Positions 1 to 64,000 of a stretch of 64,000 nucleotides of DNA are shown in pieces; within the stretch, counting starts at the first letter, position 1; the number at the start of each line of letters is the position of its first letter. Both the position numbers and the translations under genes were made by a program. This DNA is from Neoconidiobolus thromboides FSU 785 (Eukaryota; Fungi; Entomophthoromycota), in NCBI GenBank assembly GCA_025603075.1, contig MU626327.1:1-64000 (forward strand), written 5' to 3'. A model generated the notes under the pieces. It did no database searches. It saw only the letters and a program-made list of their open reading frames with translations, and was not told the DNA's origin.

Positions 1-1095
1 GGCTTATTATCTTATATTAGTTTATCTCACTCTAACTATGACCTTACTAAACGATATTTTTTAGATGCAGTAAGGATGGCTCAATGTTTAGGTTACGATA
101 TAAATAATTCTTTATTTAATACAATAGATGTTACATTTACAAGATATAATAAACTATTTGAAGGCAATAACATATGGAAAACTCTTCATCTCACCTATAT
201 AGTTCTTTCGGCTAGTATTCCAGATATGCCTTTCATTAAATTTGAAGTCAAAGATCCCCTACCATTTACTATTGAGAATCAAAGTAAACGTGATAATGAA
301 ATAGATTATAAGACTGTAAGCGAGTTACCTTATGTATATATTCAAGATTATATTGATGTGAAAGTAAAGATAACAGCTCACATACAAAAAGTGAAAGAGA
401 CTTACAAATCAATTAAGGATTATTCAAAGCTACCGATCGATGCTTTAATTTTACCTCAAAATGAATTTACGAATTGTTTGGGTATGCTAAAGAATTTAAT
501 TCAAGATCAAAAGTTAATAAGAGATGAAAGTCATTATACTAGAAAAGAATTAAATGAAAGAACTAATAGCTATGAATTTAATTTCAAACGATATCTTAAA
601 GTATTGATACAACATGTTAGTATTATACTATATTATCCATGTATTATGATTTATCCACAACCTGTTCACTTTGAAAAGTCAAAATTAAAGCTACTATTTC
701 ATTATTCTAATCAAGTTATTACCTATTGTTTAAATATCGGCTTAAATAAAAAATTAAAATCAAAAAAGTTTACTAGAATACGACAATTTGGTCCCAAACT
801 TCCATTTCAATCCAATATTAGTATCCCTTTTTATTATCAAATGTGTTATCCTTTTTTTGCACTTACCAATTTATTACATCATACTTCCAATTTGTGCGAG
901 GAGGATAGGTTATTATTTAATGAATCAAAAATTAAATGTGTATTATTAGTTCAAGAGCTTTATAACGTATCGAAATCTAATGATAAACGACATGCTAAAG
1001 ATTCTAATAATGCTTTAAATCAAATTAAATACTGTATCCATCGATTCCAACTCCCTTCAGATTTAATAGAAAAGATATCTATCTATTTAAATTAA
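1..1095 (+). CDS. Fungal TF middle-homology-like family member A (5'-truncated by window edge)
   Basis: The frame is open from base 1 (GLLSYISLSHSNYDLTKRYFLDAVRMAQCLG...). It closely resembles 22622..24373. The RMAQCLG...IWKTL motif resembles the Fungal_trans 'A.R.A..LG...RRR.W' motif. Confidence 0.8.
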   Translation, partial: GLLSYISLSHSNYDLTKRYFLDAVRMAQCLGYDINNSLFNTIDVTFTRYNKLFEGNNIWKTLHLTYIVLSASIPDMPFIKFEVKDPLPFTIENQSKRDNEIDYKTVSELPYVYIQDYIDVKVKITAHIQKVKETYKSIKDYSKLPIDALILPQNEFTNCLGMLKNLIQDQKLIRDESHYTRKELNERTNSYEFNFKRYLKVLIQHVSIILYYPCIMIYPQPVHFEKSKLKLLFHYSNQVITYCLNIGLNKKLKSKKFTRIRQFGPKLPFQSNISIPFYYQMCYPFFALTNLLHHTSNLCEEDRLLFNESKIKCVLLVQELYNVSKSNDKRHAKDSNNALNQIKYCIHRFQLPSDLIEKISIYLN

Positions 1096-1190
1096 GTTTA
1101 CTAGTTTTATTATAATAAATTTGAATCTAACATTAGTTTTTATCTTTTTATTTGTTTATTATTGTTACTATTATCTATTAAAATGATATA

Positions 1191-1288
1191 TAGGGATGTA
1201 TTTTTATATTCAAATTTCAGTGATAGTTTTTCCATTTAAATAATGCTTAAAAGATAGAAAAAGTAATGAAGCCAAAAAAACACCCCTG
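1191..1288 (+). mobile_element. ~100-bp TA-flanked MITE, copy 1
   Basis: TA-tagggatgtattttt...aaaaaaacacccctg-TA, with the family core recognisable. Confidence 0.85.
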
Positions 1289-1559
1289 TATGTATTTATC
1301 CAAATTCATATTGGACTATATAAAATGATACTTATTTTACTACATTATATTTCATCAAATCAATTATTTCTGTAATGAGCTTTGAAGAAAAGAATGATTT
1401 TGTAGAGAGAGTAGTATTAGTGAAAAAAATATAATGAAGTAACAGATATCCGGCTTTTTTTGAATAGACAAAGTGTGGAACTTATACTATCAATATTAAT
1501 AACATCCATTTATAAGCAATTTGAACTTTAAAAAAATATAATAGATTAATATAAAAAAT

Positions 1560-1900
1560 GAAACATGTCCAAATACATCAAGCAAACCTAAATGATTAGC
1601 TCATAAATTTAAATATTTACTATCCCTTACCTTATCTAATCCTCGAGGTTATTGTCAATATTTCAGATTTCCCAATGTTCCTCAAAATTTTTATTATTTT
1701 TACTGGTTTAATCAGTTCATAAAAGCTTTACAGTCTTCCGCTTTGGGCTTTTAAACATCCCCATATCAACCACTATTCCTTCCTTGTAAATCGATAGAAA
1801 GTACCATAGAAGCAGGGACCCTAAGTTACTTATCATTGATTTCATAACTCTTCAAAGGATAGTAAACAGTTGGACTTGCTACTTGATCTTACAGAAACGT
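1560..1900 (-). mobile_element. Possible degraded Tc1/mariner transposase relic (or a lone MITE TIR)
   Basis: Minus strand reads YW*NV...SKSN, then IWGCL about 45 codons later, similar to Tc1 W..V.(F/W)SDE.K.N...VWGCF. The tggggatgt codons also equal the MITE terminus. Confidence 0.3.
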
Positions 1901-2036
1901 TCTACCAATAGTTTAGTTATATCTTTAGTATTATATATATGCTTTATAGTTAACAAAGCATTCAAGGTTAATTTATTTGAGATAAAAATAAATAAAATAT
2001 TTTGTTATTTAATTTTATATAAACTTTATTTTTATA

Positions 2037-2136
2037 TGGGAGTGTTTTTTTTGATTTCATTACCTTTTCCATTTTTTAAACACTATTTGAGCGAAAGGAT
2101 TGCTAGTAAAATTCTTAAATCAAAAAGACGTTCCCA
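2037..2136 (-). mobile_element. MITE copy 2
   Basis: TA-tgggagtgttttttttgatttcattac...cgttccca, reverse orientation. Confidence 0.85.
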
Positions 2137-2424
2137 AATACTGATGCCACTTCCGCTATTGGATCGATCAAATAAAGTACGAACTTAGTTTTTAATAACC
2201 TCTCCTTTGAATCTTAAAATACCACTTAATAAAATAAAATAATGCTAGATAGAAATATACCCAGTAAAAAGCTGCTATTAAGTATTAAAGATGGCATTAA
2301 AAAAGTATAAAGGATACAGTTAGTTCAGCTATCGTTAACATACAAAAAGAACTTAAAGTAAAGCTTTTAATTACATAAAAATATTAAAAAGAAAAGTGAT
2401 GATTAAGTATCTAATTTAATATAT

Positions 2425-2523
2425 TGGGATGCATTTTTTTGCTTAAGAATTATACTAACAATTTTTCCACTCAAGCAATGCCTAAAAGATGAAAAAAGTA
2501 ATGAAATCGAAAGAATACTTTCA
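2425..2523 (+). mobile_element. MITE copy 3 (degenerate right end)
   Basis: tgggatgcatttttttgcttaagaattatactaacaatttttccactcaa... Confidence 0.75.
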
Positions 2524-3793
2524 TCATAAATTAAACGAAACTTAAATTTAAAATTTAAAATGCTCAATATTTTTGAAAACATAAGTATAGAGCTCTTTTA
2601 TGCTTCCGAAATATAGTGATAAACTTATGAAAGGAAATTTCGAAACGCTATGTATTTAAATATTTATAACATATTACAACTAAAACACAAAATATATATT
2701 AGCATTAAAACATTGAATTCAGTAAACTTTCTTATAATAACATAATATATTTTTAATCAATTAACTAGATAGAAGGCATCCATCTCAAGGAAACTAACCT
2801 TGTAATAGAAACACTAACGTTGCTTCATGCGGGGAATTAATAGTATGTTATAAATATTAAATATACTTTTTTAGTCTAAATAAATGAGCGAAGAAAGAGA
2901 TATCATATCAAGCTTAAAGTTAATCTTAAAAAAACTGATCAATTATTTTGTTCTAATGTAGCTATATCATTTTCAAATATTTAAATTTATTAACATTTCA
3001 AAAGTATAAACTATTTTATAAAAAGTAAAATAAACTTTAGTATTATACTTCTAGAAACGTTAGAACATACTTTAATCTAATTGAGTCGGACTATCTTTTA
3101 AACAGGAGCATTGTACATAATGATTCTCTTCAATGACATTTAGAAAAGATTTGGGTTTTAATTCTCTCTGACATCTACTTGAAAATTTTTTTAACTTTTA
3201 CCGTATATATTTACAAAAGAAGCAAATTAACTAAAATGCAATAAAACTTAAACAAACAAAAATGATAAATAAAATAAAAGGTTTTTAGAAAATGTTAAAT
3301 TTAATATTTTTGTTTCCATTGCCTTAATACTTGAAAACAAGTTATAAAGGATCATTGTTAGTCTTAATCATAAAGCTTGGGCTCTAATGGACAAACATTC
3401 TATTAAAGTTAGAAAAGTTATCTGATAAACTAATTATTTGCAAAATATTATCATTTAAGCAGCAAAGAGCTCAATCAAGGCATAAAAGCCTTGATTAAGT
3501 CAGCAAGTTCTTTACTATATTAATATCAATCCCCTTCCTAAATTAGAATTTAACAAAAATGCCCTTTTTTAGCTCAGTGATTTATTTCGATTTGCATAAA
3601 AATAGAAAAATTGTTAACGAGTACTAAAACAAGTAAATGCGTTCTAGCATTTTTTTACTTTCTTATGCTTAATTACTGAAGTTTTATTATCATTAAAATG
3701 CATTTCTGTACCTTTTATTTTATATGTATAACTCAAAATAAGCTACAATAGAATAGCACTATATAAAGCTAAAAGGAAAATAAGAAATCAATT

Positions 3794-5541
3794 ATGAAAT
3801 TAAACTCAAAAATGAGAATAAGGAGTAGAGTAGGTTTATTAAAATCGAAACTAGATGACATTGATTGTACGTTAAATAAGATATTTCAACAATTGGATAC
3901 TTATTCGAATTTAGAACTTAAACAAAAAATAAACGGTAATTAGTTTATTATCTTTATAGTGTTTGATTTAATCTAATTTAATTTTTAGACTATCTAAAAT
4001 GGCTTGAAAAAGAATTCACAATAATATATCGAGAGAAGAGATATAGTAATAAAGAAATTCAAAAAAAGATCACCCAACTTGAGATTATATTACAAAGAAA
4101 TCATAATCTTGATATTTTTTCAAAGATTTCAATGACTAAGATAGCATTGAGAAATAGCAATATAATAGGAGCATATCAACCTTATGGTCGATTTTTAGAA
4201 CAGGGTTCTGTTTTTTTCTTGAATGTTGTAGATCCATATAATTTATGGTTTAACGAACTCACTTTAAGGGAAATATTAATAAGAAAAGAGCCCAACATAT
4301 TATCTTATACTTTAATGGCACTACTTGCTCGCTTTACTCTTTCACATAAAGGTATAGCTTATAAAGAAATATATGGGAAATCTTTACAAGGAGTAAAAGC
4401 AACCTTACATCAGTGTTATTCAAATCCAAGCTACAATCATGTAGTAGCTTTAGGATTATTATGTTATATCAGTTTGTCACATTATAATTTTAATCTTGCT
4501 AAACAACATCTTTTGAATGCTATAAGAATGGCTCAATGCTTAAATTACGATATTGATAGTTTTTCATTTCATATGATAAATGTTAATTGTACAAGATATG
4601 ATGAGTTACTACGAGGTAGAAGGGTTTGGAAAATTTTATATCTTTTCTATTTAGTTCTTTCTTCTCGTATTCTAAATATGCCAGTCATTAAATTTGAAGT
4701 CAAAGATATCTTACAATTTTTTAGAAAAAATCAAAAAAAATATTATAACAGTAATAGAGAAATAAGCTACAAGGCCATCAGTGAAGTTTCATATTTATAT
4801 ATCAAAGACTTCATTGAAATATATATAAAAATATCAATTCACATGCAACAAATAAAAGAAACTTATAAATCAGTTAAAGATTTTTCAAAGATACCTACCA
4901 ATGCTTTGATTTTACCTCAAAAAGAATTTATAAATTGCTTTACTATAATGTATAACTTAATTCAGGATCAAAACTTAATAAAAGATGAATGTGAATATGA
5001 TAGGCAAGAATTAATTGAAAAAATCAATGATTATGAGTTTAATTCTAGAAGGTATCTTAAATTAATGATTCATTATACTAGTATAGTACTTTATTACCCA
5101 TCAGTTATGATTTATCCACAACCTGTTTTATTCGAAAGAAGAGAACTAAAATTACTGTTTCATCACGCTAATCAGGTAATTATTTATTGCTTAAACATTA
5201 GCTTAGATAATAAGATGAGTTATAAGGATTCCACTAAAAGGCATAAATTCCAAGCTAATATTCACATACCTTTTTACTACAAGCTTTGTTTTTGTTTTTT
5301 TATGCTTGCTAACCTATTACATCATGCTTCGAGTTTATGTAAAGAAGACATGTGGATGATTGATGAATCAAAAGTAAAATGTATATTATTAGTTAATGAA
5401 CTCATTAGTGTATCAAAATCTAGGGATAAAAGATATGTAAATGATGCTACTAATGCATTAAATCAAATTAGATGTTGTATTTATCGATTTCAGTTGCCCA
5501 AAGAGTTTATAGATGAGATAATAGTATGTCTTAATCAATAA
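3794..5541 (+). CDS. Fungal TF middle-homology-like family member B, join(3794..3935,3989..5541), 564 aa
   Basis: Exon 1 (MKLNSKMRIRSRV...) aligns with the N-terminus of paralog E. A 53-nt GTAAT...CTAAT...TAG intron restores the frame into DYLKW and the 469-aa ORF. Confidence 0.85.
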
Positions 5542-5635
5542 TTTAAAGAAATTTAAATAAATCGAATTTTTTCTTAACTATATTTGTATTTTTATTATAT
5601 CCAAAATTTATTAGTATTTTTTTAAAAAGTAGATA

Positions 5636-5734
5636 TGGAGATGTTTTTTGTGTTTAAGAGTTTTACTAACAATTTTTCCACTCAAATAGCGCTTAAAAAA
5701 TGAAAAAATAATGAAATTAAAAAAAACATCCCCA
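5636..5734 (+). mobile_element. MITE copy 4
   Basis: TA-tggagatgttttttgtgtttaagag...ctcaaatagcgcttaaaaaatg...aaaacatcccca. Confidence 0.9.
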
Positions 5735-7323
5735 AATGGTGATTATTTTATTACTAATGTTTAATTGATTTTAGAGTGTTTAAAAAGGTTTAGAAGAGTG
5801 TTTAAAATAATATATCGAGAGAAGAGATATAGTAACAATGAAATCCAAAAAAGGAGTTATCCAGTTTGAGATTGTATTGTAGAGGAATCATAATTTTGAT
5901 GTTATTTTATTACTTTGAATGACTAATATAATATTGAGAAATGGTAACATCATGACAATCGAGCACCCCTATGATCAATTTTCAGAATAAGGCTCTACAT
6001 TTCTTCTTGATTTTTGGTCTCTTTAACTTATGGTCAAATGAATCTGGATTAAGGGCAATTTTAATGAATAAAAAACCCAATATATTATCCTACACATTAA
6101 TTGTTCTTCTTTCTCGTTTCGCTCTCTACATGATAGTATATCTTATAAACAAATTTATCGAAACACTTTGCAGAATAAAAATAGTTTTACCCCAATATTA
6201 CTCCAATACGAGCTATAGCTATGTGATAGTTTTAGACTTATTACCTTACATTAGTTTATCTCATTTCAATTAAAATCTTGCTAAGTGTTATTTTTTAGAT
6301 GTTGTAAGAACGGATTAATACTTAGGATATGATATTAACGATACTTCTTTTGATAGGGTAGATATCACATATATTAGATGTGACAAATTACCTCGATGCA
6401 GAAAGATTTGGAAAATTCTTTACAATATACATTTCTCTCATCTTGTATTCCAGATATGCCTTTTGTTAAATTTGAAATCAAGGATCCTTTACGAATTTTA
6501 ATAGAAAGCAAAGCCAAAACAAACACAATATTAGTAAAAAAGCAATCTACAGACTAATAAGTAACTACCCACATTTAAATACTAAAGCTTTCACCAACAT
6601 AAATATAAAAATTGAAAGATACATGAAAAAAAGGAATAAGAACTTACGAAGCATATAGCGATTATTCTAAGATACAATTCAATGGTTTAATTTTATCTTA
6701 AAGCAAAATTGATAGCTGTTTAACTATTCAATAAATATAATCAAAGATCGAAAGTTGACGAGAGGTGAATGTGATTAGAGTAACAAAGAATTAAAAGAGA
6801 AAGTAAACGATCATGAATCCACTTTTAAAAGATACTTTAAAGTATCAATTCAACATTGTATTATAATACTATATTACCTATCGGTTATGATTTATTCATA
6901 GTTTGTTCAATTCTATTTTATTATGCTGACTAAGTTATCACTTACTGTTTGAATATTAACTTATATAATAAGTTAGATTGTAAGGTTTCTTCTAAATTGA
7001 AATATATTAATCCTAACTATAATTCTTAAATTAATATAAATTTAACTTTTTATTATCAAGTGTACTATTCCTTTTTTGTTCTTATTACTTTATTAAATCA
7101 AGCATCAGGTTTACAATTGGAAGATATACCGATGATTAATGAATTAAAAACAAACTATTTATTATTACTCAAAGATCTTGATAAGGTATTTAAATTTAAC
7201 AATAAAAGATGTGTTAACGATACTGTTAATGCTTTGAATCAGATTAAACCTTATATTCATCAATTTCACTTATCATCAGGTTTAATAGAAGAGATAACAA
7301 TATATTTCAATTATTTATATTGA
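5735..7323 (+). pseudogene. TF-like family pseudogene P1 (exon 1 missing, many stops and frameshifts)
   Basis: Collinear with gene B from the intron onward (tatatcgagagaagagatatagtaa is shared). Only ORF fragments 5971..6273 and 7060..7323 remain. Confidence 0.85.
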
Positions 7324-7499
7324 TATTATTAAATAGATTCAGGATAGGTATCATTAAACAGTTTCTATCTTCAAAAAAATAATTAAATTTATATTTCAAT
7401 ACTTTTTTTTGTGAATATATCAAGCTCAATCAGAGCAAGGTAGTAATTTATTTTGACAAGATTTCATATTAGAAAGAATTTAAAGTGCAACTAGATCTA

Positions 7500-8010
7500 T
7501 AAGTACCAGAGGAGGAAAAAAGGTAATATAGCCAATTTGAGGCAGTTCTGGAATTAAAGATAATAGTAAAAACATGTTTGGATTCCCGAAAGGCTAAGGG
7601 TTTCCATCAAAGGACTAAAGTAAATACAGGAGATGTGGAGTTTATTGTCATAAAGTTGCTATTATAGAAGATTCCATCAAGGATCCAGATTGAAGAGGCA
7701 GTTAATAAGGAAAAGAGGAATTTGAAGACTTTAGATAATAAACTATAAATAGAGCTAAAACGATCCTTAATTATCAGAGTCCAAGAGGGCTAATTTAAAA
7801 TATGGATCAGAAGTGAACTAATAAAATTTACTATATTTGCAATCTAAAAATATATGAGAGACAAAATCATATATATCTATGCTTGCAACCAAATAGATAA
7901 CAATTAATAACTAAAAGTTCAGAGTGACAAGCTTGAGCCATTGTAGTGTACCCATTAAGGGAAGAATATCAAAAAGCAGAAATCAATTTAGGTGCAATCC
8001 ACGTTTCTGT
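7500..8010 (+). mobile_element. Possible eroded Ty3/gypsy reverse-transcriptase relic
   Basis: Fragments KVNTGDVE.I and VPIK/EEYQK resemble Ty3 'I.TGD..PI' and 'VPI.EED..KTAF'. The sequence is heavily interrupted. Confidence 0.25.
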
Positions 8011-8759
8011 TAATAATCTAATTCTTACTCCAGACAATTAAGTAGAATAGTTAAATAAAAAATAATTAGCTTTAGTAAAAAATATAATATTTTCAATTTT
8101 TGATTCGACATCTCTATTGATAACTTTTGTCTATAATTTGGATTTTAATACATAGATGTATGTTCAATTGCATAATATATATCAGATAGTAGAGAACAAT
8201 ATCTACCGAGAAAAAAAGCATCGAATAAACAAAATTCCATAAGTTCATTAATGAGAAAAGAAACTGAATTGTTAATCTGTATAGAAATTACCAGTCAATA
8301 CCGATTTCTACATTCTAAGTATGAGGCCTTTATTTACAAAAAATATGAGTAAAGGCCCTATGTCATTGAAGATTTTAGGTGTAACAAAAGAGGGGTATGC
8401 AGCTTCATGTTATATTACAAAGTTTTTTGATATCAATCTTCCCATTTTATTACTATTATCATTATTTCAAATAAAGAGATAAATGAATAAATATTGAATT
8501 TCCTTTTAGAATTGAAATTAGTTTCTTTTGATAATCAATTTAGCTTTATTTTATAACTTATAACTCTAAAGGAATCAATACAACAAACTAATTTCAAAAT
8601 AGAGTAAAATCGATTATCAAAAAAAATCATAAATTTATCACAATTACAATCTCAATTTTGAATATTAAATACCCCGTCTCTATCAAAAAGAATTGTCTAA
8701 TTTAATACCCTTTTCGGCTTTATTCACTCTAATTTTTTAACTTCTTTTTTCTCTTTTAA

Positions 8760-10498
8760 ATGATAAAACTTCAATTTAAACCAAACCCTTATAACAAAGA
8801 TGAACTAATTAAAGAATTAATACCATATCAAAAAAAGCGAGTTCGAAGTCGAGTAGATATATTAAATAAAAAGATAATGGAATTAGAAGCTATGATTGAA
8901 AATAATTTTAAAGATTTGAAAAGAATGAGTTGTAATAAAGTATTGATCGGTAAGTTTAATATAATTAAATAAATAGGATGTATTAAAATGAATTTCATCT
9001 TCTATTAATAATAGATTATATCTCCTGGCTAAAACTAGAATTATCTAACCTTCATTCACTTAAAGATAATAAACTCCAATTACTAACTCAAAAATCTCAA
9101 TTTTATACAGATCTTTTTTCCGCTTATTTAACTAACTCAAATAGCCCTAGTTTAACTTATTATGAAAACACCTGTTCTAGTAATTACGGTAAATTTCTCC
9201 AAAACGGTAATCAATTCTTCTTTACACACATTGATCCTTATGAATTATGGTTTCAACCTAATGATAATCCTTTGTTTGTTACTACTCAACAGTCCAATCT
9301 CTTATCCTATGTTTATTTAGCTGTAATAGCCCGCTTTACTCTTACTCATGGTACTAGTGCTCATACTCAAATCTATGGTCAAAGTTTAAAACAAATAAGA
9401 ATATTGTTATCTAAAGCTTATGATACTCCAAGTTATGACACAATAGTTAGTTTAAATTTATTATCTTTTTTAAGTTTAAGTCATTATAATTTCATTTTGG
9501 CAAAAAGATATTTATTATCGAGTATTCGAATGGCACAATGTTTAAGATTTGATATGAATGAACAAGAGTTTGGGGAATTGAGTGAATCGGAGATTCATTA
9601 TAAAGAAATCAAAAGAGGTAGAAGATTATGGGTTACTTTACACTTAAGCTATTTAATTATATCTTCAGCTATTAAAGAAATACCAACTATTAAATTTAAT
9701 ACTATTGATCCATATCAATTTTTTAAAATAAATCAAAAAACTCAAAAGGATGATGAAAAGGGTGAATTATGTATTAAAGAACTAAATGAAGTTCATATTA
9801 AATTACAAGCCAAGATTGAAAAAGTAAAACAAAACAGTGGGTTTAATGAGAGTGATAAAATTAACAACCAAGAATTAAGATTGAGTAATAAAGAATCAAA
9901 ATATTGTTTAGTAAAATTAAGCAGATTGAAAAAAAAGTACGAAATTCAAGGGAATAACAAAGAAGAAGAGAATATTGAATTTAATATTTATATGAATATA
10001 TCAATTGAATTAACTACTATTACATTGTACTATCCAAGCTTATTAATTATCCCACAACCTGCTTTGTTTTCAATAAAAGAATTTGAATTATTATATGAAT
10101 TATCAAATCAAGCAGTTTATTATTTTTTAAATCGAAAACAATATAACAAAACTAAACAACAGTTTGTAACTCAAAGCAATACAAAAGAAAGTAATAAGCA
10201 ATTAAATTTAAAACATCAAATTCATTTTCAATTACCTTATTATCATCAATTAATTTATTGTTTTTTTGTATTTATTAATATTCTTCATTTTGATGAATTG
10301 AACATTGATATTAATATCAATAAATTAATTGTTCAACATAGTAAATTACAAGCAATAGTAATATACAATGAATTAATTAAGATTACAAAAAATGAAAGTA
10401 AAAATGAAAAAATAGATGCTGAGAAAGGATTAGAAAGGATTAAAAAATACTTAGATTTATTTTGTTTAGATAACAAATTTAAGCAGAAGTTTTATTAA
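8760..10498 (+). CDS. Fungal TF middle-homology-like family member C (divergent), join(8760..8949,9015..10498), 557 aa
   Basis: A GTAAGT...TAG intron at the same phase-1 position as in B and E gives DYISWL and joins in frame to the 408-aa ORF (SIRMAQCL...RGRRLW). Confidence 0.85.
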
Positions 10499-10539
10499 AT
10501 GTATTGAGAAGAGAATAAATAATTTATTTTTGTACTTTA

Positions 10540-10752
10540 TTATTTTATTATTTTGTTATTTTTGTTATTTTTTATTAGTAAATTATTATTATTATTTTTA
10601 TTTTATTTTTGTTTTTTTATTTTTTTATTTTTTTATTTTCTTATTTTTTTATTTTTTTATTTATTTTTTTATTTTTTTATTTTTTTATTTATTTTTTTAT
10701 TTTTTTATTTATTTTTTTATTTTTTTATTTATTTTTTTATTTTTTTATTTAT
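10540..10752. repeat. T-rich imperfect minisatellite (TTTTTTTA / TTTA units)
   Basis: Directly visible tandem low-complexity tract. It explains the spurious F/Y-rich ORFs here. Confidence 0.9.
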
Positions 10753-10841
10753 TTCCTGAGAATAAAAGAATAAATCCGTAACTATTAATTTTTTACAGGG
10801 ATAAAAATTGTAATCAGCATAAAAATTCTAACAAGCATTGA

Positions 10842-10854
10842 TGATGAGTCATCA
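10842..10854. promoter_or_regulatory. Gcn4/CpcA (AP-1-type) element TGATGAGTCATCA upstream of CPA2
   Basis: Perfect ATGAGTCAT core extended to a 13-bp pseudo-palindrome, about 235 bp upstream of the ATG of an arginine-biosynthesis gene. Confidence 0.65.
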
Positions 10855-11085
10855 ACGTTAATTTGAAATAATCAACCATTAAAGATAAGAGATTAATTTA
10901 TTTAATAATTTGAATATGAATAAGTCCAACTCATAATTAATAAACTAGAATAATCATTAACATCATTAAAACATCACCCTTTTTATTTTATTGCATAATT
11001 AAAATATTCAATATAAATAGTCATTCTAATTGATTTTTATAAATTATCATTTTAAACTTAATTAAAATAACTAAATCTTCAAACT

Positions 11086-14000
11086 ATGAAATTCTCAAAT
11101 AATACCACTTTATTACGACCGCTAATTCAATCTAGTATTCGTCAATCAACCCTATTAACTTATCATTTTAAGCCCAAATCAACTTCATTACTTACTACTA
11201 CCTTATTAAAATCAACATGTTCTATCCCTTCCCACTGTTATTCCACTTTAAAAGAAGTTGAATTTGCACCCTCAGATACTTGTACCTTAAAGAAATATAA
11301 TAAAGTAATGGTAATAGGCTCAGGTGGTTTATCTATTGGACAAGCAGGTGAATTTGATTATTCAGGTAATTATTATTTATTTATTATTAATTAATAGAAA
11401 TATATAAGCTAATACTCTTTCTTTCTTTCTTTCTTTTTTTTAGGTTCACAAGCTATTAAAGCATTAAAAGAAAGTAATGTATATACTATACTTGTTAATC
11501 CGAATATAGCTACTATTCAAACTAGTGAAAATCTAGCTGATGAAGTTTATTTTACACCAATAACTTTAGAACATGTTAGTAAACTTATTGAATCTACGAA
11601 ACCAGATGGTATATTATTAACTTTTGGTGGTCAAACTGCTTTAAATTGTGGTATTCAATTAGATCAAAGTGGGATATTAAATAAATATAATGTTGAGGTG
11701 TTAGGTACTCCAATAAATACTTTAATTTGTAGTGAAGATCGAGAATTATTTGTTAAGGCATTAAATGAAATTGATATACCAGTAGCACAATCTACTGCAG
11801 TAGAGACAGTTGAAGATGCTTTAAAAGCAGCCTCTGAAATAGGATATCCAATTATTATACGATCAGCTTATGCATTAGGTGGTTTAGGATCTGGATTTGC
11901 TAATAATGAATTAGAATTGAAAACATTAGCTACTCAATCTTTAGCATTGAGTTCTCAAATATTAGTTGAAAAAAGTATGAAAGGATGGAAAGAAATTGAA
12001 TATGAGGTTGTAAGAGATAAAGATGATAATTGTATTACTATTTGTAATATGGAAAATTTCGATCCATTAGGTATACATACGGGAGATTCTATAGTAGTAG
12101 CACCTTCTCAAACACTTTCAGATGAAGAATATCATATGTTACGTACAGCTGCTATTAAAATTGTTCGTCATGTTGGAGTTGTGGGTGAATGTAATGTACA
12201 ATATGCACTTAATCCAGAATCATTAGAATTTAAAGTCATTGAAATGAATGCACGATTATCTAGATCTTCAGCATTAGCTTCTAAAGCCACAGGTTATCCT
12301 TTAGCTTTTGTAGCAGCTAAATTGGCATTAGGATATACATTACCTAAGTTAAAAAATTCAGTAACAAAGGAAACAACTGCTTGTTTTGAACCTTCATTGG
12401 ACTATATTGTTACTAAAATACCAAGATGGGATTTAAATAAATTTCAAGGAGTTAATAGACAAATTGGTAGTAGCATGAAGTCAGTTGGGGAAGTGATGGC
12501 TATTGGTCGAAATTTTGAAGAAAGTTTACAGAAAGCTATTAGAATGGTAGATCCAAGTTATCCTGGATTTCAACCTATTAATTTACCAGATGGTCAAAAT
12601 AAACAGAAATTAGAGGAACAACTAAAAAATGCAGATGATAAAAGAATCTTTTATTTAGCAATTGCAATGATGAACTATAATTATACAGTAGATGAGCTAC
12701 ATGAGTTAACTAAAATTGATAAATGGTTTTTATATAAATTAAATAATATTTATAAACATTCAAAGTTATTAAATGAAATTTCATTCAATTCATTAACTCC
12801 TGAATTATTATTAAAATCAAAACAATTAGGCTTTTCTGATTTTCAATTAAGTCAAACTTTATTAGATAAACATCAATTATCAGAAGAGATTATTAGAAAT
12901 AAAAGATTAAAATATAATTTATTACCAAAAGTAAAAAGAATTGACACTTTAGCTGGTGAATATCCAACAAATACAAATTATCTTTATACAACATATAATG
13001 CTGATGAAAGTGATATTATATTTGATAAGAATCCTCAAAATACAACTTTAGTTCTTGGATCTGGAGTCTATCGTATTGGATCTTCAGTTGAATTTGATTG
13101 GAGTGCAGTAAGTTGTATTAATAGTTTAAAAGCATTAAATCATTCAACTATTATGTTAAATTATAATCCAGAAACAGTCAGTACTGATTTTGATCAATGT
13201 GATAAATTATATTTTGAAGAATTAAGTTTAGAATCTGTTTTAAATATTTATTATTTAGAACAATGTAATGGAGTAGTTGTCTCTATGGGTGGTCAATTAC
13301 CTCAAAATATTGCTTTAAAATTAAAACAAAATCAATGTAATGTATTAGGTACTGATCCAGAAGATATTGATTCTGCAGAGAATAGATGTAAATTTTCTAA
13401 TTTATTAGATGAAATTGATATTGATCAACCAAAATGGCAAGCCTTAACTACAGTTCATGAAGCTAAACAGTTTGCTAATAAAGTTCATTATCCTGTATTA
13501 GTAAGACCAAGTTATGTACTCTCAGGAGCAGCTATGAATATTGCTTATAATTCTAAAGAATTAGATTATTATTTATCATTAGCAACAGCCGTTTCACCAG
13601 AATATCCAGTAGTTATTACAAAATTTGAATTAAATTCAGAGGAAATTGATATTGATGGAGTAGCCCAAAATGGAGAGTTAATGTATCATGCTATTTCTAA
13701 TCATATTGAACCAGCTGGTGTTCATTCCGGAGATGCTAGTTTAATTTTACCAAGTTATAATTTATCGAATGAATCTAAACAAAAATTGAAATTAATATGT
13801 CAAAAATTAAGTCATAAATTTCAAATCTCTGGTCCATTTAACTTACAAATTATACGTCAATTAGATCAAAACAATAACGAAAATTTTAAAGTAATTGAAT
13901 TAAATTTACGTGCATCTAGATCAGTACCTTTTGTTTCTAAAGTTTTAGGGGTGAATTTTATTGAAAAAGCAACCCAAGCTTTCTTTAATTTGTTGGAGCC

Positions 14001-14586
14001 ACTTACTCCAAAACAAGAATTAACTTTATCAAAAAAACATTATTTTGGTGTCAAAGTACCACAATTCTCTTGGACTCGATTAATTGGTGCTAATCCTAAA
14101 TTAGGTGTTGAAATGGGTTCTACAGGGGAAGTAGCTGCTTTTGGTCAAGATCCGTACATGGCTTATTTATTAGCCTTGCAATGTTTAAATAATTTTAAAT
14201 TACCGAAAGAAAATGTATTTATTAGTTTAAATGAAATGAAGGAATGTAAAGAAGAAGATTTGAAATTAATTATTAATAGTTTTATTAATAATAATTTAAA
14301 ATTATTTACTTTAAATAAGGAATTAAGTGATCAATTTAAAGAGATTAAGTTATTAGAGAATGAAGAAGATTTAAAAATTAGATTAAACCCAATGGATTTA
14401 ATATGTAATTTAAATTCAAAAGCAGATTCAAATAATATACCTAGATTAGCAGTGGATTTGAACATACCTTTATTAAATCATCCCTCATTAGTCTTGTTCT
14501 TTGCCAAAGCTATTACTAAATATCCAGTTAAAAAACATCTAGAATTATTAAGTTTAAAACCATGGTCTTACTATTTGAAACAATAA
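11086..14586 (+). CDS. CPA2: Carbamoyl-phosphate synthase (arginine-specific) large chain, join(11086..11365,11444..14586), 1140 aa
   Basis: Contains KVMVIGSGGLSIGQAGEFDYSG|SQAIKALKE, EMNARLSRSSALASKATGYP and GVHSGDA. No CAD/ATCase fusion. The N-terminus is S/R/L-rich like a presequence. Confidence 0.97.
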
Positions 14587-14618
14587 AAATTATAATATTC
14601 TTTTTTATATATTATATA

Positions 14619-16423
14619 TTATATATTTAAATAGTTGTTAATTTTTTTTAAAAAACCTTCTGATAGGGGAAATCGATAAAGAGATGCTTTGATTTTTTTT
14701 AAACAAACAAAACAATCTTTTTGCTTTTGTTTGTTTTGTTGATAATTAGTAAATACTAAATTCAATAGAAACTCAACCTTTTTTTTAGATTTAATAATCA
14801 TCTGTTGAGTAATATTATTGAAACTTATATCATCATTTAAATGATTCATCCAGGCTTGAGAAATAATATTTAACAATGTAAAAATTACAGGAAAACATTC
14901 TAGAAATTGAGGAGAAGTATTTGAAACAGAATAATGATTGTCATCTATAATTTGAAATTGGACAACCTTTTCTCTTGTATTATTATCAAAATATAATTTA
15001 CAAAAATAGCTTATAAAATTTAAACATTTTTCAAATAATAACTGATTTTCTTTTCTATTGAAAAATACTAATTTAGGATAAATTATTAAATTAGGATAAC
15101 ATAATTGTATGAATTGGATTTGTAATATTAATTTAAAATATAAATTATCATCAACTTCATCTCTTCCTTTAATATTATCTTCACTTTCTTTTTCAATATT
15201 CAATAAATCCTTCAACACTATTTCAAACTCTCCCTTAGGTAATCTCAACTCTTCACAGCTAATTAAATTCAATTCTAATCCACTATATCTTCCCTTCACT
15301 TGATATACATACTGATTAATTTTAATAAAATATTGGGTTAGCACATTCCCTTTTTTAGATGAAAAAAACTGTTCTTTTCTTAACCCTTTACTTTGATCTT
15401 CTTGATTCTTTTGATAATAAACTAATTCATCTTGTTTTTTTCTATCTAATTCAAAATATTTAGGTTGAAAATTCATTAAATTTAAATCAGGTATAATTGT
15501 AGTCATTACTAAATAAGTTAATGACAATGCTTTCCATAATCCACTTCTTTTTTCCATTTCTTTTTTTTGTTCTTCGTTTAAGATTATTGTCTCTTCTTGT
15601 AATTCCTCATCACATTTCAAAGCTTGTGCCATTCTTACTGCCAATGTAAAATATTTAGCTGCTAACTCTAATTTCAAATGAGATAATGCTAAATAACTTA
15701 ACAGTCCTAATCCAATGACATTATAATAACTTGGATTCTCATAACTCTTTGGTAAACTTAGTTTAATATTTCTTAAACTAGTACCATAAATGAATTTGAA
15801 TTCACATTTATTTTTGGATAGAGTGTATCTAGCTAAGACAGCCATAAATACATGATGTAATAAAGTGTGTTTATTTTTTATTATGGGATATAATTCATCA
15901 GGTTGAAGCCATAGATTATATCCATCAATAATGTTAATATAGATTTTGATTCCAGATTGGAGGAATTTACCATATTCAAAATAAGGTTGGTGTGGGTTGA
16001 AATAAGTGGATTTATGAGTTAAATTAGAATTTAATTGATTTAATTTCTTACTTAAATTAAATTGTAAAGCGTTGACTTTATTTATGTAATCCGATGTTAC
16101 TTTTTTATTATTACCTTGTTGAATCTTATGGATCTCTTGTATTAATTTGGTTAAATACGCTGTTAAATTTTATGCATTAAATTGTAACTTAATATATAAT
16201 TAAATAAATTTCAATTACCTATCATTTCTTCCCTACTTTCAGGTATCTTTTGTATTACTCGATCATAACTTTGAATTAATAAACTCATCTTGGTTTCTAA
16301 AGTCTGTAAATTTAATCGTAATACATCCGCACCACTTCGTACCCTTTTATTTATAATTACTTTTTCTTCCACCCGGAATTTAGTTAACATAGTAGATTTG
16401 TGTTCTTTATTAGTTAAAATCAT
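14619..16423 (-). CDS. Fungal TF middle-homology-like family member D (divergent), complement(join(14619..16159,16219..16423)), about 581 aa
   Basis: The protein listed as '+' in the track reads on the minus strand (cat at 15843-15845). The frame extends through a 59-nt phase-1 intron to an exon with KRVRSGADVL. AVRMAQAL motif present. Start codon uncertain (16423 or 16390). Confidence 0.85.
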
Positions 16424-16746
16424 CCTTTGAATTATTGGAGTGTTAGTGGCAGTGGGTTTTAAATGCACTTTTTTAGAGAGCGTTGAAATAAATAGATACA
16501 ATTTTTTTTTTTATATTCTTGAAATCTAATTGTTTATTTTAACAGACTAAAAAATTACTTTATTTTTTAAAATGCTTGGTAATTTTTCTTAGCTGAAAAA
16601 TTGGCGAAGCTAGGCTAAATTTTTTGGGAAGAGTTTATTTTTTTAAAATTTTTTAAAAAGATAGGAGAATGCAAGAATATGAAAAATGATAATATAATAG
16701 TAAAAAGGAGTTAATTGAAACCATAGACAAATTAAATTCTCGTTCT

Positions 16747-17079
16747 TTATATTTCTTTTTTACTTTCTACTTCCTCTTCATCTCTATTGCTCCCCTCTAT
16801 TACCTCTTTTTTCTTAATTTCTTTTAATTCCGATATCTCATCTACCTTCCCTTCCATCTCTTCGGCATTCAACACATCAGCAGGTTCAAACGGTTTTCTA
16901 GCAGGGAAATAGGTATCCAACATGGATTTTTTCGACTCTATCAATTGCTCTTCTACCTGTTTGACACGGTGATTTAAACGAAAGTATAACCAAATAAGGA
17001 TAACAGCACCGGTTAAATACATATCATATTTTTTACTAAGTTGATAAAGCTGGAAAAATAGATTGCTGATTTGGGACAT
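16747..17079 (-). CDS. Small 110-aa protein with one predicted TM helix and a charged C-terminus
   Basis: ATG-initiated ORF with GC above the intergenic level and a hydrophobic stretch MYLTGAVILIWLYF. No recognisable family. Confidence 0.55.
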   Translation of the reverse strand: MSQISNLFFQLYQLSKKYDMYLTGAVILIWLYFRLNHRVKQVEEQLIESKKSMLDTYFPARKPFEPADVLNAEEMEGKVDEISELKEIKKKEVIEGSNRDEEEVESKKEI

Positions 17080-17358
17080 TTTCGAGTTGTTTTTATGAGC
17101 TTAAATTTGCTGTTATTAAGATGGAACCGTTCCTTGGATGTTTATTTTTTCAAGAAATAATAAATTGGAAATACCATGTGCTATTTTTTTGTACATAATT
17201 TTTTTCGAGAATGGCTAAATTTTTGACTACTTTCTTGAAAATTTCAACCTTGAAATTTATATTGACCAATGAAAGCTCAATTTTTAGAGCTTCAATTCTA
17301 ATATGTTAACTATAATACTCTAATTGAGGGTTCTTTAGTACCTATTAATAATAACATA

Positions 17359-17458
17359 TGGGGTTGTTTTTTCTGGTTTCATTATTTTTCCGTTTTTTAA
17401 GCGCTATTTGAGTGGAAAATTTGTTAGTAAAATTCTTAAACACAAAAATACATCCTCA
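17359..17458 (-). mobile_element. MITE copy 5
   Basis: TA-tggggttgttttttctggtttc...aaatacatcctca-TA, 100 bp. Confidence 0.92.
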
Positions 17459-17556
17459 TATTATTGTTTTTTATTTTCTAAAATAAAATGAAATAAACAT
17501 CGTCCTATTAAGTAAGAATTAGAAAAAGTGATTTTATCATACTAATATAAATAATA

Positions 17557-19350
17557 TCAATTTAAATGCTTATTAATCTCATCTATTAATCCTTTAGATA
17601 AACGAAATTGATGAATATAACGCTTGATTTAATGAGTTGTTGGCATCTCTAGCATGTATTTTATCATTGGATTTAGATATATCATATAGTACCTCAAGTA
17701 ATAATATATATTTGATTCTTGATTCATAGATCAATAATCTGTGTTCCGTTTGTAGATCGGACACTTAATATAATAAATTAACGAAGACAAAAAAGGAACA
17801 ATATAATTGACGATAAAAAGGTATATGAGTGTTCAGTTAAAATTGATGCTTAGGATCAAATTGATAAATTCTAGTAAAAATTTCATGGCTCATTTATCTA
17901 AACCTTTATTTAAGCAGTATATAACAATTTGATTGGTATGCTTAAACAGTAGCTTTGGTTGTAAGTTTATAAATCGAAAAGGTCATAAACAAATTAAAAC
18001 GTATGCGTAGTAAAGCGTAATAATAGTAATCTGAGTTAAGACTTTAATATACCTTTTAAAATCAAATTTATGATCATCAACTTTGTCAACTAATTCCTTT
18101 TTACTGTAATTCCATTCATCTCTTGTTAAGCTTTGATCTTTTATTAAATTTATTAATATATTTAGACAGTTTTTAAATCCTTTTTGAGGTAAAATCATAT
18201 CTCTGGGACATATTTCGGAAGATTCGTAATATTCTTTTGCTTTTTATACACGAGTAAATGTTTTTATATTTACTTAAATAAAATCTTTAGCGCATATATA
18301 TCGATACTCGTTCGTAGCTTTGTAGTTTTTTCATTGTTATCGCTAGACTTATTTTAGTTCTTTATGAAAAAATGTAGAATCTTTGACTTCAAATTTGATG
18401 AAAGGTATATCTGAGATACGAGCTGAAAGCACTGGATAGGTAAGATGTAGAGTTTTCTATATCCCCCTACCTAAAGATAGCTCGTCATATTCTATATACA
18501 TGTCATCAATATTATCAAATCAACCATGATTAATATTATATCCTGAACATTTAGCCATTCTTACAGCATCTAAAAAATATCGTTTAGCAAGATTATAATT
18601 AGAATAGGATAAATTAATATAAAATAATAGTCTTAAAACTACAACTATATAACAGTTCAGATTAAAGCAAAATTGGGGTAAAATTGCTTTTACTCCTTGC
18701 GAAGTATTTCCGTAAATTTGTATATAAGCTACACTATTATGTGCAAGAGTGAAATGAACAAGAAAAGCGATTAATATAAGATAATATACGGGGATGTGTT
18801 TTTTGTTTAAGAATTTCATTAACAATCTTTCCACCCAAATAGCGCTTAAAAGATGGAAAAAGTAATAAAACTAAAAAAATCATCCTCATATTGAGCTCCT
18901 TATTTGTCAAAATCTCCTTTGAGTTAATTTATCAAAGCATAACCTATAAGGATCTATAATTGTTTTGAAAAAAATGGAACCACACTCTGTTCTCACCACA
19001 TTACTATTTCTCAATGTCACATTAGCTATCAAGAGCGATGAGGCAGTATTAAACCTACGATTCCTTTATAGTATAGCCTCGAATTGGGAAACTTTTGTTC
19101 AGATCTCATCATTACTATGTATTTTTTTCCTTGATAAATTGCTTCATATATTTCAAATATCAACTAAATATCAATTAAAGATTAATATAGTATTGAAATG
19201 ACTACTGATTACTTTTTGCTTGAATTTAATATTTGAATTTAAATCTAGTTACTTAAATATGTTATTTAATATATAACCAATATTATTTAGCCTTAACTTT
19301 ATCAAATTCACTCTATTTCTTATTTTTCCCTTTTCTACTATCTTGATTAT
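17557..19350 (-). pseudogene. TF-like family pseudogene P2, interrupted by MITE copy 6
   Basis: Collinear with gene E along its length. ORF fragments 17983..18198 and 18520..18834 remain, with multiple stops. Confidence 0.85.
18789..18888 (+). mobile_element. MITE copy 6 (inserted in P2 coding sequence)
   Basis: TA-cggggatgtg...catcctca-TA. Removing the element plus one TA restores collinearity with paralog B. Confidence 0.95.
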
Positions 19351-19989
19351 TTTAAACTTATATTACTATTTATATTAAATTGAACATTATATGCAAAAAC
19401 ATGAAGTATATTGCAATTAAAATGAAAACACTAGTAAAACTATGTATAAAAAAGCAGCTCAATGCTAAATACACCCATCTCCTTACTTCATTGAAGACTT
19501 TTGATTTTATCTAGAATATTTATTTAAACCATTTTTAATAATTAAAAATTAAATAAAAATTTAACTCTAGTTCTTAACTTATTCCAAATAATTAAGGTTG
19601 TTTTTTTAAATTATTTTTATAAACACTAAAGGTTATTTTATTAGTGTTTATTAATAATATGGACTAAAACTTTATACTTTATAATGTGCTTTTTACTTTT
19701 AATAATTAACATTAAAATAATCATAAAATTAGTTAAAGTTAAGAAAAAAATAAATAACTATGTAAACCCTGATATAAATTAAAAAACTATAAATACATAA
19801 AACAGGATATGAAAAAAATTATATTAAAAATGTTTTCAAATTCTAGTCTTATTTAAATAAGCTTTATATTCAAAAGTTATTAAAATACCATACAAAAGAT
19901 ATTAAAGTTTTATAATTATTTATGTTAAGTTAAAATAAAATAATGATAATATTTTAAATAGAATAAAAAAAAATAAAAAGATTAGTATA

Positions 19990-20081
19990 TAAAAAGATAT
20001 TTTAAAAAAAAATTAATAACAGTTTTTATTCGAATAATATTTAAAAAATAGAAAAAACAATAAAACTAAAAAACGTTTTTA
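19990..20081 (+). mobile_element. Ghost MITE (almost fully AT-eroded)
   Basis: ttaaaaaatagaaaaaacaataaaactaaaaaacgttttt matches the family right half with C>T and G>A changes. Confidence 0.5.
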
Positions 20082-20083
20082 TA

Positions 20084-20179
20084 TGGGGGTGTTTTTTCTG
20101 GTTTCATTATTTTTTCCATTTTTAAGCGCTATTTGAGCGGAAAGATTGTTAATAGAATTCTTTAAAAAATACATCCGCA
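20084..20179 (-). mobile_element. MITE copy 7
   Basis: TA-tgggggtgttttttctgg...aaatacatccgca-TA. Confidence 0.92.
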
Positions 20180-20205
20180 TATAATTAAATAACTAAAACT
20201 AGATA

Positions 20206-20302
20206 CGGGGATGTATTTTTGTATTTAAGAATTTTACTAACAAACTTTCCGCTCAAATAGCGCTTAAAAAATGGAAAAAATAATGAAGTCAAAAAACACT
20301 CC
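20206..20302 (+). mobile_element. MITE copy 8
   Basis: TA-cggggatgtatttttgtatttaagaattttactaacaaactttccgctcaaatagcgcttaaaaaatgg..., near consensus. Confidence 0.92.
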
Positions 20303-20620
20303 TATGTGGTATTATTTAAAAATCAGTAAACATTTTAATTCAAATTATTATAATAATATACTAGCAAACTATTTGTATTAAAAAATATAACGTAGCAAAA
20401 CAAGCAACATGTTTACCAGCAATTTTAATAATAAAAATAAAGTAATAGTGGTTTAAATATTAGTGAAAAATATTAGAGTATCTGCCATTACCTTTTTTTA
20501 CTTATTATTTTTCATTATTAAAATGCTCATTAAAATATAAAGATGCTTTGTTATTTTAAAACTGTTGATTTTCTTATCTAGATATTTATTAATATTATAT
20601 AGAGTTGTATTATATACTAG

Positions 20621-21083
20621 TGTAGAATCTGGCACTCAGTGACTGGAGTCAAAAACAGCTATTACCTGATTGATTATACTGTAAGTCGGAAGGTCTTAGT
20701 TTATGTGACTAAGATAGACTTGAATTGTGAAAAATAGTTCGTAATGGGTCACGGACTACGTAAAACAAATAGAATAGATAATACTAATGTAAAATCTATG
20801 TAAAATACTATCAAGAAAACTTAGTGGCTTTATTAAACGTTCGAGATATCAGGCAGTAATTGAGTCAAAAGCCTCAAGCTACTATGTTTTAGGATCTTTT
20901 TTCTACTTCGACAAGTATAGATACCAAAACGAGAGAATAATATTCTTTGAGATGAAGCTAAAAATTCTCATAGAAAATCAAACCAAGAATGTGGGATTGA
21001 TTTTCTCTGAACTCGAGAACACAACACCTTAGGCGATTGTTATGGTATAATCAACCATGGAGCTGACAAAGCGATGTTTCACA
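20621..21083 (+). mobile_element. Solo-LTR-like element, copy 1 (463 bp)
   Basis: TGT...ACA ends with a short inverted terminus (tgtagaatc / gatgtttcaca). Direct repeat of 61139..61600. Confidence 0.75.
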
Positions 21084-21108
21084 AAAGTTAACCAAAAAAT
21101 GAACTATA

Positions 21109-21143
21109 TAGGAATATATTTTTGTGTTTAAGAATTTTACTAG
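21109..21143 (+). mobile_element. Partial MITE (left third)
   Basis: taggaatatatttttgtgtttaagaattttactag. Confidence 0.6.
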
Positions 21144-21319
21144 CTAAAATAATAAAAGATAAGATTATCCAACCTTTAATATTAGTATCTTAAATAATAA
21201 TTGCCTATTTTTTATCACCTTGTTGTACTGGTTTTAATTTATCAACATTATTAATGTTAGTTATTACTTTCTTATTACAATACTACTTATAGTAAAACCA
21301 CATTTGTTAAAATTGTATA

Positions 21320-21420
21320 TGAGAGTGTTTTTTTTGACTTCATTATTTTTTCCATTTTTTAAGCGCTATTTAAACGGAAAAATTGTTAGTAAAATTCTTA
21401 GACACAAAAATACATCCCCA
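21320..21420 (-). mobile_element. MITE copy 9
   Basis: TA-tgagagtg...tacatcccca-TA. About 8 differences from copy 15 by eye. Confidence 0.93.
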
Positions 21421-22036
21421 TATATTATTTATATATATGCCATACTCTACAATAATCTTTTTGACAATACTAAACTAACATATTTATTTTTAGCTCTTCG
21501 ATATCATATTTTTTATTTAGGCAAGTTCAAATTTTTGGCTTCTTTATAAAAGTTGCCAACCTAGGTTTTACTAACTGGTGACACCTCATGTTTAGAAAAA
21601 AGTTGATCAGCTATATTTTTCATGTAAGCGTGTTCAAGGGAAATCGTTTGAAAATCAGTTCAAGTATATAGCTAACTAATACTCCCTCTTCTAAATTAGT
21701 CAGCTTCAATTTTGGTACAATATCTTTCCTTGAAAATACACTATTCTTCCCGTTATATTTGTTTTTTATCATATAGTATTTAATAAAAAATCATTTTTCT
21801 TATATTATTTAATTTTATACTTTTTACCACAAACTTATAAATCACTATTAATTCAAAACTATATTCTTAAAAAATGAGCTATTGGTGTTAAAAAATCATA
21901 CTTTAAACCTTACCATGTTAAAAAGGATTTTGCATAGACTAGCTTCTTTTTCTTCAGTATTATTACTCAGTCTTTTTAAAGGATTACATATTTGTTAAAA
22001 ACAAGATACTACTGAGACTATTAGTCGAGATGCATT

Positions 22037-22120
22037 TGGGGATGTTTCTGATCTCATTATTTTTCCATTTTTTAAGCACTATTTGAGTCAAAAGATTGTT
22101 AGTAAATTCTTAAAAAATAA
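22037..22120 (-). mobile_element. MITE copy 10 (one TIR lost)
   Basis: tggggatgtttctgatctcattatttttcc...agtaaattcttaaa. Confidence 0.75.
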
Positions 22121-22621
22121 AACTTAATTTTAAAAATATTGAAACTGATTTTCGAGAAATATAATTAAGCTTTTTTCATCTATTAGTGGCTAAAAAGTAT
22201 TCTATAAAAATACCTAGTACTCTTCTTCAAACAAGGATAATAGCATTACTATACTACCTTTATTTAAGGAATTGAAATAACATGAGTTAAGGAATTTGAA
22301 TGGTCTAAGCTTCATTTAGTTAAAGATAACAATGGTCAAAAAGGCTTGAAAAAATGGGTTATCTTCCCTTTCTATATTGTTTATCAATTTTTATACTAAA
22401 TAAAATACTTGCGAGTCATATGAATCTTTCAAGAATATGAAAAAATAGCCAGTACTTTACCTAAATGACATAAAAAAATAAACATTGCTTTTTAATAAGC
22501 AAAACAAAATTGATATAAACCAACTTATAAATTCTACCAAAAATTAATGATGTATATTAAAAAAGTGAAATATTGAAAACTATTTGAAATTTTATAATTT
22601 ATTGTAATAATATTACCAATC

Positions 22622-24373
22622 TCAATTAAAATATACAGATAACTCTTCTGTTAAACTTGGAGGTAACTGAAATCGATTTATACAGCACTTGATCTGATTT
22701 AATGCATTAATAGAATCTTTGGCATGTTTTCTATTATTAGATTTCGATACTTTATAAAGCTCTTTAACTAATGATACACATTTAATTTTAGCTTCATTAA
22801 CCATAGTAACTATATCCTCCTCTAATGAACCGGAAGTTTGATGTAATAAATTAATAAGTACAAAAAAACAATGATAAATTTGATAATAAAAAGGTACATA
22901 AATATTAGATTGACATTGATGTTTAAAACCGTATTGCTGGATTCTAGTAAATAGCTCTTCATCATATTTTTTAACTAAACCTCTGTTTAAGCAATAAGTA
23001 ATAACTTGATTAGAGTGATGAAACAGTAACTTTAATACTGATTTTGAGAAGTGAATAGGTTGTGGATAGACCATAACAGATGGGTAATAAAGGGTAATAA
23101 TGACCTGTTCAATCAATACTTTAAGGTATCGTTTGAAATTAAATTCATAATTATCGATTTTTTCAACTATTTCTTCTAAAGTATAATCGCATTCATCTCT
23201 TATTAACTTTTGATCTTGAATTAAATTCAATAATATCGTCAAACAATTTATAAGTTCATCTTGAGGTAAAAGTAAAGCGTTAATAGATATATTAGAATAG
23301 TCATTATGTCTTCCGCAATTTTCTTTTACTTTTTGAATATGAGTTGCTATTTTCATTTTTACTTCAATATAATCTTCAATATATAGATATGGTAAGTTAG
23401 TTACAGCCTTATAAACTATTTTTTTGATAATATTACATCTATTTTGATCTTTTATAAATAAATGTAGAGGATCTTCAACATCAAATTTAATGAAAGGTAT
23501 ATCTGGAATACAAGATAAAATAGTCAAATAGGTAATGTAAAGGGTTTTCCATATACTTCTGCCTAAAGATAGCTCATTATATTTTATGTTCATAGCATTG
23601 AATTCATTAGGAGAAGGGTAGTTAATATTACGCCCTAAACATTGAGCCATTCTTACAGCATCTAAAAAATAGCGTTTAGTAAGAACGTAATTAGAGCGAG
23701 ACAAGCTAATATAAGATAATAATCCTAAAGCTACTACACAGCTATAACTTGGATTAGAATAAGATTGGGGCAAGATTGATTTTATTCCCCTCAAAGCTTT
23801 TCGATAAATTTGTTTATAAACTAAGCTATTACATGGAAGAGTAAAACAAGCAAGGACAGCAATTAAAGTATAAGATAAAATGTTAGGCTCTTTTTTTGTT
23901 AAAATTGCCTTAAAATTAAATTTATCTAGCCATAATCTATATGGGTCTACAACTGTTAAGAAAAAAATGGAGCCATATTCTAAAAATTGATTATAAACCT
24001 GATCCGTTTTCATGATAGTGCTATTTTTTAATCCTGTGTTATACTGTGAAAGTAATAAAATAGCATTAAGTTTATAATTCCTTTGTAATATAATTTTAAA
24101 CTGAGAAATTTCTTTAAAGGTTTCATTATCATTATACTTGATTTCCTGATTTTTAATTTTGATTACTTTTTCAATCCACTTTAAATATTCTAGAAATAAA
24201 TTAAACGCTAACAAAATATTAAAATGATTACCATTTACTCTTTGTTTGAATTCTAAGCTCGGATATGAATCTAGCTGCCTAAGTATGTTGTTTAATGTGC
24301 AGTCAATGCCATCTATTTTTAACTTCACTTCATCTACTCTACTTCTTGTCTTTGCTTTTGATTTCAACTCCAT
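22622..24373 (-). CDS. Fungal TF middle-homology-like family member E, complement(join(22622..24189,24232..24373)), 569 aa
   Basis: Intact ORF. The in-frame 42-nt segment 24190..24231 (GT...CTAG) lies at the family intron position, and exon 1 is 142 nt as in B. Confidence 0.88.
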   Translation of the reverse strand: MELKSKAKTRSRVDEVKLKIDGIDCTLNNILRQLDSYPSLEFKQRVNGNHFNILLAFNLFLEYLKWIEKVIKIKNQEIKYNDNETFKEISQFKIILQRNYKLNAILLLSQYNTGLKNSTIMKTDQVYNQFLEYGSIFFLTVVDPYRLWLDKFNFKAILTKKEPNILSYTLIAVLACFTLPCNSLVYKQIYRKALRGIKSILPQSYSNPSYSCVVALGLLSYISLSRSNYVLTKRYFLDAVRMAQCLGRNINYPSPNEFNAMNIKYNELSLGRSIWKTLYITYLTILSCIPDIPFIKFDVEDPLHLFIKDQNRCNIIKKIVYKAVTNLPYLYIEDYIEVKMKIATHIQKVKENCGRHNDYSNISINALLLPQDELINCLTILLNLIQDQKLIRDECDYTLEEIVEKIDNYEFNFKRYLKVLIEQVIITLYYPSVMVYPQPIHFSKSVLKLLFHHSNQVITYCLNRGLVKKYDEELFTRIQQYGFKHQCQSNIYVPFYYQIYHCFFVLINLLHQTSGSLEEDIVTMVNEAKIKCVSLVKELYKVSKSNNRKHAKDSINALNQIKCCINRFQLPPSLTEELSVYFN

Positions 24374-24739
24374 AGTTAAATTCTTTTTTGTTTATCCCTT
24401 TAGCTTTATATTATTTTAGTTGCATTAAAATTAATCTTGAACATAAAATGGATAATAAAAGCATAAAAGTACTTAATGAAAGTAAAACTTTGTTAGAGTT
24501 AAGCATAAAAAAGCAAACAAATGCTAAAATATATTTATTCATTTCATTATTTAATAAATCTTTCATATCATGTCAGATAAAAATGAACAAAATACTGAAT
24601 CAAATATGGCAGTTCTACTGCCTTATAGTTTGGGAAGGAGGCTTTTCTACTTTATGGACTTTTCAAAGCTATACCAATAATAAAACATTGACTAAATTGC
24701 CCGTTATTTACCATACCCTAATTATCTGTAAATAGTAAA

Positions 24740-24838
24740 TGGGGATGTATTTTTATGTTTAAGAATTTTACTCAAATTTTTCGCTTAAATAGCGCTAAAA
24801 AAATGGACAAAATAATGAAGTCAAAAAAAACACCCCCA
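24740..24838 (+). mobile_element. MITE copy 11
   Basis: tggggatgtatttttatgtttaagaatt...aaaaaaaacaccccca, about 370 bp upstream of gene E. Confidence 0.9.
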
Positions 24839-25504
24839 AATAGTAAAATCGTTATCTAATCTTTTTTACTTATTTTATGAGGGTGAGGGTTTAAATATTA
24901 AATCTCAAATTGTTTAAATGGTATTAATAGACTGTATTTTAAATTTATTTTATCAACTGTTGTAATATTAAAAAGGCACAATATCAAATTCGGTCTTTAG
25001 AAATAGTTTATTCTACTTACTATCTCCGAATATTAAGGTTTAATATTATTTGTTTTATTCATAAATATACGCCATAAAAAAGCAATAAAAATTTCAAACA
25101 AATGCCAGGAGCATACAGGACACTCCTATATATTTATAGGCATTATTCTAAAAAATAATTGGCTATTACTAAATCTTACCAACAAATAATATATATTAAT
25201 TATTTACTTAAAAGTGTGCTTTGATATTTTTAAAAGTGTAGCCTCCAAAGATTGAGTTACTTTTTATGGAAGTAAATTAAACCTAATAAGTACTAATTAA
25301 TTTGAGTATTTCAAAATATATAACTGCATTAAGCTTAAATAATTAGGCTTTTAAAACAAAAATCAAATTTGATATAACAACTAGCTACCCTTCTGTTTAT
25401 TTTGGTTTAACTTTATTTCTCTAAGAGTTACAATATACTTTTAATTATTTTTATAGAAACAAGCCTAAAACTTGCATTATAAAATCTTCACTCTGAATTA
25501 GATA

Positions 25505-25598
25505 TAGACATGTATTTTTTTAAGAATCTTACTGGTACCCTTTCTACTCAAATAGCGCTTAAAAAATACAAGTGGCGAAACCAAAAAAAACATTCCCG
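25505..25598 (+). mobile_element. MITE copy 12
   Basis: TA-tagacatgtatttttttaagaatc...aaaacattcccg-TA. Confidence 0.8.
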
Positions 25599-26049
25599 TA
25601 TTAAATAACATGATATTTAAACATTAATTTCGAAGATGTTTATATAATAATAGCTTTATTTTCATATATTAGCATGGATCTAAACTTATATATTTACAAC
25701 CATTGTAGCTTTGAACCTATAAATCAATGTACTGATACAAATTTAAAGTTTGTTTATGATTATCAGTAGCTTATTATAGTTTAGTTTGACTCAGGTTTCA
25801 AAAAATCACTCAACAAAAGTATATATTTATATTATATTACCTTTATAGTTAATTAATTAAAATCCATCTTTTGACTTACATATAAAACTATATATCTATA
25901 TATTATTTTGGTTTTAATGAATCAAATATTTAAATATATAATTTATAAGTAGCTGACTATTTATCTAAATCAGTTGTTTATTCATTCATTCATTATCAAA
26001 TCAAAACTCTTTATTATTTATAACTATCTAATGAAAAGTCGTAATATAA

Positions 26050-27400
26050 TCTTTCATTATACCATAATCAATCTTACAGCTAAACTTAAACTTTACTTAG
26101 TATATTTCAAGCTAGTTTTAACAAATCTGAAAGGTGTAAAAAACTAAGATTTATTATACTTTCTCCCCCATTTTAATTCTTACTTTTTTACTTTCTTTCT
26201 TTCTGGTACTAGTAATCACAACTTTATGGTATTGACTCTCTTGGTTTGGTGGCGTTGGTGGTTTTAAGTCTCTTTCTTTAGTGACACTGGTGGTAAGTTG
26301 ATTTTAATACTATCAATTGTGTACTTACCATTTGTAAGCTATTAATATGTGCTCTTATTTAGTAATTTATTTGAGTGTATTTCTAGTAATTGACCTGTCA
26401 TTTATAGTGAAACATAATAAGCTATATCTAATTTGCTTCTACTTTAGTTGATCTATTCAATAACTATTAATAATATTAAAACAATTAGATTATAGTCAAA
26501 CTTAAAAATAGCTTCAATAAATTATATTATTGAACAGTGATAACTTAGTTTTAACAATTTGATATTTAGTTTTCAGCTTTTATTTAACATATAATTAAAA
26601 CTAAAAGCCACTTTCCTTTTCATGTTTCTTTATGATTTAAAAACTTTACTGGATTTTTATTTATATATTACTGATAACTTAGATAGAAGTATTATTAACA
26701 TTTTATTTAATGATATCTACAATGTTATCAGTATATATTTTAACTTGACGCCTTTATATTGACATCGCTTTCTGCTTTTATATAACACTTTTGAATTCAA
26801 AAAAAGTTATCAATAGTAAAACGTACATTATCTTTAATTTACTAAATAGAAGAACTAGTACAAACTTTATTCTTAATAAGTTGTTATTTACCTTTTGCTA
26901 TTCAATTTTCTATTTAATCATAAAACAAAATAAAAACTAACCTACTGATTTGTTTATAGTCAGTATATATTGTTGGCTTTTACAGTTTTTTTGTTTTTTT
27001 AGCTTAAATTAATTTTATTATTGTTGATTTATTCTTGAGTCCAAGTTTAGCAAATTATAGCACATTTAAACTATTATAATTTTTTTGTGACTGCTTTTTT
27101 ATTTTGATATCTTCTATTTTATTTAGCTAATGTGTTATCTAATAATAATCCCATATATAGATAAAGTTTGAATTTGGACACTAGTTTTTTTATTAGATTC
27201 GTCTAATTATATTGAAACCTTAAAAGTAATTAATTAATTATTGTACTATTACTTGGTCTACTTGTTGCTATCTATATAGTTAACAAAAACATCTAAAATT
27301 TTCTTCCATATCAAATATCAACGGTTATATTATTTATTAATTTAATATGCAACGTAATCAACTTAGATAAGTAATTATAATAATGCTCAATAAATTTTCC
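26050..27400 (-). mobile_element. Eroded non-LTR (LINE) reverse-transcriptase relic
   Basis: On the minus strand, in the expected order: KNYNS (KAYD-like), LVLLLF (PLLF-like), IYTDNI (YADD-like), ESG..N..KS, and GG...LLKLA*. Many stops. Confidence 0.45.
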
Positions 27401-27614
27401 TGCGTATTAGAATTTCTTTCTGCTTTAAGTTCTTGTTGTTCATGTTCTATGCCACTGTAGTAACACTATATTACTAGTAATATCGCTTATATATTTGAAT
27501 TTTTAACCCAGACTAAAATTTAGGCTTATTTTACTCTTCCGGTTCTATCTTTATTTCTGAATTACAATTTACTGTTGGTGCTATGGAAAATATCGATAAA
27601 TAATGTGGTTATTT

Positions 27615-27683
27615 AAATATACAACATTAGATATTAAATATACAACATTAGATATTAAATATACAACATTAGATATTAAATAT
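27615..27683. repeat. 21-bp tandem repeat AAATATACAACATTAGATATT x3.3
   Basis: Three exact copies, no spacers. Confidence 0.95.
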
Positions 27684-28228
27684 TTTAATATAGTTAGAGC
27701 CAGTTATTATTACAATTACACTTCATTTAATGAACCATTTGAATGTAACTCAAATCAAAATATGCTGAAAAGAGAGTATCCATTTAAAACAAAATGGAAG
27801 TTACTACTAAATGATTAATTTATACTACAAGTTTTATCTTGAGTATTTATTTTATTTATTATACTTTGTTTGATTACATATTCAAGAAAAGCTATTCAAA
27901 TTAGGTCAAGTTTATCTACCCTTCTAAAGTTTCTCCAAGTTTTTATTAGGTCTCTAAAAAGCTTTAAATGTGTGCTTGTTTTTAATAGCACCATATTTTT
28001 GAAAGAATTAAAGTAGACCTATATTAAACTACTTTATTAGAACAACGGTTGTTCATTTTATAATAATAGTTATAAGGACTAATGTTGTATTTTATTATGT
28101 TTGAGTTTGTTTTGAAGCGAAAGTTGTAAAATAATTATTTGGAATTTATCATTTTATAGGGGAGTAAACTTTTACATACCAAACATAATAGAAGCTGATA
28201 AGGATAGGAAAGCGTATAAAGAAATAGA

Positions 28229-28328
28229 TGGGGATGTATTTCTGTGTTTAAGAATTTTGCTAATAATTTTTCCGCTTAAATAGCGCTTAAAAGAGGGAAA
28301 AAATAATGAAGCCAAAAAAACACCCCCG
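28229..28328 (+). mobile_element. MITE copy 13
   Basis: tggggatgtatttctgtgtttaagaatt...aaaaaaacacccccg. Confidence 0.9.
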
Positions 28329-28710
28329 GATAATAGCTTTGAATTCTTTTTAAAAGTTAATTTAGAATCCAGAAACCCTATGTTCTAAGTCAATTTATGA
28401 TTTTAGTTAAACATCTATACATTATGCTGTTATATTTTCTAGTCAAAAAGTTGATAACTAATAGATTAATTGAACAATGACTAATGAAATGAAATATCAT
28501 TTGGGTTATTTATTATCTTATAATATATACTTTTTTTAATGTTTTTTGTTAGATTATATAATTAATTAGTCTTCATATATTTATAACATTATTAAATATT
28601 TTATATCAATAGTCTTTTGGAAACTATTTATGACATTGAAGACTAAATTCTAATATCAAATATATTTAATTTAATTTAAATAGATTTAGAATAAAATAAA
28701 AATTATTACT

Positions 28711-28807
28711 TGAGAATATATTTTTTGTTCAAGAACTTTATTAACGACCTTCCCACTCAAGTGGCGGTCACAAATGGAAAAAACGATGAAATTGAAAAAC
28801 ATCTTCA
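28711..28807 (+). mobile_element. MITE copy 14 (diverged)
   Basis: tgagaatatattttttgttcaagaac...atgaaattgaaaaacatcttca. Confidence 0.75.
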
Positions 28808-29569
28808 CTTTATATTTTTCAAATCTATTCACTTGAGATTGAGTAAGCAATTGACATACATTGTATTCTTATGAAGCCCTTTAGATTAATTCATTAATTT
28901 TATTCATTCATTTATCCCTATAGTTATTTTTTTAATATATTATTATCACAACTTCTATTCGATTGTTTAATTTATTCTCTATGGATTTGTTATAATTTAA
29001 ACATCAACATGTTTCTAATCCCATCAAAATTGTAAATGCACAATTAGAGAAATTATAAATAATTTTGGGCTTGCCTCAAATTCACTATTACTTGAAAATA
29101 AATTAATGTTTTCTACAGTCACAACGTCGTCAATCGAATTCCTTGCTTTTGTTGGAGTATAAAGTATCTTTTTATTTATATGTTTAAATAATTGATCTTC
29201 ATTTAACTTTGATCTATTCGATTACTTCTAATTTAAGAATAGGAAACAGGTTAATTATTTCCTACACCTTTCTCTCGATTTCTCATTAACTTAACTATCT
29301 TCCTTATCAATAATGTCTCTCACTTTAATTTCATAATCACTGCATATTGAAGCAATTACTTTTTGATGACTACAGAAATACTCTGTAATAAGTAATATGA
29401 TAATAACCAGATCTCTCAAACAGGGATAATTCATACTTTCACCTTATACCTGCTCAAAGATATTTAATCCATAGTTTAACAGCACACTAATTTTATTTTT
29501 CAAACATTTATAACTTTATTAAATGTTTAAAATTAGCTTTGATAATGGCTTATTGCTATTTTTAGTATA

Positions 29570-29670
29570 TGGGAGTGTTTTTTTTGACTCCATTATTTTT
29601 TCCATTTTTTAAGTGCTATTTAAGCGGAAAATTTATTAGTAAAATTCTTAAACACAGAAATACATCCCCA
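29570..29670 (-). mobile_element. MITE copy 15
   Basis: TA-tgggagtg...tacatcccca-TA, 101 bp. Confidence 0.93.
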
Positions 29671-29851
29671 TATTTATAAGAATTTCTTATCTAATCAATA
29701 ATCTCTAAAATTAATTTTAGTATAATATGTACTTATAAAGCAGTTAAACAACTGTCTTGGGTTCATTCCGTTTGTTAATATAAGAGATATTTTTAACTCA
29801 CTTGTTGGATGTCATTAATAAATTAAAACAAGTTAGCAGACAACTATGATT

Positions 29852-29952
29852 TGGGGATGTATTCTTTTGCTTAAGAATTTTACTAACAATTTTTCCGCCC
29901 AAATAGTGCTTAAAAAATGGAAAAAGTAATGAAGCCAAAAAAAACATCCCCA
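29852..29952 (+). mobile_element. MITE copy 16
   Basis: tggggatgtattc...aaaaaaaacatcccca. Confidence 0.92.
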
Positions 29953-31010
29953 TTTATTAGCTTGTTTAAGATACACATGCCACATTCAACTTCAGCCTAG
30001 GAATCACGCTATTGTTTTTAAACTATTAAATCTCCTCTATATGTTATTTTTAACTTTTATTCACTATCTAGCGCTCTCTTTTGAAACAACTCCAATACCC
30101 GTTTTATGTAATTTACTACCAAGTATTGTTTATTTCCATCCAATTGATTTTTAAAATTATTTAATACTTCAATCAACCCATATTATAATGTATTTATCTA
30201 TTTTTACATAACTTTTTTATAAAATGATTACATATTTTATATTAAATAAAACAAAGTTACTTATTTATCCTTTTATACTAGTTCACTATAAATCTACTAA
30301 AATTCTATAGATTTAATTAAATATAAAATATAAAATAACTCAATTGACCTAAGCTTATTTTATTTTTGTCAAGTGTTATTTACAATTAATATCGTTTTTA
30401 TAAATATATAATATATAGTAATTGAAAACTAGTTCAAGTAATTTCAATTGTCTCTTTATCTATTTTCATTATAATTTAAAAATAATTAAAACAATGAAAT
30501 TTTTTTTTATATGAATCTAATCAAGAACACTAAATTCCAAGTGATAGAAAAAGTATTCAAAATGATAAAATGTTTTCTTAGACCTTATTTAAAAAAGGCC
30601 AAATGTGGGTAAACTTTTCTTTTCTTAGTATTGCTATTTGGTATTTTCTAGAAAAATTCTTATAAGAATAGCCAATCTATATACTCTAAAAGTATTAATA
30701 AGATTTTAAACTACTTGAGTATATTTCATTTGTCTATTGACTAATATAAAAGACTTTAGGCTAATTTCCATATCAAAATATTTGCTACTTGGTTGTTTTT
30801 TCAATTGCAAACTTTTTTAAATCTTTACTTCAAAGCCTTATAGTGTATATTTAAATATTTTATTGGCATTTCTCCCTTAGATTACTTTTACATAAAGAAA
30901 GCTTTCTTTACCATGCAAAGATAAAAAGATAATTAACATTTTATTTAAAATATCATAACAAAAAAAACACCACTTTACATATCTAAAAAAAATTAATATA
31001 AAATAGTATA

Positions 31011-31111
31011 TGGGGATGTATTTTTGTGTTTGGGAATTTTACTAACAAATTTTTCGTTCAAATAGTGCTTGAAAGGTAAAAAAAGTGATGAAGTCAAAAA
31101 AAACATCCCCA
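31011..31111 (+). mobile_element. MITE copy 17
   Basis: TA-tggggatgtatttttg...aaaaaaaacatcccca-TA, with a near-perfect 15-bp TIR. Confidence 0.95.
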
Positions 31112-31194
31112 TATATTATTTACAAAAACTAATAATAGTCATAAGTAAAATGAAATACAAAGAAATTTCAAATTTTATTATCATTAGAATAAAA

Positions 31195-32930
31195 TTAGCC
31201 TAAATATATATTTATCTCTTTCATAAAAGCTGAAGGTAACTAAAATCAATTAATACAATGCTGATTTGATTTGAAGCACTAATAAAATCTTTAACATGCC
31301 CTTTATTACTAGTTTCAGATACTCTATTAAGCTCCTTAACTACTAATAAACATTTTGCTTTTGCTTCATCAATCATAAACATATTATAAGTCAAAATTGA
31401 TGCTTGATGCAACAAATTGACAAGGGTAGAAAAATATGAACATATTTGATAATAAAAAGAAATATTGACACTTGATTAAAATTGATATTTAGGATCAAAT
31501 TGATGAATTTCGGTAAAACTTTTTTGACTCTTTTATATCTAGACCTCTGTTTAAATAATAGGTGCTTATCTGGTTTGAATAATTAGACAACATTTTCATT
31601 TTTGACTTTGTAGTGAATAAATTATAGATAAACCAAAACAGGTGGATAGTAAAGTTTAACAGTGTATTGAATTAATACTTTAAGGTACCTTATAAAATTA
31701 AATCCATGATTGTTTATCCTTTTTTCTAATTTCTCTCTACTATACTCAGTTTTACCTTCTATTAATTTTTGATGTTGGATTAAATTCATTAGCATAGTCA
31801 AGTAGTTTATAAATTTTAAGGCAATAATAAATTAGCGACAGATATATTATAATAATCTTTCGATGCTTCATAAGCTTCTTTTACTTTTTATATATGAGTC
31901 AATATTTTTATATTCGCCTTAATAAGTTCTTTAGTATAAAAATATGAATATTTGTCTATATTCCTATGACATATCCTGTTATAATCATTATATCCGTTTT
32001 GGTTCACTATAAAGTAATGCGAAAGGTCCTCAATTTCAAATTTAATAAAAGATATGTTTAAAGCATAAGATGACATAGTCAAATAAATAAGGCAAAGAGT
32101 TTTACATATTCTTCTATCTTATAACAATTTGTTATAACCTAAGTCTGTAGCATGTAGATTGTTAAATAAACCATCATTCATGCTATATTCTAAACATTGA
32201 GCCATATTTATAACATACAAAAAGGTATCGTTTGGCAAGATTGAAATCTGTATGTGACGATTGATATAAGATAATAATCCTTAAGCCATCACATACTTAT
32301 AGCTAGGATTGAAATAAGATTAAAGTAGAGTCACTTTTACTTCCTTTAGAGCTTTCTTGTAAACGTGTCTACAAGCTATACTATTATGTAGAAGGGTAAA
32401 ACGAGGCAGAAATGTTATTAAGGTGTAGGATAAATTATCTGGCTTTTTGTTTGTTAAAATTGCATTCAAACCGAATTTATCCAACTATAAATTGTATAGA
32501 TCTATAACCTTTTTGAAATAAATGGGATCATTCTCTGGAAATTGACCATAAGCCTGACTTATTTTAATTCCATATATACTTTTGATGATATATCATTTAT
32601 TGAAAGCAATCGAATAACGTTAAATTTAATCTTATTGTATAATACGGTCTCAAACTGATAAATCTTTTTTTTGAATTTCATTATTACTACGATTCTTTCT
32701 TGATTTGTTATTCTGAGTTCATTTTAGGCCACCCGAGATACTTTAAAAATAAATTAGATATTATTATGCATCAAAACGATCACCATTTACTCTTTCTTTG
32801 GATTCTAAGTTTAAATGAAAATATAGTTGCTTAAATAGATTGTTTAATGTACAATCAGTGGTACCTACTTTACTGTTCATCCTTATTTTTTGGTTTAGCT
32901 GTATGCTCGACTTTATATTTTTGACTTTAT
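31195..32930 (-). pseudogene. TF-like family pseudogene P3
   Basis: Collinear with B and E, including exon-1 and intron relics. ORF fragments 31221..31415 and 31888..32082 remain, with many stops. Confidence 0.85.
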
Positions 32931-33919
32931 ATTATTTGTACCTGTATTGAGAGTTATTGAGTTTAAAATAAACAAAGGTGTGAAGTGCATTTTTTATGGT
33001 TTGAAAATAAGAATATAACAAGTTAAGTATATAAACAAATAAATATTAAGATATCTTTTTTTGTTTTTTATTTGGTAAAATATAATAAATAATTTAAAAA
33101 TAATAGTACTTTGTATATAAATTCTATCCACATGGTTTATTCTTTGAAATAATTTTATTACTAGTATTTGAATAATAATGTGCTCTAATTGATGTTGATT
33201 TTAAATAAGGATCATATTTTTACGAACCATTTAATTTTTTAATTTATAAAGTATATGAAATGATCAAAAAAATGAAACTAAGGTGTTTCAATATTATAAT
33301 TTTTGGAACTCAGAGTTGATTCTTGAGCCTTTTGATATAGCTAAATCCCGGCCACTTCTTATGCCCTTCCATGATTTACACTTTAACATAGCTGGTATCT
33401 CTTCTTAACTGTCAAATCTTTATCCTACCTTTATTGCTTGTTTCTATTTATTTGTACTGTGATCAATCTATAAGTCACACATAAAGTTTTCCTTTTCTGA
33501 GGAGCCTTCTATCCTGACTTTAACTTCTCTTCTCATTGAACAGAGAATAGCTTATATCAGTGAACTTGATTTTTACAAACAACCCTTAGCCAGGAGCTAA
33601 GCTGGTAGCAAAGTTCTCTTATTATAGCTAATTAGCCCTACTCTCTAACTATTTGATTTTTTTTCTTGTTTTTATTGCTAGGAATTATTCAATGTTGTAT
33701 TAGTCATAATATCAAATTTATAAACGATGTAAAGTCAGGCTCGTATTACTATGTTATTTTACTTATTTGTTTTATTTTGATTTATTAACAATAATTTTTG
33801 AAGTTCGACCAACTACTAAAAACAACTTTTTTAGTTATAAGTATAATTGTTCATGAAATAAAATATCCTTGTACTGTTATGTCATAATAAAAACTAACCT
33901 TATGCGGCATAATTCACTA

Positions 33920-35821
33920 TTATTTCTTATTGCTTGTCATTATTGGCCTCATTGAACATGAGGATATAAACCCAACACTAAAAAACGCAATAAAACCATA
34001 AAAAATTGTACGGAATCCAAGTTTATAACATGCTACCAACCCTTGCCTTAACTGCGACTCTAACTCCAAAATCAAAGATGGTTTATCTATTAACATATCA
34101 ATGTCTAACTTTTGTTTAAATTGTTCTAATAACTCTTTCAAAACATTGAAATAAATAGCATCAGCAGCAATTATACCAATCACTCCACCAAAACTAAAAA
34201 AGAATTTATTAACTATCTTAACCTCTTGGATGTCTTCTGCTTTAACAGCTAATTCAGAAATGCTACCAGTTATCTTTAAACTGAGTCCTATGCTCACACC
34301 CACTAATGCTACAAACAGATAAAACAATCCTGGTTTAGCAAGCTGATATGAAGCTATAGCTAATAAGCAACTGGCTACTACGCCAAGCCCGGTACTTAAA
34401 ATTAAATACCATCGATATACAGTGAATTTCTTAATGATTAAGCTGATCGCTAGATAACCTAATAAAAGACTGAAAATGATTGTAATAATTGTTGGTGTGG
34501 TTTGATTTGCAGTCAAACTAAAAGTAATCTTATAATAATAAGGGATAAAGATGAAGCCAATGAATAGAACAGCGCCATTAAAAAATGAAATTAAACAGCA
34601 TAAAATCACATTATGATAAAATAAGTGAGCTGGTAAAGTGGGCTGTTTTGATATATATTTTTGGGAGTAAATGAATAGGAAAAGGAATAGTACAGAAATA
34701 CAAAGCGGAAGTAAAGCTTGATAAGAAGACCAAGGATAGATTAAGGAGGTGCGATTTAGTGAAAGAGAGAGCAAAGTTGTAAATAAAAATAGAGAAACAG
34801 AACCGATAAAATCAAAGTTATGTAGTTTAACTTGTAAACTTGTATCTTTACTTTTACGTGGTAAAAATAAAAGTAATATAACAATAGCGACTGAAGAAGT
34901 AGGTATGCTAATATAAAAACACCAACGCCACGATAATTGAGTCATAAATAAGCCAACTAACATAGAAGCAGAAACAGAAGCAGCAATAAAAAACAAGGTA
35001 TAGATTATCATATAAGTTTTTAGTCTATAAGCTGGTACCAACTCTTTAATAATGACATTACATAATGTAGGTAATCCACCTCCACCAATACCCGCGATTG
35101 CTCTTCCAACAATCAGCATTGTTAAATTAACTGAAGTAGAAGAAATTATAGTACCTATGAGGAAAGAAATTAAAGCTAATAAAATAATGGCCTTATAACT
35201 GAAGACATAAATTAGCCTTTTATATTGTCTTTCCATAATAAAAGAGGTAAGTAAGTAAGCTATACCAAATAAACCCAATTTAGAATATTCATCAAAATTA
35301 GAAGCTATTGGGACAAGTAAAGATGTAGCTAAAATTCGATCATAACCAGTGGTTATGTAAGTTAAAAATAGACCGAACAATAATAAAGTGGTTCTGAATT
35401 TTGTTAAACGTACTTTAGTATCATCAATGTTTAATACTATTGTTGCCTCATCTCCTTTGGAGTTATCATTAAATTCATTATTGACATTAGATTCTATATG
35501 TTGTAAATTATCACTAAATACTAACGGCTTAGTTTCTGTGTTATTGAGTAACTCAAGCTGTTTATCATTGTTATTGATATTTGTATTGATGCTATTATTA
35601 TTATCAACAATGTTTTTTCTGTTCCCATCTATGACATTCTTACTTTTGCTATTGTTTGTTATGCCATCTTTGTTATTGAAATCCGCTTGCTCCTTTTGAG
35701 GTTGATCTCTCGCTTCGGGCTTGTTATATTGAATATCATTTAACTTAAATTCTTCACTTTCAATGTTGACGGTTTTCTCCACCTTAGTTCCACTTAACTC
35801 AATTTCTTTACTTTCTTCCAT
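33920..35821 (-). CDS. MFS transporter, 14-TM drug:H+ antiporter (DHA2/MDR-like), 633 aa
   Basis: LIVGRAIAGIGGGG and LSWRWCFYISIP motifs, many TM segments, long hydrophilic N-terminus. Confidence 0.92.
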   Translation of the reverse strand: MEESKEIELSGTKVEKTVNIESEEFKLNDIQYNKPEARDQPQKEQADFNNKDGITNNSKSKNVIDGNRKNIVDNNNSINTNINNNDKQLELLNNTETKPLVFSDNLQHIESNVNNEFNDNSKGDEATIVLNIDDTKVRLTKFRTTLLLFGLFLTYITTGYDRILATSLLVPIASNFDEYSKLGLFGIAYLLTSFIMERQYKRLIYVFSYKAIILLALISFLIGTIISSTSVNLTMLIVGRAIAGIGGGGLPTLCNVIIKELVPAYRLKTYMIIYTLFFIAASVSASMLVGLFMTQLSWRWCFYISIPTSSVAIVILLLFLPRKSKDTSLQVKLHNFDFIGSVSLFLFTTLLSLSLNRTSLIYPWSSYQALLPLCISVLFLFLFIYSQKYISKQPTLPAHLFYHNVILCCLISFFNGAVLFIGFIFIPYYYKITFSLTANQTTPTIITIIFSLLLGYLAISLIIKKFTVYRWYLILSTGLGVVASCLLAIASYQLAKPGLFYLFVALVGVSIGLSLKITGSISELAVKAEDIQEVKIVNKFFFSFGGVIGIIAADAIYFNVLKELLEQFKQKLDIDMLIDKPSLILELESQLRQGLVACYKLGFRTIFYGFIAFFSVGFISSCSMRPIMTSNKK

Positions 35822-37444
35822 TCTTGACTTAATCTTCTAAAAAATTAACAAAAAGCACAATGGGACATTCCAATCTTTATATTATATAGTTTTTATCCAC
35901 TTGTTATTAGTTTCTATTTATGAATTAAAATTCCTTTATTAGTTGTAAGAATAAAATGTAAATAAATGAAAATGTTCTGAGCTCAGTTTATTCATTTTTT
36001 TTCTCTAGAATTGTTTGAGTGATTGTCTTGAGGCTGAGATAAAAAGATAAAACTAAAATTAATTGGATGATTTTTTTTAATAAAAATCAAGTTGAAGACA
36101 ACTACAAAAATAAACATACAGTACAAAACAAAGTAACATTTAAAATTTTCAAACAACTTGAATAAATTTAAAACCTTGACTAAATTAAAAAACATTAAAG
36201 TTTAAATTAAATTAAATTAAAGCATTAAATCCCATTTATAAATGATTTTTATTTTCATTTTTTTGTTAATTTTTTAAGTAATGGAATTTAAAATTTATTA
36301 GGAGTATGAAAGAAAAGACATCTTCAATGTGTTTCAGGATCCAACAAAAAGGCAGCCATTTTCACAACATTGATACTCTAATGAATTTTCAAAAGGGCCA
36401 AAACCAAAGTGGTTTATTAGTAAATGTAGCTACTACAAATGAAAGTCATAAGTACAAACGTTATTATGTAATGTCGAAATTTATCACTTTGAGAATTCAC
36501 TTACAGGGTTGTTAGACTATCAACAAATAAAAGAAACATAAAATGACAGGTTTATGATTTATTCAAGTTGTTACCTTTAGAAAAACTTATAACTAGGAAG
36601 AAATTGGCCCTTGAGTCTAAATTAATCAATGCTACTATCTATCATTCTAAAGGTTAAGTTAAATAAGCTGGTTATACCAAGATAAAATTTCTATTGAAAT
36701 ACTGCTATACAAACATTACTATTAGACATTTTAAGGAGACATAAAAAATAGTTTTCATTATTCTATTCAGCTTTATTAAAATTATTTTAATTCATCCCAA
36801 CTGTTTTTCAAAGCGAAATTCCATTTTTTGGCTTTAGAAAAAAATTCCTTCAACAATCTTTTAGATTAGTTTTTGGTACTTTATTTGAATCAAAGAATTT
36901 GCATTTAGTGTGCAGGTCTTTAAATATTTAAAGCCAAGCTTTTATTTTCTCCAAAAGGACTTTGAACTTAAATGAGAGTGTATAAATGAGAATATTAAGA
37001 TACAAAAACAAAAACAAGCTAAAAAACTTCATAACTTGCTCATCTAAAAACTAACTCTTTTACCTACCAAATTAAAAAACCCATGGTTTACTGTGTAGTT
37101 AGGCAAGCTATCTATTGATTGGCTATTTTTTTGAACGTCAGATGTCAAAAAGGAAATAAGCTAAATAACTACAATGTGGCCCATAAGTAGGATAGATTTC
37201 TATAGTTTTATGCAGCTTTCAGTAGGAATTACGACTTTATTCCTGTAAAATTGATTTTTTATGACTTGGACTAAATACTTGCCTATAAATTGAATGGAAT
37301 TCCCAATCTTATTTTATGCTGGGCATTTTATTTCACTAAAATTTATATCTATAACCTTGGATTAGAATAGTAACCCCTACTGAAACCTGGATAAAAACCC
37401 TATTATAACTTACTTACCTGTTATCTGGAAAAAAAGCAAACAAA

Positions 37445-37495
37445 TGGATCATATGTAAAAATCTATCAAATTTGTAGATTTTTATGTATGATCCA
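37445..37495. repeat. 51-bp near-perfect palindrome
   Basis: tggatcatatgtaaaaatcta-t-caaatttg-tagatttttatgtatgatcca. The arms match at 19/21 positions and the centre is self-complementary. Confidence 0.85.
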
Positions 37496-38159
37496 ACAAA
37501 TGTGCTACTTTGAGCTTAATTAGTTGATATATTTTTAATTTATACAACATTCAAAGGTATATCTTTTTGAACAAAATCTCACTTTCAATTTCAGTTTAAA
37601 CTATTAGATTTGATCCAATATTGGAAAGAAACTATAATTTAGCTGTTATATCTCTTTATTTACATGAATTATACTTAAAAGTATATCAAGTTGATAAATT
37701 TTTACACATGATCTCGTTTGTTTTTGAAATTATATCAAGTCGTTCGAAATGCTCTTGTACGAAAATTCATAGATATTGAAAAAGTATCAATTTTTGATTG
37801 CAACAGTTAATTTTTCTTAGTTATAAAAAGGAATGTATTTTAATCCAAAATTCTAAATTGGTGTTGCAACTAATAACTAATCATTCTCTAATATGCAAAG
37901 ATCTATACAGAAATATTTCAGATGACCTGATATTTTCTTATCTGCAAAAACAAAGTACTCTAAAATTTGAATTTTAAATTCCAAAATAAAATTCAAAACA
38001 AAGGCTAATCACAGTAATAATTTATTTAGGTTGAAGCATTTCTATTGGTCGATTTATTTTTGACAATACTTTTTTTCAAAGTAGTTCATCGTAACCATTC
38101 AAATCATTCCAAATTAAAACAATATTAACCTTTATTTCTTTCAAATAAACTACACTACA

Positions 38160-41100
38160 ATGGTCAAAAACAGCAATTGTAGCTCTCAAAAAACTAGAGG
38201 AAGACCGCCAAAGAATGGTGTAAAACATAAGAGCACCGTGAATAATTTAACTAATGAGATGCCAACAAAGATCAGCAACTTTTTTTCAGAATATTTGAAA
38301 TTCCCCAAGCTTGCTTCATCTAAAAGTAATCATGAAATCATAACTCAATTCAACCAGGCTAAAGAAACTAAAAATAAAGTCGATTCTGTCCCTAGCACAA
38401 GTCTAACTAATCAGCTGCCAATTGAAGAAGAAACAACAACTCCAAACCCAAAAATCATCTCAATCAAAAACGACCGTAGTACTACAGCTCAATCCAAACA
38501 GATTAAAGGAATTAATAATAACCTCAATCTCATTTCAAATAAAGGGTTAGTTACCCAATTGATGAGTGATGAAGAGGTCTTAACTGTAGGTCCAGAAAGT
38601 AGCATGACTGCAGTTTCGATAGATAATCATAATCAAATCGGGAAAGTTCAAGTTAGAAGATCATCGCGCATTAAGGAAAAGAGCAAAGAAAGAAAAAGAA
38701 GAAGAGAAGAAAAGTGTGAAAGGAGAAGATTGAAGAAACTCGAAGCTGAATTATCAAAAACGAGGGAAGGTGTAATGGAATCTAAAATACCTAATGTAGC
38801 AAATAAACTATTATCTGTAAATACAGAAGAATCTCGTAATATAATCGAATCGAAAATAAATCTAAATGATAATGCATTAGAGTCTAAGAGAGCTAAAGTA
38901 GGAAGTAAATTATTAGCAGTGGTAATTGATAACCGTGCTAAATTAGCTGAGCTAAAAAATAAAAATAGTAGTGCTACACGAAATATCAACAAGGCTAGGT
39001 TAGCCATCAAAACCGGAAAACCTCGTAGGAAGGCGCCCGAATCCACCTATATTCCACCCGGTAACTGCTTCGGATCAGGTCAGGTAAGCGAATCCGAACA
39101 AGCCTCACCAATCCCTGGCATACGTACATCTTCATTTAGCATGAATCCTTATATCAACACTATGAATATCAATCAAAATGAGAGCATCGAACAAGTTCGC
39201 ATGGAGGTAGAGCAAAATTCAAACGCCTCTATTAATTTTGATCAATTTAATAATAATCCCAATAGCTCCCTTAATGTAGTAGATACTATCTATGACATGA
39301 GTAGTGTTATAAATTCAGTAGAAAAAAAAAGTGAAGAAATATACGAGACAAAGGTTCAAGAAGAGAAAGAAAAAGAAGAAAAAGAAACTATAGAAGAATG
39401 TGAAAAAATCGAAGAAGAAAGCGAAGAAGAAGCAGAGAAGGGTTGCGATCTTTTATTAAAAAACCGTAAATTAGCGAAATCTAATAGCTTTACTGACACG
39501 AATATATCTCCTATCGGTTCAAATAGTCATATAAATACCAGTAGTCCAAAACCACCTCAATTTCAATTATCATCAAACGAAGCAACAAATGAATATGTCT
39601 CTGATGATAACAGTTATGTTGCTGGTAAATATTTAGAATGTGATCCTATGGACACAAATAACATTGAGCCAAATTCGGATGACTTTTTTAGCATCCCAGA
39701 AGAATTTATGGAGGATAATAAGCAAGTTTCTGAAGAGCCAGAAGACCCTAATGTCCCCTCTCCTAAATTACATATGTTCTCATTTCAGAAAAATAAATCA
39801 CAAGCTTCAACTGATCAAGAGTGTGAGTCAATAAATACAACTCCTTCACCTAAACCTAAATCTACTCGCCCACGTCTATTCACATTTCAAGGTGATAACT
39901 TCGGTCAATATAGAGTAATTAAATCAACACAACAGAGATACAATGAAGACCAAGAGTCATTTGAAGGTAGAAGAAAAGCAAGGAAATCTAACAATACTGT
40001 ACTTAATCAATTCAATGACTCAGACACACTATTCAATCACTTAAGAGGAGAAATCTTACGAATAAATGGACAAATAGAATCAACTTTCAAAGACATTGAC
40101 ATTGAGTCTATTACCAGCAATGAGATATATAATATGCACCAATATTATCAATTTTTAATAAAACAAAGAAAGGAAATTGAAAAATTAATGATAAATATAG
40201 TTTCAAATAGACTTCCCGCTAAGAAGAAAGAGCAATATTCTACTTCTGCTCATTTTAAAGCCTTAAATAACAAAGCAACAACAAAGAGTGCAGTTTTAAA
40301 TAATATACCGTCAAATAGTAGATATGTATTACCACCAAAGACCCAAAGGGATCCGTTTAGTTCTTATGATAATCTTTTGAGGGTGGATCCAGTTGTAAAA
40401 TATCTGACCAATGAACGAAAACGCCTTGATGAGCTTATTCATAAACATAATGAACAATATATAATAAATCAGGCTTCAGATCAACCACAAAAGAAAAAGA
40501 AAAAGCGTATAAATGAGTGTGATATAGCAGAATATACCAATTGTCATAATCACCAAGTATCTTCAGTCAATGCTCGGAATCAGAATATTTTCTCGAATGA
40601 ACAAAGATACTATTCTAAAGGTGATAATCATAGTCAATCAAATTTTAGACAATTTGAGTATCTTCAACCATTACTGGGGACAGATAGAGCACAGAACCCA
40701 ACTTATGAATATGGAAGGATAACTCAACAACTAGGAGACTCATCAAATTGTTCACCAGAGCATGTTTCTTTCCATATTAACAAAACTAACCATACCAATA
40801 GGACTAAACCATATACAGGATATAAGATTGGCTCTACCAATGAAGATTATAGCACTAATTCGATCTCACATCATCAATATGATTGTTTTTCTCATCAAAA
40901 CCTTATTTCTCCTTCTGGTAAGGTTGATATCAAAGCTCAGCAACATCAATTCGCTTTTGAATACAATGGCCATATCCCTAGTACTCCAGAATATCAGCCC
41001 ATTTCTGAATATAATCAATATACACCTACTAACTTTAACAATAAACAAAAAATTACAGCTGCTATAGACAGCGGATCTAAATTTGACACTATTGATCAGG

Positions 41101-41282
41101 ATACTATTAACAAAGAAAGAATCAATAGAATAGCAGATAAAGTCCTTGAAAACTCAGCGATATCCAGTGAAGAAATAGAAGAAATAGAGAGCTGGCTCAG
41201 ATCTGAAGACGTAGAAACATATATTGATTATATTAACTCTGATGTTACTTTTGATTATTTTACTGGTAATATCGAAAACTAG
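38160..41282 (+). CDS. 1040-aa low-complexity protein with an N-terminal AT-hook (TRGRPPK) and basic NLS-like tracts
   Basis: Long uninterrupted ORF in AT-rich DNA. RGRP motif plus KERKRRREEK and KKKKKR tracts. No other recognisable domain. Confidence 0.85.
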   Translation: MVKNSNCSSQKTRGRPPKNGVKHKSTVNNLTNEMPTKISNFFSEYLKFPKLASSKSNHEIITQFNQAKETKNKVDSVPSTSLTNQLPIEEETTTPNPKIISIKNDRSTTAQSKQIKGINNNLNLISNKGLVTQLMSDEEVLTVGPESSMTAVSIDNHNQIGKVQVRRSSRIKEKSKERKRRREEKCERRRLKKLEAELSKTREGVMESKIPNVANKLLSVNTEESRNIIESKINLNDNALESKRAKVGSKLLAVVIDNRAKLAELKNKNSSATRNINKARLAIKTGKPRRKAPESTYIPPGNCFGSGQVSESEQASPIPGIRTSSFSMNPYINTMNINQNESIEQVRMEVEQNSNASINFDQFNNNPNSSLNVVDTIYDMSSVINSVEKKSEEIYETKVQEEKEKEEKETIEECEKIEEESEEEAEKGCDLLLKNRKLAKSNSFTDTNISPIGSNSHINTSSPKPPQFQLSSNEATNEYVSDDNSYVAGKYLECDPMDTNNIEPNSDDFFSIPEEFMEDNKQVSEEPEDPNVPSPKLHMFSFQKNKSQASTDQECESINTTPSPKPKSTRPRLFTFQGDNFGQYRVIKSTQQRYNEDQESFEGRRKARKSNNTVLNQFNDSDTLFNHLRGEILRINGQIESTFKDIDIESITSNEIYNMHQYYQFLIKQRKEIEKLMINIVSNRLPAKKKEQYSTSAHFKALNNKATTKSAVLNNIPSNSRYVLPPKTQRDPFSSYDNLLRVDPVVKYLTNERKRLDELIHKHNEQYIINQASDQPQKKKKKRINECDIAEYTNCHNHQVSSVNARNQNIFSNEQRYYSKGDNHSQSNFRQFEYLQPLLGTDRAQNPTYEYGRITQQLGDSSNCSPEHVSFHINKTNHTNRTKPYTGYKIGSTNEDYSTNSISHHQYDCFSHQNLISPSGKVDIKAQQHQFAFEYNGHIPSTPEYQPISEYNQYTPTNFNNKQKITAAIDSGSKFDTIDQDTINKERINRIADKVLENSAISSEEIEEIESWLRSEDVETYIDYINSDVTFDYFTGNIEN

Positions 41283-41902
41283 AGAATAACTAATATTGGT
41301 GAGAGTGACTTTTGTAATAGTGGTATTTTTCATTTAATATTAGTAACAAATAATAGCGCTTGGAGACTATTACTAAGTCCTAAACTTTTTATGAAATCAT
41401 TTAATCTCAGTTCACTTTCTCTGATTCTTATTAACAAGGACAGTAATAACTTCTAAGCTATCCTTTCCAAATATAATAGCTAATAATAAACTTTACTTTT
41501 TTTAATTTTTCAATTTTGATATGTTCTTTCGTACTTATGTTTTCGCATCTTTTATCCCATTTGATCCTTAATCTTAATATAAATGGAATAACTTTGTATA
41601 GTTAACTATCTTGTATTTAACCTTTATGTGAAATAAATATAAAGACTATGACTAAAAATCTGATAGTTAAGCATTAAATAATTAGAATGGAATAATCTAC
41701 CTCATTTCTGTCCATATATTAGCTATTTGAAACCTTTTTAAAAGATCTGAGCTACAAGGTATAAATGATAAAGGTCGCCTTCAAATTCGTATAAGGCTCA
41801 CTTCTAACAAGAAATTCAATTTATTGCTCAACTCAGTATTTCAAAGAATTAACATCGTTGGATAGAGACATATTTCATGAAATTTTTTTATAAAAAAGTA
41901 TT

Positions 41903-42000
41903 TAGAGGTGCTTTTTTGATTTCATCACTTTTTCCATTTTCTAAGTACTATCGAACAGAAAGGTTGTTAGCAAACTTTCAATACAAAAAATACACCTCCA
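41903..42000 (-). mobile_element. MITE copy 18 (diverged)
   Basis: tagaggtgcttttttgatttcatcac...aaaaaatacacctcca. Confidence 0.8.
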
Positions 42001-42792
42001 TTTAGATTACATTTTATAATGCTTAATACTGTCTTTGATTTACTCCCTTATAGAGAATGCAAACTTCAGCTAGTTCAGCAATAGCAAAAACCTTAACTGG
42101 GACATGAATAATACATAGTATACATATATATTACATTTATAACTGTTATTAATATATATCCATAATTGATTTAAAATTATATATACATGTTTTTTATACT
42201 TACATTTATTTATTCATTTTTTAGGCAATAAGATCTAAAAAATTACTAAAATATGAATTAATTAAACATTTAGTCAGATATAAAACTTGAAGCTTTGAAG
42301 GACTTACGCTTTTAAACATGATATAGCTCTAACACATACAATTCTAACTCTAACCCAGCCCTGATATAGTTTCAACTTTATAACTGATGTCAAGATGTTT
42401 TAAAATGTCGTCAGAATTTAATACAGTATTTTAAATTGGAAGTTGTTCATATATCTTCTAAATTTATTTTATTGATTTTTTAATCCAATTTGTATTTTCA
42501 AAATTTTATGTAAAAGCTTAATGCTTGAACAGTTGTTTAAACCGATCAGATTTTACCTTTAAAAAAGAATGATGTTTAAAAATTTTAACTTGGGCTAAAT
42601 ATTATAAGCATCTTATTAATAAGCTTCAACTTTAAAGCCCAATCATATGCTGCGCATATCTAAAATTAGTTGGACTTTGCTTAACATCAGCTTCAAAACC
42701 AAGTATTTTAGCCAATAGTGATAAGCTTTGCATTAATATAAACAAGAAATTAAAGCAATTTAAACCAAAAGTTTAACTTTTATAATTTACAA

Positions 42793-45042
42793 ATGAACAC
42801 CAAGATTAGCAACATTACCAAAGCCACTATGGATAACAAGGAAAAGAAAGAAAAGAACGAAAAGAACGAAAAGAACGAAAAGAACGAAAAGAAAGAGAAG
42901 AGCGAAAAGAGTATCGAAACTGAAAATGAAGAAGTTTGTATCATTTGTGCAAAAGAGATCTCTTTTTACGCTATTGGATCTTGTAACCATGCTTTCTGTC
43001 ACTTATGTAGTTTAAGGTTACGCGCACTTTATAAATCAAACCATTGTCCTATCTGTAAGGTAATTCAAAAAAAATAGCAAGTTTGAGTTTAATTTAGAAA
43101 CTTAATTATTAGACAAACCAAGATGTAGTCGTATTTACTGAAACCAAATCAAAAACGTTTGAGGAGTTTAATCTTAAAGAAATGGTAATGGATGATAAGC
43201 TCAAAATTTATTTCAAGGATGAAAAAAATCGAGTTGATGCTTTAAAAATACTACAATATAATTGCCCATTTAAGGATTGTGATTTTATTTCTCTTGTTGG
43301 ATTTCATAAATTACAAAGCCACGTTACAGCTGCTCATAATAAGTTATTTTGGTAAGCTCTATTTATCAAAGTAGGAAGAAAAAGTATTTATTGATATACT
43401 TTAGTAATGTGTGTGCGCATAATAAAAAAGAGTTTTGTGAAGATATGGAATTATACTCAAGAAAAGAGTTGGCACGTCATATGAAATATGGCAGTGATAA
43501 AGTATTAGGAAAAGATGATGGTTTCCGTGGCCATCCAGAATGCAGGTTTTGTAATGCTTCATTTTTTGATAACGATGGGCTTTATGAGCATCTTAAGAAA
43601 AAACATGAATCTTGTTTTGTTTGTCAAAGGCTTAATCCACGAGACCAATCTTATTATAAAGATTACGCTGAACTGGTAGTCCTATAATACCTTAAAAAAC
43701 GCTAAATTATAATACAATTTTAGGAAAAACATTTTGAAAAAGAGCATTTCGTATGTAAAGAAAAGGATTGTTTGGAAGAGAAATTTGTAGTATTTGAAAG
43801 TTTAATAGATTTAAGAGCTCATGAAGTAAATTAACTTTTTGCGTTGTAAACTTTAATTTAATAATCTATTTAGCTAGAAAAACATACTGATAAATTTAGT
43901 AAAATACAAAGGGCAAAAATGAAAAAAGCACTCCAAGTCAACTTGGAGTTCAAATACTCACGAGAAAAAGAACAAGAACCCTCTAATTCAAGACGAAGGG
44001 AACAAAAGGTAACTGCTTTCTATATTGCGTTCAAATTTTTTATATTACTTAGAATGGATCATCAAATGAAAATACACCTAAACCAACCAGAAGAGTGAAC
44101 GCGCCTGCTGGATTTGGTATAGTTTCGAATCCTTCTCCACCAGCTGAAGCTCCGATAGTAGTCCAAAACGAAGAGGTAACACCATTGATAGCAGAAGAAA
44201 AATGGCCGGACCTGAATGGACAGATAACTACCCCTAAAGCAACACCAAAGGCACCAACATTTGCAGATAAAAAAGATTTCAAAAATAAAGAGTTATGGCC
44301 CGAGTTATCAGAGTTAGGACCTAGTAGCTCAAAACCGATAGCACAATCAAAAAAATCAAATGGCTCATCATGTAATCTTTATTCAAAGCAGATGGCTGAT
44401 AAACGACCTCCATTACCAAAAGATTCAACTATATTTGATCGTAAAAATGCACCGTCGTTGAGTCAACCTACCCTTACTTCATCTTTCTCGATACCAAGTT
44501 CAACATTAGAACAAATAGCACCATTGGTAAATCGAGACAAAGGTAAAATGGACGCTGTCAAAGAATTTGGGGTGTTATTTTTTAATGGAATGATGCAGCC
44601 TAGGGAATATTTGCTTAATCTAGCAGCAAGTCTAGAATCTCATAGTACAACTTCAGAGCAATCACAAGCTAATGCTATTAAAATAGCAAGTCTTTTAATT
44701 GATCATTTGGACAAAACAAAGGCAGTTCGATTACAAGTAGCTATCAGAGAAATAAAAAGTAAAAATGAGGCTTTCCCAGGGCTTCCATCAAAACCTAAAT
44801 CTAAAAATGAAAATAATGGAGTCAATACTAGAAAAGTGCTAGTGATTAAACCTAATGGTACATCAATACCAAAACCTAAACTTAAAAATAGTAATGTCAG
44901 TAAACCTAGCTTCCCTCAACCCATTCTTTCTTCTTCTAGTACACAGACAAATGATGATATGAGTAAAATATCCAGTAATGGTAAGAATAAAGATAATAAA
45001 CACAAAATCAAAGGTAAAAAGATGGATTGGACTCAATTGTAA
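42793..45042 (+). CDS. HEL2: RING + C2H2 ribosome quality-control E3 ligase, join(42793..43059,43113..43351,43405..43675,43724..43825,43874..44008,44053..45042), 667 aa
   Basis: CIICAKEISFYAIGSCNHAFCHLCSLRLRALY RING followed by GFRGHPECRFC and HLKKKHESCFVC zinc fingers. All five introns are GT-AG and frame-consistent. ZNF598 family. Confidence 0.9.
42838..42900 (+). repeat. Coding 9-bp repeat (GAAAAGAAC, EKN repeats) in HEL2 exon 1
   Basis: Directly visible; encodes EKKEKNEKNEKNEKNEKKEK. Confidence 0.85.
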
Positions 45043-45230
45043 TTAAGTTGAGATAGAAAAATTAATAAAAAATTATATTTTATTACTAACTAGTGTTCTT
45101 TAAAGTTTATTATGTCTTGGATTTCATAAAAATTACTAACCTTAGTTATATTTCTATTGTATTAAACTGCTTTGATTATAACATTAAATAGTAGAAACAT
45201 TACAATATCTTTGAAAGCCAACTATTGAAA

Positions 45231-45751
45231 TTATTTAGAATCACATTCCATATTTATAAAAGAAGTAAGATGTTCTTTTTCAAAAGTCTCCAAACTCCAT
45301 GATGTATTGCTCAGCTTCTCTTCGCCCCCAATCCAAGTATAAACCATAGCCATTTCTTTAGACTTACTGCCATTATCCTTAATAACTTCGACCACTATTT
45401 GAGTTCTATTATAATCCTAGCCATTCTATTAATTATTTATTTTATTTATGAAAGTTTGAATTACTTCGCCTTCAAAGCGATCTAACTTTACAATATCTTC
45501 TTCTGTTACATTTTTAAATAACTTCCCTTCTGTCAATTCGCCATCTGAGAAATAAATCCCTGGATATAGTGCTCCTTTAACTGTTACTCGTTTGTAATCC
45601 TAATATGATCCTTTTTATGTATATTCTTCTCAACTATTATTGTGTTTACCTTCAAAGTTGCAGGCAATAGTGTAAACTCTGTTTTTGGGCTCAATACTCT
45701 TTTTAAAACTGTAAGGTTTTGTAGACTACCATAAATAAATAGATCTTTCAT
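45231..45751 (-). CDS. AIG2-like gamma-glutamylcyclotransferase, complement(join(45231..45416,45465..45599,45650..45751)), 140 aa; not in the ORF track
   Basis: MKDLFIYGSLQN (YGSL motif), YPGI, LDRFEGE.DY and VYTW are GGCT/AIG2 fold motifs. Two GT-AG introns keep the frame. Confidence 0.88.
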
Positions 45752-46132
45752 TTCAAAAATAAATTTAAGATTGTGACATTCTTTATTCTTGTTAGATTTA
45801 TATTTATATGCTGATAAAATTCATGCAGTTCAAAAATAGCACAAAATACAACTGCAACAACAAATATTCTTTATATTTAAATACAGGATGCCCAAGCCTG
45901 GCGGGTGTCTCAAAAAAGATATTTATTTTGGAATTAGATGTTATGCTATTTTTAAACCGCATGAGTCTTACCAGAATATTAGTACCTACCTAACATTCTC
46001 ATTTTCAAAAAATAAATTTATTGTGATTTTCTAAAAGTAATACTAGACTATTATAGTACCAATGTAAAATTCAATAATAGAAGTATTCAAAAGAAAATGT
46101 GATTTAATAAAACGAAGTATTAGTTTAATAGT

Positions 46133-47247
46133 TTAAGGAACAGGAGCATCTTTGGGCTTAGGAATCCCTTGTCTTTCACGTTCATCCATAAAATAACGTG
46201 CAGATTTACGAAGTCCCTCTTCTATAGTATAGAGTGGCTCATAACCAAGGAGAGTACGAGCTTTAGTAATGTCAAAATAACGATCGTTAGTAGCATTGGA
46301 AACTACAAATGGAGTTAATTTCCAAGGGATAGGTTTGATGGGTTCCAATAAGTTGATAAAGAAGGTGACTAAGTAAGCAATGAAAAAGGAAACGTAATAA
46401 GGTAACACTTTGTAAAAGGAATTTTTAGCTCCAAAGAATGTTAAAAATTTACGTGCATTATTAAAGAATGGCATTGGGGTACCATTGGTAATAAAAAAAG
46501 CTTCTCCTGCTATTTTATCATTTTCGTCCAGTTTATCAGACGCTAATATATGTGCGTATGCTGCATTTTCAATATAAGTAAAGTCAAATAAGTTGGTATT
46601 ATCTCCGATGCATATCGAAGCTTGTCCTTTGTCTAATTGACCTAAAAATCCTGGTAAATTTTGACGATCTCCAGGTCCGAATAATCCACTTAATCTTAAA
46701 CTGCATGTTTTTAAAGTCGGAGAATTAGCTTTTAATACCATATCTTCGGCAAGGTACTATCATAACTTTATTAGTTTTAAAACAATAGAATAATTGTTTA
46801 ATTTACCTTTGTATGAGAATAATCTTCAATATGGTTTTTAACCGGTGGAAAACTTTCATTCATATTTCTTATTGGTGATCCATCATATACTACAGAGCAT
46901 GATGACGAAAATACTAACTTTGGAATGTTCAAATCTTGGCAAACTTTGATCACATTTTTCATACCTTCAACGTTCACTTTATGTAAAATTGCTTTTGGCG
47001 CATTTGCTAAAGGGGATGCGGTTTGGAAGATGGTAGTTACTCCTTGACAGGCTTCACTCATAGCATCATAGCTACATAAATCCCCTTTAAAAAATTTGAT
47101 ATCATTGGTATATTCAAGTCTTTTTTCTATGTCAAATAGCCTTATTTCTATTTCAGGCCTCTCTTTTTTTCTTTCAATTAACTGATTGACTATATGTCTT
47201 CCCAAAAAGCCTTCACTTCCAATTACCAAGTAAATTTCTTTTTCCAT
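46133..47247 (-). CDS. ERG26: Sterol-4-alpha-carboxylate 3-dehydrogenase (C-3 sterol dehydrogenase), complement(join(46133..46756,46807..47247)), 354 aa
   Basis: YLVIGSEGFLGRHIV Rossmann motif. YSHTK|YLAE gives the SDR YxxxK across the intron. LFGPGDRQ and FDFTYIENAAYAHILA match the 3-beta-HSD/NSDHL family. Confidence 0.9.
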
Positions 47248-47982
47248 TTTATAAACTATTTTTGAATAATTCAACAAAGACTAATTCGAAATTAAGCTGT
47301 TGTTCAGATTTAGATTTTAGCCAATTAATTTGAGTGTCTTAAATATTAACTGTTGATTTGTTCTTTTAACATCGTATCATATTTTTAAATATGATTTAAA
47401 CTTTATGAACTCAACCCTTAAACATTTGATGAAAAGAAATGAAATAACTAAATAAAAGCTTATTTAATATTTTAAAGCCACCTTTTTATAATTTTTCTTT
47501 TGCTTATTAATCTATTACCAAAAAAATATAACTATTTTAAACTTAATATACAAAAAATCTCATAATATAAAGATAGGATAGCTTTATAAAGCTTTTGCTT
47601 TAATAAAGAAGTAACAAAAGCATCAGAAAATAATATATTGATAAATTCATCCAGTACTGATAAAAATTAAAGTTTGTTTTACTCCAAAGTTTGCCACAAA
47701 TAATAGAATGCTATTATTAAATTGAATCTACTTTTAGCCATATAAACTTTAATCAAAATCAACTCTTAATTAAGAAATCTGATAAATTAAAGGCCAATAA
47801 AAGTAGCAATTTTTGATAAAGTTATATGTTAGCACTTTTATTGGTTCTTTGGCTCATGGTACTTGGTAAAAAAGCTCATTGAATTTTTAAAACTTTTAGT
47901 ATTTAATTGGCTATTTAAAACAGGGACCAAACATTTAATAAATAAATTTTAGAATTTTATATCTTTGTTAATTTTGTAAATA

Positions 47983-50369
47983 ATGGAAACGTGTGAAAGA
48001 ACTTCACCATATAATCCGCATATTGCGCTACACGAAAAGGTACTGAATACATAATATGGTTTAGTAAATATTAATTTTATTTCTAGTCCAAAAAAATGGA
48101 AGCTGAGAATATTTATCTTACCCAAAAATTAAATTATTGTAAAAGACAGTTGGAAAAAGCTGCCGTATTAATTAAAAGGTTGTCTGCTACCCCAGATCCT
48201 GGGCCATGTAAACTGCCCCATGGAATGAGCGAAATCCAAAAAAAAGAATATGAAACAGCTATGAATGAATCAATTAAATATCGTATGGCCTACCGACAAA
48301 TTACCAATCGATTTGAAGTTCAAACTAAAGAATTAAAGGATATGAGAAGCATGGTAAATCAAATTTTAAAAGGTAAAGTGCCAGTCGAAACTTTACTATT
48401 TGAAACCCCAAATGAAAAGCAGCTCAAATCAAATGTTGAAGGATACAAAAATGATATTGAGAACTTAAAAAGAGTACATGCATTGGAAGTTGATCATTAT
48501 AAAAATGAGATCACCCAGCTTAATAATGAAGTCAAAAAATTTAAGCAGAAAGAAAAGAATGTTGAACCAAAAATTATTGAGCTTGAATATAGAGTTCATT
48601 TTTATACTAAGCAATTAAACAAAAATAGTAAAGACATCATGAAATTGAGTGAAAGAATAAAACTCCTTCTTGATGAATCACATCATAAAGATGTAATTAT
48701 TAAGAGCTTTGAAAAGAAAGTAAATACCATATGTCTTGCTCTTGACGGTCTATACAAGAAAGTGATGATTCTTGAAAAGGCGTTACGGGCTTCAGAAGAG
48801 GAAAAAGTAGCATTACCAGCTACTAAATTAGTTGAAAATGTTGTTAATATGGTCGAAAACGAAATTAGATCTACCGAGGATCCAGAAATTCTGAAGAGCG
48901 TATTAGCTACTGCAGCTGATAAAATTACTTTGTTAACGCAAGAAATTGGTAGGTTGAAAGATGAAGCTGATGGAGTTGAAAAAATGAAAGATTTGGCAAT
49001 CCAGCTTGGTAAAGAAGGTGATGATTTGAAAAAAGAAATGGTCGAAAGTAAAGACAAGAGAATTAACGAATTACTTGAGAAAATGGAAAGCCTGGAAATT
49101 TTAAATAAGGAGCTAGAGGCTAAAAATAGTGAATTGGAGGTTAAACGTATCGAACTCGGATCAAGAAGTAATCAAATAATGGATGTATCTTTAAATATTT
49201 CTGGACAAGAGGGTGAAGAATCCATAAAAAGCGTGAAAAAAAGTGATGGTATTACTGATGAAAAGAGAGACTATATTATTGAAGAAATGAAGCAGCAAAT
49301 CAAGGGACTTGATGGTGATATTGTGTTATTAAACAATAAGTTAACCTTTACTGAAGCAAGGAATAAAGAACTTGAAAACAAGTTAGCGAGTACTGAATTA
49401 ACAGCAATGAGTTTAAGTGAAAAGCTTCAAGAAATAACCGCTACCTCAACAAGCAATAATACAGAATATAGTCAAAAGATGGAAGAACTCGAGAAAAAGT
49501 TTATTCATGCCTTGGAAGCACTCAAAGACACCGAAGTTGAGTTTGAAGAACTACAAGAGCATACTGAATCTCTTTCTCAAAAGTTAGAGCTTGTTTCAGA
49601 GGAAGCATTTGATTATAAATGTCAAGTTTCGTGCCGAGAATTAGAACTTAGTGGTATGGAAGATAAAATAGCAGTATTGGAGAAAGAAAATGTTTCACTC
49701 AAGGAAGAGATTCAAGGTTTAAAGTCAAAGCTTGATCAATCAAGCAAAAATGTTCATATGACCCTCCAAACTCAAACTGAATCAGATAGTAAGATTGAGG
49801 CCTTACAATTAGAACTTAAACAATCCGATCAAGAATTATTTTTAAGCAAACAAGCTCAGGAAAAACTAAGAGGCGAACTTAATGAATTAAAACGCGAGGT
49901 TTCAATAGTCAATGAAACACTAATAAAAAAAGTAAAGGAAGAACAAGTCATTGAGGCAAAATTAATACAAGCTCAGAAACAAAATAGGAGTTACTCAGAA
50001 AAGATCAAAAGTTTACAAGTATTTAACTCTGAGTTAGCAGCTGAAAAAGAAGAGTTGTGTAGAAATATAATTGGTAAAAACAATACAAATGTATTAGATG
50101 AGAACCATCATCTAAAGGAAAGATGTAGTATATGGGAAACTAAGAATAAAGAATTAAGAGAAGAAATAACTAAATTAAATAGTAAAGCTCAAGAAGATAA
50201 GAAAAAGATTGAAGAATACCAGTGTTTAGAAGATGAAATTGAAGAAACTGTAGTTTTCTTAGAGACAAAGAATACGAAGCTTAAAGCTGATTATGAGGAA
50301 TTGGTTGAGAAGTATGAAAAATTAGAGGCGGAAAATCAGCGTTTAAATAGCCAACAGGAAGCTCAGTAA
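47983..50369 (+). CDS. Long coiled-coil protein, join(47983..48039,48087..50369), 779 aa
   Basis: E/K/L heptad-rich 757-aa ORF. A short upstream exon splices in frame (GTACTG...CTAG); that exon is less certain. Confidence 0.85.
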
Positions 50370-50504
50370 TTTTTTTAGTATCTGGAATACCTGAAGTAAT
50401 AGTTTGTAAATTATTTAACTTATTTAAAATAAAATTTATTATTATTGCATTTTTATTTTTATTTATTTGATAGTTTAGTAGTAAGTTGTTTTATGACTTA
50501 AATA

Positions 50505-50587
50505 TGAGGATTTTTTTTAAGAATTTTGTCAACTTTTAAAATAATGCTTAAAAAATCGAAAAGTGATGAAACCAAAAGTATATACCA
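50505..50587 (+). mobile_element. MITE copy 19 (internally deleted, diverged)
   Basis: TA-tgaggattttttttaagaattttg...gatgaaaccaaaagtatatacca-TA. Confidence 0.75.
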
Positions 50588-50589
50588 TA

Positions 50590-50686
50590 TGGAGATGTAT
50601 TTTTTGTTTAAGAATTTTAATACAATCTTTCCACTTAAATAGTGCTTAAAAAATGGAAAAATAATGAAACTAGAAAAACACCCCCA
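50590..50686 (+). mobile_element. MITE copy 20
   Basis: TA-tggagatgtattttttg...aaaaacaccccca-TA. It shares a TA with copy 19. Confidence 0.92.
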
Positions 50687-51481
50687 TATATTTTATTTTA
50701 ACTAAATAAAAAGTCAAAAATTTTTACAATAGAATATCTTTAAGAAAAATAATTACTTTTTTCATTAATAAGATCATACTATACTAAAATTTTGATACAT
50801 TGTTTAAATATGGATGTGTAGTACATAAAACATAAATATGATAACGTTATTTTTAAATGTATTATTTGACACATTAATTATAAACTCTAAGAAGAAAGCA
50901 TACAAACTAATAAAGATTTGATGATAAAACAGTAACATAATAAAGACAATTTTATTTAAACTAAAAAATAAAAAAGCAACTTGATTATTTTAATATCCAA
51001 TACTAATTTGGTAATTTATCAATATTGTTATTATAGTCGCTTTTATTACAATGAACTTAAATGTAATTATGGAATTATAGCTAAGTCTATGCTAAGAATT
51101 ATTTATAATATAATATAGGTCCAAATAAAGGTGACTTTTATCTGTTATAAATGACAATATAGAGAAACCTTAATAGTGAAAATTTAAAACCTAGTTTATA
51201 ACCTGATGGTTTTATATTTTGTTACAAGTATACATGTAACTGTTGAAAGCTTTGGCATCATTAGCTCAAAAAACAATTAAACGATCTTGTATACAAAGTT
51301 AACATCCAAAAGTAATAAACAAGTATCGTAGTCCTTGTATTGAAAATATGTATAAAATCATAAATACTTTAAGTTTAAAATTTAATCGTAAAACCCTTCT
51401 AGAAGGTAAAAGTAAATAGCTTACTTTGTAAATTAGCTGTGATGAAAATTTGTTAACTATATGAATAACATTGTAATGAGA

Positions 51482-53188
51482 TTATAAAGAAAGACAATAA
51501 GGATCTGGAAGTGGGGAATGAGTTAAATAGGATTTGATTTTTTCAAAAGCAAATTTGGAGTCTCTAAAACCATACATTGAGTTTATTGATAATTTTAAGA
51601 ATCTTATAAGATTTGATAAACTTTTATAAATAACATTATTATCTTCTTTAGTTAAGAAATCATTTGCTAATAAATTAATTGAAAAGTAGACTAAAGGAAT
51701 AAAATCCTCGGAATCTAATCCTATTTGGTAATAAATATCCTTCTTTAAGTGTTTTTGTTGAATTACCAAGTCAAGTAGCTTCCATATATTTACAGCGTTG
51801 TCATACATTTTGTAGCAGTAACCTCTGGAAGGCAATTTATGGAATTGAGGCGACAAAATTATTATAGGGTCTAATAATAACAACTTGCATGTATTTAAAA
51901 TGCTATAAGCACAGCTGTTAAAAAAGTGATTAGAGAATATCCTTATCCCATATTTTTTAAACTCATAAGCTTGAAATCGAGTAGCTAATTCATATATTTT
52001 ATATTCTTTTGGAGTCGATTGAACTGTTTTATCTATTTCATTTATTAGGTCATTTCTGTAACTATTTTCCTCATAAAAAATGGTTGAATTTACAATCTCA
52101 CTTTTTGTAATGTTCTTTATTATTTTATCTTTATAATAGCCTAAAAACCTACACGTTTCCATTTCTATCCAAACTATATGTGCATAGTAGGAAGATTGGG
52201 AATTGTATCCTATAGTTGAATCCAATAGCTTGCTATTTAAAAATAAAGTAATATCCTCTACAATTACAATATCCTCAGCTGAATTCCTTGCCACTGTTGG
52301 AGCACAAAGCACCTTTTTGTTTACATGCATAAACTGTTGATTCTGGTCTAATTTTAATTCATTTGGCTGGCACCATTTAATAAAAACATAAAACAAATCA
52401 ATAATTTCCCATAACTTTTCTTTCCATTTCCCATCAACTTTATTATTTTGCTTTTCAATTCCATTTTTCATTTGAATTGCACAATCAATATATATTGAAG
52501 CTGTTGCCCTTTGATTGCTATAAAAATATTCTGCAATAAGCAATGTAATTGCTGTGAGGTTTTCTAGGCAAGGCTGATCTATACCATCACTCAATAGTTG
52601 ATCAAAATTATTTAGTTGATAGTTTAATAACAAACTAAGCTCATTATCTGAAAATCTTATGATCTTATTAAATGTTTGAAACAGCATTAGCTTCAATAAT
52701 GACTTATTACTACTTTTTAATATATCCACTAGGCATTCTTTATCTATCCAATAGCCCTCAGGATCAATTCTAGTGTAATATACATCTATAAAGCAATTAA
52801 ACAACTGACTCGGGTTTATTCCGTTTGCCAACATTGATGACACTTTTAAGTCGCTTGCCGGATTATAATTGATAAGTGAAAACAAACTGGATGGAAGATC
52901 ATGACATTTTGTTAGATTGTTGAAGATCAATACTCCACGCTCAACTTCTTCCCAAAAGTCATGATTTTCTTTTTTAGCAATTAACCTTCCCCCTTTCCTT
53001 CTTCTCATTATATGCTTTAACTCTAGTACTTTCTTTTGCTTTTGAAATAAATATATCATCCATTTCAAGTAGTTTGTTAGTAAGCGCTGTTTAATTTTAT
53101 CAGACTGGTTGTTGATTTTGTATAATGTACATATAAGCTCGTTTTGCAGTAAATTTATTTGCTTATTCGCGTTATCTTTATAAGACAT
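51482..53188 (-). CDS. Highly divergent fungal TF middle-homology-like protein F, 568 aa, apparently intronless
   Basis: N-terminal helix plus NYLKW as in B-E, YYTRIDP.G.WID (similar to the Fungal_trans YF..ihp), and IYIDCAIQM...KLW. No Zn2Cys6. Confidence 0.75.
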   Translation of the reverse strand: MSYKDNANKQINLLQNELICTLYKINNQSDKIKQRLLTNYLKWMIYLFQKQKKVLELKHIMRRRKGGRLIAKKENHDFWEEVERGVLIFNNLTKCHDLPSSLFSLINYNPASDLKVSSMLANGINPSQLFNCFIDVYYTRIDPEGYWIDKECLVDILKSSNKSLLKLMLFQTFNKIIRFSDNELSLLLNYQLNNFDQLLSDGIDQPCLENLTAITLLIAEYFYSNQRATASIYIDCAIQMKNGIEKQNNKVDGKWKEKLWEIIDLFYVFIKWCQPNELKLDQNQQFMHVNKKVLCAPTVARNSAEDIVIVEDITLFLNSKLLDSTIGYNSQSSYYAHIVWIEMETCRFLGYYKDKIIKNITKSEIVNSTIFYEENSYRNDLINEIDKTVQSTPKEYKIYELATRFQAYEFKKYGIRIFSNHFFNSCAYSILNTCKLLLLDPIIILSPQFHKLPSRGYCYKMYDNAVNIWKLLDLVIQQKHLKKDIYYQIGLDSEDFIPLVYFSINLLANDFLTKEDNNVIYKSLSNLIRFLKLSINSMYGFRDSKFAFEKIKSYLTHSPLPDPYCLSL

Positions 53189-53602
53189 ATTTACTATTAT
53201 GTTTCAGTATAGGAAATAAAAGTTAATTGTACATTTCTAATTTATAAATAGGAGTAAAGGTTGGTCAAAGAAATTAGAAAGTTTATGATTCAAAACCAAT
53301 TAATTCGAAATTTCGGGTCCAAATTAAAAGTATCCCACCAAAGTTTGTACAAATTTATCTTGATTTACTAGCTTAATAAAACCCAATCTAAGTAACCTTT
53401 ATATAACTTTATATCAAGTGACACAGATGAATACAACCAAGCTTTGGAGTACATGATACTATCTAATAGATTAAATCAGTGTCTTAAAAGTAAGAGGTTT
53501 TGCTATTAACAGTTATTACCACTTAAAACATTTAAAATAAAGCAGTTATATTATAAGCATGTTTAAAGTATTTTCTTGAATTATTAAATTTTATTTAGCA
53601 TA

Positions 53603-53701
53603 CAGGGATGGATCTTTTTGTTTGGGAGTTTTACTAACAACCTTCCTACTTAAATAGCGCTTAAAAAATGGGAAAAATGATGAAATCAGTAAAACACCCC
53701 T
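53603..53701 (+). mobile_element. MITE copy 21
   Basis: TA-cagggatggatc...ttaaatagcgcttaaaaaatgg...aaaacacccc. Confidence 0.88.
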
Positions 53702-54055
53702 ATATTATTCAACTATGGTTTTTTGAACAATAGGTATAAAAAACTATATACCGAACTTTAAACATTATTTTTATCTAACGCTTTAATATCAAGACATAAT
53801 CCAATTTAAAAGTATCTTATAAGTAATTCAATATATAAACTTAATTACCATCTCATTTATATTCTGCTATTTCTCAACCATGACTTATTATATATATACA
53901 AATTTATATTTGAAAGACAAGTGAAGTTTTATTTCCTGAGCTGTACAATAAGCACTCTATTTTTTAAATACTCTTTACTCAAAAACAACGGAAGTGATTA
54001 AATGTATAAAATATGAAACTCCAATTCAATAAAAATGTTTAATCTAAAACTGATA

Positions 54056-55242
54056 TTAAGCTCTTTTATTCTTACCATCTCTTGAAGAATATTTGCCATA
54101 GTTTTTTTCTGGATCAAACACCTCCCAACGAGAAGCTGGAAATATATGTTTGTTTTTTTCATACCATGACTTTTCCATAACTTTACCGGCATGAGTCTAA
54201 CAAAATAGTTAATATTAAATGAATCCAAATATTTTGTCCTTACTTCTTGGGTCTCAATACTTGCATCAAACACTAATCTTACATCTTCCTGCACATCAAA
54301 GTTAAATAATGGCCCACATTTACCTCGAGCTTTATTTATAATAAAATCATAGAACGTATAATGCTAAAAATCGTTAATCTTAAGACATACAATAGTAATT
54401 GATTTACATGTGGAATAATAATATCTTCTTTAACAAACAGCATATTATCGGTATGAACTCCTCTTAACTCATGTACCTGTAATCGACATTTTTCTAAAAA
54501 CTTCGCTATGCTGTCTCCTTTTTTGCACTTTATAAAAAATGAATAACTAACATATAAATAAATCATCATGACAAACCTCAACTTGATAACGGTGTCCAGA
54601 ACCATCCCAATAAGAATATGTTACAGTTATCATTTCCTCTTTCAGTTCTTCTTGCCTTTGCAACCATTCGGTTTTAAACTGTTCTTTTAACCTTATTTCT
54701 TCTTCTTCTCTTTCTTTATCAGGTAAAAATGAAGTATCAACTGTTGGATCCTTGCCAAATTTTTTAACTTTTCCTGTTTCCTCTAATATAATTTTAATTT
54801 TTGTAACTATTATTAAATATTAATCATTTACCTTGGCTATCTCCTCCTTCCTCTTCGTCCTCAAATGAAAAAGACAAAGTATTACCAACGCTCTTTTTCT
54901 TCTTCTTATTTTTACTTTAAGTTACATTAGTCCATTTCCTTTTATTTTTTTGAATTAGGATTACCTTGATTTTTTACTTATTAATCCTGACTTAGAATTC
55001 CTTTCCAGTTCATTTTTAATCCTTTTGAAATCTTCTAGTTTATATAATCCTACTGTGCTTCTTTTTAAATGATTTTCTATCGTTTCTACTTCTGTAACAA
55101 ACTTATCAGCTCCTATCTTAACTTTATTATCCAATTCAATCTGTCTCTTTTGACTCTCAAATTCACTCAACATATCCGCTCTTTTCTTCTCCATTATCGC
55201 TTGACGATTACTTTCTGCTAGTCCGTTTAAATGATCCGACAT
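54056..55242 (-). CDS. XAP5: FAM50/XAP5 family nuclear protein, complement(join(54056..54196,54244..54363,54408..54527,54577..54782,54832..54914,54965..55242)), 315 aa
   Basis: [44 protein letters not shown] and HAGKV...[15 protein letters not shown]. Five frame-consistent GT-AG introns. Confidence 0.93.
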
Positions 55243-55630
55243 TTATTACTATTATTTTATTTATGAGTTAAAAATGTGTTTTAAGTTTGGATAACAGTGA
55301 GTTACAAAAATTGTATTAATTCATTCAAAAATACTTGCCCATTCAGCTCAATTCAAAAATTGGGTTTTTATAAAGATTATCGCCCAAATTTTTATTTAGT
55401 CACTGTTTTAAAACAGTTGGCAGTACGAAACCGAAATTTTTATTTTTAGCTGTTCGAATTCTTATAAGTAGTTTGGGGCAACTTCTACAGTTGAGTTATT
55501 TGTTTAAACTGTTTTTTAATATCTAATCCTTATATTTTGGCAGAGTTTATTCATAGCTTTACTCCTAAATGTATGGCTAAAAATTTCGAAAAAGAATTGG
55601 AACAATGTATCACAAAGAAGCATAAAAAAG

Positions 55631-55670
55631 ATCAATAAAATCAATAAAATCAATAAAATCAATAAGATCA
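55631..55670. repeat. 9-bp tandem repeat ATCAATAAA x4
   Basis: Directly visible. Confidence 0.85.
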
Positions 55671-56244
55671 AAGCTGAGAATAAATTAGGAGGAATTGTGA
55701 TTTTAATTCTGTCAATACTTTTTTAAGAATTTTGATTGAAAAATTCTCCATGAAATGCAAGAGCAAGAGTTGTTCCCTTGACAAATAAAACCTTGAGTTT
55801 TTAGATGAGTAGAAGCCTATTTTTCAACGACTTTAAATTTGGGCTTTTTTAACTTTTAACGTTGAGTTTTTAATTTTAAAGCCAAAAATTTAAAATTTAA
55901 TGAAATTTTAACCCTTTATTAACTCTATGATTATCCCGAAGATTATTTATGCTTACCTCTCCCCTCTATTCCGCTCCTTATTCTTCTATTCCTTCATTTT
56001 ATTAATTTAATAAATTGGTTATGGAAAATAAACATCCGAATTAATTCTATTCATAATAGTATAATTAAACTTTAATATATCTATATTTAAAATATAAAAT
56101 AATATGGCTATTTGTTAATTAAATACCATTATTATAATAAAAATAGTACTTAAAAAATAATTTATTAAACTGCAAAAACTTAAAGTTACCAATTTACTTA
56201 GATTAAGGGAGAAGAAGTAAATAGTAAATTAAATAATCGACAAC

Positions 56245-57808
56245 TCAGTTATAATACCCATAATAACAGTCATCTTCACTTTCCTCCATAGAATGCCATT
56301 GGTGTTCTCTGTAAGCTAACACACGTTTTCTTTCTTCAAATGATTGATAATCTGTACCAATAAATGGCTCTGAAATCATACTGTCCTTATTATCATAACA
56401 ATGTATAAAAGGATGTTTCAGTAGTTCAGTAGCACTAGATCTATCTTTGGGATCCGTGTGCAACATGTGCATTAGAAAATCAGCTGCCATATAAACTACT
56501 GATGGGGTATCACTAGAATTATGACTACTTGTTAGGGATCCGGTGGAGTGGTTATGATGTGAAAAGATAGAGTGACTAGGAGAATGGAAATGGGCCAAAA
56601 AGCTTTTTAGATGGGAAATAACACTTTCCGTAGTACTACTTCTAACCATATTACCACCCAAGTATTGTAGATCACAACCAGCGATATAGTGCTCTAACAT
56701 AGTACCAATTATGATTCCCGCACTATAAATATCGATTTTGGGGGTGCATAACGAATCCGTTTCAAAAACTTCAGGAGCGATGAAACCTAGATAAATGATT
56801 AGATTTCTAAATATCGAACAACCAGTAATCTTACCTGGCGTGCCACATGATGGACAAAGAATTTTGCCATCACTAAATGTTGACAAACCAAAATCTATTA
56901 GAACTAAGTCACCATTTTCATCCGACATAAGATTACTAGGTGTAATATCCATATGAACAATTTGAGCTTTGTGGATGCCTTCAAGTGCCTAAAAATTAGT
57001 TAGTAAAAATAAATGATATCTTTAATCAACTACTCACTTCTAATAATTGTTTTGAATATTTTGCAACGGTTACTAAATCTATTTTCTCAAGCTTTAAAGG
57101 CTTAAGTACAGGTAATACTAAAACTTGGTGACCTTGATTGTCAGTAAAGGTATCTAACAATTGCACCACATGAGGTAAACCATGAACTGAGTTTAAGAAC
57201 AAAAGTTCACGTTCAGCGTCTTTAATATTATACACTGTCTTAAAGGCAAGAGGTGAAAAATCACTTGCGCTAACTCCAAACTCGACTTTGGACATAGTTG
57301 TCTAAATAAAGATAGTTAATAAATATATATTTGATAAGGTCATAATAATCCTACCTCACGCATTGGAATAGTTTCATTAATAATGTAATCTTTTTTATGA
57401 GCTGATATTCGACGCTCGCAAGGAGCTAAATAGGCGTCAGATGTAATATACTCATTTTTTGTTTCATCTGATGGAGTAGGGATGCCTGCAGATGAAGAAG
57501 AGATATCTTCTAAATAAACTGGTTAGCATATGTGCTATTTTTTATTCAATTAATCCAAAACCCCAAAATAAAGTATTAACTTAAATTGAGTCTGGTTTAA
57601 GTAAAAGAGGTAAATTACCATCTGAATCCTCCTTGGCTGATAAGGGGGCAATCACAGATGGTATCCTTTTACGAGGACAATCCTTACTTAAATTACATTT
57701 GTCATCAGAACGAGATATCATAATTGGAGAACATATTGTTTTTGAACGAAATTCTTTTTTAAATAAAGAGTTCATCATACTGTAGTTTGATTTAGAGATA
57801 AGATTCAT
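56245..57808 (-). CDS. Ser/Thr protein kinase, complement(join(56245..56786,56835..56988,57038..57301,57355..57509,57619..57808)), 434 aa
   Basis: LAFK, ERE (alphaC), VHMDITPSN, LIDFGLS, CGTPG|FIAPE and DIYSAG. The 48-nt in-frame intron 56787..56834 is read through in the track. Confidence 0.85.
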
Positions 57809-59985
57809 TAGTTGTGAATTTGAAATAAAGCTATTGATTTTATAACTGTTGATAAGATATTAACAAATAGGTAAGATTGATTGGAGTAAATAGTTAAATG
57901 AATTCTAATATTGTAAAAAATAATGTGAAAAAAGGGAATGAGTCACAAATTTATGGGTTTAAGCTGCCAGCTTAAAGGCCTAGTGTTAAGAATTAAAATG
58001 TTATCACAAATATATTTTTAGTTAATTTTTATTTAGCTTATGGGGATTTAGATGGTTGTTTGAAATAAATTTATTACTTTTTAACACTCGCTAAACCCTT
58101 TTGATTGGTTAAATTTGAAAATTATCCTAAAACTGTAATAAATTTGATAAGGGTTTAGACGCTTAAAGAAGAATGATCGAAAGATTAGCCAAATCTTCTA
58201 TATTTAGTATCCCAACTAAGTTTTTTGGCTTTAAAAGACCATTTTTCTAATATTAAATCAATATATAATATTTATGACATCATCCTTGCCCAATAGATAG
58301 CCACTAAATGGACTATTCTTCAAATGAACTCTTTTAAGGCCTAAAATATTACTTTAACAAGAACTTGATTATAGGCTTAATTTAAACTAATCAATCAAAG
58401 CTTCCAACTAATTTTCAAACTGATTTTAATTGATACCCCACTTTTTTCATTTCAATGAAATGTTGGGTGATCACTTTGTTTAATAGATAAAGACTAGCCA
58501 ATAGAATCTATAACCTTTATCTATAAAGCTATGCTTTTCATATGCCATATGCATTTTATATCACGATATATGTTTAGGGCTTTTCTGAGGTTTTCTTTTT
58601 TCACTTAATTTTCTTTTCTTATCAGTAAGATGTAAAGTCAGGCTTTAAAAATACCATCTAATCAATTAAGGATAAGCATATTTATGAAATTTGATTGGCT
58701 TTATTTTATATATGATGAATTTTTTAGCTTGAATGAAGTTGGAATAGAAATGATTAAAAATTATATTTTATTGGTAGACTTCAAATCAAAATTTCTTAAT
58801 ATACTAAATAAAGGATGCTAAAATAATACGAGTAAAGCTATTAAATTTTATTAATAAAACTATTGTAAATAAATTAGCCTAATAATCGTTAATGGTATAA
58901 TACATAATGAAACTAAATATACTATGATATATATATTAAATATATAATATAAAGGCTCTAACAATGCCAATTAAATAGACTCGATTTCTTTTCGATAAAC
59001 TCAGCTATATCAAATGATTTACTATTATTCCCTTATCAAAGTTTAGGATAATTCAATCCCATGTTATTTATTACAGCTACGTAATGTCATAATCCCCTAT
59101 TTAATGAAATCGTATTTTGTAATATAATTTCATTCGTCTTATTCTGCCTATTTATGTATAAGTTACTTTCACTAATCAAGTAACTTTTCGACATAAGTAA
59201 AACTTGAATAATATTTCGAATTAATGTGACTGTTTTTATCTGAATTTGTTTTGATAGATAAAAAAATAATATATTGTACTTTAACCAAATAGTTATTTGT
59301 TAGATAATGTCTAGTATATTTAAATGTATTTTGTACTTAATATGGTCGGAACCTTTTTAAGTTACTTGACAAATTAATAGAATGAACCTTAAATTTTATA
59401 AACTTACCTTTTCTCAGATTGATTTCCCTGTATTGCGAAACTTCAACCTCGCTACTAGAAATTTGATTTGTTCTTTAATACTCCTTCTGATTCTAAATAA
59501 CTGTCATGTTTATTAATTGAAAATTTAGAATAACTGTCATACCTTCAAACTTTTGAGAAGGATTTCTTAATTAAGTAATTTTAGTGTTAAATTGGATTTT
59601 AATCCAGAAAAATTATAATATTATGTTATAATTTTATGGTTACTTAACTTATTTGAAATTGAAACTATGTTATTTAAATCATCTATAGCACAAAAGCTAT
59701 TATTTTTTTATTTAATGTAAATATAAATTTTAACTTTAAGATTATTTTTAATGGTTTTATTATGTAAATTTTTTATAATTTAGTAAATTTAGTATTATTT
59801 ATGATTATATTAATTTTCTAGTAAAAATTAATAAAATAACTATAATTCAAATATCTTAAATAAATACTAAATCAATAGTATACAACTGCCACATAATAAA
59901 ATAAAGTTTATTAGACAATTAGCTAGTTTAAGTTAAATTTTATTTAAAATAACAGCATTTATAAAATCAACGTTATTTAAATAAA

Positions 59986-60084
59986 TGGGGATGTTTTTTT
60001 TGGTTTCATTACTTTTCTGTCTCTTAAGCACTATTTGAGTAGAAGATTGTTGACAAAATTCTTAAACAAAAAAATACATCCCCA
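59986..60084 (-). mobile_element. MITE copy 22
   Basis: tggggatgtttttttt...aaaaatacatcccca. Confidence 0.92.
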
Positions 60085-60331
60085 AATACTATTTTATATT
60101 TTAGAAAAGCAGATTGTTTTTAAAAATATTTTAATATTATTTATACAACAATCTCAATGTTATTTTAAATTTTATTAAATATATTTAATTGTTACTAAAA
60201 ACAAATAAAAAAATAAAAATTTTAAATAACAAAACACTTATTAACAAGGTTTTAAAGCTTTTATTAATATTTTGTAAAAATTTGTATTTAAATTCTAATG
60301 TATATATATTTTTATCTAATAGTTTTGATAT

Positions 60332-60425
60332 ATAAGTGTGTTTTAATTTCATCACTTTTTTCATCTTAAAGTGCTATTTGAGCAAAAAAATTGATAGAAT
60401 TCTTAAACGCAACAATACATCCCCA
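60332..60425 (-). mobile_element. MITE copy 23
   Basis: ...tttcatcactttttt...gtgctatttgagc...aatacatcccca-TA. Confidence 0.82.
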
Positions 60426-60609
60426 TATTTAATTATTTAATTAATAATAATTGGATAAAAATAAATCTAAAGTAAAAAAAGCATATTTTTAACTAATATT
60501 AAATTAGTTAGATAAAATACTTAGAATTTTTATAACTATTAAAATAGTATAATTTAAAAAATAAAAAGAGTAACGAAGCTAAAAAAACATCTATATATCA
60601 ATCATAATA

Positions 60610-60711
60610 TTGAGATGCACTTCTTTGTTCAAGAATTTTATTAATAATTATTTTAACCAAATAGCGCCTTGAAAAATGCAAAAAATGATGAAATCAAAAA
60701 AAACACTCACA
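60610..60711 (+). mobile_element. MITE copy 24 (diverged)
   Basis: TA-ttgagatgcac...caaatagcgcc...aaaaaaaacactcaca-TA. Confidence 0.8.
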
Positions 60712-60753
60712 TATATTAACATTTTTTAATTAAAAACTATTATTAAAAGTTAG

Positions 60754-60850
60754 TGGGGGTGTGTTTTTATGTTTAAGAATTTTACTAACTTTTCCGCTCA
60801 AATAGCGCCTGAAAGGTAGAAAAAGTGATGAAGCCAAAAAAACACCTCCA
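60754..60850 (+). mobile_element. MITE copy 25
   Basis: tgggggtgtgtttttatgtttaagaatt...aaaaaaacacctcca. Confidence 0.9.
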
Positions 60851-60964
60851 ATGATATTGCTTTTTATAATGTTATTAATCAAAAAATTTAAAAATAATAA
60901 GTCATAAGTTATTTTGAGCTATGTTTATAAATTTTGTAGCTGTTTTTGCTTTTTTACTAAAATA

Positions 60965-61063
60965 TGGAGGTGTTTCTTTATGTTAAGAATTTTACTAACA
61001 ATCTTTCCACTCAAATAGCGCTTAAAAAATGGAAAAATAATGAAATAAAAAAAGATATCCCCT
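60965..61063 (+). mobile_element. MITE copy 26
   Basis: TA-tggaggtgtttc...ctcaaatagcgcttaaaaaatgg...gatatcccct. Confidence 0.9.
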
Positions 61064-61138
61064 TATATTATTTTGAAAATGCTTATATAAATTTTAAACA
61101 TTTCGTAGTTGTTGTTTTCAGTATCATGATCTCTCAGT

Positions 61139-61600
61139 TGTGAAATCTGGTACTCAGTGTTTAGAGTCAAAAACAGCTATTTCTGGGTTGACTACACTAT
61201 AAGTCGAAAGGTCTTAGTTTATGCGACTAAGATAGACTTGGATTATGAAGAATAGCACGTAATAGGCTACAGACTATGTAAGACAAATAGAATAAACAAT
61301 ACTAATGTAAATCTACGTGAAATACTATTAAGAAAACTTAGTGGCTTTATTAAATATTCGAGATATCAGGGAATGATTCAGTTAGAAAGCCTCAACTAAC
61401 ATACTCTGCGAACTCTTTTATACTCTGAAAAGTATAAATATCAAAATGAGAAGGTAATATTGTTTGGGATGAAGCTAGAAATTCTCATAGCAAATCAAAA
61501 TAAGAACGTGGGATTGATTTTCTCTGAACTCGAGAACACAACAGCTTAGGCGATTGTTATGCTATAATTAACCATGGGACTGACAAGGCGATATTCCACA
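61139..61600 (+). mobile_element. Solo-LTR-like element, copy 2 (462 bp)
   Basis: TGTGAAAT...ATTCCACA termini. The flanks cagt and cagc look like a 4-bp TSD with one transition. Direct repeat of 20621..21083. Confidence 0.78.
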
Positions 61601-62047
61601 CAGCTAAGCCTATAAATAACTAGATTACTAATAAGTTTTTTATTAATTTTATCAAAATTAATTAGCTAAACTTATTTAATTGAGTAAAATAATGCTTGAA
61701 AAAAGCTTTTGCTTTGTCAAAAAAATATAAACAGCTAAAATACATAATAAATTAAAGAATATATGGGGATGTCCAAATTAGCTTCATTCTTTATTCAATC
61801 TTTAAATATTTTGAATTTTAAAGACTGCTTAAAATTCTATAAAAACAGATTCTATTAAAAAATAGGAGTATCCGATACAGTTTTAAATTATTTTATTATA
61901 ATTTATATTGTAACTTAGCTGAGTTTTTATTAAATTTAACAGATTCCCAGATTAGCAAGATTTTTACTAATACAAACTATATATTGACATTAATCAAAAT
62001 TATAGTGCCCAAATAAATATATGTCTCCATAAAACTTCATTAGAAAA

Positions 62048-62148
62048 TGAGGGTGTATTTTTTTAGGAATCTTAGCACTAATTTTTGCGCTCCAAATAAA
62101 TAGTGCTTAAAAAATAGGAAAAGTAATGAAACCGAAAAAACATCCCTA
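62048..62148 (+). mobile_element. MITE copy 27
   Basis: tgagggtgtattttttt...aaaaaacatcccta. Confidence 0.85.
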
Positions 62149-62168
62149 AATATTTACTGCTAACTACT

Positions 62169-62269
62169 TGGGGATGATTTTTTTGATTTCATTACTTTTT
62201 CCACCTTTTAAGCGCTATTTGAGCGGAAAATTTATTAGTAAAATTCTTAAACGTAAAAATACATTCCCA
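62169..62269 (-). mobile_element. MITE copy 28
   Basis: tggggatgattttt...aagcgctatttgagcgg...aatacattccca. Confidence 0.9.
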
Positions 62270-62787
62270 CTTTATATATAGGCAATATTGCAGGCTTACT
62301 ATCAAATAAATAAACTATTTTAATATTATAGTTAAATTATTAATATATCACTAATTTAATAAATAGCTTCATGGGAAAGGGTAGTTAGCCTTAAAACTAT
62401 AATTAATCATGCTTATATGATACAAGCAATATAGTAATAATTTTATTTATTATCATAATTATTTGCTCTTTCGCTACTTATTGACTTAAATATTAATAAT
62501 TTAAGTAACGTTGGCATTTGATAGTTGATTTTTATCATCCAATAAACTATTTAATTGCTTAATAAATACCGAAACTTTTAAATTTTATGTTATTTTTAGG
62601 ATAAGCTGGAGTTAATATTTTAATTTTCTAATTTTTTATAAACTTTATAACTTTAGTTGGGATTATGTCACTTTTTTTTTGATTTACCAGATACTGGATA
62701 ATAATATAGTTTACTATTATATTTAACGAAATATAAATACTTTTTAATATTTTATATTATTAATATTTTTTTATACTTCTGTTTTTT

Positions 62788-62871
62788 TGTATTTTTGTGT
62801 TTAAAAATTTTACTAACAAATTTTCCGCTTAAAAAATGGAAAAAACAATGAAGTCAAAAAAAATACTCTTG
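62788..62871 (+). mobile_element. MITE copy 29 (central hairpin deleted, left TIR lost)
   Basis: ttttccgct^taaaaaatgg: 11 nt (caaatagcgct) are lost between two cgct direct repeats. Confidence 0.8.
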
Positions 62872-63476
62872 TATCTTATCTGTTCATAAAATATACACAG
62901 ATCTAAAAATCTAGAATTTGGTATGGTGTACCTTCCATATCAATTAGCAATGACCTATCAAAGAATACCCAAATATGAAAAAGAATGTTAATTTATTGAT
63001 GGAAAGTATACTTATGTTAATTTCAACTTAAACATCTACTGTAAAGATAACTTTTTAGTGATAAAGAATCAAATCTTAAAGATTTTCTATGTAGTCAGTT
63101 TGCGAAATCTAATTTATTTAAATGAATTTTTCCTTAAAATAATCACCTTTACCTCTCTACCCTTACATTTACTATTTATACCTTAATCAATATTGATAAT
63201 CCAAAAGCTAAATTTTAATCTGTCAATTGAGTAGTCCAATACGCCTATTGAATATCCCTTAAAATAAATTCCAGATGCTTACATGGCATAATTCAATGTG
63301 TAAATAAGCCCCCTATCAGACTATAAAAAAGCTTTGGGCTTGATATTAAGGAATCGCTGAGCTAAATAAAATGATTTCCATTATCAGGATATTTGTTTTT
63401 TTAAACAAATTATTTGAAAGCTATAAGGCATCTAATTGTATCTTCACACCCTTTTAAGTCATCGGTTGTGAATTTA

Positions 63477-64000
63477 TTAATGTTTTTTGTTGGTTGATAC
63501 CGTTCCGCAGTAGTTTTCTATTTCAAACTTCCTCCATTTGATACTTGGATTATTAAGCTCTTTAGCTACATCAGGTACTTTAGAGTATATATAATATATC
63601 CCTATCATAGCTATACAGGGAAACATTATAGAGTCTGTCTCAGCTTCTATTAACACCATGTGCTTATTACTATTATCAGAATTTTTAATATCCTTTAATT
63701 TTGAGTTACTTTATATTTTATCGTTATTTTGAGAGGATTCAATAGCCTTAGTTATCAGCTCAGGCCCCGAGTCTTTTAAAATAATTTGTACTTTGTTTCC
63801 TTGAACTCCAATTAAAATGCTTTTATTTCCTGAAAAATACATATCTGGTTTTGTATGTGTTCCTTCTTTAGGCGTATGAAGAATTGTGTCTCTCTGCGGT
63901 CTTATTGCTAGTTTGGTCCTAGTATACTCAAATACTCTTAACGATTGAAGTATATATTCATTTACTGCACTTTCTTGGTTTGCATCTGTTTCAGTTGGTG
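63477..64000 (-). pseudogene. 3' part of a gene-like frame cut by the window edge, with one in-frame TAA (63711-63713)
   Basis: 95 open codons from the edge (PTETDANQESAVNEYIL...KPD...), then a stop, then the same frame continues into the 60-aa ORF. Product unknown. Confidence 0.4.

Follow-up and report, generated by a model that had tools for sequence, protein, structure and literature searches.

piggyBac and Kolobok transposons duplicate the 4-bp target TTAA, the ends of piggyBac being of the form CCC...GGG, and PIF/Harbinger transposons duplicate a 3-bp TWA and encode a DDE_Tnp_4 transposase. Tc1/mariner elements always duplicate TA, and the Sola superfamily (Sola1-3; Bao et al., 2009) combines a DDD transposase with a 4-bp duplication, as summarised in PMC10741241. 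In a survey of fungi, Sola was nearly confined to Rhizophagus, apart from single cases (PMC5751038). Repeat surveys of the group of the present fungus list 'Unknown' classes only and mention neither Sola nor MITEs (PMC11105155).

The window (the whole 64-kb stretch analysed here, from Neoconidiobolus thromboides FSU 785) contains 29 copies or relics of a single dispersed element. Using an nhmmer profile made from the window copies, 29-31 matches were obtained, 19 on the plus and 10 on the minus strand, from the first at 1192-1287 to the last at 62788-62873. This agrees with the dispersed family in both orientations described in the initial annotation. A 31-nt core of the element gave 9 window matches at no more than 3 mismatches, versus 0 in 100 shuffles. 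The features are given below, with nhmmer scores unless stated otherwise.

1192..1287, plus: MITE copy, 96 bp, flanks ATAT/GTAT (70.9 bits, both ends anchored)
2039..2136, minus: MITE copy, ~98 bp, approximate coordinates, flanks ATTT/ATAT (85.8 bits)
2421..2523, plus: MITE copy, 3' end degenerate (75 bits, profile positions 3-106)
5637..5733, plus: MITE copy, flanks ATAT/AAAT (86.8 bits)
17360..17457, minus: MITE copy, flanks ATAT/ATAT (94 bits)
18790..18887, plus: MITE copy interrupting a decayed paralogue's coding sequence, flanks ATAC/ATAT (paralogue comparison)
20085..20178, minus: MITE copy, flanks ATAT/ATAT, head-to-head with the next (85.4 bits)
20207..20303, plus: MITE copy, flanks ATAC/ATGT (97.4 bits)
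21101..21144, plus: possible short MITE fragment (E = 6.6e-5, profile positions 13-56 only)
21321..21419, minus: MITE copy, 99 bp, flanks ATAT/ATAT (99.5 bits)
22034..22116, minus: MITE relic, 5'-truncated (51.8 bits, profile positions 22-109)
24741..24837, plus: MITE copy, flanks AAAT/AAAT (90.3 bits)
25502..25601, plus: diverged MITE copy (67.2 bits)
28230..28327, plus: MITE copy, flanks AGAT/GGAT (99.7 bits)
28711..28807, plus: diverged MITE copy (45.8 bits)
29571..29669, minus: MITE copy, 99 bp, flanks ATAT/ATAT (96 bits)
29853..29951, plus: best-preserved window copy and good reference, 99 bp, flanks ATTT/ATTT (103.8 bits)
31012..31110, plus: MITE copy, 99 bp, flanks ATAT/ATAT (95.8 bits)
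41900..42003, minus: diverged MITE copy, flanks AAAT/AAAT (67.7 bits)
50508..50577, plus: MITE relic abutting the next copy (29.7 bits)
50591..50685, plus: MITE copy, flanks ATAT/ATAT (80.1 bits)
53604..53701, plus: MITE copy, flanks ATAC/ATAT (85.9 bits)
59987..60083, minus: MITE copy, flanks ATTT/ATTT (85.2 bits)
60332..60428, minus: diverged MITE copy (65.2 bits)
60607..60714, plus: diverged MITE copy (68.2 bits)
60755..60849, plus: MITE copy, flanks no longer matching, TAGT/AATG (89 bits)
60966..61062, plus: MITE copy, flanks ATAT/TTAT (80 bits)
61765..61939, minus: parent-element relic, 3' end (parent positions 2267-2446), ending ...GGACATCCCC followed by ATAT (blastn to L031:496-2941, 81% over 182 bp)
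62049..62147, plus: MITE copy inserted into the parent-element relic, between the relic pieces, flanks AAAT/AAAT (68.3 bits)
62170..62268, minus: MITE copy inserted into the parent-element relic, flanks AAGT/AAGT (96.8 bits)
62300..62812, minus: same relic, internal part covering the C-terminal region of the transposase frame (parent positions 1687-2193; 76% by blastn over 517 bp; E = 2e-10 for the L031 ORF piece in tblastn)
62788..62873, plus: MITE relic without the central hairpin segment (51.5 bits)

The element proper is 99 bp long, starts with GGGGATGT and ends with ACAYCCCC. It is non-coding, without any ORF, in an AT-rich fungal genome, and is well below the 800 bp of the generic MITE definition. 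The whole 24.6-Mb assembly, which the initial annotation proposed to search, gave 4,072 first-look candidate copies, and the strict pattern AWWT-GGGGATGT...YCCC-AWWT matched 1,580 times with both strands counted (reversed control 0). Scaling the strict count by the nhmmer ratio (53 nhmmer against 11 strict matches over 151 kb not picked for MITEs) suggests a genome-wide total of ~4,000-8,000 copies. In the 330 kb read, 168 nhmmer matches were obtained, 122 of them with both ends anchored. The copies are probably moderately old, with a median identity to the consensus of 87%; some 40 copies in the genome share 88-92% identity with the one at 29853-29951. No match to a known ncRNA was found in Rfam at the gathering score, and no description of the 99-bp element was found in the literature, in line with the earlier suggestion that it is possibly undescribed.

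The boundaries had initially been read as TA-(C/T)GGGG...CCCC(G/A)-TA, with a TA target duplication. This was a mis-parse, as the T and A beside GGGG/CCCC belong to a duplication of 4 bp (AWWT, mostly ATAT). Of the 122 anchored copies, 82 had identical flanking 4-mers; permutations gave 37.7 on average and at most 53. Among the 32 identical pairs other than ATAT, ATTT occurred 15 times, AAAT seven times, TTAT three times and ATGT twice, with one case each of AAGT, ATAC, ATAA, ACTT and AAAA. The middle two flank bases are often TT, AA, AG, GT or CT instead of the TA which is invariable in Tc1/mariner (PMC10741241).

A Stowaway-type MITE of Tc1/mariner origin, as first proposed for this family, would duplicate TA, carry its own T...A tips and be mobilised by Tc1/IS630-like transposases. 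The commonest flank, ATAT, does place TA next to most copies, and at AWWT targets the TA model and the 4-bp model give identical sequences. TTAT flanks tell them apart: genome-wide, TTAT..TTAT was counted 27 times and TTAT..ATAT 3 times, meaning that a T located 4 nt left of the element is accompanied by T as the first base on the right in 27 cases and by A in 3. The 4-bp duplication predicts such a tally, which excludes 'TA plus T/A tips'. Matching ATAA, AAAA, ATAC and TTAT pairs were likewise observed 6 times versus ~0.7 expected under independent tips. Candidate helpers exist in the genome, with at least 25 intact DDE_3 ORFs and two pogo-like genes, and inverted MITE copies bracket three of these ORFs. 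However, the DDE_3 ORFs are 40-60% apart mutually and partly arranged in tandem arrays, and no GGGG-type or other clear TIRs were detected at the 12 DDE_3 neighbourhoods scanned (14 loci fetched). Of the bracketing MITEs, only L010 3915 has matching flanks and two anchored ends; these flanks, ATAT/ATAT, are a duplication of its own, so that it was inserted independently. Mariner-type PF01359 is absent from the genome. Since the duplication is not TA, the Tc1/mariner origin falls, and we regard it as highly improbable.

Other superfamilies were considered and rejected. For piggyBac/Kolobok, TTAA was absent both from the 12 leading 4-mers of the tallies and from the non-ATAT pairs listed for the 122 copies, and PF13843 is absent. 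For PIF/Harbinger (Tourist), a 3-bp repeat fitted only 5 of the 122 copies versus 82 for 4 bp, and PF13359 is absent.

The first base right of the element was seen to deviate from A, mostly to G, more than its left partner base (9 versus 1 among the single-mismatch flank pairs). This excess is unexplained by the plain 4-bp model. Longer direct repeats, offset by one base, were observed at two copies (window 24741 and L026 4682).

Mobility was apparent from empty and nested sites. At the insertion site of the copy at 18790-18887, two paralogues without the element (23730-23980 and 32290-32540) are 4 bases shorter. In addition, three MITE-in-MITE nestings were found in which removal of the inner copy plus 4 bp gives a gapless outer MITE, one of them at a non-ATAT target, ACTT. 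The window relic of the parent element holds two nested MITEs. Empty site and nested insertions establish that the element is mobile, and together with the matching flanks they identify it as a MITE, in support of the earlier call of a non-autonomous family.

The TIRs are imperfect and ~14-17 bp long (12 of the first 14 bases match), close to the ~15 bp initially estimated. The loose fold-back with a central hairpin was also recovered: the consensus contains CGCT-CAAAT-AGCG and matches its own reverse complement at ~66% with gaps allowed. Folded as DNA, the consensus has a minimum free energy of -10.7 kcal/mol (z = -2.5). The two sides of the hairpin pair G45:C55 vary independently (Fisher p = 0.44), and nothing indicates selection keeping the hairpin. 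A spacing of about once per 2 kb had been stated; the average holds (1 per 2.2 kb), but the spacing is uneven, with a single copy between 31.1 and 50.5 kb. The reported avoidance of coding blocks was clear, as ORFs of at least 300 aa cover 30% of the window and are overlapped by none of 29 copies (0.70^29 = 3e-5). Most copies lie between genes, but the copy at 18790-18887 was observed within the coding sequence of a decayed paralogue.

This avoidance of long ORFs, the fold-back potential and the presence, in parts of the window, of about one copy per gene-sized interval could also be displayed by an intergenic repeat of structural or regulatory function, or by a family of ncRNA genes, dispersed through duplication or recombination. 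Against such a non-mobile repeat stand the variable 4-bp flanks, matching for each copy, the precision of the empty site and nestings, the occurrence in both orientations, the lack of an Rfam match, the hairpin without compensatory change, and ends in common with a transposase-bearing element. We regard such a repeat as highly improbable.

The long elements proposed as a check in the initial annotation, sharing the TIR and encoding a transposase, were found. The element L031:496-2941 is 2,446 bp long, has flanks ATAT/AAAT, TIRs of ~20 bp and tips GGGGWTGT, and is accompanied by many decayed copies in the genome. ATAT flanked 9 of 11 termini from independent long copies. The first 45 bp of the MITE are colinear with the 5' end of the long element (z = 6.0) and the last 45 bp match its 3' end without gaps at 32 of 45 positions (z = 6.7). 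Trimming of the 8-nt tips left the match significant (z = 4.2 and 4.8), and crossed orientations of the ends gave no significant match. Because the ends are only ~65-70% alike outside the tip, the immediate parent of the MITE may be a different, possibly lost, subfamily. Genome-wide, 178 long-type termini and at least 163 transposase-core matches were counted. The gene of L031:496-2941 is broken, and no intact autonomous copy occurred among the long copies read, the longest open frame of the transposase family being 566 aa (G000:C11, near 77.1 kb). Most long copies are presumably dead and currently inactive. As noted initially, the window has no intact transposase, only the decayed relic at 61765-62812, which is split by two MITEs.

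The motifs DFKEN, WxDxGxHF and HGKSxVDGHFG are conserved in 24-33 homologues of the transposase, and each of the three contains a nearly invariant aspartate. The AlphaFold model of an intact homologue was confident, with a pLDDT of 89, and its best PDB matches were DDE transposases and integrases (IstA, Mos1, MuA, TnsB and HIV integrase). The broken L031 gene encodes a DDD transposase with an RNase-H fold. An intact homologue from Smittium angustum (PVZ96810.1, 516 aa) lies in a 3.56-kb element (contig MBFU01001123.1, L035:40-3595) with ATAT on both sides and TIRs GGGTGATCCC.../...GGGATTACCC matching at 19 of 25 positions.

A 4-bp duplication together with a DDD transposase fits the published traits of the Sola superfamily. 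The transposase could instead belong to a separate unnamed DDD clade, distantly DUF7869-like, which independently makes 4-bp ATAT duplications. No Pfam family was found for the transposase, DUF7869 matches being all sub-threshold (6 of 24 homologues, best E = 5.6e-4); its ESM-Atlas neighbours are DUF7869 clusters, no relative was found in the PDB by sequence, and the near confinement of fungal Sola to Rhizophagus points the same way. Both published defining traits of Sola are nevertheless present (PMC10741241), and the elements, at 2.4-3.6 kb, are within the reported range of sizes, as are their TIRs in length. We judge the unnamed clade unlikely, albeit the most serious of the alternatives.

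The preferred explanation is that of a 99-bp MITE with a 4-bp duplication, kin of a 2.4-kb DDD-transposase family fitting Sola, to which as a whole we give a probability of about 85%. The MITE would be an internal-deletion-type derivative, or a close relative, of the 2.4-kb autonomous family, which has the same tips, duplication and colinear sub-terminal sequence. The DDD transposase of that family would mobilise the MITE in trans by binding to the ends that the two have in common. Cut-and-paste insertion at a 4-nt staggered target cut would duplicate the flanking 4 bp; the duplicated bases, A-W-W-T and mostly ATAT, lie in the weakly palindromic context A-N-N-[ATAT]-N-N-T.

With thousands of copies, perhaps 2-3% of the 24.6-Mb genome, the element needs masking and correct naming. 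An ATAT-flanked MITE can pass for a TA/Stowaway element, as only rare non-A/T outer bases separate the models. If the Sola assignment is true, a superfamily hardly recorded in fungi (PMC5751038) extends to zoopagomycete lineages, including the related intact element in Smittium. If the unnamed-clade reading is true, the transposase would be the first recognisable member of its clade, for which public data contain >500 uncharacterised relatives, Harpellales fungi among them, and the clade would have given rise to one of the highest MITE densities observed in small fungal genomes. The element adds a further member to a known type and does not constitute a novel system.

Compared with Stowaway and Tc1/mariner, the MITE is similarly small, AT-rich and high-copy, with short TIRs, AT-rich palindromic targets containing TA and a preference for non-coding DNA near genes; the duplication is exactly TA there and 4 bp here, and no Tc1-like gene sharing its ends was detected. 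It shares with piggyBac/Kolobok the 4-bp duplication of an AT-only palindromic tetranucleotide and G/C-rich extreme tips, whereas the target is ATAT/AWWT instead of TTAA and the transposase motifs differ. Tourist/mPing-type MITEs resemble it in that their TIRs start G-rich, their target is AT-rich and a short derivative formed by internal deletion is massively amplified; they differ in their 3-bp TWA duplication. The Smittium angustum element has a homologous transposase (~35-40% identical in the core), GGG.../...CCC tips and ATAT on both sides, but is longer, with an intact gene and a TIR sequence which differs after the first bases. Short non-autonomous derivatives are also found in the Sola superfamily, which resembles the present family in its 4-bp duplication, three-aspartate transposase with RNase-H fold and no Pfam family, autonomous size and short TIRs. 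The present family stands apart from it by its entomophthoralean-type host, while surveyed fungal Sola are essentially from Rhizophagus, and by the extreme density of its MITE, up to 1 per 2 kb.

A profile built from the window copies gave 29–31 matches on both strands, from position 1192 to position 62873, in agreement with the initial annotation of a dispersed MITE family present in both orientations. A 31-nt core of the element was found nine times in the window with at most 3 mismatches, and never in shuffled sequences. Alignment of the window copies with their flanks revealed a conserved block bounded by GGGGATGT and ACAYCCCC. From 122 anchored copies, collected in 330 kb of the genome, a majority consensus of 99 bp was obtained, to which the copies are 75–97% identical (median 87%). 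The ends of the MITE match at 12 of the 14 outermost positions. The consensus is a loose fold-back as proposed, with ~66% self-complementarity and a DNA MFE of −10.7 kcal/mol (z = −2.5). The central CGCT-CAAAT-AGCG hairpin was also recovered in the consensus, but covariation was absent: G45 (G to A) and C55 (C to T) vary independently (Fisher p = 0.44), and therefore no sign of selection on the central stem is seen. Rfam at gathering score returned no match to a known ncRNA for the MITE, and a 37-nt pattern of the MITE had 0 matches in metagenomes.

The abundance of the MITE was estimated over the whole assembly (24.6 Mb, 799 contigs), whose size, base composition and low repeat content agree with the description of N. 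thromboides in PMC11105155. The strict pattern AWWT-GGGGATGT-N78-92-YCCC-AWWT gave 781 + 799 matches genome-wide, while the reversed control gave zero. Scaling by the ratio of 53 profile matches per 11 strict matches, observed in 151 kb that had been chosen without regard to MITEs, leads to a rough figure of ~4,000–8,000 copies, of the same order of magnitude as the 4,072 candidates of a first look at the genome.

The window has a G+C content of ~25% and a low coding density in terms of long bacterial-style ORFs. Its recognisable genes are eukaryote- or fungus-like and code for the large chain of a CPA2-type carbamoyl-phosphate synthase and for an MFS transporter. Two paralogue families of three diverged members each (~70% DNA identity) were also identified, neither of which matched any Pfam family. 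ORFs of at least 300 aa make up 30% of the window and are overlapped by none of the 29 MITE copies (p ~3e-5), which supports the earlier impression that the element avoids coding regions. The features of the window are as follows.

Features of the window
11086-14586: CPA2-like carbamoyl-phosphate synthase gene
17600-19300, 22620-24375 and 31260-32870: paralogue family A
1-1095, 4132-5541 and 5970-7320: paralogue family B
61765-61939 and 62300-62812, minus strand: relic of the long, transposase-bearing element

A T-rich microsatellite of ~280 bp with an 8-bp period (TTTTTTTA and TTTATTTT units) lies at 10500-10780, between an ORF without known identity and the CPA2-like gene. A separate repeat of ~300 bp was found at 20792-21091 and 61309-61608 (81% identical to each other) and in another locus of the assembly (L020:3859-4077), and probably represents another repeat or transposable element family, distinct from the MITE.

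The mobility of the MITE family is directly visible. The copy at 18790-18887 interrupts one of three paralogous genes, while the other two (at ~23.85 and 32.4 kb) continue through this site without interruption and are four bases shorter there; the paralogue at 17.6–19.3 kb is disrupted by stops as well as by the MITE. Insertion of one MITE into another was observed at three places, one of them with the target ACTT, and removal of the inner copy together with one 4-mer restored an ungapped outer element in each case. Two further MITEs, at 62049-62147 (flanks AAAT) and 62170-62268 (flanks AAGT), are nested in the long-element relic. The empty site and the three nestings demonstrate that the family is a mobile short element with terminal inverted repeats (TIRs), as initially annotated, and the empty sites whose absence would have spoken against this reading were found.

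The initial annotation considered the target duplication to be TA, with T and A forming the tips of the element. Identical flanking 4-mers were present in 82 of the 122 copies; 10,000 permutations gave 37.7 on average and never more than 53. Repeat lengths of 3, 5 and 6 bp fitted just 5, 1 and 1 copies, respectively. The matched pairs were ATAT (50), ATTT (15), AAAT (7), TTAT (3) and ATGT (2), with AAGT, ATAC, ATAA, ACTT and AAAA found once each. Empty sites and nestings with A-W-W-T targets are uninformative in this respect, since a 4-bp duplication and a TA duplication plus tips yield the same sequence. The two models differ when the outer base on the left is T: the corresponding base on the right is then A under TA plus tips, and T under a 4-bp duplication. 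In the whole genome, TTAT...TTAT was found 27 times and TTAT...ATAT 3 times. Matching outer deviants were observed 6 times in the 122-copy sample, against ~0.7 expected for independent tips. We conclude that the target duplication is 4 bp long, with a strong A-W-W-T preference, and the TA duplication has to be abandoned. The target extends to a weak palindrome, A-N-N-ATAT-N-N-T, with A at position −7 in 83 and T at position +7 in 87 of the 122 copies.

Among the same 122 copies there are nine in which only the base immediately to the right of the MITE deviates from A (6 G, 2 C, 1 T), and one in which only its duplicated counterpart on the left does so. This asymmetry goes beyond what a plain 4-bp duplication explains. 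At window 24741-24837 (AAATAGTAAA on both sides) and in L026, another locus of the assembly, near 4682 (TTATCTTA), the MITE has longer direct repeats on its two sides, shifted by one base relative to the element; coincidence in AT-rich sequence or a rare aberrant insertion may account for them.

A Tc1/mariner (Stowaway-type) origin of the MITE had been proposed, and the genome does contain at least 25 Tc1/IS630-type DDE_3 matches with open frames, along with two pogo-type genes. The DDE_3 ORFs of the 14 loci read are intact, 40–60% identical within groups and ~25% between groups, and several of them stand in same-strand tandem arrays. Neither recognisable TIRs nor GGGG-type ends were detected around the DDE_3 ORFs, 12 of the 14 loci having been scanned for inverted repeats. 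Divergent, partly in tandem and without recognisable TIRs, the Tc1-like genes of these loci were ruled out as partner of the MITE, and with the 4-bp duplication the proposed origin is not retained. The arrays, with a spacing of ~3 kb (L001, G000:C225:1-10000; L006, C162:24700-34699; L011, C225:21500-29500), contain intact Tc1/IS630-like ORFs of 333–387 aa with DDE_3 plus HTH, and are more suggestive of a gene family that has expanded and possibly been domesticated than of active transposons.

At three loci (L005, L010 and L014), an inverted MITE pair (plus on the left, minus on the right) encloses a Tc1-like ORF, where a rough expectation is ~0.15. Such an arrangement could represent a composite transposon or an autonomous element with long TIRs. 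The bracketed genes are mutually unrelated, however, those of L005 and L010 being only ~25% identical, and the bracketing MITE at L010 3915 carries matching flanks of its own (ATAT/ATAT). The composite element was therefore rejected and the bracketing MITEs are read as independent insertions, the excess of which may come from preferential insertion into the AT-rich DNA that flanks Tc1-like genes.

An all-against-all ORF comparison over the 330 kb revealed a repeated coding fragment, which turned out to be part of a long element. The search for long elements sharing the MITE ends, suggested along with the Tc1/mariner proposal, was successful, but the transposase found is of the DDD type and not of the Tc1/mariner type.

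Long elements
L031:496-2941, contig C477 of N. thromboides: long element of 2,446 bp, flanked by ATAT and AAAT
L035, Smittium angustum contig MBFU01001123.1: element of 3,556 bp, TIRs GGGTGATCCCAAAAG... / ...CAATTGGGATTACCC (19/25 matching), ATAT on both sides

The 2,446-bp element starts with GGGGTTGTCCGAATTGG and ends with AATTCAAACATCCCC; its frame of ~570 codons (L031:788-2491) is broken into four pieces. Fragments of this element were found in 13 of the loci read and in the window. Eleven termini from independent copies display the same ends, 9 of which adjoin ATAT, and 178 long-type termini were counted in the genome. The 177-aa protein core gave at least 163 genome matches, most of them with stops; the longest open frames among them are 566, 415 and 381 aa. 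The probable parent family of the MITE is identifiable and apparently mostly dead, with one relic in the window. The 566-aa frame is located in G000:C11 at ~75.9–78.35 kb, with a long-type terminus at 78327-78348, and this copy may be a full-length long element. Other long open frames are located at C28:123908, C99:12494 and C142:43430.

The 5' 45 bp of the MITE align with the 5' 45 bp of the long element (z = 6.0), and the 3' 45 bp of both are identical at 32 of 45 positions without gaps (z = 6.7). Without the 8-nt shared tips the alignments are still significant (z = 4.2 and 4.8), while comparisons of the ends in crossed orientation are not. Since both ends align colinearly, the MITE looks like an internal-deletion derivative of the long-element family or of one closely related to it. 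The transposase of the long element would be expected to recognise the ends of both.

No Pfam family was detected in the pieces of the L031 frame. Its neighbours in the ESM-Atlas belong to DUF7869 clusters of animal origin (score 0.95), DUF7869 matches were obtained for 6 of 24 homologues below threshold, and PF25273 (DUF7869) had no match in the genome; the neighbours and the sub-threshold matches were the only hints of a link to DUF7869, which was not retained. A HMMER search of 1.84 billion representatives yielded 505 relatives, the best 42% identical; those with a name come from the Harpellales fungi Furculomyces boomerangus and Smittium angustum and are annotated as hypothetical proteins. 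Three aspartates are nearly invariant in the homologue alignment; they lie in the motifs DFKEN, WxDxGxHF and HGKSxVDGHFG, upstream of which a TDxCxxC motif is seen. No PDB relative was found by profile search. AlphaFold models the intact Smittium protein with confidence (pLDDT 89), and the best PDB matches of this model are the DDE transposases and integrases IstA, Mos1, MuA, TnsB, retroviral integrases and Hermes.

The Smittium element, which contains the gene for this protein, is an independent second pairing of this transposase family with GGG...CCC tips and ATAT flanks. At its start, L035:1-3599 reads ...AATTACCC-ATAT-GGGTGATCCC, and at its end ...GGGATTACCC-ATAT, so that two copies are joined, 3' terminus to 5' terminus, with only one ATAT between them. 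A tandem in head-to-tail order, a wrap-around of the assembly or a circular junction could each produce this arrangement.

Among the known superfamilies, Tc1/mariner differs from the MITE by its TA duplication. No matches to the Pfam families of mariner, piggyBac and PIF/Harbinger were obtained in the genome, which for piggyBac and mariner is weak evidence because these scans matched in no control genome either. piggyBac and Kolobok (TTAA target) as well as PIF/Harbinger (3-bp TWA target) are excluded, since their targets are unlike that of the MITE and their transposases are absent from the genome. A survey of fungal cut-and-paste elements reported Sola almost exclusively in Rhizophagus, and in Conidiobolus coronatus only Tc1/mariner and few others (PMC5751038); for N. 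thromboides, Sola and MITEs both go unmentioned in a comparative paper on entomophthoralean genomes (PMC11105155). Both published Sola traits, the 4-bp target duplication and the DDD transposase (PMC10741241), are displayed by the MITE/long-element family, which we call Sola-like on the basis of these features and not of homology to Sola1–3 proteins. The repeat is a Sola-like MITE with a 4-bp target duplication, a known type of element that is newly recorded here.
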